Shown: positions 1 through 54,069, counted from the first letter of the stretch. The stretch is 54,069 nucleotides of DNA from Bugula neritina (GCA_964035545.1 CAXIUT010000057.1:209185-263253); one strand, 5' to 3'. Notes: generated from the letters alone by a model not told the origin. A program made the numbers and translations.

Positions 1-88
1 CCCAACCCCAACCCAACCCCAACCCCAACCCCAACCCAACCCAACCAACCCCAACCCAACAACCCCAACCCCAACCCCAACCCCACCC
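1..88 (+). repeat. Left telomere (CCCCAA)n with some CCCAA variants
   Basis: Tandem C4A2 repeats at the contig start; oligohymenophorean-type telomere. Confidence 0.97.
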
Positions 89-198
89 CTATTGATAGAA
101 AATAAAATAGTAATAACTCAATACTAATATTGGATAGATAGTCATAAGATATCCATTTATTTCTAAGTTTAGCCTGTTTCTGCAGTTTATTTAAAGCA

Positions 199-853
199 TC
201 AACAACCTAATTCTAATACTTCGCTCTCAAAACTAAGTTTCCTGAATGGATATTTTCCATTCCTCTCTTCCCAAAGAATAATACTAAATCCAGAATTAAC
301 CTTATTCTCACTCTTAGTACTAGTCTTATGAAAATACTCCTTTATCTGATCCTCAACTCCCCTCTCGAAACAAATGATCTTTTGCCAGTAAATTTTCATC
401 TATTGGAACTTTCCTCACTATCTCCTGCACCTAGGGCTGGTTCAAAAAATCAATATCCAGATTTTTAGAATTAACACTAAATATCTTATCGATCTGCTTC
501 TTCAAATCTGATAACTAGTTCTTACTTTCAAGAACTAACATGATTTTTGAGACAGTTTTTTTGAGAAGGAGCCAAAAATATCAAACACCTCAAATCACCA
601 ATATACTTAGTATAATTGGGAAAGTTAGAATACAGCTAAAAATCAAAATTGATATCCAAATCCAATGTACTAACATAGTAAATCCAAAAGTATACCTTTT
701 CTGATAGACCACCAACAACCCAGAACAATTCTATTGCCATTACTCTTGGATCGATATGTATAAACATCTTGGTCTAGTGACGAAAAGGACAGTTCTCCCG
801 TCTTTGTTGAATCTGAACTGCAGCTACTTTTATAGCAGTGGGTCTATTTTCAT
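199..853 (-). CDS. Hypothetical protein (probable tiny intron, frame uncertain)
   Basis: ATG at 853 opens MKIDPLLEKELQFRFNKDGRTVLFV under TAR=Glu; ends ...EVLELGC-TGA; no family recognised. Confidence 0.4.
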
Positions 854-1216
854 ATTATTAGTTAATTTGAAATGTTATTATAGTGTTATTGAATATAAAC
901 CATTCGATTCATCACTATTAAGTTAATTTTAGAAGTGCTGTTTTTATTCTTATCTCAGTCCCAAAAGAGTCACTATGGTTGCTGTTTTCTTTTAAGAGAG
1001 GCAGAGAAAGAATTCACAGGGTTTTGGAGGTAGACCCATCTAGGATTGGATTGTTCTAAGATATAAAACAAATTAAAAAAGGGATAATTTGGGTGAAAAC
1101 TTGATATTTATGAGTTTGAGTTGGATTAGTTGTTGTATTGATGTAAAGTGAGTATAATTCTGGTCCATTCCGAGTGAAATGGACTTTGAAGGTTAATAAA
1201 ATCAATTAGAGTCAAG

Positions 1217-4020
1217 ATGGGATTATAGTGTGCTAAGGTGGCTCGCAGAGGTCCTGAATTCATCGATGCCATCAAAGTAGACGAACTATAGTCTGAACTT
1301 AAAAATGTCAAGGATGTCACCAAGATAGATCTCACCCTCGCAGCACTCAAACTAATTAACTTCCACCAAGTACCCCATCCCCTCATCCAGACTTTCCACA
1401 TCATTAGAATACAGGTCCCCAGGGTAGTTCTCGATAGATGTCTCCTCTAACTAGTTCTAAAAACACGACAAAATCTGGAATGTAAGTTTTCCTTAAAAAA
1501 GTCCGACAAATAGTGCAAAGCAGTTATCCAGGCTCCTCTTTCTGAGATGTCATAAAAAATGTTGAAGATTCAGATGTTAGACAAGACAGGTAAGGTTCTT
1601 GACTAGTTAAAGATGAAGCTATATCATTTATCGACAGGTCCAGTCAAGCACGACCACCTTTTGAAAAACCTAAAATCTAGATTATTATTTGAATGCAAAA
1701 TAGAACAATACCTAGATATCTAGGTATCAGTGAACGACTGGAACATAATCTGGAAAAACCCTTCAAACTATTCCTAATAATCCTACAGTTTATCTCTGAT
1801 AGTAAAATAGAAATTAACATAGTTTTCAAATATAAATAAGCATGTAGACGTAATAAAACAATTCGAAAAGCACTAGAAAATAAAAACGATTCGGTTGGAT
1901 AAAATATCTCTACCTCATAGCTAAATGCTATAATCTATTATCAGAATTAAAATGACTATTTTAGGATTTAAGAACACCATCTCGAATTTTATGTCCCCTA
2001 CTCTAAAATCATACAACTATCTACCTACAAACAAATCAATACCAATGACGGAGTCTACTAGAACCGCTAGTTCAAACAAAAACTAGTCCATCATGATCGA
2101 AGGGTAAGAAGTGGGATCGATTAGCTTTAATTTGGAGTTTAGAAAATCTAGATTAATATCTAGAACAAATGGATTGTGTCATTTTCAGCTAAAATGGTAT
2201 TGTTATGACCACAGAAACAGATCTCTAGAGCAGATAGTGGGAACTTAGTCTTGATATCATGCAAGGATACCTCAAAGATTAAAAACTGGTAAAGCTTATG
2301 GATTTGAGTGATTATGATTTCTGTAAAACTATGGATGATCTTTGCGTAGTACTTCAAGAAGGGAAATAATTCAGAATAGCTGATAACTTATTTTATACTC
2401 AATAGGTGCTACTATAATTCTTTTAGAAATGTAGTAGTGTATTGACTAGGACTAAATAGTTAAAAATAATTACATTTGGAAGATATTCCATTTGATTCTT
2501 CATAAAAAAGTCATGGATTTAAGACATTTCGGAAGCATCAGAGACAGTGTTCATCAAAAAAGCTATGCTCTTAAATATTATACCTTTCTTGTTAGAAACT
2601 CTTTCTAAAATAGTTAGATTCATCATGAATGGAATCAGCTTCAATAACTAGTATCTATTCAGAGATTCGTTGCATATACATTCTTTAGATTTCCATGGTG
2701 CCAGAATTAGATTTTACAGGCATTGAAGAAGGAAGTGATCCTGTTCTCAGTTAAGATAAAATAGCATAGATCGGAGCCAGTTCTCAAGTCCGCAGTCCAA
2801 GCAAATCCTACAATCTACGACTGGTAAGCCAGCGTCTACAACTTAGTAAAACGATAGTAATAGTTCAAGCAACCCTAGCAAAGCTATAAAAAATAACAAG
2901 AGACAACCATAAATGGGCAGGTCTTCTCTTCGACAGATAGTACTAACAACTATTCTACGGTTTGTACTCATAGCTATGGGACGAGGCCTAGATTTTCCTT
3001 TCCATGGCGGTCGCATTTTATGGTAATACTTTCCTAGATACGGATAGCTCTTATCATATTTTTTGGTGAGATGAATGCCAGTGGTATCCTTGATTTTAGT
3101 GCATAGATGACTCGCTGCAATATGAAGTTGATAAAAAATTAAAAATTACTCAACACTTTCATGATGCTTATCTTTCCCAAAACCTGTCTTTATGAAACCT
3201 ACTCAGTACTGAAATGTTTGGATTTGATCAGCTGCTATTTCGAGGTAATTCTCAGCAAAAACAAAAAGATCCCCCACGATTTCCACTACAATTACTTCTA
3301 CTCAGGCATCAGATGCATCTTGTAGTCAGACCACTCTTTCTTCTTCAAAAGGTATATATAAATAGTAATATAGATGCTATCAATATTATATAAATATTAT
3401 GCAATATTTACCAAAGAGTTTAAGGAGACATTAAACCACTATATTCTTTGCCATGCGTTTAATCAGTTGTTTTTTACATTGGAACTATAGCGTAAGAAAT
3501 GTATTTCATCTTTTACTGATCTTCAAGATAATCAAAATAGAAAATAGTATAAAACAATCCATAGTTAATTAAAAGTCAAAGTACTTTTAACCATCATGAA
3601 CAAAAATTAAACTACTAAGCTGTCATGGATCACATCCTCACTCTTAGAGAGCTACACGTCTAAAATAAAAAGTATAAGGTCAATCATAAATTAGCCTATC
3701 ACTAAAAAATGAAAGTTCAATTAGTATAAAAAAGAAAAAAATATCTCATGTATAACTATGCCAGTAGTCCCTAGAAATTCATAGAATAGTCCAATGAAAT
3801 TAAGACAAAATAGTTTTTAGTATGATTTTAGTCCAATTATAGTTAAAAGAAATGGAGTGTAACTAATAGCATTGAAGATGATCGACCCATCCCAACTAAA
3901 CAATAAACTAAATACTTATCAGTATCGCTTAAATAATTTGATTAGGCTAAAAAGATTAAAGATCCTGATACCATCGTTGATAATGACAGCAAAATGCTAC
4001 AAGTTAATATTGACCAATGA
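1217..4020 (+). CDS. DUF1765-like protein, possibly N-acylated
   Basis: Starts MGLECAKVARRG; C-terminal region KIPHDFHYNYFYSGIRCILESDH...FNQLFLHWNYSVRNVFHLLL resembles the DUF1765 F-x-H-W-x-x-x-V-R-x-x-F-H motif; TGA at 4018-4020. Confidence 0.65.
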
Positions 4021-4060
4021 TTGCCTAATAGTTTATTTATTTAGAATATCTTATACCATA

Positions 4061-4300
4061 TAGATAGTATAGATAGTATAGAGAGCTAGAGATAGCTAGA
4101 GATAGCTAGAGATAGTATATATAGTTAGAGATAGCTAGAGATTAGTATAGATAGCTAGAGATAGCTAGAGATAGTATATATAGTTATTAGATTGTAAAAG
4201 ATAGTATATATAGTTATTAGATTGTAAAAGATAGTATATATAGTTATTAGATTGTAAAAGATAGTATATAGTTATTAGATTGTAAAAGATAGTATAGATA
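4061..4300. repeat. Compound minisatellite: 10-bp GATAGCTAGA units, then a 30-bp ATAGTATATATAGTTATTAGATTGTAAAAG unit x3 plus a 28-bp variant
   Basis: Exact 30-bp copies at 4171, 4201 and 4231; variant at 4261. Confidence 0.92.
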
Positions 4301-4499
4301 GATATGTATCGTATGTATAGTTATAGGTAGTTATTGTGGAATTGATAGGTATGAAGATTATAAAGACAGGAATATAATCAATGATGTTTATTAGTTGCCC
4401 TCGATGAATAGTTTGCAGTTTTTGGTTTCTTTTACGGCTACTATAAATTATCTATTCACTGAATACGATCCTGGCCGGGATAGTAATTATGCGGGCAAT

Positions 4500-5068
4500 C
4501 TAACTTCATCTTCTTGGATGTCTTGAATCCAGTAGATCGACAAAAATATTTAGATTAGACTTCTTTGTCTTAATTTTAAGGATTAATGTAAGTAGATTGC
4601 AGCGATGGCCATGTCGATCTCTTCTTTTAGATTGAAAATTATCAACAGCAGGACTCAACCTACCAACCAATCCTGATTGTCTTTGCTTAATTTAAATGGC
4701 TTTTTAGTCGATAAAGCAGCAGGCGTCTCTTTACGATTAGTATTGCTTTTGCCAATAGAAAAAGTTCTCATTTATTTGCTTTATCCTTGCCTAATCTTTT
4801 ATTACTCATCTACCATCTTAGTTATCTTTTGAGCAATCTAGTGCATTGATGATTTTCTTTTCTTCTTTAGTGCATATAAATTATCACTGTCTTATGGCCA
4901 GTAAATACTGGACCATTTGAATCTTTTCTATTTAGAAAATGACAGATGAGGGGCTACAAATTTACCTGTTATCTATGATTCGACCCAGAGCTCACTAGAA
5001 CGAGGAGCTGATACCGTGTTGAAGAAAGCTGGAGGTTAGTTATGCGATAAGTTGGAGTAGAGAGCCAT
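4500..5068 (-). CDS. Hypothetical protein
   Basis: MALYSNLSHNEPPAFFNTVSAPRSSELWVES...; open under TAR=Glu with probable introns; 3' end uncertain. Confidence 0.4.
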
Positions 5069-5160
5069 TTAGGAATCAATAAAATTATAGAAGTCGATTA
5101 TCCTCAAATGCAATAATCAAAAATAGTAAAAATAAGAGAAATGACCTCATGATCATCTAG

Positions 5161-5227
5161 AGGACTGAACGGATGGTTGATTAGGAGGTAGAGGAGGACT
5201 GGGCGGATGGTTGATAGGGAGTAGAGG
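5161..5227. repeat. Imperfect 34-bp direct duplication (AGGACTG--CGGATGGTTGAT-...GTAGAGG)
   Basis: Two adjacent near-identical G-rich units. Confidence 0.75.
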
Positions 5228-5386
5228 AAGGTGGTTTGATGATATGGTTAAAAGGAGTCATCAAGATGTGGTCATTTGTATTAAATATCTGATGATTGAT
5301 GAATAGATATGAAAGGGTACGTAACCCCTCTCGCTAATAACTCGCTATAAAGGAAGACGTTCTTCCGTCGATCCAGGCATATTCAA

Positions 5387-5829
5387 TCACTTGGCCACTT
5401 TTCTCCTACTATCAGAAGAAGAAGAACCAGAAGAAGAACTAGAACTCCTAGAAGATGAACTCGAAGACGACGATGATGAATAACTAGATGACCACTATAA
5501 CTACCTTCTTCTTCTACTCCCCCGATGTCTATCTTTACTTCTGCTACGAGATCGATAACTCGGTCCATTTCTTTTCTTTCCAGATGGCTCAACAGTCAAT
5601 CGAAATCCTTAACCTTTTTATCATGCATTTATTTGACTGCTGTTTACGCGTCATAGTAATCTTGAAATTCCTAAATAGATATAATACATACGATGAAGGA
5701 GTATGGTCCTTTGTATTGAATGCAGTTGATTTTACCAAATTACCTGAACCATGATTTCAGGTCATCTTTTGTTGTATTTTTGCCATAGCCTTTGACATAG
5801 ACTTCTGGATTTCTGACTCTACGGGACAT
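5387..5829 (-). CDS. SR-family splicing factor (RRM + RS/Ser-rich tail)
   Basis: MSRRVRNPEVYVKGYGKNTTKDDLKSWFREFGKI...KGPYSFI|EFQDYYDAETAV...RSRSRSKDRHRGSRRR; 21-nt intron 5671-5691; one apparent 1-nt frameshift near 5610. Confidence 0.88.
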
Positions 5830-5964
5830 GTTGATTAATTAATACACGAATCTGTTTTCAATTAACACGAATCTGTTCATATTTAATCCGAACTCTATAT
5901 AGCGATCAGAATATTATCATCACTAATATAACCATCTAAATACTCATTATATCATCTATAAGTA

Positions 5965-7680
5965 ATGGATGTTGAATCTAATAAACAAATTAATGAAAAA
6001 ACAAAATACCTCAATAATCCCAACATATACTAAACAACCCATCTTCCATTTCTAAAGAATAGACCTTTCAATGGCTGAGATTCAAAGATAAATAAAAATA
6101 TTTACCTGTTTTACGGAATCTCAGCTATTTATGCTAAAATACATTAAGTACTATTTTTATTTTGGATATGAACTAGTACAAAAAAGATAAAAAAGTAAGC
6201 AGATAAGTTTAAATAGTCAGCTAGAAATAAATAATAGGACTCTAGCAATTCTTTCAATCGTAAACTAAAATACATAACAAAAATAATTTAGCCAATAGGT
6301 CTAAAAGATAAAAACCTATCAAAAAAACATCTATAGATACGTGTAGTAATATTTAAGTAAAAATTTAATAAAATTTTAAAATAAAACAAACTACCTAAAT
6401 TTCAATATCTACATGACCAAAACAAAGATTTCTATCTCAAAGCATCCTTCGCACATCTAGACTATCAATTCTAACTAAGTTAAATCCCAAAATCAACACA
6501 AAAACCCTAATAATACAAAATAACCAATTATCTGGTGAGATAGTAGTTGATAAAAAGATATGAGTTGATATGAAGATGTCAGAATCGATCAAGTTGTCAG
6601 AATAGTTGGGTGCAATGTACAATCATTTTTACGATAAAATATATTTTATCTATGATTAGTATTTGCTAAAATTGCAAGTTTTTCATAATTACCCCAGTTT
6701 GAGAATCAAAAGCTATCTACCTGTCAAATTCAACGATGCCAGAACTAATCAAAAACTATAAGGACCCATCTTTAGCAATGCTAATAGCTAGTGCATGTAT
6801 GGTCATCTTCTAGGCTACAATGCTGATACATCAAAACAAGTATAAGGCTAGTATTGCGATCGCTGTTAAATAAAAATATATCTTTGAGATAGAATTAATT
6901 GATGACCATGCTCCGTGACAACATATTCAATCCAAAAAAGTTAGATGTTTTGTTTTGTCCTGAATACAATCGTTTTAAATTGTTCTAAGTGAAAGAGGAA
7001 CCTGTAGAGTAGATGGAGGGGTAAATAGGTGTTGAGAAGATGGTTAGCAGAATATCAGTCAAATATTTGAATTATTATCACTTTAGAACTAATCTCAAGA
7101 GAATAACTACTAAACAAAGGTTAAATGTTCATCATGGGGAGGCAGAGGAATCTTTTAGTTTGTGTTTTTAACTTTTTGGAAGGAAAATCATGATTATTGA
7201 TCCAGCGAGAGGACGCTTTTGCTAGCATCATGCTTTCACTGATCTTAGACTATACTATTCCAGCTACGATTAATAATTAAATCTCTACACCTGTCCTATC
7301 AAAGGCTGCAACAAAACCATGACCGACAACGACATCTTATACCTTAAAGAAGTAGTTGTTCTAGTAGAATATGCTAAATTTAAATGCTAAAATTGGCCAT
7401 AATTGGCTTAACTATCCTAAGTAGTCATCGACAACAACCAAAAGAAGTTATACATAGCTTATAAAGCCAAATAATAAAAAACCATTATGAATAAACTCGA
7501 TGAACTGCCAGATTTCTATAAAACTCTGATCGACCCATACACTCCTTTCCCTTAATACACATTGGGTTTTAAAATAGAAGTAGAAGAGATAGAAGAAAGA
7601 TAACTATATGTTCGGGGCATTGAGGGAGTAGATGCAACAGCAGATGTAGATGTAGGAGTAGTATGACGAGGACGATTGAA
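5965..7680 (+). CDS. Protein with a divergent SP-RING (zf-MIZ)-like domain
   Basis: SFSLCFELFGRKIMIIDPARGRFCEHHAFTDLRLYY...YTCPIKGCNK resembles the SP-RING P-x-RG-x-x-C-x-H...CP-x-x-C pattern; N-terminal frame uncertain. Confidence 0.55.
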
Positions 7681-7718
7681 ATGATAGCAGATGTGTTTAT
7701 TCTATAGTAATATATATT

Positions 7719-8390
7719 ATGCAATAAAAAGATCAAGAAGAAACTAAGAAAAAAGGATCAAAAAGTTTAATGCAAAGGAATGTAACAGAATTCAGACATT
7801 TTTTAGCACACCCTCATGTAACAGAATCTGATCTTACCTGGACGATGGGACTCAGAGATAACCACATTCCTAAAACTATCGAACATAAAGAACCTTCAGC
7901 TCCTGAAGTATTTTTCAAAAAAACTATGCTATCTACCATCCGTGATGAACTAAAATCCAAATAATAGAAATTTACCTTAAATGCAGGATAATATGGACAC
8001 ATGATGACCAAGAAATTGTAAAGAACTCCAGAAAAACAAACCATGCAACAGCTACGATTTTACAATCAGTTGCGAAAAGATAAGAACAGTGACTATGCTG
8101 GTAGCAAATCTAACAAGCAATTCGATGTGATACGTTTAAGTAGCGTCATGACCTTTCCGGCTTTTATATAGGAAGGTAGGTCTATTCTTATTCAGGAACA
8201 TTTACATAAAGTGTACGTGGGCAAGAAGGAGACTGAAAGTGCATTCGATGGTGCTCAAAATCAACAACCTTACACCAATAAGATGAAAACAAAGAATTAT
8301 GCCAATTTTGAACCTATGGCAAAAGCTAAAGGCAGAAATAAAGTGCAACTTCCCTCACTTGCCTGGTAGATGGGACTAAGAAATTACTGA
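7719..8390 (+). CDS. Hypothetical protein
   Basis: MQEKDQEETKKKGSKSLMQRNVTEFRHFL...; ends LPSLAWEMGLRNY-TGA; probable intron near 8176-8195. Confidence 0.6.
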
Positions 8391-8541
8391 TTGTTCTATG
8401 AACGTTTTATTTTATATCAAAAAGACATCTACTTAACTACACCTGAAACAGAGTGATAGAAGGTTCAGTTTAGTTTGGGCTGCTGATATCATGGTATTAA
8501 TAGTTGAGATAGATATATTCGAGTATAATAATTAATTAGAA

Positions 8542-9823
8542 ATGGATAAAATTATCTAGAAATTGTAGAATCATGAGAATTGGAAGGAAATGATACGTTT
8601 GGCTTGTAAAAGAAACCAACTTAAAACTTCTATGGCAAGTGAACTTACTATTTTAAAATTGAAAACACTAGGGGTAAGATTAAGGAAAAGGTAGTTCTCT
8701 CTTAAAGTAGCTATGATAATTTAGGTGATAAAGTAGCTCTTGTTTGGATCTAAAACTAGTTAAAAACTTTCCATTGGGTTCTTATCATCATCAGTGCGTT
8801 ATATGATCTCCCGATTAATTAGTTTGTAACTATCAAATCAATTCAGGACTAGCCAGCCTGGAACCACCTCTCTAGCATATTCGCATACAAGAAGATCTCT
8901 TTTATGAAATATGAGGCCAAGAAGCTGATATTCAGTAAATTAAAAAATAAAAATTGGACTCCCCAAGAAAGCTAGCTCCTAAAAACTTTGATAGAAAATG
9001 TATTTATGCATTTACGTAGAATGAAAATCATCAATGGAATGACATCGCTCGGACTATGTTCGAGATATCTGATGAAAAAATATTTAAAACTGGCAAACAC
9101 TGCAGAGAAAGATGGCTTAATTATCTAGACCCATCCAAGAAAAGGTAAGATATATAGCTATATAGAGGAGATTGGACAGTCTAGGACGATATACTACTGT
9201 TGAACAAAGTGTATGATAATGGTAAAAAATGGTCATAATTTGCTAATTAATTTAAACGAACAGAACATTCAGTGAAGAATCGATTTAATTCATTGATATT
9301 GAGACAAAAGAAAGATAATCCAGAAATAAAGAGATAATAAAAATTAATTACACTACTTAAAAAAAGATAAATTAATAAAAATAATAATGATAGCTCATAA
9401 ATCCTACAAGAAGTTTAATAATGTAACCAGTAGATGGAAATTTTTTCATAACCTTAAATTATAACGATAACAGAATTATTCAATAAAATATGGAACAATA
9501 AATATTTGCATAATCTGGGTTAAAAAAAACAGATTAGTCTTTGGAAATCAGATAAGAACTATAAAATTAATAAATATTTGAAGGACAAATATAAAAAAAA
9601 TAAGCATAAAAAGTATAAATATCATAAATGCTACGATACGCACGCTAGTAGTAATTCAAAAACTTTACTATTAAAAACTAATTCCCACAAATCTATTCAC
9701 CCTTTCTGGAATGTCTCACCAGGCAACGGCACTCCCAATTTCATGAACTCACCGTCACCGCTAGGATACTACACTCTCAATTATACCTTTGCAACTGCTT
9801 TAACAACTTTACCAGTCAGCTGA
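8542..9823 (+). CDS. Myb-domain (R2R3-like) DNA-binding protein
   Basis: NWTPQESELLK...QWNDIAR...KTGKHCRERWLNYLDPSKKRGDWTVEDDILLL...GKKWSEFA...RTEHSVKNRFNSL; tiny introns; 3' end approximate. Confidence 0.9.
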
Positions 9824-9881
9824 GTCATCTATCAACCAATCAGTAGTAAAATAAATGATTTTTAAATTAACTATATAATAA

Positions 9882-11135
9882 TCAATTTCCAAACGATATC
9901 TTATTGTATGACTTCAAACCTGTCAAAAATGATTGAGCAGTTGATGCCCGAGATAGCCCCCTACCAGATTTAGAGCCATAAATACCCACTATCGAATTGA
10001 TGTTTTGAATGTTTGAAGAACTGTTGTTCTTCTGCAGTTGCGAGGGTCGGTTCGGTTTCAAAGAGCCTCTTCTTTTTACTTTAGATGACATATAACGATG
10101 ATCATTGAAGTTTGTCCTTGATAGTTCTTTAGTTGCTGGTATTATGAGTTGTCTTCAAATGCGTTTTATCTATCGTTTTGTCTTTGTTTTGATGATATGT
10201 TCAATGAATTTTTAAACCTACTGAACTGTACAATAGTTCAAGATCTTTATTATTTGGTTATTGCTGTAATGCAGAATTAGTTTAGACAAGTTGTGATACT
10301 AGTCTTCCTTGAGCACTGATGACTTTGCTAGACTTTTATTAGAAATACTAAAAGGACTACTAGGTCTAAGTTGATCCTGCCATTTGATTCTTCTTGCTTT
10401 TTTTACCTTTTTCTTACCATTTGACTCCTAAATATTAGTCCCTCTGATCTTGTTCTTGATAGTAGATATCAGTAAAGCCTATTCATCGGATTTAGATTAA
10501 TACTTAGCCAAAAACGAATACTACCAATCGATATGACTCATTTCTACATAAATTTATATTTTACTCTATGAATATACCTTCTCCAAATACTTCTAATACT
10601 TCTACAACTAATTTATTGTTTGATCTGAACACTCGAATATATCGATCTTTGTTCTCATAAAAGCATAAGCTGTCATGGCTGTCACTGAAATCTATTTAAA
10701 TTGAAAGAATACCTTCTCATGAGGTAGAGGATACATATCAATGAGGCTTAAAGCTGACTTTAGCTATAAATGAGTCCACAAAGCATTTAATCATGGATGG
10801 TATCAAGGAACTTAAAACCTTTTTACAGTTAATCATGAGATGGAAATTTGATTTATTCTATATTTTTAGTGAGTATATGTTCTTGAATATCATTTTCTTA
10901 ATGATTGTGATGGAAAGGTTCTAACTGTCCATCCCAGCATACGTATTATTTTATTGCCAGCAAGGAAAGGAGGGTCCTAGATGTATTCTATAGTACAAAT
11001 GGTACGAGATGGTCACTCACGAAGAGCCCATCCATGATCTTAGTAATGATGTATTCTGCATATTATAGTTTCTATTCTATGTAGAAAATATTTTTTATTA
11101 GAATAACAAAAATAAGTTTCTCAAAATAGAGATCA
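9882..11135 (-). CDS. Dual-specificity-phosphatase-like protein (probably inactive)
   Basis: ITKIMDGLFVSDH...FLAGNK...GFKFLDTIHDEMLCGLIYSESQLEASLICILYLMRRFQ(W)TAMTAYAFMRTK; DSP fold pattern without HCxxGxxR; start uncertain. Confidence 0.6.
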
Positions 11136-11183
11136 TCAACTATATTTAAAATTATATCAATATCAACGAAAAAGGTATTTTGA

Positions 11184-11277
11184 TCCCAACCCCAACCCCA
11201 ACCCCAACCCCAACCCCAACCCCAACCCCAACCCCAACCCCAACCCCAACCCCAACCCCAACCCCAACCCCAACCCC
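11184..11277 (+). repeat. Internal telomeric tract (CCCCAA) x ~15
   Basis: Perfect C4A2 repeats between two divergent genes. Confidence 0.97.
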
Positions 11278-11345
11278 TCAGAAAGGGTCATAATAATATC
11301 AATAGATATACTTCTCAAAATATATTTGAATAATTTTTAAAATTA

Positions 11346-14300
11346 ATGAAAAGCGAGTACATAAAAAACCACATCAATCTCAAAGCCACTCCAAGGCAGC
11401 CAACTAGTCCCACCTAGCAAGAATAACCCTTCATTTCAAAGCCATCCAAGAAGACAACGATCCCACTACTTGGGCAAAATTCTAATCAGAACTACAGATA
11501 GCAAAGAATCATAGAGAACTAAAAGCCAAAGACAAAGAGCCCATCTTCAAATGTACAATAAATATGATTTAGATTTGGTTGAAAGAAACGTCAAAAATTT
11601 TTATTTCCTAAAAGAACACAGAAACATCGAATTGAGACTCCTAAAATCGACTAAAACTCAACTAGAAGGATACTAGCTAGATTGGAAACAAATATGGAAA
11701 AATCTGCAAACCTAATTTCCATAGTTACCATCAGTTAAATTATACAACGAGCTGACAGATTTCTTGAAAGTCATCCGTCATCTCTACAACCCAGACAACG
11801 CACTATAAGTAACAAACTATTTCATTCAACATCATTCTCTTTATACTGACAACTTATACAACTACATTTCTATGTTTGTGAATACAAATAAAAAAACAGA
11901 TCGGTCGTATCAGAAGGAATATCTCGATCGATTGATCCAACTGTATCACATGAACCAGTTGAAAGCCAGTGATTTGCTGGTGATGTATATCAATGCGACA
12001 AAATACCATTCATTTGAGGTAGATTAGAATATCCATAAGGAATTGAATAAGATAATATTGTATTCTTTGTCTGTTCCTAGCAATGATAAGAAATAATCAA
12101 TTTAGTCTAAATTTAGTACACAAACTGCCAATATCATCTTCAGAATTATTGGAAAATGTAACAAATAATCAGAATATCTACTCTAACAGGTCTTTCAGCT
12201 GATGAAACATTTTATCAGACCATTTTAAGATTCTAAAAAACCTTTGAAGTTGCTGTGTCTGTTTATTATGGGAATAAGTAAAAGAATAGATGCCTAATAA
12301 GGCTACAGAAACAAAATATAGAAATTGAAAAAGAAAGAACAATAAAGAATATCAAAATAACTAAACAAAAAATAAAACAAAATATAAGAGCCATAAAGTT
12401 AACATACAGTTGCATAGTCAAAACCAAAATAAAAACATAGCGAAGAATAGTAATAATCAGATGAAGATGAATAGCAGTAGGATTCCGATGACGATGGCGA
12501 CAACAAGATGGATAAATTGATAACAATGTAGTTATAGTTATAATAGAACATTTCTTAACAAAATTCTAATCAAAAGAAAATAGATAAGTATGAATTGTTG
12601 CTTAGAAATTAAATAACTATAGAAATTAAATAAATTATCAGAAAGTTTATAACTACGAATCTTTAGTTTATTTTTTATGTTAATAGTAAAAAAATGGTAA
12701 GTCGTATTTTAAAGAGAAGTATTTAAGTTGTTTCCAGAATTGGTTGTTAAATCTCTTTAGGTTCTTTAGAAAGCAGGCAATATTCCTCAAATCAACTAAG
12801 ATGGATTGATAAATAATATCTAACACATAGCTAAACACTTATTTACTAGAACATTGATAGACAAAGGTTAATTTCTTGAACATATGCTCAAAGTGCTAGC
12901 TAGAGTAAAAGAAGCAAGAAGAATAACTGATGTTTGGACGATTATCAATGCTTTCGTTATCAAGATACCTTTACTAGATGAAAAAGATATAGAAGAAGTT
13001 CCATAAAATCAAAAATAAGCATTCTAAAAGAAATACAATCAAAATTACAATAGATTTTATGAAATTACAGTGATGATATATTCTAATGCGTCAAAAGACT
13101 ATTCTAGTAGAGTCAATACTATGATTTAAATGGAAGCACCAATGTCGATCACTACATCATGGAGGTATTAGGCAATAGTTATCCTAGATTTAGAAAGCGA
13201 GTGCTAAGAGAAATATAAGAAAATATTTTATAAAACAATAATAAATTTTTATTGAGTATTTTCCATTCTGGAATCAGACCATCTAAAAACTTCTAACTCT
13301 CCTTGCGACAAATGATATAAAATGGCAACATAGAAAGCTAAGATAACATGAATTTGGACATCAGTGTGAATGGTATCCTCAGTATCGACATGGACCATAT
13401 CATAAATAAAAAAACTTGATAAGAAAGTATAGTAAAAAGAACAATTATAAATTTTTGAGACAATCTATGGCTAGTTTGACTAATTTCAACATCAATTGCT
13501 AGCCTTTGAGATCAGATCTTGATTATTTGGATAATAAACCTTAGTTGAAATTGGAACAAGAACCTCCTTTTGATTTGATATCTGATAAAATGAAACATGT
13601 GCATAGCTACATGTATGAGTTGGTTGACTAGTTGCATGAATGTTTGAAAGAATTTTAAGAACAGCCTTTGAGATAATTGTAATATTCTGTGTTAGTTTAA
13701 CAATGCTATAAATCAAAAGATAATGATTTCAAAAATATGAAAGTATAGAAAAGAAAAACTATCAATGAATTGCTTTAAATCATCCGGAATATTAGCTAAC
13801 ATCTTTTCCATTAATTTTAATACTACAATCCTCAGACAAATACCATCTAATTTAAATAAGCTCCATATAAGAGGTAATCTCTCTTGAAAAATGATAAATT
13901 CATTACTAGTATACACTCGATAGTCTACAACTAACTGTTTTTGCATGATCATAATATAATGAACAACCTCTCAACTTTACTATAGACTGAAATATTCTTT
14001 ATGTACAGACATCAGTTAAGACTGTAAAAGCAAGTATTGAAGAAATACATGAGAAAGAATGCAAAATAATAACTCAAAGGATAAAGCAATCTCACATATA
14101 TCAATAACATCCTTATAGGTAAAGCAAGAATCGCTCATTATTCTCTTTTAGTCAACACCTACAGAGATTCAGTATAGATATAATGCATAAAAGATATACT
14201 AAAGATCCTTCTGATCGCACCAGGCAATGAAAGCATGAACACAATCCATAAGATAATATTCAAAAAATCATAAAATCTATCCTCAGATATCAACCTGATA

Positions 14301-16639
14301 ATCCAACTACTATCGAAATCAATAAATTCAAGATTCTATTACTAAAAAGTATTTAGTCTCCTCTCTGACACCCTCAATTCTGGCTGCAAATTTACTTCTC
14401 AACAAATAATCGATATCATATCATCTCACATTCCTTTAATTCAATCCTAGAACATAAAAATTAAATAACAATCATTAAGATCACTTGAAAGATACATGAA
14501 AACTATGTATAAAGATGACTTCTATGGTTTTGTTTAGAATAAGTTAAGATAATATACCAAAAAAGATAAATTGGAGCTAGTGTGGATTATTTCTGTGCTA
14601 GTTATTATCAAATAAAGTAGAAATGATACACCCATTGATGACTATTTGCAATCTATTAGATAGTATCTTAAAGAATTGGAAAAATTGATTGTATCTGATA
14701 TCAGAATCGTACGTAGAATTGCCTTATTTGCGTATTCATTTTGTATCAAAAGAGCAAAATAAACAGTCAAAGTATATTAATAAAAATAATGCTAAACTGT
14801 TAAATACTAAAAACCTAAAAGTATACTATAATTATATAAAAATGGATTTCTCAGATAATAGCATATAAATAGAAAAGATCTATCAAATAAAGAAGTTTTA
14901 AAGAAACTAAGTCCATATTCAACATACAAAACAAAAACTTATCTCGATAACTAAACCTATAAACTAATCTAACAATAATCTTTCGCATTTATGCTAGAAA
15001 ATCATGAACTATCAATCAAAATACTAAAACAATTTCACACCGATATGGCTGCTTCAGTCGAGCAGGTAATCTCTATGCTTCACAACAAGAAACATGACCT
15101 GAGTGAGATAGCTGTTCGATCATTGTAGGGGTGTTTTGTTTATGCCAAATTGTAGAAATTACATTTCGATCGATTTTAGAATCAATTCGGGTAGTCTTTT
15201 TTCAAATATCTTCTTATGAAAGATGCAAGTATATTTATATTTATTTAGAATGCTATCAATTTGGGTTCTTTAGAGCTAGTAAAGGATAAATATAAGCTTT
15301 GCTGGTCAATTTGTAAGCCTATGATAATCAAACTTTAATCATGATCTATCTCAACGATATCTTAGCTGCTTATGATAAACATAGATAAGATCTTTCAGAA
15401 TAAGTTCGAGGATAAGTTGAAGCCTTTATTTAAAAAATAATATCTTAGATGTTGTTTAAAGGTTCAGGAACTCTTTTCAAACCTTTGCTGATCTTGATTG
15501 GGCGCTTTAAGGCTCGTTAATCTTTAGGTTTCTTATAAAAGTATTTAAATTCTTTGATACTTAAAAAGTAAAAGGTATCAAGAGCATCTCAAATGCTTTT
15601 CATTTTGGCCTAAGATAACTATACTCTTTATACTGATATAGCCAAATTTTTATTAAATTAAAAGATCTAGATAAACCACAACTATATATTAACTCTTTTC
15701 AACTCAATCATATCACTTCCTGAAAAGTACATGCTTACTGACAAATAAATAAAAACATACAATATAGTTGATCTCTAGAAATAAAAATCTAACCAATCTA
15801 TTCAAAAGTTTATCCACTAATAGATATATCTACCCAAAACAAATTAATTTAATGAGACATTAATCGCTTATCTGAAGAAATATATCTCTTTTATAAATGT
15901 TTCTGATTAAGAACAACCAAATACTCATAAAAATTAACTGATTAAAGCTACATATAACATCACTACTTCATCTATTACTACTTTTAGTCAGTTCTTTTAG
16001 ACCTAAGAAACTTCAGCTATCATTCTTGAACTTTTAGAAATTATGTTCCAGCTTTTTGAGTGCAAAATGGAGTTAATGATAGATTATAAACAGCTATAAG
16101 ATACTATTAGGTTTGTAATAGGAAACAAACATGACTTTATCGATAACTTTGAGAAAGTACTTGATGTTATAATCAAATATATCCCCAAACTACCAATGAA
16201 AAAACAAGCAGATATTATCAAAATCATCAGCAATCGACCTGGCAACTTCAAATTCATCTCCCAGAAATACTACCAACAATTCATAACAACTCTCCTGGTC
16301 TTCTAATAAAATTCAATGATATACAAAGATTTACTGATCAGTCTTTCAACTCTTCTCGCCTATGTACCTCTTTCTTTGTCTGAAATATAAAAGATAGCAT
16401 CAGAAGCGAGTAAAGGTCAGGCCTTGTTGCTTCTGCAAGCGTATGTAATGGCAACTGAAGACATAGCTAGTAAATATGTTGATAGGATATTATCTGATAG
16501 TTCAAGATAGAGAAGAAACTTGTTTTGTAAGTAGATGTTACAACTCAGAGGGAAGAAGTAGTATTTAGATGATGAGAATAGATACGAGTAGTGGAAGGAG
16601 ATTAAACAGTTCTCCAATCCTTATCATTATCATGCTTGA
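11346..16639 (+). CDS. Very large (~1700 aa) helical hypothetical protein with an acidic patch
   Basis: Long open reading under TAR=Glu from MKSEYIKNHINLK to ...FSNPYHYHA-TGA; several small introns and possible indels; could be more than one gene. Confidence 0.55.
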
Positions 16640-16753
16640 TATTTATGATGATATCTTATTTATTCTTTTATCATTTTAATTCTCTTTTAAAATAATAAGA
16701 CTTCGCATTTTAAAATAAATCTAGACCATTGATTAATCAATTTATATTTTTCT

Positions 16754-17479
16754 ATGAAGAAGACTCCAGCTAAAGATAGTTCACAGTTCTATCAAGAAAA
16801 GGATTCTTAATTGACCAAACCTAAAATATACTGCAGTAGTTCAAAATAAATTGATAGAGTATGTGTGGAACCATAATGCAAAAATCCGTGCTCTTAGATG
16901 TGGTGATAGTGATTGTAGAAGTTGTTCTATTGATCACTAAACTTGCTCATGCAAGGAGATTAAAGTTTTTATTGGTCAACTTAATCAAAAGAGAAAAGAT
17001 ACTTTATAATTTCTTTAGAATGTTAAAAGAATTGAAGAATAATGTATTTCTACACTTCAGCAATATGATATAGAAGAGGAAGAAATGAAGAATAAAAAAT
17101 CAAGAAAAGAAAAGAAAATCATCAAAGAATTCTATAAAAGGAAAAAAATCATAAAAGTACCCTGAAAGGTGAATAAATGCTTTAAATCTATGAATAGTTT
17201 AGAAAAGTTCATAGATAAACCAAACAAAAAGCTTAAGCTTTGATAAATCAATATAAAAATGAAATTTAACAAATTATCTCAAAAATGAATTAACTCAAAA
17301 AAAATCTTTACTAATAATTTATCAAGCTGATTAGTCCTGAAGGCTAAATTGATTAATAAATATCTGAAAGATCCATCGATTAATCCTCTTTAAATGATTC
17401 ATAATTATCCCCATCATCACCAGTAATCAAGATAATAAAAGGACCAAAAAAACAATATGCAAAAAGAAAGGGTAAATGA
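16754..17479 (+). CDS. Cys/His-rich (B-box-like) zinc-binding + coiled-coil protein
   Basis: YCSSSKEIDRVCVEPECK(I)RALRCGDSDCRSCSIDHETCSC followed by an E/K-rich coil; one homopolymer frameshift. Confidence 0.55.
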
Positions 17480-17815
17480 TATTCCTTCATTATCATTCTT
17501 AATTAAAAATCATTTATTGATTTTTATTTATCAAAAACACTCAAAAAGAGAGATTATCATCTTATAATCTTTGTCTACTATTCATAGACTTTCAAAATAA
17601 TCAAGAAGATCTATGTTAAGTATCAAACAAAAATAATCTAAAATTTTTAATTGATAACTATCTATTCATATAACTATTTCATATTAACATATTTCTTTGT
17701 TTTTATCTTTAATTATAAACTAATTAACCTTATTCTATTAATGTTTGATGTTTTATTATCATATAACACTGGCTTTTATTTTTGGGCGTCGGATAGTATA
17801 ATAATATTTCGAAGA

Positions 17816-19315
17816 ATGTCGAATCACTCACTAGTGATCTTTCTTGTTCTCATAATAGCAACTACAAGTTTTACTTTTCAAGGCAACTGGACTCTAGTCG
17901 ATGCAGGTTTCCAGCAAGAAGGATAAAAGATTTAACTATAAGTGTCAGAGTTCATCTTCAGAGAACAGAGTATCATCCAGAAGTTAAGTTTCAAAGGATG
18001 TTAGTAAATGTTACTACAAGCAAAAGTTCAAAAGAACTAGATCTATATCAATCCCAGCACTTTCCTTTCTCGACCAATTGAAGGAAAATCATGTATTTTT
18101 ACTAATAACCCTCTCAATCTAATATTCTCAAAGCTATCAAAAGTTTTTTTCTTTGAAATAAACATAGATCGACTCGTATTTAAAAGTCCAATAGGTATCT
18201 CTCTTCTCTCCTTCAAAAGAAAAACTATCAGATAACCTATAAATATCAGCGGAATTTGGAATATGGTTCAATATGCTAACATAAAAACAGCTCTTTCTAT
18301 CTAAGCCAGCTAAAACTAACTAAGATTTTGCCAAGGAAAAGCCATATTCACTTATTAAATAGTAGACAGACGCAAAATAAAACTATCTAAAGTTATCAAT
18401 ACCTGTCCTTCATAAAAGCTAGTTGACACTGTAGAATCAGTCAAATTTTACCGCAAAAAAGGTACAATACTATACCTATACAACGAATAAGTAGATCAAA
18501 TAATCACAATGATATATCGCTAATAATACAACCAATAATAATCAATTTTCAAACCAAAAGAACCAACAATTCCTCAACAACCAAAACAACCAATATCAAC
18601 AAACAACCTCCAAGGCAACTGGACAATAAAATCGTTATTCAGCATTCCATTTCCCAACACCCCATATTATCTATAGTTCAAGTAAGAATCAATAGTTCTT
18701 CATGGTGGCTGCAATATCCATAACTTTGGATATGCTCTTACTGCGCCTACTCAAATTATCGAGGTAGGAGTAGGTGTTTCAACTCTAAGGTTATGTGGTG
18801 AAAGTGATGATCAACTCTATGTGTCAGGTCTTTAGAAATTGTATAAGTATTTGTTGAGTAATAGCAGTACTAGATATACTTTGAATACTTTTGATAAAAA
18901 TGGTAAACCTCTATATTAACTCTATATGAATAAAAATAATACAAATAGAGGAGTAACTAGATCGGTTGTTAAGAGAAAACCCAATCCTTTTGCACCTGGG
19001 ACCATGTTGATGCTACTTTTATAGAAAAGAAGTTTACCAAGAAAGATAGTGAAAGTGACATCAAATATATTAACTTTTAATTTGTGTAATAGCTATAAAT
19101 ATACATTTACAATTGATTCTCCTGAAGCAAATGAAGGAACAATCAAACTAGCTGGCAACTCATAAACTTAAAAAGCATGTGTTGATTCAAACGATCAAGT
19201 ATATTAAAGAATATTAGGTTCTGTATAAAGTTATGTGTTCAATGACAGAAACAATGTGATTATTTTGAAAGATGCCAATGATAATTAAGTTGTAAGTCTG
19301 AGTCGAACTGGGTGA
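17816..19315 (+). CDS. Secreted protein with four tandem META/HslJ-like domains
   Basis: Uninterrupted 499-aa frame; signal peptide MSNHSLVIFLVLIIATTS; repeats open with FQGNWTLV, ISGIWNMV and LQGNWTIK; HGGCN...STLRLC and LCN...ETEKAC match META GCN...STxMAC. Confidence 0.7.
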
Positions 19316-19475
19316 TCTTTATTGTATTAGATATACTTCTTTTTTATTACTAATAAATGATGTTGAAATGATATATCTATTTTGGTTGATTTGTGTAGAT
19401 TTTGATAGAATAATAAAAAACTATTTTTATTTTTTAATAGAATTATAAATAAAAAGGGTGTGCTTCTTTCTCTTA

Positions 19476-20110
19476 ATGGATATTTAGACCATAACTTTCA
19501 TAAAAATAGCTATTATTGCCACCTTAGCCCTCCTCAGTATGAAAAAAGTTAGAGATATGGGCCTTAGGCAACAATAATACCACAAAAAACAATAAAAAAA
19601 TACATTGAAAGAGATAATAATCTAACATAAAATAGACAACAAAGACGATAATACACTAAGTACATCAAATGTATCATAAAAACCATGTATTTTAGTAGAT
19701 AATAATCCAATTTATAATCAGTTGATCCAAAATATAATTAGTCGCTAAGATAGCTAATTTCAAGATGAAGGTTCTCTTTGTGATGAGTTATAAGTAAATT
19801 AAAAAGATAAAGAAGAAATCGATGGATAAGAAGATATGGATAAAAAAATGACAATAAGTACTAAGTTGTCAGAATAGATGTAGCAAGAATCAGAAGAATA
19901 GATCAGCTAATAAAATATAAAGCAACCACATAAATCAAGAAAATATAGTTTTAAATATATTTTGAATAGTTTTATTCCTAGAAATCTATCTATCAAAACA
20001 AAATCTAAAAAAAGAATAGTAAGAGACCTTCTAAGAAGAAGATCAGTAAACCTTTTTGTAATAAATAAAAGAGAAGATATGGTATTGAAAGTGAATAGAT
20101 TTACGATTGA
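19476..20110 (+). CDS. Hypothetical protein with N-terminal hydrophobic segment and charged body
   Basis: MDIETITFIKIAIIATLALLSMKK...; end approximate. Confidence 0.45.
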
Positions 20111-20118
20111 TTTTTGTA

Positions 20119-21076
20119 TCATTTTTTGAATTTGATCAGAATGGCACTCATATTATCCATTCCATAGAGATTTCCACTATCCTTGGACACCAGCTCATCC
20201 AATAGCTCTTCTATGATGGCCTGATTGCTAGCCTATTTTGAAAGACGACGCTTGACCCAATCAACCATATCACTATTCGACTTTACCTACCATATACCAT
20301 CGCAACCCATTATAATAAAATCTACATTCTAATTTTTAATTTTTAGGATATCTGGGTTAGCAGTTATAGCCTGCTCTTATGGCTTCACAGGAGCACGCTT
20401 ATACTCTAAATCTCCCAATGCTCTAGACAAATTCAAACCACCATTTACTCTCCCATCAGTCACTGTACTTCCAGCCTTTGTGATTCTATCTAACTAGCCA
20501 GGATCCAAAGGTTTATGATCTCTACTAAGTTATACAGTTTGTCCATTTACACTAGCTACTGCTCTGCTATCTCCAGCATTAGCGCAGTATATAGTATCAG
20601 GAGTTATGAGAACAACATTGGCTGTACAACCAGCATGTGACTAATCTTCATATTTTGGTCCATTATCTTTATCTCTCATCTATTTTTGAATTGCCTTGAT
20701 CTCATTTCTACCCTACTCCGACGACAACATCACATCCATCTTCATAAAACTCTATCTAAGTGCCTACTAAAATCTCCCATTTTGATAATTGGCATTCCCT
20801 TCCAACTACTTTATGTAATGCCTCTCAACATAGGCAGCAACTTCTGCTCCTAGATGAATGAACAGGTACCACCGTGGCCATCAAAGACTCCGAAGAGAGA
20901 GTGTTTGGCATTGGAAAGAGGAGAGGTGTTGATATGTGCGTCTTCCATGTAGATTCGCCAACCTGAGTAGAAAGGGAAATACCGCACATGTGGGAGACAG
21001 CGAAAGAAAGAGTGCCGAGTCCTTGTTTGCTGATGGTGTGTTTGGTTAGATCAGGTTGCGAACGAAAAGATCCCAT
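20119..21076 (-). CDS. Protein phosphatase 2C (PPM family)
   Basis: MGSFRSQP...[13 protein letters not shown]...VFDGHGGAEVA...AGCTANV...ANAGDSRA...[16 protein letters not shown]...GCDGIWE...GMDNMSAIL; two 20-nt introns (first 20963-20982). Confidence 0.96.
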
Positions 21077-21399
21077 TACAACTAATTAAATATAGTTGAA
21101 AATTTTGGTGTAGACTGTTTATTATTTCCTATAAAAAATATAGTCGTTCGAATTTTAATATTTCAAATCCTGAAATAAATATCAATATGATTCATCGATT
21201 TTATCTATTCATAGTATCAGAAATTTTAAATAAACTCAACTGCTAAAAGATCTTCCATCCTTGACTATCTAAGAAGGTATTTATTTATAGAGAAAACTAT
21301 TTATTTCTAAAACTTTACTATAAATAGGTTACATAAGAACAGAGAAAAGTTAAAGAATAAGTAAAATATTAGATAAATAAACTTTAAAAAATATGTCTA

Positions 21400-22460
21400 T
21401 CATCTTCTTCTTCTGGGAGACTCTCTAACAGGTTTCAAATTCTATCGAGAATGTTGCAGTTCATCTCCATCATAGTCATACTTACTAGATTTTTTAGGAC
21501 CAGGACCAACTTTTCTATTATCTCCTTCAGGATTACTATCTCCCTGTCCTTCAGTCTGCCCATAGCAAAACAACTTACATCCTCTAACAAGATAGAGGAA
21601 GAAATCCAAAAGCATAATGATAGCAATTCAAAAAAATCAAGATCATTATCCATGATATATTCTGATTTATACTTGAAGATGAAGAAAATACTGATGAATA
21701 TAGCTTCTCCTATAAAGAAGATAACTCTTTATACTATTGGATATTTGAACTATCCTTTCCACAGATAGAGCAAGAAATGAACTATAAGAGTGATCATGAC
21801 AGTATGCAGATAATTTTATGATCCATAATAAGTATGAAAGCCAATGAGTGCACCAGTAGCCAACAATCTTAGATAACTTAGAAATTCCATCCATTTTCTC
21901 CAAATATATGTGTTTTATTCTTGAATACACTTATATGCTATCAGTTGAACAATAGGCATCAAAGTTGCCACGGCCAATATGATTGCAGGAAGGAGTAAAT
22001 CATTTGTCTAGGCTGAATCCATGTTTATTTTTTGTAGTATTTCGTAAGTGGCCGAATAGGCGAGAGGAAGATAGACCCATTTGACGAATCCTTTGAAGGT
22101 GTTGAAGACAGGTTAGTATTAGATTGTTTTATTGCAACATTTTTGGAATAAAACAAAGATAAAACTCACCACAAGAATAATAACTAGGATAGTTGTCACT
22201 GATAGCAAAAAACCATTCGAACATACGAAATCACCTGCAGTGCAATCGTTATAAAAAGATCTATCTTATTTTAGCATAGCTGTGGTCAGATGGGAACTGA
22301 AAGCGGTCGATGCCATGGAGAAGGCGAAGAGGTAGGACATTTGTAAGAATTATAGACCCCTGAAGTAGTGGCGGAAGAAGAGCGGAATGAGAGGAGCAAC
22401 TGAAAGTGCTACTATTGAGATTACTAGAGCAGGAGTCTAGTAGTCTGAGAGGATAGCCAT
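21400..22460 (-). CDS. Multi-pass transmembrane protein
   Basis: MAILSDYETPALVISIVALSVAPLIPLFF...; about 8 hydrophobic segments and a charged tail; one apparent frameshift near 21630. Confidence 0.7.
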
Positions 22461-22671
22461 TGGTAATTACAATAATTAATATATTTAATTGCTTTTGAAG
22501 CAGATCCAGAAGATACTGTTTGCTTCAATCAAACATTATATTATAAACAATTAAAAGATAACTATAAACAATGATATCATTGATATGTTGATAACGGTTT
22601 ATCTATTATGTTTTTATTTACTCTCAATTTACTAATAATATTCCAAATAATAAAAAATATAATCCAAAAAA

Positions 22672-23505
22672 TCACTAATCCCCTCTCGACAACCTCCTCC
22701 TGGTAAAATATTTCTAAACATTATCAATATTGTTTTCCTGTTTGCTATAAAACTAATTAATAGTCACAAATCCCGTCGACTGCTCGATCACCTGCAAATT
22801 ATCATTCTTATTTCTAGATTTTATCTTGCAATTTAGCATCATCTCATGCGTATCACCTATCTCATCAATATACCCTCTCAAATATTTTTTATTATTGTCA
22901 CGAGCGATAGATATGATCTAGTGGTCCAGCTTTTTTAGTTGAGAATTTATTCTTATTTTCATAAATTTTGACTAAAGCTACTGCTGGCGCCGATTGTTGC
23001 TTGATACTTCGTTGAGAAATAGTCGTAGTTTGTTGAAGGTGTTCCTCGTGGTTAGACTTCTAGATGACAATGATAGTTTATTATATATGTTTTACGGAGT
23101 AATATCTGTTCTAAGATCTTACCCTCTTTTATAGAAAAAAACCTACTAAAATTATTTATCCCACCCATAGAATTTAACCAACAACCCCTTCTTCCTAAAC
23201 ACCTATCGATTCATTTCCACAAAAATGGACAATTAAAAGCATAGCTATTTACATGCACGCCATCGTTTGTTCAACTAATCTTTACCAATTAGCGTTTATT
23301 TATTAGTTTATATTGGCTATTACTATTACTAGTTTATTATTTGTGGTTTTGGCTTTGTTGGTAGTTTTTGATATGTCGATCTGAAATCTTTTAGCTTTGT
23401 TATGCTTGATTGGGCCAACTTTGTTGCCTTTATTTGACGCAGCTAGCGGAGAGTGGTGTTCATGTGGGGAACGGAATTCGAACGGGCGGTAAGTGCTAAA
23501 CTCAT
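22672..23505 (-). CDS. Hypothetical coiled-coil protein
   Basis: MSLALTARSNSVPHMNTTLRELRQIK...; open under TAR=Glu; probable intron near 23105-23122. Confidence 0.5.
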
Positions 23506-23656
23506 CTTGATAAAATTATTACGAATAATATTATCATACAATTATTTGGTTTAAAAGATAAAACATATTGGTTGTTTTACATTTAATAAAATTAGTAGTT
23601 TTTACGAGTTATAATGAGAATAGAATAAATAAATTATAATATTAAGTATAACGACT

Positions 23657-24482
23657 ATGCTATCTCCCTATTATTTCATCCCACGCACCCAAATAATCCA
23701 ATGGCTAAATGATCTCCTTAAAATAAACCTCACCAAGATAGAACAACTAGGATCAGCTACGATTTACTGCCATTTACTTGACGCAGCATTTCCCTAGAAG
23801 GTGCCATTGAACAAGGTCAAATGGAATGCCTATCTCTAGATAGATTTTTTACATAATTTCAAAATACTACAAACTTCTTTCTAGAAATTAGGAATAAAGA
23901 AGACATTCGATGTATTTTATCTTTTTATTTTAGGCTCAGAAATTGGCCAAAGCCAAATATCAAGATAATTTGTAGTTTATACAATGGATAAAAGGTACCT
24001 TCTAGGGTAGAATTAAATAGAATGGAGAGTATGATGCAGTTGCTAGACGAAATTGTGTTCAGATCAATTTGACGTTTAATTAATATAAAAAAAATTAGGT
24101 GAAACTAAGTAAAGAATGTAAAATTGGTAAATAAAATAGTGAAAATAAGGTAAGTAAAATGATTAAATCAGTTAACAATCAATAACAACAATAAAATACA
24201 CTTAAAAGCTATAGATCTGTTTTAGGAATCAAAACTATGAACAACAATATCCAAGAAATAACCAAACCTTTAAAGAAAAATTAAACCATAAAGAAACAAG
24301 AAAGCATACCATTGTAAATCAAATAAAACATCAAAATGATAAAAAATAACCAACAAAAAGATGATAGCAAATTAAAGAAGAAGAAACTATCGATAGTTGG
24401 TAGATGCTAGATTCCATTTAAGAAATAAAAGATCTTAAAGGGAGTATAGATAGTCCAATCAGATGAATAATAATGTTTCTGA
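23657..24482 (+). CDS. EB1: EB1/MAPRE-family microtubule end-binding protein
   Basis: RTQIIQWLNDLLKINLTKIEQLGSATIYCHLLD...KVPLNKVKWNA...HNFKILQ...KLAKAKYQDNLEFIQW; 3' end approximate. Confidence 0.9.
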
Positions 24483-24542
24483 TAAAAATAACCTATATTT
24501 TATCATATTTTCTATAAACTTTTAAATAATAATATTCTTCAA

Positions 24543-25579
24543 ATGTCAGGTCTAAGATTGCTCACCTTCAACACCTTTCTTCGCCCTCCGCCCATCAAAA
24601 CCAACTAAGACGACTACAAAGAATAACGATTCCAGGAGATGCTTAAAATTATACGCAACTACGATGTTATATGTTTCCAAGAACTCTTTCAAACTGGAAC
24701 TTTCAGACCATAGCGAATAGTGCAGTAGGCAATAAAACAAAGTACAGACAATTTAATATAGAATTTTATTACTGGAAAATGAGCGAACCACCTTCATTCT
24801 TTCCCGGTCCAGTAGTCGATTCAGGTCTTCTAGTAATATCAAAATACCCAATCGTTTACTCTTTGTTTTAGAGTTACAACATAGGCATTCTTTCAGACAG
24901 CGCATCAGATAAAGGCTACATCTATTGCAAAATAAATTACAGTGGATAGATAATACATCTCTTTGCTACCCATTTGCAAGCATCATATAAATTGCCAGGA
25001 CACTAGCTAGAAAGAGAGTTATCAGTTAGAACTAGATTGTATCAATTCGATCATTTACTTGATAAAATAAAATCGAATACTAGAAATAATGGATATACTG
25101 ATAGAGATCTGATATTGTTGGTGGGTGATCTAAATGTAGATAGCAACTAAAAACCATATAAACTATCAGAAAACAGTTGTCTCAAACAGGATACAAGCAA
25201 AAATAGACAAAAAGATAAAGTTATGACTGAATTTTCACTTCATCATATTAACAGTAGTCGTTCTAAGTAAGGATTCGAGTAGTTTCCTTAAATAATGGCT
25301 TTGATGGCCAAGAACAACCTCAAAATAAGCGATCATGGTTTCAACAGACACGGATGCCACCCTGTCACTTTCGGATAAGAAGATATCAAGTTGACAGGCA
25401 AGTAGGATTTCAAATCGAATCAGTCTTTGGACTATATTTTTAGCATCAGATAGTAAGGGAGAAATTAAGGTAAACTAAAAGTTGTAGAATAGAGTTGCCA
25501 AGTAGAACCTTTCAAGTATTAGGGCAGCATCTTCGGGCAACTGTCTGACCACTACGGCATGTCGGTTATTATCAAGTGA
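24543..25579 (+). CDS. Endonuclease/exonuclease/phosphatase (neutral sphingomyelinase-like)
   Basis: LRLLTFNTFLRP...YDVICFQELF...VDSGLLVISKYPI...SDKG...FATHLQASY...LVGDLNV...SLDYIF...QLSDHYGM. Confidence 0.9.
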
Positions 25580-25604
25580 TTGTTTCATATTTAGTTATCA
25601 TAAA

Positions 25605-25859
25605 TCATATGAGTTGTTCTGTAACTTGTTTGCGATATTCCATATAATCATTCTCTATTTTTTTTTGCAAAGACTGGGCATAGAAATTCTACATAAGCTA
25701 AGATGTTACTATAGCTAGTGATAGTGCAAAGCTGAATATGAAGAGTTGTACAAAGCGATCACCTTTTCTCTGTTTGACTGTTGAAAACAATTCTGATATC
25801 TTGACTGATTCTTTGAACTATTGGACTCCTTTGCGCCATTGGTGGAGGGCGTTTCCCAT
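25605..25859 (-). CDS. Small (84 aa) single-pass membrane protein
   Basis: MGNALHQWRKG...RFVQLFIFSFALSLAIVTSE...; clean ATG-to-TGA frame. Confidence 0.55.
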
Positions 25860-25915
25860 TAGTTATAATTGTGTATGATATAGATAATCGATCCCTAAAT
25901 TATAATTTAAAATAA

Positions 25916-26530
25916 ATGAATAGAAGTCAAGGTTACGACAGTCTAATTAAATTACTAGTGATCGGCAATAGTGGAGTAGGCAAGACTAATATGTTACTTA
26001 AATTCTGCTAGAACAACTTCATGACATCACATCTAACTACTATCGGAATAGATTTCAAAACTAAAACTATTCTTATCGGTAAATAAAAAATAAGACTACA
26101 AATTTGGGATACTGCCGGCCAATAAAAATTCAAAACCATTACTCAAACCTACTACAGAGGTGCCATGGGTATTATACTAACTTATGCGATAAATTAGCGA
26201 TAGACGTTTTAGGATATTGAAAATTGGGTCAAACAAATCAAATTACACGCATCTGATAGTGTATTCAAAGTCCTTGTAGGGAATAAATCTGACGTTTCTG
26301 ATAGGAAGGTTAGTTTTTAAGAAGGAGCAGGATTGGCTAAAGAAATTGGAGTTAACTTTTTTTAAACTAGTGCTAAAACTGGATAAAATATCGAACAAGT
26401 TTTTATCTACATGGCAGAATAAATCAAAAAAAAAATAGATCAAGAAGAAAAAGTAGGAGTGCTGTCCTATACGGGTTCTAAACTACATAAAAAAAACTAA
26501 AAAAGTCAATAAAAATCATAATGTTGCTGA
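25916..26530 (+). CDS. RAB8: Rab GTPase, Rab8/Sec4-like, intronless
   Basis: YDSLIKLLVIGNSGVGKT...TTIGIDFK...[26 protein letters not shown]...GNKSD...FETSAKTG...ECC-TGA. Confidence 0.93.
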
Positions 26531-26558
26531 TTTTAATATAACATCATCCATCTAGAAT

Positions 26559-26633
26559 CCAACCCCAACCCCCAACCCCAACCCCAACCCCAACCCCAAC
26601 CCCAACCCCAACCCCAACCCCAACCCCAACCCC
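26559..26633 (+). repeat. Internal telomeric tract (CCCCAA) x ~12
   Basis: C4A2 repeats (one C5 unit) between the convergent Rab8 and proteasome genes. Confidence 0.97.
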
Positions 26634-26697
26634 ATATCTAGTCGTATTTAATAAGTTAATGCCATAATATAAATGAATACAAGATAACGATATTCTA

Positions 26698-27457
26698 TCA
26701 GATGTTGATTGGATGTAAATCTTTATTTAGAATTGAATTTCTGTTCATATCTGCATTGCCTTCAGTCAAAACACAGAAATCGACATTAGAACCAGACCCC
26801 AAATCATGATAAATACCAGCAGATATAGCCTATTTACATAGATCCACTGCCTCCTCACGAGTCATGTCGTCTTTATACTTTGTCTCGAATATTGTCATAG
26901 CATGAAGAGAACCAGAACCCATAGTTGCAAAAGGCAAGTAAGAATAACTAAATAAACACAATAGTACTTTCCCTAAGCGCTAAGCATGACCAAATGAGGA
27001 CCAAGGACATCATATCCTCCAACGATGAGATAAGCACCAAGATTTCCTTGATATTTATGGAGCAATTTTGAAGTAGAGGTGATGTAAGAACTGATCCTTG
27101 TTTGTCTTCCTGAATTGAGTCGCTGCAGTTCGAGGTTAGAAGACATGAACAAGTTGACAAATTGTGTATCAGCTGCTGTTCCTGCTCCACAGGCATAGAT
27201 GTTAGGAGCAACGTAGTGTATTTTTTAACAATTTTTTTAAACAACGATTGATCCTCCAGTGGCTCTTGTGTCTGCTGCCAGTACGACTCCATCTTTGAAC
27301 TTGCAGCCTACGATGGTGGTGCCTGTTTTTTTATGAGAGATAGCTTTGGTATTTTTTTATTCTAGAAGTTTGTTTCTATGTGAGATAGGGTCTACCTCTG
27401 TGAATAGGAGAAATCGAAGCCTCCCATCTGATCTGCATAGTTCTTTAGATGCGACAT
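26698..27457 (-). CDS. PSMB7: 20S proteasome subunit beta2 (PSMB7/Pup1 type)
   Basis: GGFDFS propeptide; KTG|TTIVG...[11 protein letters not shown]...[24 protein letters not shown]...MGSGSLHAM...[13 protein letters not shown]; tiny introns. Confidence 0.94.
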
Positions 27458-27618
27458 ATTTTAAAAATAATTCAAATGTAATATATTGATATCATAGATA
27501 TTAACCAATAGTCATATTAAACTTATAATAACTAATAACACTTGATATGTTGGTGTTTTTAGCATGATTTAGAGATGATAAAAATGTTTGATATTTAAAG
27601 ATGATGAAAGAGTATGTA

Positions 27619-29475
27619 TCAACAGGCTCCTCCCAAATTGCTGAACAGCTTCTTCATTGACAACTTATCTTTCTCCATCGAATGCTTATATATCATATAG
27701 ATCTTAGGATTGCTCAATTTGATATGTCGACTCAAATTTCTACTAAACTAATCGAAATCCAAACTTCCCTTTCCACTTGGATCGATATCTACAATAAATC
27801 AAATTTTACTTTTCAAAAACCAAATCAAAAAGTCATCGTAACTTTTATGCTCCTTACTATAACATTTCAACTCATGAAGAGTAGTCTCAATATTAATTTC
27901 TGGAAATCTCTATGGTCTTTATTTCATATAGTTGATTGTGAATTAATCTGCTTTAAGAAGTTGGAAGTTAAATGCTCCTAATTTGACTATAGCACCTATC
28001 TGGAAATCACAATCTTGGAGATATCTGTCTTCTGTTTTATGTTAATGTCTTTTTCTTTAGAGGAATTTACCTCCCCAAATACCAGAATTCTTGTCTGCAC
28101 TCTGATAGACCTGAATGGTATCATCTCCAGCAAAAAATGATATTATAAACTTTCTATTGTGCTCATCTTTATTTTGAGAGATCATCCTAGCTTCAAATCT
28201 CATCACATATTGATCATTTGTAAAGATCTTTGTCATGTCCTTTTTAGGTGGCTTAGGCTGTAACTTCAATACATTACCAAGTGAATCTTAAGGAGTACCG
28301 TAACCATTGAATGGTGGAATCTTATGCTCAACTGAACGTTGTTGTATTTCTTACATTTTAGGGAAAGATAGGTCAATACCCAATTGATACTTGAAATAAG
28401 CTTTTGTAAAGTCGTCAGCTTAATAAACATAACAGTTTCTACCAAAGACATTGATAGCTTCTCCAGTAGAGAAATCTTATGGACTGTAGTATTGCTCTTT
28501 TTAAAGACTCATTCCAGGATAGACTGTATTGATTGCTTTTTTTGGTAATTTTTGACGATTGAGCAAAAGAGGAAAAGGATCTCTGCCAGAATTTTGGAAT
28601 CTAATTTCTTTAACTTCAACTGAATCATCAGCTAAGAAGTAGTTAAGACAGTAATGACGATTTCCTCCTTCTAAAGTAGTATCAGCCCAACAGATTTTGA
28701 ATGATAAAACTTTTCTATCATTATCAATATACTTTTTAAGTCCATCATTGGGATGTCCTCCTCCAAGTCTAACTTCAATATACTCTTTATATTCCTTTGT
28801 ATCTGGAGGGTTGATCTTTGCCTCTTTTGTTCTCATAAAATCAGTAAATAGATCTTTAGGTTGAGCTTCTGGCTCATTAAGAGGTGTTTCCATGTACTGG
28901 TAAAAATCTTTAGTAAATTGATCACAGTCATAGATTCTGAAGATTCTTTCGAAAACTTTAAAACTGATAGCAATATTGAGATCTCTCCAGGTGTAGTGGT
29001 CTGCGAGCTAGCCAATTACTTTAGGAACTTTTTGTCTTTTGAGGAAAGGACCTTGAGGAATACCACAATTTTATACTTTTTTTTAGGTGATGAAGATGCT
29101 TTAATCGGATAGATAGTAATAGATTTGCACGGGTCTGATACGATAGTTTTAAAGTCTGCTTTCTACAACATGTTCTTGGAAGTAAGCATAGAACCTTAGA
29201 ACTTTTCGATCGTATTTGAGCCAAGGAGGTTGTACTCTTGGGATGTAGTCGTTCTGTGGAGCTTATCTGGTCTTCATAAAACTCATATTATTGACAGATT
29301 TGCACATCTAGTCGATGAGATGCTCATCTATCTCTTCTTGATTAAACTGCCTTTTTTCTTGATTGGAACCATCAACGCAATTGAACTGCTGTGTTTTATG
29401 GAAGTTTTGTTTGTAGGGGTCGTGGAACACATGACCTGGCAGGAAAGGTACCTACTTTGGAATGTTTGTTTGCAT
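27619..29475 (-). CDS. EFHC1: RIB72/EFHC-family ciliary protein (three DM10 domains)
   Basis: PFLPGHVF...PPWLKYDRKVLRFYAYFQEHVVESR; DRKVLSFKICW...YFLADDSVEVKE...NSGRDPFPLLL; VMRFEARM...RKFIISFFAGDDTIQVY...NSGIWGGKFL. Confidence 0.9.
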
Positions 29476-29572
29476 TGTTAAGTTATATTTTTATCAATAA
29501 ACCTAATATCCATCATTTATATCAAATCATCTGCACTAATAAAAATTATAAAGGAAAAATAATCAATAAATA

Positions 29573-30679
29573 TCAATTTTTAGACTTCTTGCTTTTCTCT
29601 TTTGAGTTGCTAGATTTCTTTTTCTTTTAATGAGATTATTTCTTCTATTGAGGCTATTTTTTACTTGTTTTGTTGTTTTTGGATTTAGATCCCACCTTTT
29701 TCATCTTCTTAGGCTAACCAAAAAACTGCCTCAATACAGATTTTTTTACAGTATCAAATAGTAACATTATTACTCCGAAAATTAATAGTAATATTACAGT
29801 TTTTAATTTTATACTTAACTGTGAACGAGAAGGAGCTTCATAGACTAATGGATGGTGACTTTCGAGAAGTTATTTTACCTATGATGAAATTTATGGTTCT
29901 GCAGCTTTTGGCTTTTTACGAAACCAGGCTGATAAAGTTTAAGGTATTGCACTGAAAGGCTCCCATTTTTATTTTTATTCTTTTTACTAAATTACATTAA
30001 CTACAATGTTTTATTCTGGTTTGTGAGTTGGACTTTAGTTGAATCCTTTAAAAAGTTGTGAAGGCTAGTTTCCTTTTTATTTTTATTTCTATTGTTATTT
30101 CTCCTTTTTTAGTTTTTGACTCTCTATTAGCTGATTTTTCTTCTTAATAACTAATTCTGGAGGTCTTCTAGTTCTACCTGATTGTCTAAGTTCTTGCCCT
30201 TCACCTGACTGTCTAAGTTATTCTTCCTATTTTGAACTTTTTATTCTAATGATGGGATTGAGTAATTAAATTTCTTTTTTACTAATTGTAACTTTATAGG
30301 TTAGATTGATATTATCTCCTTAAAACCGTTCCTCAAAAACAGTTTTTCCCAATTCCTATAAATCCTCTATCATTCCCACAGTATTCAAGACAAAGCTATC
30401 AACCAGCTAATGATTACCAGTTTAGCTATCAAGCAAAAGTCCATACCCAGCACTTTCTTTCTTTTCCTCACTAATACTAAATTTAAAAGATTAAAGATCC
30501 GCAAGATCAAGTACTTTTGACATTCTTTTCAATTGTATTTTATGAGATGCCTAATATTTGATAATAATGTGTTTTTATCTAAGTCCAGAAGCAAGACTAA
30601 GTTTGAAGTAAGAAGTAGAGAGGTCAGATTTGATAGCCAGACGGTTCAAATGTATTTAGAAAAGGTATTCGACTTGCAT
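29573..30679 (-). CDS. Hypothetical protein: beta-rich (possibly C2-like) N-terminus and disordered K/E-rich tail
   Basis: MQVEYLFEIHLNRLAIKSD... to ...KSKKSKN-TGA. Confidence 0.5.
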
Positions 30680-30741
30680 AATGTTAGTGTTAGATATTTG
30701 TCAGCTGTAAATTACATATAAAATTCATATTTTCAATTCTA

Positions 30742-32239
<1,498 letters not shown>

Positions 32240-32354
32240 AATTTAAAAACTATTTAGATTAATATCAATAGTAATTAATAACTCACATTATCCACTCAAT
32301 AAATAATAACCATCAAATATATTAAAACTCGATATAAAGCATAACCATATTCTA

Positions 32355-33071
32355 TCAGCAACATCTCTTCTTTTGTATATTTTGATGAATCGACTAGTTA
32401 TTAATAACGATAGGTTCATTTTATAGGTCAGCTGTTTCTTACTATCGTTTCTTATTCGATACTACACTCTCGAACATCTTCTTCTATAATTCTATAAAAT
32501 GACATATATTAATACCTTCAGCTACTCTTTCAAAAATAAGATCAATATTCGTTCCATCTTTAGCAGATACCTCATAAAACGGCAATTATCTCTGCTATGC
32601 AAATTCCATTCCTTTTTACGTGCTCACCTTTCGATCATTTTAAAGATCGATTTTATTTCCCACAATCATAGTTACCACATCTTCTCCGACAAATTCCCCT
32701 AAAATAGTCTTTATTTCATACTCATTGTTTTAATTTATCTTTATAGACTAGTAAATGTATCTTCTCGAGTGATGTCGTAGACTATTAGAGCAGCCTCAGA
32801 ACGTTTATAAAAGACTTTCATAAGAGATCTTTGTAATAAGAAGAATACTTGTATTTTTATTGATCTGCTGTATCCCAGATATTCAATTTTATTTTAGTTC
32901 CCTTTTTAGTAGTTACAGTTTTAGTGGCATATTACACTCCTATTGTAGTTTGCCAATCAGTTGAAAACTTATCCATTGTATATTTCAACAAAATATTTGA
33001 CTTGCCAACTGCAGACAACCCAAAAGGATGATTTTATAAGTCTAGCATTCTTATTTTTTTGGTGAAGACAT
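32355..33071 (-). CDS. Divergent Rab GTPase (Rab11/Rab2-related), tandem copy A
   Basis: KIILLG.SAVGKSNILL...TTIGVEYATK...IWDTADQEKY...GNKIDL...YEVSAKDG...KRCC-TGA; three tiny introns; one homopolymer frameshift. Confidence 0.88.
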
Positions 33072-33182
33072 TGTTAATATCAATAGATAATAAGTCAAAA
33101 TTATGATATTTACTTGATAGTTTACAAAAATAATATTATAAAAACTAAAAATATACCAACTAGATAAATCACTATTAGTATA

Positions 33183-33930
33183 TCATGAATTACAACATTT
33201 CTTTTTAGCTTTGGTCTCGTTTTGCCTCTTCTATTGATTCTTGTTACTTATCACTATATTTTTAGACACCTCCTACTTCTTCTATTCACTCTTCTGGTAC
33301 TCTGATTACTTGCTTTAACGCTATATCTGTGGCTGGGTCACAGCTTTTTATAATTCTACATCAAAAGTATCTTACCTTAAGCAATTCTAGTGAATATGAG
33401 ATTGATATTAGTTCCATCTTTTGCCGACACCTAGTAAAAAGCTATCTTTCTGCTTTATGCATAATCCAATCCTCTTTGCTTGGACACAGTTCTCTGTTCC
33501 TCCATATCGATCTTATTGCCCACAATCATAGTAATAATATCTGACTTATTATAGTCCTCTAGATAAACAAAAAGCATACTGATAAGTTTGATTTAACTAT
33601 CCAAATTGAGAAAGGTCTCCTCTTTGGTAACATCATAGACAATAAAGGCAGCAGATGCTCCCTTATAAAAAGTTTTCATCAGTGATCTTTATCGTCATAA
33701 ACATACCTGTATCTTTACTGACCAGCTGTGTCCCAGATTTGAAATTTGATGCGAGTTCCTTTCTCAGTTACGATGGTTTTGGTTGCATACTACACACCTA
33801 TCGTCATGTTCCAACCTTCAACGAACTGCTCTTTAGTATATCTAAGCAAAATGTTTGACTTTCCTACACCCGCCGACCCGATCAGAATCAACTTGAACAT
33901 GTAGTCATACTATTTTTACTATTTTTGCAT
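33183..33930 (-). CDS. Divergent Rab GTPase (Rab11/Rab2-related), tandem copy B
   Basis: YDYMFKLILIGSAGVGKSNILL...MTIGVEYATK...[10 protein letters not shown]...GNKID...YEVSAKDG...KKCCNS-TGA; same intron positions as copy A. Confidence 0.92.
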
Positions 33931-33995
33931 TGATGGATTATATTAAACCTTTGAACAATTAGAATTATTATCGAAATTATTTTCACACTAAACTA

Positions 33996-34638
33996 TTCAA
34001 ACTAAAATAAATACTTTATTTGGGGAATTATCCCTTTTGGAACTTGTAGAAATAGATAGATATGAGTGATATTAATAATGGGAGAGATATTAGCTATTAA
34101 AATCAACGAGCACTTCTTTTACCTTTGCTTTATTTTCTATATTTTAACTATTTATCAATTTTACCAAAAGCACTATCACAATTTCTTCTAGATATTTTAG
34201 ACTGACTCTCTCCTCGTCTATTTTTAGAAGTATACGGTCGCTTCTTTCCAACACTGCTATCTCTAAATTTACAATCCTGATGGGAAGCATTCGTAGGTAC
34301 AAGTTAAATTTAATCATATTTTTGTTAAATGAAATAATTTTACATTTCTAGCATACTTTCCTTCTTTTTGCTTCTACCTTGCCGTGAAGATCGGCCTATT
34401 GAAGGCTTAACAAGATGTGGCAATGGATTTAAAGGCTACGTGAGAAGGGTCAAATCATCAATTAGCTAGCAGTTGTCGAGGATTACTTGTTTTCCTTTTT
34501 TGATGTGTCTTAAGTATAAAAACTAAGACTGAGTTTTCTTAGATCTTGCTTGGATGGTAGAGTTGGGTTATTAGACTGCTAAAGTTGACGTTGTTTTGTG
34601 TCTGCCTGGACCTTTCGTTTGACCTTTGCTGCCATCAT
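33996..34638 (-). CDS. Hypothetical disordered protein
   Basis: MMAAKVKRKVQADTKQRQ...; needs one frameshift or intron. Confidence 0.4.
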
Positions 34639-34778
34639 TGAAATTTTAATTATATTTTATATTGGCTGTTAATCGCAAGATAAACCTCAAAAAAGACACT
34701 ATCTGAGTTAATTTAATTATTTTAAACCAAATCAGATAAATAACTTTGATATTACTATTATTTATAACAATTAGCTAT

Positions 34779-35610
34779 ATGATACATATTCTACTACTTT
34801 TGTTGGCCTCTTCTTTCCTCTTCTTTCAATGCTAATCAGCCATACCTCTCGTCGACGAGTAAATAGGCAGTTCAATTTTCCAATAAAGTACTTCTTTCTA
34901 ACTCAAGATCAGCCTTATCTTATCTATGTATGCGACCATCAGAACACAAAAATCCTCTCAGTTTTTACTTAGTATTGCTAATAAGATAAGCTATGCACTA
35001 TTATGGATGTATTAGTATGATAACTAAGAGTTCAGTTGAAATGTATGCCATGTTGAATCAATTTGTTGGGATGCAAGCAAAGCAATATCTATTGATACTT
35101 AATAGTTAAAAATATTAGAAGTATACACTAAAAGTTGATTAAAGTGTTACAGGTATGATTTTTTGTTATTTAGTTGAAGAAATTGGATAATTTTATGAGA
35201 AATTTAAAGCTGGAAAACTCGAAAGATACTATTCTTCTGAAGATATCCCGACTACTAATAATGATCCTTATCTTTAGAAGGTAGTTGGGCAGACATATAA
35301 AGGATTTATATAAAAGCCAGTCAAAGTAAAAGTCCTTTTTCTTTATTCTGATAATTAAGGATGCAGTACTTGTAACTAGGTATACGAACTCGTCACGAAA
35401 GCTGCTAAAAAATTTACTGATAGAAGTCAAGTAACTTTCGGGTCTTTTGATTTATTTAGAAATGACCATTCTATGCTTAAAGAAGTGGAAATTCCTGTTA
35501 TTTTGATTTATGGTGAAGATAGTAACTATCAAAGATTGGCCAAAACTTAAGAATTAGAAAAACTATAAGAAATAATAGAAGATAAATTAGGCTAAATGTC
35601 GTAGTTTTGA
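34779..35610 (+). CDS. PDI/thioredoxin-like secretory-pathway protein
   Basis: Signal peptide MIHILLLFVGLFFPLLS; FYEKFKAGKLERYYSSEDIP...KVVGQTY...CSTC...FDLFRND...IPVILIY; ends EMSEF-TGA; two tiny introns. Confidence 0.75.
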
Positions 35611-35675
35611 TGGTTTATAAATATTAGAAACTCTTAAATAATTGTATATAAGGATTATAAGTCAAATAAAACTGA

Positions 35676-36384
35676 ATGGGTTGTGTTTCAAACTAAAAGC
35701 TTAACGATGATAATCGTCGAACAATTGAAGATCCTGCTATTTTTAAAAGTGGATTAGACAATGGACCTTTAAGCGATGTATAAAAAGCTAAAAAGAGAGA
35801 TCAAAGCAATGATATCAATTATTTACATAGAGTTATTTAAGAAAGAAATAAAGCAAATAAAGATCTGAATAAATAGATCAGTACTGTTAAGAAAGAACTT
35901 GATATTAAAAAGAAAGAATCAAAAGATACGATTGAGTTCAAAGATAAAGAGATAAAAAAAATTTAGGAATAAAAAATAAATAGATTGAAAAGTTGAAGAA
36001 ATAGTTATAAAAATAGAAACAAAAAAAGAAAGATGATAAAATATAAAAAGGTAGAATTTTTGTTATTTAGGTAAATCAGAATCAGTTAAATAAAAATAGA
36101 TTCCTGTGGGTATTACTTCTCAATAAAAATACAAATCTCTTTGCTAGTAGTGTTTCTATAAACTACCAAGATTTGTTGTTACTGGCTCTAATACGAGAGA
36201 ATGTTATACTTGTAAAGGTTATGGTTTGAATCTTTAAAGATTCCCTTATGGAGCAAATCCTTCTTGCTAGAAAGCTTTGTGTTTCGAGAAAGGCTGGGAT
36301 AAGGTTAAGTGTTTGAAGATTTGTACAATATGTGAAGGAAAAGGAGGACAGGAAGTCAAAGTTTATGCTGTAAGAAGGTTATGA
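35676..36384 (+). CDS. N-acylated (MGC) coiled-coil protein with DnaJ-type CxxCxGxG zinc motifs
   Basis: MGCVSNEK...; CYTCKGYG and CTICEGKG near the C-terminus; no J-domain HPD seen. Confidence 0.65.
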
Positions 36385-37799
36385 TGCCCTGTATTTATAT
36401 ATCATTTTAGAATTTAGAATATTATTTTTACAATATTAATTTTAATATTTAAGCATTTATATTATTTAAATTAGGCCAAAAACTTAGAAAATACTAGCTA
36501 TTTCAAAAGGAATTCTTTCACTGAGTGAGGTATTAACTTTTAATTGAAGTCAATTTCGTTTACTTTAAAAAGTAAAAAAAATTCGATTGAATTCGATGAT
36601 AAATGTGCAAAGAGTAAAGGATATTTAAAAGATATGGAGTTAAGAATAGTCTTTAAAATGACTGTTCTATGCGAGAAAGCTTTTTCTATCAAAAAATATT
36701 GATGAAACCTTGAAATATTTCCTGATGAAGTCATCTTCTATTAAGAAAAAAAATCAACTCAGGTAAGCTAAGAGAGATATTGTCAACTGCAAGGATGTTT
36801 AAACTTCTCTAAGAGTCTAAAAGGAACAAGACATAAAAGTTAATACTATAAGAAGGAAATAATGCTCTCTATACATCTAGTTTTTAAATTTCAAGAATAT
36901 TGAAATTTCTCATTTCTTCTTTTTTTCATCTAGTTGATCATATTTTATCAAGATTGAGGATATTTATTGAATTTTAGCTTCAAAATAATTACTGGTTGTC
37001 TTTTTGACTTATTGAATCAAGTTTTCTCGAATTAATAAAATTTTACCTTTCAAATTTATCAATGAAGCAAACTCTATTTCAAAATTATTTTTATCAAATC
37101 AATCAATATCTCGACTATTCCAATTAACTAAATTTCTAAAAATCAAAAGTTGTTAAAAATCCAAAAAGTAAAATAAAGCTAAAAACATAAAATCTTTGAG
37201 ATTTATAACTTTAGTAGCCATGAAGAAGTTCTCTATCTCTTAAAATTTAAAAATCAATGAAAAAACTTCAAGATTTTACTTTGGGTTTTATCTGAGACGA
37301 TATTTTTTTGATGTGTAATTTATAATAATTAAATATCGGGAAGGGCTTAGCAAAAATGGATGAACCTATCTTAAAAGGAGAGCTATTCAAAGGAAAAGTA
37401 GATGATGAGATTGAGTTAAACACTCTAAGAAGATAAAAAAATATCGAAAGCAATTTATAACAAGGGTACTCTTTAAACAAAAGGGCTTTTCATCAAAAAT
37501 AAATGCTGGCGAATTAAAATATGAAGAAGACTAGACTTTTCCAACATAGAAAGTGAATAATAACTCAAAACTTGACTATTTTTCTTTTGATGGAATTGAA
37601 TAATGATTTATTTTTTCTTCAAAACTTTTAAATTATAAACTATTAAATAGATAATTCTCCAAGTTAAAGAGTTTCTTTATATTTTACCTTACTTCAATTT
37701 TGATAAATAGGATTGATTACAATAGTTTTATTCTGTTACTTCACCATTATTTGAAAATAAAAAGAGGGAGTTTCGATTCAATTTTATTTTCAAACAACT

Positions 37800-38330
37800 T
37801 TTCTACTTTACTTCATAAACAACCAATCAACTAATCACTTACATATATAATACATCAAACTCACAACTTTTGAAAGCCTACCTAATTATCTACCACATTT
37901 CATAACTCAAATCTCAAACTAAATATACTATTACCTACTCCCATCCCACTCAAAATCTTTGTCTTGCCCTCACTGAAGTACTATCTACTCCTTGGACCCT
38001 CCCATTTCATCAAACTAAAGTGGAACTTCATCATTTTGAGGTTGAGTTTTTGGTGATTAGCCTTGTGATAATCAACTTTTATGACCTATGATAGTCAGAT
38101 CTCCCTTTAACTCTCAGTTTATGCCCTTTAGTTTGATCTCACTGCTTTTAATTATCAGTATTTGATCAATATGATCAGGTAGAATCAGTCAAGTGTTCAC
38201 CCTATTGCCATCAATTGAAAGTTTTATGTCCAAGAGGACATGTTCTAACTGATGTCTGTGTTGTTCAACACCTATGTTGATCGTCTTTAGCTCAAATGAG
38301 ACTTTTGATAAGAATAATTTTATTTTAGAA
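37800..38330 (-). CDS. Possible hypothetical protein
   Basis: Coding-like composition but no clean frame recovered. Confidence 0.25.
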
Positions 38331-38489
38331 CTTTAGTCAACAAATATCAACAACAGTCAATCAGTATTATTTTGTCGATAAAAGAATAAAATCTTATTTT
38401 TATTATTTGTTAAATCAAAAAAGCTAGATAAAATGTTGATGATATAAAAGAGCCTAATAAATAGCATTTAATAATATTTAATAATAAAG

Positions 38490-38720
38490 ATGAACGGCAG
38501 CCCTTTCAGATCATTCAACTACTCCTCCAACTAATACTACACTCCCTCAAGAAAGACCACTCCCCATCACTGCAACGCAGACAAAAAAACATGCCTCTCC
38601 TCTCCATCCAAGAATCCTCTTCAATCACATCTCCCGAAACCTCTTTGGAAACTAAAACCAAGCCAATTATAGCAACGTCACCCCCACAGTCAACGCCAAA
38701 TTGTTCAGATGATTTATATT
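38490..38720 (+). CDS. Possible small Ser/Pro-rich protein
   Basis: MNGSPFRSFNYSSNEYYTPSRK...; end uncertain. Confidence 0.3.
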
Positions 38721-38813
38721 ACTTTATTCATAGATATATCTATCACATAAAAACCATAAAAGACTTCAATCAAGTGATCAGGTTGATAAAGTATTTGACT
38801 AAAAGCATAAAGA

Positions 38814-40035
38814 TCAGGCATTACTGCAATCAAGACATAATTTCTTATGATTAGCTTTGATAACAACATATCTTTTCTTCATACATTTCTAACATAATTT
38901 ATCTTTTTAGATCTAGGCGCTGGGCTACCACCACTTCTTCCCTCCCATATCATTTCCAACTAAAGAAGTATAAAAATTAGCATTTCTTTTGCAATCATGA
39001 TCATGAACCATCACCGATTGTTTCATAGTCCTCGCAAAATCTTTATTTGTCTCAAGCAATTTATTCTTAGGAGCTGATGTATGCTTATTACGCCGATGAT
39101 TATGGACTACTTCTGGCAAAACTTTTAGCAAAAACTTAACTACCTAGGATCAAATCGCTACATAAAACATATTTTGCAATGCTTCTATTATTTATTATTC
39201 AATTATTTATTCATTATGCTTTCATTTGCAATCCAACTAGAACAAATTATACATCTACTCCTCAGATCTTTCTTTAGACCAACTTATATCTTCATATTCT
39301 AGACTCTTATCTAAACAGAATGCTTCGAGGTAATTTTTAATTTCTTATTACCACCATTATCATCCTTAGATTCGCTTTATGGGATTTAAAATGCACTTAA
39401 CCTGCTGACAACAGAGATATCTTACTGCTAGGATGGATCTTAAATTTCTAAGGAATTTAATTGTGCATTTATTTACTTTTGATATCTTTCTATGATAATT
39501 TAGAACGATCTATTTTTTTATTCTAAATATTATTTCTTATTTTAGGCTAGCTTTTTTAATATTTAATATTTTATTCCATACTACTTTGCGTAATGGCACA
39601 ATCTCTACACATAACAAATTCCATATTTTATATAAAATTCAAAGTTCTAATAATTCGATTACAACTAACACACTAGAACAAAAACCCCTCATATTTTTTA
39701 GCACAATAATCATAACAACAACGACACAACTTCATCCCCTCTCTCATCTATATATCCACCGCCCCATCTATCTTATTCCCACAATTGATGCAATGCAACA
39801 TAATAAACTCCTCCACCACGATCCGGTCCACATAGTGTCCGCAGTATAGCTCGATTATTATGTCCTATTGCTGGTTGAGATAGTAACTCTGGTAAATTTG
39901 GATGATACAACGCGGACAGTAAACGGACTTGCAAATTGGTTATTATAGTTTCTAGGAGTTTATGATTAGTTTATAACAGTTTTTGCATCTTAAAGTGCTA
40001 AGGCTGTATTGAGGGTAACTGTATTGAGTGTTCAT
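38814..40035 (-). CDS. Cys-rich multi-zinc-finger protein
   Basis: CKNC...CKSVYCPRC...CGH; CINC...CRCC; CVSC...CRDC; C-terminal CEKC...CLDC-SNA-TGA. Confidence 0.6.
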
Positions 40036-40071
40036 TATTAATTTATATATTGTTATAAATATCTTATAAGG

Positions 40072-43000
40072 TCAATATATGTTGAACCTGAAACAGTAGT
40101 ATTCCACCATGCGCTATGATTTGACGCCCAGCAAAACCGTCTCAACTCCCATCGCTTCATTCTAGATAATATGTTATAAATTGAATAAAAGTTGGATTTT
40201 CTTTTACCCCTTCGCTTCGACCTGAAATCCACTGTCTCCGCTTTTGGTCCATAAAATAGTAGAATTACTGGTGAATAATTTAAATTATGATTTCTTGTTG
40301 ATAGGACTTCTATAGACAAATGGCTCTTCTACTACTTTGTGATTAGATGAACGACTGATATTTATTTTTAAATTCTATTTTATCTGAGGAGTTCTGGTCT
40401 ACAAACATAAGACCATCCGATATACAGGCATAAATTATTTGAATTGATTCGATGATAAACACTACTGCTGCTATAGTACATCTCTAGCCTCGATGAGGTT
40501 GATATTGACATGATTGACGCCTATTTTCGATGGCACGATATGACAATAAAAATCTATAAACTTTTTATCTTTTGGCAATTTGAATAATTCAGGTTGCTAT
40601 GCTTTGTGTTGGGTTTTTGATATTTTGACCAAAGCTGGATTATCAGGAATCAAATAGAAATAATTAGTTGATAGCAAGTGTTGGAATAATTTTGTTTATA
40701 CTTTGAATGGCTACTATTTATCCATCCAGAGATCGCCTTTTGCTTATAGTTTATGACTTCCCCAGATTTTTATGTTTATGTTTAGCAGAGGCGGACCATG
40801 GTGTACTCGCTACATGTACTATACTCTACTCTTCATCCTTGATTTCTATACTACCCGCTATTTCTAGTTATTAACTCTTTATCCAGATTTCTACTTAACG
40901 TTATTGACTACAATCAAATTAACCTCCTTGCATTTCTGCCTCTAAATTTTACTCCCAATTTCAAGCAAAACACCTCTCCCCTGAGCAACCAACTCCCTCC
41001 TTTATGTCACTGCTTCAACCATACTCCCTCTCACCACCACAAAAGGATCATCAACAATCACCTGGTCAATCATCCCCTCCAAATACTACGATTATATAAA
41101 AGGCAAATGAATTAGAGCCGGCTCATCATTAGGTCGATAATATTACAACTAAATCAGATTGTAATTTATTGATGGAATGATCTCGATGTTGTAGATTGAT
41201 TCTATTGTATTTTTTTTAGAATTTATCAATGAACATGAAATAGTGCGTCTACTATTATATATTGATGGATTAGTATTATGCTAATTCTAACTGTATTTTC
41301 TAATAGAAAAATAACACAATAGAACATATCTTTTTTATTTCCCAAATAACTAAACAACATTATTATGACCAACTTTCACCAATCTACTTATCTTATCCTC
41401 ATATTTCTTAACCATCAACAACTTCTACCTGTCCTCTCGATCCAACATTCCAAAATCCTTCACAATCGACAACTACTACTCACTAACAGAATTGCTTTTC
41501 AGATGGATATCATCAGGATCATTGATATTTAGCTGGTATTCAGTTGAATGTTAGTACTTGTTTGTTACTTGTAGGAAAAAGAAGTGTTTTTTCAGAGGAG
41601 TTGAGGATAGAGTGGTGGTTTATTCTTGGTATTTTTGGGTTAAGTGGGGCGGCATCTTCTTCTATTGGGTGATTTGGGATTATTATGGTCGGTTTAATTT
41701 TTTTGGACTTGATCTACGGGTTTTTGAGGATTTGAATTTTTATATTCTTTGCTTTATTCTTTTGGTTTAGGTCTATTCCTTTGCTATTTCAGATTATTGC
41801 ATCTAATTTGATATCAAAGATCGTTATAGTATTGAATGTCCTTGTTCTTTTTTATTTCTATTTTTCATTTTTCTAATAGCTCTAATCTAGACTCTAACTT
41901 TCCCTTTTCTTCCTCCTCCTTTGACCAAATTCTCCTAAAAAACAACAACCGCTTAATTTCTTTTTTTTCTGACCAAATTTCTCAAAGCCAAATACACCAC
42001 TCCGAAGACAAACCCCCCACAATAGTCAACCATCTCGACTTTAACCAATCCATTATACATATACTAAACAAACTGCATAAAATCAAATTAGCAACTTTAA
42101 TGTTAAAATCCAATTTCCAAATGCATAATTTTATTTTATTTTTACCCCTTAGCATCAAATAGCACAATTTCACCCGTATCGTGGTTCATAGTCAATAGCT
42201 AGGATCTGATTTAAGGGTAGTTGAATAATTTTAATTTGAAATAAAAGATCTATGGATACTTATATTACATTTCGTCAATAGTCGGGACTATATTTTGGAA
42301 ATTTATAAAATAGCAGTTATTGTAGTTTATTTATGAGAGCTATGTGCGGAGTAGCTAGAGGGGAAGAGGTTAGTATAGATAGTAACTTTGGTTGTGAGTG
42401 TATGTTGCTGTGGAGTTGAGGTGGTAGAAGATGTAGGGCAGGGAGAGGTGTTAGTAGGCTAGTCTATGAGGTTGTTTTGATAGTTTTAGCATGTAGTATC
42501 TAGGTGGTTAGATTGTTTATTATTGTCTGTTTTGATGGTTTATGATTGATGATTTCGTTTATGGTAGATATTGTTTGATATAAGATAGCAGTTCTTCCTA
42601 TCTGTATATTTTAGATATTTTAGATTGTTTGGCTGTTACTGATTTGATCTATCCTTTCTGCTTATCACTTATAGCTACTTTCTAATAAAACTAAATCCCC
42701 ATTTTTCTAACTACCACAACTTTCTTAGTCTATCTGATAATCCTCTCTTTTTCTGCTACGATTTTATCTCTCACATCACCTTTCGACAAATTCATACTAA
42801 AATTATCCATATTAATCGACACATTCTAAACTATAGCTATATACTCTCGCTCGCCCAAATGCATCTCGAATTATATCATGCCCAACTCATGCACCTTCTT
42901 CAAACTCAAATGAGTTCTATTCGATATTGTCTTTATCGATTTAGCTATAGAGACGTTATCAAGTTCTGTATCTTTTTTCATTGTTTTGTGATGTCGCTAC

Positions 43001-44425
43001 TATGGCTGGTAACTTTGAAGAGCATTGCAACTTTTAGCCAACATCTCTATGATATCTTTCTTTGATGTTAGCGGACATCCAGCATGTAACTTCATTGACT
43101 GGAAACGATGTATTTTCAATGTTTTTGCTGATATTATGCCATAACATATCGGCAACTATATCTTTTACTTTCTCATCTCAACATCTTTATACTCTATATT
43201 CGCATCAATAACTGCCATGATTTGTACGATCAGTACTGACTCCTCTTCCCCTGGAAACACCAAACCTAACTATATATTCTTCTATACGATATACCCACGA
43301 TTCTCCACAACTTTTTTACTATCAAAATCATGTAACTTAATAATGGACAAATTCTCCTTACTTCGATTTCTAGCCAACCCAGAACCCAAACTATTATTAG
43401 TCTGCACCCTCTGATTATCTTTTTATTTCATAACAGCCGTATCAGAACTAACCATCTTCCACCCATTATGAAATCCCACTCTAACTGATAACTCCCTCCC
43501 AGCATATGCTATCTTCTTAGAGTCGCAAAAAAGATGTTTGGTGTAGTTTTAACATCTGCTTTATATTTACTTTAGAAGGAGGGAACTCAACTCAATGTGA
43601 GAGAATTGAAGGAGTATGCTCTGGGCTTATGGCGTGATTGCGAAGTCGGAAAGGGCGTGTTCGTTTATTGGAAGATAGCCGCCCATTATTCCCTAGATGC
43701 GGTCGTTGCAGTTGCAGATAGTGTTGGCAGGGATAAGTCGTTCTGATATTACCAAAGGGAGTACATAGGTATTTGTAATGCTCTGATTTCACCAAACTGA
43801 CATACCCATAAGCACCCTTCATCTAGTGCTTACCATCCAGATCGAACAAATTCAAATCTCCACCACTGACAAGTTTTCTCTTCTCTTTGCTTTTGATCTC
43901 CTTGCGAAATGAAACCTCCATCACTCCGATCATCTCAGGAGCTTAATTGATCTACACTCCTTAGCCTACTTGCACCTACTAGTTGAGAGATACTTCTATT
44001 CTTAACAACAAATTTTAGTCATTGCTGGTATACAAGTAGTAACAGATACTTTCTGGCATCTAGAACAAATCATGCGTCCCTTCTTCAGCAGTTTTGTAAT
44101 TCATAGCTGTTTTAGGGTAAATCCTTCCTGTTTGACTATTAACTAAATATGCTCTTATTCTCACTCCTATTTTAGAATAGCTATGAACCCGTCTAAAATG
44201 CATATGCGCCAATCCATCCAACTTGACAACATAGTATCCATACTACCCATGATCACTATCAATTCCCACCATACAATTCCGATACCTTTTCTATGCCCAC
44301 CTGGCCACCTGCCCCAACTCCTCAACTCGCTCAACGAAGTCATTATTAGGCAGTGCGTCAGTAACGGATATGTAGTCTATTTAAGAGTGCTAGGTTCTGA
44401 TTTTAGAGTTTTATAGTTCTTGCAT
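40072..44425 (-). CDS. NPHP4: Nephrocystin-4-like ciliary transition-zone protein (~1400 aa)
   Basis: LIPANTICNCNDRIEGI and RELSVRVGFHNGW resemble NPHP4 LLPENVLV...IPGL and RRLRVGVHNG; C-terminal GVNHVNINLIE and YRSPINKKSEFKLFTS...FQVEAKGEKKIQLLF...EYYCFRFNIY-TGA resemble the NPHP4 end; several indels or introns. Confidence 0.75.
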
Positions 44426-44458
44426 AATCATAATTTAAATTAAATTATCATAATTATA

Positions 44459-45334
44459 TCAATGTTCCTGATCGAAGTTAAAAAAACTTTTACGAAGAAC
44501 CTTCGGATTAGAATTATCTGAAGCCACCTTTGGCCTGCTCTCGAAGATGCGACTGCGACGGGATTGACCCATCTAATTTCGAGATTACGTCATGCGATCG
44601 ACTATCACATTCTTATCCTCCAAAATATATATCCTTTGCAATAGATGTTTCAATCCCTATATCTTCTACCTATCAACTCTGACTCCCCTAACTCCACTAC
44701 TGAGTTGGTGATTATAATTTCTAGTCTACTATTTAATCTATCTAACTATGGTATTGTAATCCCTCAGAACAACTTCAGCTATACTTTTTCTATACTACTG
44801 TTATGATCCATTCAAAGACGTCAGCAACCTTTGTATCTATGAATCGATATTCATAATTTTATGATGAATATTTATATATTCCTTTGGTATTTTATCTTTG
44901 TAATTTTTTAATGACTCAATCGCCATGTTCTTATTGATCTATAACATCTAGCCTACGATACCCAATACGTGCTGTCTCAACTATTGATGCTCCTGCTCAA
45001 ATCGAATAACCAGATTATTTAGATAGTTATTTATATTATCTTCGATACTTCTTTACTATTTTTTGAATTACTAGCGAATCGATAATAAAAATTTCTAGCA
45101 TTATGAGCGAGACATCTGGAAGTTGCTGTTTTGATAGGTATTGTAAGTTATGGTTAGAGGTTAGTATTGGGTTTGTAGGTATTGTTTGGATGGCTATGGA
45201 TAAAAACCCATCTATGTTCGTAGTTTTTGAGGTTTTAGTTTTGGCTACATTTTAGGCATGACTGATGATGTTGAAAATCCATAGTTATGCTAGTATTTGC
45301 GAAGAAGAGAATCTAAATCCAACCGTTGCTTCAT
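44459..45334 (-). CDS. Hypothetical coiled-coil protein
   Basis: MKQRLDLDSLLRKYEHNYG... to ...FNFDQEH-TGA. Confidence 0.5.
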
Positions 45335-45428
45335 CAATATTCAAATATTATGATATCTATCAATTATAGCTATCCAATCAAAATGATGATAATATTTATG
45401 ATATTTAATTTAAAAGAACAAAGCTAAG

Positions 45429-46350
45429 ATGAATAGATTATTTACTGGTCATTTCGATTATCCTAAAAGTCTCTATAATTAAATAACGTTATCGGGCTGA
45501 AATAATTGATGCATAACCTTCGTATATCAATAGCCGATAAGCAAGACGACCTGACAACCCAACACACCATCAGGACATCCGACTCCCCACCCACAAGTCC
45601 AAAACATCAACTATAAACAATAAGTTCTCTCAATAAAATCTTCACAATTCTTCATAAAAAAATAAAAAACAAAAAACGATATACCATGCAAATAGTAAAA
45701 CAATTTTTTATCTACCCATAATCATCACCACAATCCAGTGTTATCAGTGTGTCGAGATATGATCCTTTGATTTTTAGTGATTAGAAATTACATACTTTGG
45801 TCAAAATTATGGAAACTCAAAGAATCACCAAAAAAATATGGGGATTCGTCAATCTAAAAACTAATAGAAAATAACAACTGATTCTATAAGGCGTCCATGG
45901 GTTGCATAAAGTCACGAAGGAAGTACAATTCTTCTATAAAAAATAAAGTTTTAATAGAATTATCCAACAATCAAACCTCATAATCTACCCTGTTATAAAC
46001 AATATAGCTAAATAACAAATATAAACAGTAGCAGAATAACCTAAAATTACTATAAATAAGAGTAGATTACATCAACACCCACTCTACGACATAACAATTG
46101 ACAAATCAACTCCATAGCGATGCGCAAATGAAAGCAGATAAACCATGTATAAACTGGAGACCAACATAACCAAGAGAACAGTCGCATAATCATAAAAATA
46201 AACTATGTACGAACACTATAAATAAAGATCATAAAAAAGTTATTTTTGTTGTCATAATTCTTGTTGCTGCTGTGCGATCAATGATCCATTATGGTAACGT
46301 ATTCAATATCTAAAACAACTGTAAATGATGGCATTGTAAAGAAACATGAA
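45429..46350 (+). CDS. Hypothetical low-complexity protein
   Basis: MNRLFTGHFDYPKS...; frame interrupted; Cys-rich end. Confidence 0.3.
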
Positions 46351-46357
46351 ATGATTT

Positions 46358-46425
46358 TTATCTAGTTATATGTTATTTATATGTTATTTATATGTTATAT
46401 TTATGATATATTTATGATATGATTT
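46358..46425. repeat. Degenerate AT-rich tandem repeat (TATGTTATTTA / TATGATATATT)
   Basis: About five 11-12 bp imperfect units. Confidence 0.6.
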
Positions 46426-46478
46426 CTTCTTTAGCAGATATTCTATTAATATTTAACAAGCGTATAGAACATCAAACA

Positions 46479-47408
46479 ATGGAAAGCAACCATAAATTAT
46501 ACCAACTGGCATATTAATATTCCACCTACACCCGCAATAAAAACATCACCTACCGACCATCTTTCTCACCCCTCCCAGCATTCATCCACGAAGAAGAACA
46601 AACAGATACCCCACAAAATATATTTTTCAATCACAAACAACACAGACTATAAAGTGTACCCAGTAATAGCTACTAAATAGTCGGATCAAAAGAAATGAAA
46701 ACCTATGTAGCCAGGCAATAAAAAAAACAAAGAAGTAGATTGAATACTCTAGCGAAAAGATCAACCTAGTCAGCTATATCGCTGTCGAGGGTGTCAATGG
46801 GAGCAAGTAGAACCAATCAAGAACGGTACTATAATAAAGATGAGTTGATGCAGAGTTATACTACTGTTGGAAGAGAAAACAAGATAGCAGATGAGGAATA
46901 TATTACTTAGTAACAAAGTAAATATCTGACTCAAAATACAACTATTATCAATACGACTATGGGCAATAACACATCTTTCGGCCAGGTCAAGAAATACGGC
47001 GGTAAAGACTTTAGTGTGAAGAAGGTGGTTGGGAGGATGAGACGCTACGAGAAAGAATGGAAGAAGTTGAAATAAAATAGCTAGAATTTAAGAAAGAAGA
47101 ATAAATATAAAATAGAATCTATACTTAATAATACCTAAAATTTTAGAGATAAAGTATAAGATCTAGAAGGAAATTAAGTTGTTGAACAGAGAGAGAATAT
47201 ATCGCCCAAATTGTGGAATAGAGCTTTGAGGACGTCCCAAACTATGGTAAATCTTAGCCATAAAAATGTACAACATGTTGGGAGAAGATTTAACAATGTT
47301 GGAAGAAGTAAATTTGGGAAAGAAGCTCAGTGGGTGTAAGAAAAAGATAGGCAGGGACATTTCTTCAGACCTTAAACCAAATAAAATAGAATATATCGAT
47401 TCAGTTGA
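46479..47408 (+). CDS. Hypothetical protein (309 aa, intronless)
   Basis: Clean frame MESNHKLYQLAYEYSTY... to ...RIYRFS-TGA under TAR=Glu. Confidence 0.7.
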
Positions 47409-47438
47409 TCACTTTTTAGATTATCTATCACATTATCA

Positions 47439-48374
47439 TCATAGTTTACTTTTTTTCATCCATTCATTAACCTTATCTCCCCAGACAGGCATGTATTTAG
47501 GATATTAGTTCTTCCCGTCGAAAGATATGATCTTGTTGAAGTGTTTTGCTACTAGCTAAGGTGTCATGTTATCTGGATCGAATCTTATTCCCTGAATATT
47601 GAAATATTTTACCTCTGCCCTTTGCCATCGTACTTTAGAGAAGTATCCTCCTGCAGCCTAGAAAATACCACCGCTTTCTTTACAACTTTAATGAGATAGG
47701 ATAGCAATCAAAGGAACCGTGGCAATGGAAGGTACCATTCTAGTGATATTTTAATTGAGTTTCAAGGGTATAAGCATTCTTGTATTAGCAATAGGACAGA
47801 CACTATTGACTTTGATATTTCTTTTATTTCCTTCAAAAGCCAAACTCATAGTAAAACCATTTAGTGCACTTTTGGCTGTCGCATAAGGAATAGAACCAAT
47901 ATCTCCATGCAAACCAGCTACAGACGATATATTGATAATTCTGCCATAACCTTGTTGCCTCATAATATTCCACACTGCATTTGTAGTCTTGAATGAGCCG
48001 AAAACATGAGTGTTGAATACTATATTCCAATCCTCATCTGTAAGATTCCGAATACCTCCAATACGCCCGATTCCTGCATTGTTTATCAAAATATCTACCC
48101 TACCAAAAGCATCCATTGTATTTTTTATTATTTTATCACCTTCGAGGACAGTGTTGTAATCAGCAATTGCTATGCCTCCTTTTGATTTGATTTATTTAAC
48201 TACTTCATCTGCTACTATTTTAGTTGGAGGTTCTTTGGCATAGAAGTCTTGGCCATAATCGTTAACTACAACTTTGGCGCCTCTACTAGCTAAAAACAAA
48301 GCAAATTATCGACCGATTCCTCGACCTGAACCTGTAATGACAGCAACTTGGCCGTCATATCTTAACTCATTCAT
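47439..48374 (-). CDS. Peroxisomal SDR, (3R)-hydroxyacyl-CoA dehydrogenase (MFE-2/HSD17B4 N-domain type), copy 1
   Basis: [36 protein letters not shown]...FGRVDILINNAG...YATAK...RWQR; C-terminal SKL (PTS1); 21-nt intron 47592-47612. Confidence 0.93.
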
Positions 48375-48436
48375 ATTCTATTATATCTTAAATCCTAAGA
48401 AATAAACAGAAAATTATAATGTTAAATAAACTATCA

Positions 48437-49368
48437 TCATAGTTTACTTTTTTTCATCCATTCGTTGACCTTATCTCCCCAGACAGGCATGTATTTAGGA
48501 TATTAGTTCTTCCCATCAAACGATATGATCTTACTGAAGTGTTTGGCTACTAGTTAAGGAGTCATGTTATCTGGATCGAACCTTATTCCCTGAATATTGA
48601 AATAATTACTTCAGATCTTTGCCATCTCAGTTTTGAAAACCATCCTCCTCCGCATTAGAAGATTCCACCATTTTCTTTGCAACTCTCATGAGCAAGTATA
48701 GCAATCATTGGTACAGTAGCAACTGGAGGCACAGTATCAAGATCTTTTTAAGGTATTCTCATAGTTCTAAGCATGCGAGTATTGGCCATAGGACAGACGC
48801 TATTGACTTTGATATTTCTTTTATTTCCTTCAAGAGCTAAACTCATAGTAAATCCGTTGACAGCACTTTTGGCTGTTGCATAAGGATTGCTTCCAATAGT
48901 TCCATATAAACCAGCTACAGACGATATATTGATAATTCTGCCATAACCTTGTTGCCTCATAATATTCCACACTGCTTTGGTTGTCTTAAATATTCCTAAG
49001 TTATGAGTTTTGACTACGATATCCCAGTCCTCATCTGACAACTTGTATAAAGCTCCAGGTCGTACCATTCCTGCATTGTTTATCAAGATATCTACCCTAC
49101 CAAAAGCATCCATTGCATTTTTTATTATTTTTTAACCTTCAAGGACAGTATTATAATCTGCGATTGCTATTCCTCCTTTTGATTTGATTTATTTAACTAC
49201 ATCGTCAGCTATTTTAGTAGGCTATCCTTTCCCCAAAACATCTTGCCCATAGTCATTGACAACAACTTTCGCACCTCTTCCAGCCAAAAACAAGGCAAAC
49301 TCTCTTCCTATTCCTTGTCCACTTCCCGTAACAACAGCAACTTTTCCTTAATATCTAATTTCCTGCAT
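48437..49368 (-). CDS. Peroxisomal SDR, copy 2 (tandem paralog)
   Basis: [24 protein letters not shown]...NNAG...YATAK; SKL end; 20-nt intron 48590-48609. Confidence 0.93.
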
Positions 49369-49392
49369 AAATAAATAAACAATAACATAATA

Positions 49393-51595
49393 TCACTAGA
49401 AGATTCCTAAATGAGTATTAAGAAACAACTGCATAAGTTAACTATTCTACAAAAAGAGTATATGTGCCGTTCTGCCAATAATCGAATCAATACTTGTTTC
49501 CCCAATAGTAAATTCAACTCGAATTCGATTGATTGTCTACTATTTGACTCCTTTCAATATATTCCTCACCATTTCGCAATGGACCTACTTGCTAAGTTAT
49601 TATATTAGTACAGAGGATCTTTGGCGTCCATGAAATCAGGATGGATCTACATTCTGGCCGATTAGTAAGGGGAATATGAATCTTGCTTTGAACTGAATAA
49701 ATATATATGCTTGAAATATCGCATTCCCTCGTATGTTGAGATACGGTAGAGACAAGTTTAACGAGGATTGGAGTTGTCAGCTAGTGATAGCTGTTTTAAA
49801 CAGTTGCTGTTTTTTACTTTCTGTAAAACCCAAATACCAGCTTCAATGACTGAAGAAGCATTGACTTTATAGCCGATATGGGGTGATGAAAAGGTCAAAA
49901 ACGCATGAAATTTATTTTTGAACTCAAGCAATCTTGGAAGAGCAGCTCGGATAATGACACCTCCTAGACTGTGTCCAACAAATGATATTTTTTCTAGAGT
50001 ATTCGGCGGAAAGAATTAGATAATATGATTTTTGATTTAGCTTGCCAATCGATGTCCCATCTCTGAAATATCAGTATCAGTCATATCTTAATTAGATGTC
50101 GCACAAAGAAAGGCAGCTTAGGGGTAGTTAACAGATATACTATTTTTAATTAATTTCATATCCAAAGAATTCCCTTGGAATCCATGTACTAAGACAATCA
50201 GATGTAAATTTACTTCCATATTTGACATGATCTAATCCTATATCTAAAGGATAGTATTTTGTTTTGTCGAATAGTTGTTCTAAACCATCAATGGAAAGTT
50301 ATCTTTCTTGTTTAGCCATTGTTCAGGAACGATGTTGTTACCTATAACTATTTTATCTCGATTTTATTTTAATTTTTTTATCATATTCTCATTTCTCTAG
50401 TGATTTCCTTCAGAAGCCAGACAGATATCTTATGATTTCTATTTTTATTTACTAAAACTGCCCTCCCAAAAATTTTTAATAACATTTCTGTATTTTTATT
50501 AATAAAAAGCAACAGTAAATCTAGGCGACATCTTAACAACATCAACAAAACAATACCACAACTTCAATAACTATCCAGATATCATGTTACACTAATCAAC
50601 CATTTTCTATAATATCTGATTAGCATCAAGAGTATTATACCTTTTGTAGAGCTATTATTCCCAATTATTAGTCTTGATAAATGACTATTCCTAAAATAAA
50701 CCCAATTGACCCGGATTGACTATCTTCTCATTGAAATGCTTGCGATGGTAATCAGTAATAACCCGAGTAAATAGTTGGTTATACTATTTCAGCAATAGAT
50801 GGTATCCATGTTTCATCTACCCGATCACCAGATGTTCAACCGTCTGAAGCACTGCTATCTAACTAGTCAAATTTAATTTTTAACGAATTCCCTTGAAATA
50901 ACTGACCTCTTTACTGGGCATCTTTCTGTTCTTCTAAAGGAGTTGTTTCTTTTCAGTGTTGGTCAGGTTGCTAAATTGGTATAATTGCAACTCAGACATT
51001 CTAAAGCGATAATCCAAACATACAGAATGAACTGTTATATTAGCCAGACCGTAATATTGTCCCTCGAATACAGTTTGAACATACTAATGGACTCCTTTTT
51101 TTGTATTATTGATGATATATCTTTTGGATCTAACTTTTTTACCTTTCTAGAGATTGATTTCACTCGGTTCTATCTTTTTGATTTGCTGGTCGTAAAAAAG
51201 CAAATTTATTTACATCACATATTCCTGGTCTTCTTATCCGATATTGCTCTCGATCCTGAAATGACAAATATCATTGAGCTCCACTTCCTCTTCATAATAT
51301 TTAAGCAAAAATGATTTACTAATAAACGATGAACTTTAATTATCGATGCTTGCTCCTTTGATCACCTGACTCTCAAGAATATTCGGTTCGCAGTGGCTGG
51401 GCAGATAGTGCTATGTAAAAGCAAAAGGATGCGCATATACTTTCTGAACATAAACACCAAAAATACCTGATTTTATTTGTTAGCATTCTAGCTAAAGATC
51501 TGTATTTGCAGCAGATATGCTCCTTGGTACCAAATATCAATATTTCTGAAGGATTCCACATGAACAATAAATTCTTTGACCGACCTGAGCAACAT
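49393..51595 (-). CDS. FAM135: FAM135-family / DUF676 putative serine hydrolase
   Basis: EFIVHVESFRNIDIWYQG N-terminus; HLIVLVHGFQGNSLDM...SNEDMT...MGHRLASEI...ISFVGHSLGGVIIRAAL...SSPHIGY...IGRTAHILFLE. Confidence 0.9.
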
Positions 51596-51639
51596 TTAAA
51601 TAATAATATAGTAGTTAAATAACTCTATAATTAATCATG

Positions 51640-52165
51640 ACAATCCGAAATATTCAGTATTGTTCCAATTGTGTTGATTATCACATTCCTCAAAGATATT
51701 TCGCATCTCATGCACCTACTCATGTTTCTAATCGATCATACACATATCTAACTTGACCTATGAAAAAAATGCCTCTTTGCTCTACTACCATTCTTCCTAC
51801 TAGGATTAGCAAGTCGGCCGCTCTGTGAGAATCAGTTTGGTGCTATAGAGATGCAGTCTTGAGGAAATTTATTCGTGGGATAGAGTTTTGAGGTCTTCGG
51901 TCTAGGGGCAGATCTTTGACATTTAGGAGTAGAGGTCGTAGGGTTGGTTTGATACTACTTTATGCAGGATCTTTGTTAGATAAAATAGTACTGTTTGTTC
52001 TTGGGTTTTTGTTAGTTGTCGGGCCTGTTGGGGTGTCATTCGAGGCAGTTCATGGGCTAGGTGTGCGAGATGTGGGTTGTTTGATGAGCAGGTTCTGAGA
52101 GTGAGTGATTGGGCTGAGGAGGAAAGGTAGTCTTTGATGGATGTTGGGATTTGCCACTAGCTCAT
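51640..52165 (-). CDS. Hypothetical protein
   Basis: MSEWQIPTSIKDYLSSSAQSL...; 3' end uncertain. Confidence 0.4.
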
Positions 52166-52370
52166 TCTAACGAATACTAATAATTATATTATATCCTTTT
52201 TTTATATCTACTAAAATCATCAACTTTTATTCCTAAATTTTGAATAAATCAAAATAATTTTTATTCTATTTTCAGAGATGACTAGATAACAAAAATATGC
52301 ATTTTAATCATATTTTTCAATTATCATAATTAGTCTGAACTATTATTGTAATAGAAGAAATATAGAAGAA

Positions 52371-53908
52371 ATGAGCATAAAACCATCTCGAATAACTCGT
52401 TGTTCAATAAATGGATTTCCAACTAACATAGCCATGATCCTCAACTCTCCAAACTATTCATCTCAATCGACTATAAACAGACTGACTGATAATAGTCGCT
52501 CACAACCAATGAAGATGAATAAACCTAAATCAAGAGAAAGTTATTCAAAAAAATACTAATTGTCTAAATTTGGATAAAAGAATCATAACCAGTCATCTAT
52601 TTCATTGAATATTGAAAACATAAATCCAAAAGGTAGATAAAATGATGATGGCTATTAGAATAAATATGATTGTGATTAGACGATTGATAAGACAAGGTTG
52701 GTCAAGAAGATGTCATGTTTTGGTTTATAAAAGAAAAAAGATCGACCGATTAGTCAACAAAAATAGTTAAGAGAAACAATAGATTATTCGTTAATTAATA
52801 AAAATAGAAGAGAACCAGGATTGAAAAGTACTTATTCGACTAGTAATCTTCATAAAAGGACATCAGCTTTTGTCCCAAAACCATCGTTTTATAAATAAGT
52901 AGAATAAACTTCATTAATTATCGAACCAACTTTGATTAAAATAAAATCTTAATAATCTTAAACTAAACAATGGGAAAGTAAGATACCAAGAAAGAGTTTT
53001 AATGATCAAATAATAGATATAGGTAAATAAAATAGAAGATCAATTACTCCTAGAAAATTATCATTTTTTAAAAATAGAAAACTTCGTTATCTCTGAAAGA
53101 TTTCATTTTAGGTAAGTGTTTAGGATAAGGAAGATTTGGCACTGTATATCATGCTGTCCATAAGTTGACTTTATGGAATGTAGCTATCAAAAAAATAAAG
53201 AAAGAATCGATCAAATTCATCATTCCTCAGTTTATCAATGAGTTAAAAGTTCAATTTTATCTTAACCATCCCAATATTACCAAAATATATGCCTTTTTCT
53301 GTGATTAGTAACATTTCTATCTAGTACTATAGTATATGTAACAAGGTTCTCTTTACAAACACATCAAAGATCGTAAAAACTTATCATAAGACGAAACCAA
53401 AGTCAAATTGAACCAAGTATGCCAAGCTCTAAACTACATGCACGACCTAAACGTTCTACATCGCGACATAAAACCTGAAAACATAGTCTTGAGCCATGTA
53501 CTTAGTTAAATCTATTCAGGATGTTTGCAAGTTATGCGATTTTAGTTGGAGTGTTTGCAGTACAGGGCGTCGTTCAACTTGTTGTGGTACCTTGGATTAT
53601 GTTTGCCCATAAATAGTATCAGGATAATCTTATAACAAAGAGATTGATGTCTGGGCTGTGGGAGTGTTGGTGTTTGAGATGTTGACGGGAAGGCCACCTT
53701 TTTATCATATTAGTCGGAATCAGACTAAAAACAATATTCAGAATGTAATTATAAAGAGATTTAGTGTTAATTTTAAATACCTTAAAAGATATCTTAGGAA
53801 GGAAAAAAGTTAATATTGAAGATATTGAAGAAAAATGGAGAAGTTTAGATAAGGGAATTGTTGGATGATTAGTTTTTTAGGAAAATTGATCGAAGTTATC
53901 TATTGTGA
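52371..53908 (+). CDS. Aurora-like Ser/Thr kinase with long disordered N-terminus
   Basis: DFILGKCLGEGRFGTVY...VAIKK...LNHPNI...YLVLEY...HRDIKPENI...KLCDFSWSV...RRSTCCGTLDYVCPEIV...IDVWAVG...GRPPF. Confidence 0.9.
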
Positions 53909-53970
53909 TATCTTCTATAATATCTATAAAAATAATATTTACAAACAATTTATATTAAAACAAAATAAAT

Positions 53971-54069: not shown

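Follow-up and report, generated by a model that had tools for sequence, protein, structure and literature searches.

The alternating C-rich and G-rich blocks of this ciliate chromosome are, on balance, probably a strand asymmetry referenced to genes and built from three additive layers, and not a periodic landmark of DNA processing. In the first layer, gene-end polarity, the first ~250 nt of a gene would be C-rich and the last ~250 nt G-rich on its own coding strand. The plus strand would then show C on the left and G on the right of each gene, in either orientation, and a spacer, a chromosome end or a telomere-addition tract lying in a spacer would appear as a G-to-C switch. The second layer, protein composition, would set the strong blocks inside long genes. 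The third would be a regional silent-site bias with a reach of ~100-150 nt that draws synonymous choices toward the surrounding sequence. This last layer stems partly from CpG avoidance and same-codon reuse, and the rest of it is most likely a transcription-linked mutational regime. Measured values stand behind each layer, whereas weak constraint on the G-poor patches and a mutational source for the remainder are inferences. The patches go mostly with the ends of genes and with protein make-up, not with sites of DNA breakage.

The window, that is, the whole 54,069-nt stretch of DNA analysed, is one complete macronuclear chromosome, telomere to telomere, of a peritrich-like ciliate contaminating an animal assembly, in which this DNA is present once. 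The sole stop codon of the ciliate is TGA, while TAA and TAG are sense codons. Because such ciliate genomes have a single rare stop codon, ORFs are unreliable in them. The gene models used here are our own, made from TGA-free ORFs with a minimum length of 250 codons and a weak codon model, and gene orientation at AT-rich troughs was inferred from AT skew. The mapped features are:

1-89, no strand: left telomere, C4A2 repeats, by direct reading (segment with G 0, C 58)
90-689, plus strand: subtelomeric zone in which C outnumbers G on the C4A2-bearing strand (G 63, C 119, skew -0.31, p = 6e-4), matching the 25-end average
11185-11279, no strand: internal C4A2 tract within a spacer, C-rich to its right (skew -0.26, p = 4e-3) and without significant skew to its left (+0.04)
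11350-16639, plus strand: gene region with weaker alternating blocks and changes of frame at candidate tiny introns (frame map, intron-like matches)
18520-18671, plus strand: C/A-rich, G-poor coding-strand patch inside ORF 17480-19315 (G 7, C 44, A 69, T 32)
26542-26638, no strand: second internal C4A2 tract, no significant skew in either flank
39000-46000, no strand: C-rich and G-rich blocks truly alternate, as nowhere else in the window, by autocorrelation
40072-43788, minus strand: TGA-free ORF of 1238 codons, putatively the NPHP4 gene named in the original prediction (G and C counts per codon position)
41571-41649, minus strand: second in-frame patch of ORF 40072-43788, C-rich on the coding strand (plus strand G 29, C 2), flank frames identical
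42316-42588, minus strand: strongest in-frame patch of the same ORF (coding strand C 88, G 12), flank frames identical
45555-45736, plus strand: C/A-rich coding-strand patch in ORF 45275-46354 (G 8, C 52, AT skew +0.36)
46522-46643, plus strand: C/A-rich coding-strand patch near the 5' end of ORF 46407-47408, by segment counts
53370-53969, plus strand: zone adjoining the right telomere, with a plus-strand excess of G (G 114, C 74, skew +0.21, p = 3e-4)
53970-54069, no strand: right telomere, G4T2 repeats, by direct reading and segment scan

The skew itself is real. With telomere tracts masked, the variance of the binomial z-scores of G versus C in fixed windows was 3.4 (100 nt) to 5.4 (500 nt), compared with 1.0 under label permutation, and it exceeded 2 in all 6-kb stretches of the window. 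Thirty-eight strongly skewed non-telomeric segments of 36-329 nt (median 110 nt) cover 9.6% of the window, whereas local shuffles gave about one C-rich and about one G-rich segment each. Skew behaved alike in 187 kb of other chromosomes of the same ciliate. The blocks listed in the original prediction all had the claimed sign (14/14), with binomial p values from 4e-2 to 4e-15 in the 40-44 kb gene, and the five blocks in the 11350-16639 gene region had skews of -0.41 to +0.24 (p from 3e-2 to 1e-4). As had been claimed, blocks of this kind occur within individual long ORFs free of TGA, whichever the strand. The observation is confirmed in part, although it had been overstated.

Gene-end polarity was visible in several measurements. 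At third positions of 94 ORFs, coding-strand skew was -0.15 and -0.13 at codons 30-90 and +0.21 in the last 30 codons. Over ~250 nt, coding-strand skew was -0.07 to -0.13 at 56 inferred 5' ends and +0.09 to +0.19 at 66 inferred 3' ends. A transcription-linked cause had been set aside on the argument that it would keep one sign per gene; the measured profile of the coding strand instead changes sign, from C-rich at the 5' end to G-rich at the 3' end. Such a profile is unchanged by reverse complementation, so that independence of gene orientation is automatic. Of 54 AT-rich troughs, 42 had G-rich sequence to their left and C-rich sequence to their right on the plus strand. C-rich sequence followed by G-rich sequence 50-250 nt downstream prevailed over the reverse order in a strand-symmetric manner (difference 0.12-0.17 ± 0.025). 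As follows from gene-end polarity, G-to-C switches fall at spacers and chromosome ends: 28% of them lay within 100 nt of a trough, twice the 14% of random positions, whereas C-to-G switches shunned AT-rich spacers (3%). The predicted enrichment at intergenic positions was borne out for G-to-C switches.

The polarity is nevertheless a small part of the signal. The mean gene-end gradient is about ±0.15, against block amplitudes of ±0.5 to 0.9, and accounts for a few percent of the within-gene variance; across the window, 8.5% of the variance among bins goes with gene orientation. The spacers, shorter than 100 nt, are themselves roughly unskewed, and the flanks of long ORFs had skews of -0.03 to +0.11, gene starts being approximate. 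AT skew on the coding strand stayed between +0.13 and +0.18 whether windows were C-rich, middle or G-rich.

Chromosome ends showed the same arrangement. On the C4A2-bearing strand, 18 of 25 telomere ends had more C than G between 100 and 350 nt inward, 6 had more G than C and one was tied (p = 0.023); the pooled skew was -0.16. The first 100 nt inward are AT-rich and unskewed, and the skewed zone lies beyond them, in gene bodies. The claim that blocks are phased to telomere sites held for three of the six telomere-tract flanks in the window, namely the C-rich right sides of the left telomere and of tract 11185 and the G-rich left side of the right telomere; it failed to reach significance to the left of both internal tracts and to the right of tract 26542. 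Telomeres and tracts of telomere addition owe their phasing to gene boundaries to their location in spacers. A recurring, strand-symmetric landmark such as that proposed does exist, in the form of C-to-G polarity and spacer-linked G-to-C switches, but this landmark is the gene boundary.

A similar polarity has been described in unicellular fungi, where genes begin with a C bias and finish with a G bias on the coding strand, the effect shows at four-fold sites and in the choice of amino acids, AT skew is positive along the gene and the bias reaches promoters and 3' UTRs; whether mutation or adaptation is the cause was left undecided (PMC3315797). The ciliate genes share the 5' C bias, the 3' G bias, the effect on four-fold sites and amino acids and the positive AT skew. 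They differ in their host, which reads TAA and TAG as sense codons, in the lack of a clear extension of the skew into the very short flanks, and in carrying far stronger intragenic patches, with up to tenfold G:C imbalance, of a kind absent from the fungal description. In nanochromosomes of the spirotrich Halteria, the same polarity was reported in the 3' subtelomeric region (Zheng et al. 2021, PMC7858049, citing earlier Oxytricha work). Most ends analysed here are likewise C-rich on the C4A2-bearing strand 100-350 nt inward; unlike nanochromosomes, the chromosomes of this ciliate carry many genes (the present one has 54 kb), and their skewed zone follows 100 nt of unskewed AT-rich DNA and lies in gene bodies.

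Inside long genes, block sign goes with protein composition. G-rich blocks are strongly codon-periodic and rich in E, K, R, G, V and D, whereas C/A-rich, G-poor blocks of the coding strand are rich in P, S, T, Q, H and N and remain in frame with almost no codon periodicity. The chi-square for codon-position heterogeneity per 50-codon window rose from 0.5 in C-rich windows through 1.8 in middle ones to 3.0 in G-rich ones, and the coding margin climbed with skew from 1.2 to 12.5. In C-rich versus G-rich windows, P made up 7.0 versus 0.7% of residues, T 7.9 versus 2.2%, E 7.4 versus 16.6% and K 8.8 versus 12.8%. The coding strand of ORF 40072-43788 illustrates this arrangement: G-rich, codon-periodic stretches alternate with G-poor patches, the frame is the same on either side of the patches, and in patch 42316-42588 G is nearly absent at all codon positions. 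Patch 18520-18671 also has the same frame in both flanks, while no frame could be called within it. In ORF 46407-47408, G/A-rich segments (47014-47099 and 47277-47356) lie near the 3' end, downstream of patch 46522-46643. The frame was retained across patches in 5/5 cases and in 9/11 with looser calls, figures that cover what remains after the 87-94 of 113 strong blocks in places without a callable flank frame. The patches do not form a repeat family. Judging from frame retention and composition, the G-poor patches may be translated, weakly constrained linker or insertion segments.

The signal also survived at synonymous sites. All eight four-fold families shifted with the surrounding skew (regional context being what was compared, not gene ends separately), and within-ORF four-fold dispersion was 1.25 compared with 0.89 ± 0.054 (z = 6.6). 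Synonymous shuffling kept 32-35% of the excess within-ORF variance, CpG-aware shuffling 38-41% and junction-dinucleotide-aware shuffling 53-57%; CpG observed/expected was 0.53. At four-fold sites 1-10 codons apart, the G-versus-C choice was correlated at 0.24 within the same family and at 0.055 between different families. Within genes, codon autocorrelation, or tRNA reuse, was reportedly described by Cannarozzi et al. in 2010. The ciliate resembles it in that neighbours of the same family repeat their synonymous choice, and departs from it in the cross-family correlation, which runs parallel to non-synonymous composition and is unpredicted by tRNA reuse.

These silent-site data bear on a first alternative, which we regard as unlikely: a regional strand-asymmetric regime of mutation or repair, for example deamination tied to R-loops or polymerase pausing, or repair polarity tied to positioned nucleosomes, would flip sign every 150-300 nt inside transcribed genes. 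It would rewrite silent sites and local amino-acid composition together, so that protein differences and the G-poor, in-frame, aperiodic patches, taken jointly with it at the same low probability, would be its product and not ordinary linkers. Consistent with such a regime, third positions were the most overdispersed (variance of z 3.3, against 2.2 at first and 1.66 at second positions) and the three positions co-varied (r 0.31-0.41). At least 45% of the excess variance was left after amino acids and junction dinucleotides were accounted for, and at four-fold sites G co-varied with T and C with A, a keto/amino axis consistent with deamination. The cross-family correlation, which also speaks for this alternative, is however small, and same-codon reuse and CpG context make up much of the synonymous signal. 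Moreover, C-rich patches gain C and do not merely lose G, and untranslated flanks are little skewed. We know of no process that flips strand bias tenfold within ~100 nt.

A second alternative, the original prediction itself, is that fixed, strand-symmetric mutational landmarks recur each 0.5-0.8 kb as programmed break sites or eliminated germline sequences (IESs), dense replication origins or phased chromatin, where single-stranded exposure and cytosine deamination write the skew. The strand-symmetric C-to-G polarity, the G-to-C switches at spacers and chromosome ends, the G/T and C/A co-variation expected from deamination and the effect on synonymous sites all agree with it. We consider it improbable nonetheless, since the regular alternation on which it was built did not emerge. 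Autocorrelation was positive to ~150 nt only, no autocorrelation or spectral peak rose above controls, and the spectrum formed a plateau whose corner lies at about 300-350 nt. The negative autocorrelation lobe of the window (-0.20 to -0.32 at 200-350 nt) arises from 39-46 kb alone, where 12 of the 38 strong segments lie; it is about zero in the rest of the window and absent from the 187 kb of other chromosomes. Strong switch points are unevenly spaced, from 0.4 to 16.5 kb apart. In addition, no more than 28% of strong G-to-C switches are close to a spacer, the three internal-tract flanks named above are unskewed, block sign follows protein composition and codon periodicity, and the symmetry is automatic from the gene profile. 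Very dense replication initiation fares no better. Replication GC skew, with its switches at origins and termini, shares strand-symmetric sign changes and the co-variation of G with T, yet its domains here would be a few hundred nt long, without period or V. Across the window, cumulative skew had no origin-like V but fell near-monotonically, tracking minus-strand gene blocks, and the switches were tied to spacers and gene bodies and were not independent of gene structure.

A purely protein-level origin, in which charged or folded segments alternate with polar linkers without any nucleotide-level bias, has little chance of being right. It would account for the large amino-acid contrasts between block types and for two-fold codons, where third-position G or C is set by amino-acid identity, and the amino-acid sequence alone sufficed to retain about one third of the excess variance, together with a weak negative lobe in the autocorrelation. 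Synonymous shuffling, however, removed two thirds of the excess (z about 20), and four-fold sites and 15/15 synonymous choices tracked their context even when the neighbours of the codon itself were left out of it. Since the bias extends to synonymous sites, it is not purely a protein requirement; these two tests refute protein make-up as the sole cause. Selection for unstructured mRNA, which would hold G and C apart locally with arbitrary block sign, is still less credible. C-rich patches did fold much more weakly than their synonymous shuffles (-9.4 versus -12.7 kcal/mol), but moderately G-rich windows folded slightly more strongly, and over 831 windows the minimum free energy was -19.98 for real and -20.19 for shuffled sequences (t = 1.4), which essentially refutes it as a global force. 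Finally, although block limits had been drawn by eye and the blocks of the 11-16 kb gene are modest in significance, chance is refuted by the variance of 3.4-5.4 times binomial, by the segment counts against shuffles and by recurrence on other chromosomes.

Taken together, gene-referenced asymmetry extends the 5'-C, 3'-G polarity of fungal genes to an alveolate whose genetic code is reassigned, a distant lineage. Its presence in both argues for a general transcription-linked cause. Gene polarity alone yields orientation-independent skew units, together with a G-to-C switch at each gene boundary and chromosome end, and these can be mistaken for marks of replication or DNA processing. What sets the regional bias at silent sites is a real question, if a modest one. 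In ciliates, where ORFs are poor guides, gene boundaries and weakly constrained segments could be annotated with the help of G-to-C switches and of lost codon periodicity.

The distribution of G and C between the strands of the window (G000:C66:209185-263253, G+C content of 32%) is truly heterogeneous, but it does not oscillate. Once the telomere tracts had been masked, binomial z-scores for G versus C had a variance of 3.4 in 100-nt bins and of 5.0-5.4 in bins of 300-500 nt, as compared to 1.0 after label permutation. This variance was above 2 in each 6-kb stretch and reached its maximum at 36-48 kb. A maximal-segment scan recovered 38 strongly skewed non-telomeric segments (36-329 nt, median 110, covering 9.6% of the window), while local shuffles produced about one C-rich and one G-rich segment. 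All 14 blocks listed in the original prediction had the expected sign in their counts of G versus C; the p values spanned 4e-2 to 4e-15 for those of the 40-44 kb gene and 3e-2 to 1e-4 for those of the 11-16 kb gene. The predicted regular alternation every 0.5-0.8 kb was not found, the window showing no spectral peak and only a plateau at periods above ~350 nt. The autocorrelation (50-nt bins) was positive to 150 nt only, dipped slightly below zero at 200-350 nt (lowest value -0.098) and was otherwise flat. This negative lobe arose at 39-46 kb alone (-0.20 to -0.32 there, ~0 elsewhere) and was absent from another 187 kb of this ciliate's DNA, used as a replication set. Strong switch points were spaced 0.4 to 16.5 kb apart.

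Long ORFs appear in the window only under a code with TGA as its one stop. TAA and TAG account for ~6% of codons between them (36 and 24 per 1000, respectively) and, when read as Glu, give a normal Glu content. The peritrich code, in which both encode Glu, is favoured because Glu then amounts to ~9.4%; with both read as Gln, Glu falls to 3.4% and Gln rises to 9.3%. Two TGA-free plus-strand ORFs of more than 380 codons, 31755-33062 and 38861-40009, do no better in their own frame than in an antisense one, and they illustrate how little a long ORF can be relied on where the only stop codon is rare. Analyses by codon position used 94 ORFs with a length of 250 codons or more, for each of which the ORF's own frame outscored the other five.

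In these 94 ORFs, the variance of z was 3.3 at third positions versus 2.2 and 1.66 at first and second ones, and the skew of the three positions co-varied (r 0.31-0.41). Mean third-position skew also differed widely among the ORFs (variance of ORF means 0.085, estimated true SD ~0.26), between-gene differences contributing about half of the non-binomial variance. Since the amino acid sets third-position G versus C in two-fold codons, the test was limited to four-fold families. In all eight of them G/(G+C) climbed from C-rich to G-rich surroundings, and the within-ORF dispersion at four-fold sites was 1.25 versus 0.89 ± 0.054, a value reached by none of 500 shuffles. When the codon's own neighbours were excluded, 15 of 15 synonymous choices tracked the surrounding skew. 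From C-rich to G-rich surroundings, the share of AAG for Lys went from 0.17 to 0.35, AAC for Asn from 0.41 to 0.19, GAR over TAR for Glu from 0.31 to 0.48, and CTN over TTR for Leu from 0.67 to 0.36. The signal is therefore retained at synonymous sites. At silent sites G co-varied with T and C with A, which fits a deamination-type asymmetry without proving one.

The within-ORF variance was 130 in the real sequence, 71 ± 2.8 after synonymous shuffling and 44 after full codon shuffling. Shuffling synonymous codons within each ORF, the control asked for in the original prediction, left just 32-35% of the excess in place, meaning that the amino-acid sequence alone accounts for about one third of it. 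CpG is avoided in the window and in the comparison loci L002-L021 (observed/expected 0.53 as a symmetrised odds ratio; GpC 1.00), and a shuffle that also preserved CpG context accounted for 38-41% of the excess. CpG avoidance was discarded as the full cause of the synonymous coupling, as the retained variance climbs only from 33% to ~40%. In the same DNA the odds ratio of TpG/CpA was just 1.03 and that of ApC/GpT 0.80. Preserving all codon-junction dinucleotides raised the explained excess to 53-57%, which is an upper bound because this shuffle alters fewer codons. Part of the remainder is accounted for by reuse within one codon family, for which the correlation is 0.24 over a distance of 1-10 codons; the cross-family correlation is smaller (0.055 ± 0.02) and reaches ~30 codons. 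Only a few percent can be attributed to the mean gene gradient and to gene orientation, the latter with an r-squared of 0.085. Selection against mRNA structure was rejected, as the mean folding energy of -19.98 kcal/mol showed no net difference from the -20.19 kcal/mol of synonymous shuffles (t = 1.4).

Part of the skew is organised by gene boundaries. Third-position skew on the coding strand is -0.15 over codons 30-90 and rises to +0.21 over the final 30 codons. When gene orientation was deduced from AT skew, the coding-strand skew over ~250 nt was -0.07 to -0.13 at 5' ends and +0.09 to +0.19 at 3' ends. A C-rich bin followed by a G-rich bin 50-250 nt downstream outnumbers the reverse order (difference 0.12-0.17 ± 0.025), a polarity that is far weaker within long ORFs. 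When AT-rich troughs were taken as putative spacers, independently of gene models, the plus strand was G-rich on the left and C-rich on the right at 42 of 54 troughs. Moreover, a trough was present within 100 nt of 28% of the strong G-to-C switches, as compared to 14% of random positions and 3% of C-to-G switches. A coding-strand profile that runs from C-rich to G-rich is invariant under reverse complementation, and therefore all genes read C-left and G-right on the plus strand, whichever way they point. The original prediction had set aside a transcription-linked cause on the ground that the skew would keep one sign per gene; this argument falls, since a profile that changes sign along the gene looks alike on both strands. 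The strand-symmetric landmark that it proposed survives only in the sense that gene boundaries act as such landmarks, and the causes that it offered (break or IES sites, dense replication origins, phased chromatin) are unsupported.

Phasing to telomere sites had also been proposed. The window starts with C4A2 repeats and finishes with G4T2 repeats, and two internal tracts were read in it:
11185-11279, internal C4A2 tract 1
26542-26638, internal C4A2 tract 2
Both have the polarity of the left telomere and contain no N gap; sequence to the right of each is AT-rich and subtelomere-like, and that to the left is ordinary, without a G4T2 cap. Comparable internal tracts are present in three further loci (L003, L010 and L018). 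When 25 chromosome ends were read inward from the C4A2-bearing strand, the first 100 nt were AT-rich and unskewed, and the following stretch (100-350 nt) had C>G at 18 ends and G>C at 6 (pooled skew -0.16, p 0.023). In the window, the expected sign was seen beside both terminal telomeres and on the right flank of tract 11185; the left flanks of the two internal tracts and the right flank of tract 26542 did not show it. Telomere phasing is thus a tendency explained by the terminal genes and no rule. In Halteria, a 3' subtelomeric coding-strand skew has been described, with reference to Oxytricha (PMC7858049).

The window is one piece of contig C66 (417,585 nt), a scaffold of complete ciliate chromosomes in which every junction consists of a G4T2 tract, 200 N and a C4A2 tract (loci L011, L012, L015, L016, L020 and L021). 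In L012, the last ORF before the N gap (2748-6074) and the first one after it (6713-9946) share an identical peptide stretch of at least 35 residues. The gene that closes one chromosome piece therefore also opens the next, and the two copies could be alternative chromosome versions or haplotypes. The window DNA is single-copy in the assembly, which ruled out deriving a substitution spectrum from allelic or paralogous copies.

Strong patches also lie within genes; they are present on both DNA strands, with the coding strand as their reference. On the coding strand of ORF 40072-43788 (minus strand, 1238 codons), stretches rich in G alternate with nearly G-free ones, and third-position G:C ranges from ~20:3 to 2:22. 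Across all ORFs, coding-strand C-rich windows have near-identical base composition at the three codon positions: the codon-position chi-square per window rises from 0.5 in C-rich through 1.8 in intermediate to 3.0 in G-rich windows, and the coding margin was ~1 in C-rich versus 12.5 in G-rich ones. C-rich windows are high in P, S, T, Q, H and N, and G-rich ones in E, K, R, G, V and D. The same reading frame was found on both sides in 5 of 5 patches, and in 9 of 11 with looser calls (chance ~0.001 under random frames, by our own arithmetic), the majority of strong blocks sitting where the codon model cannot call a flank frame. Long introns were rejected on the basis of this frame retention. With TAA and TAG counted as stops, ORF 40072-43788 contains just two in-frame stop-free pieces, of 41-51 residues. 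A repeat family as the origin of the patches was also rejected, as an all-against-all BLAST of the 38 skewed patches gave a single 21-nt match and no other similarity. From their sequence, we infer that the G-poor patches, such as 42316-42588 and 18520-18671, are probably weakly constrained, translated linker or insertion segments.

Tiny introns were rejected as indicators of strand or of block limits because GTA-N11-A-N2-6-AG is too unspecific a pattern: it gave 83 and 91 matches on the two strands, about the hand-estimated base-composition expectation. The 11-16 kb gene has a single clear candidate intron, which sits within a block, away from its boundary. Matches at 3001-9000 of the window were 26 on the plus strand versus 4 on the minus strand, which suggests that intron-rich plus-strand genes may lie there; counts in the rest of the window are near the hand-calculated chance estimate.

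Unicellular fungi show the same coding-strand C-to-G profile, with four-fold sites and amino-acid usage both affected (PMC3315797), and the profile measured here resembles it in each of these respects. The gene-end polarity is of a kind already known, here extended to a new lineage. Intragenic patches of this kind were not found described in ciliates in a literature search. Less ordinary in this ciliate chromosome are the strong intragenic G-poor patches and the regional bias that is left over at silent sites.
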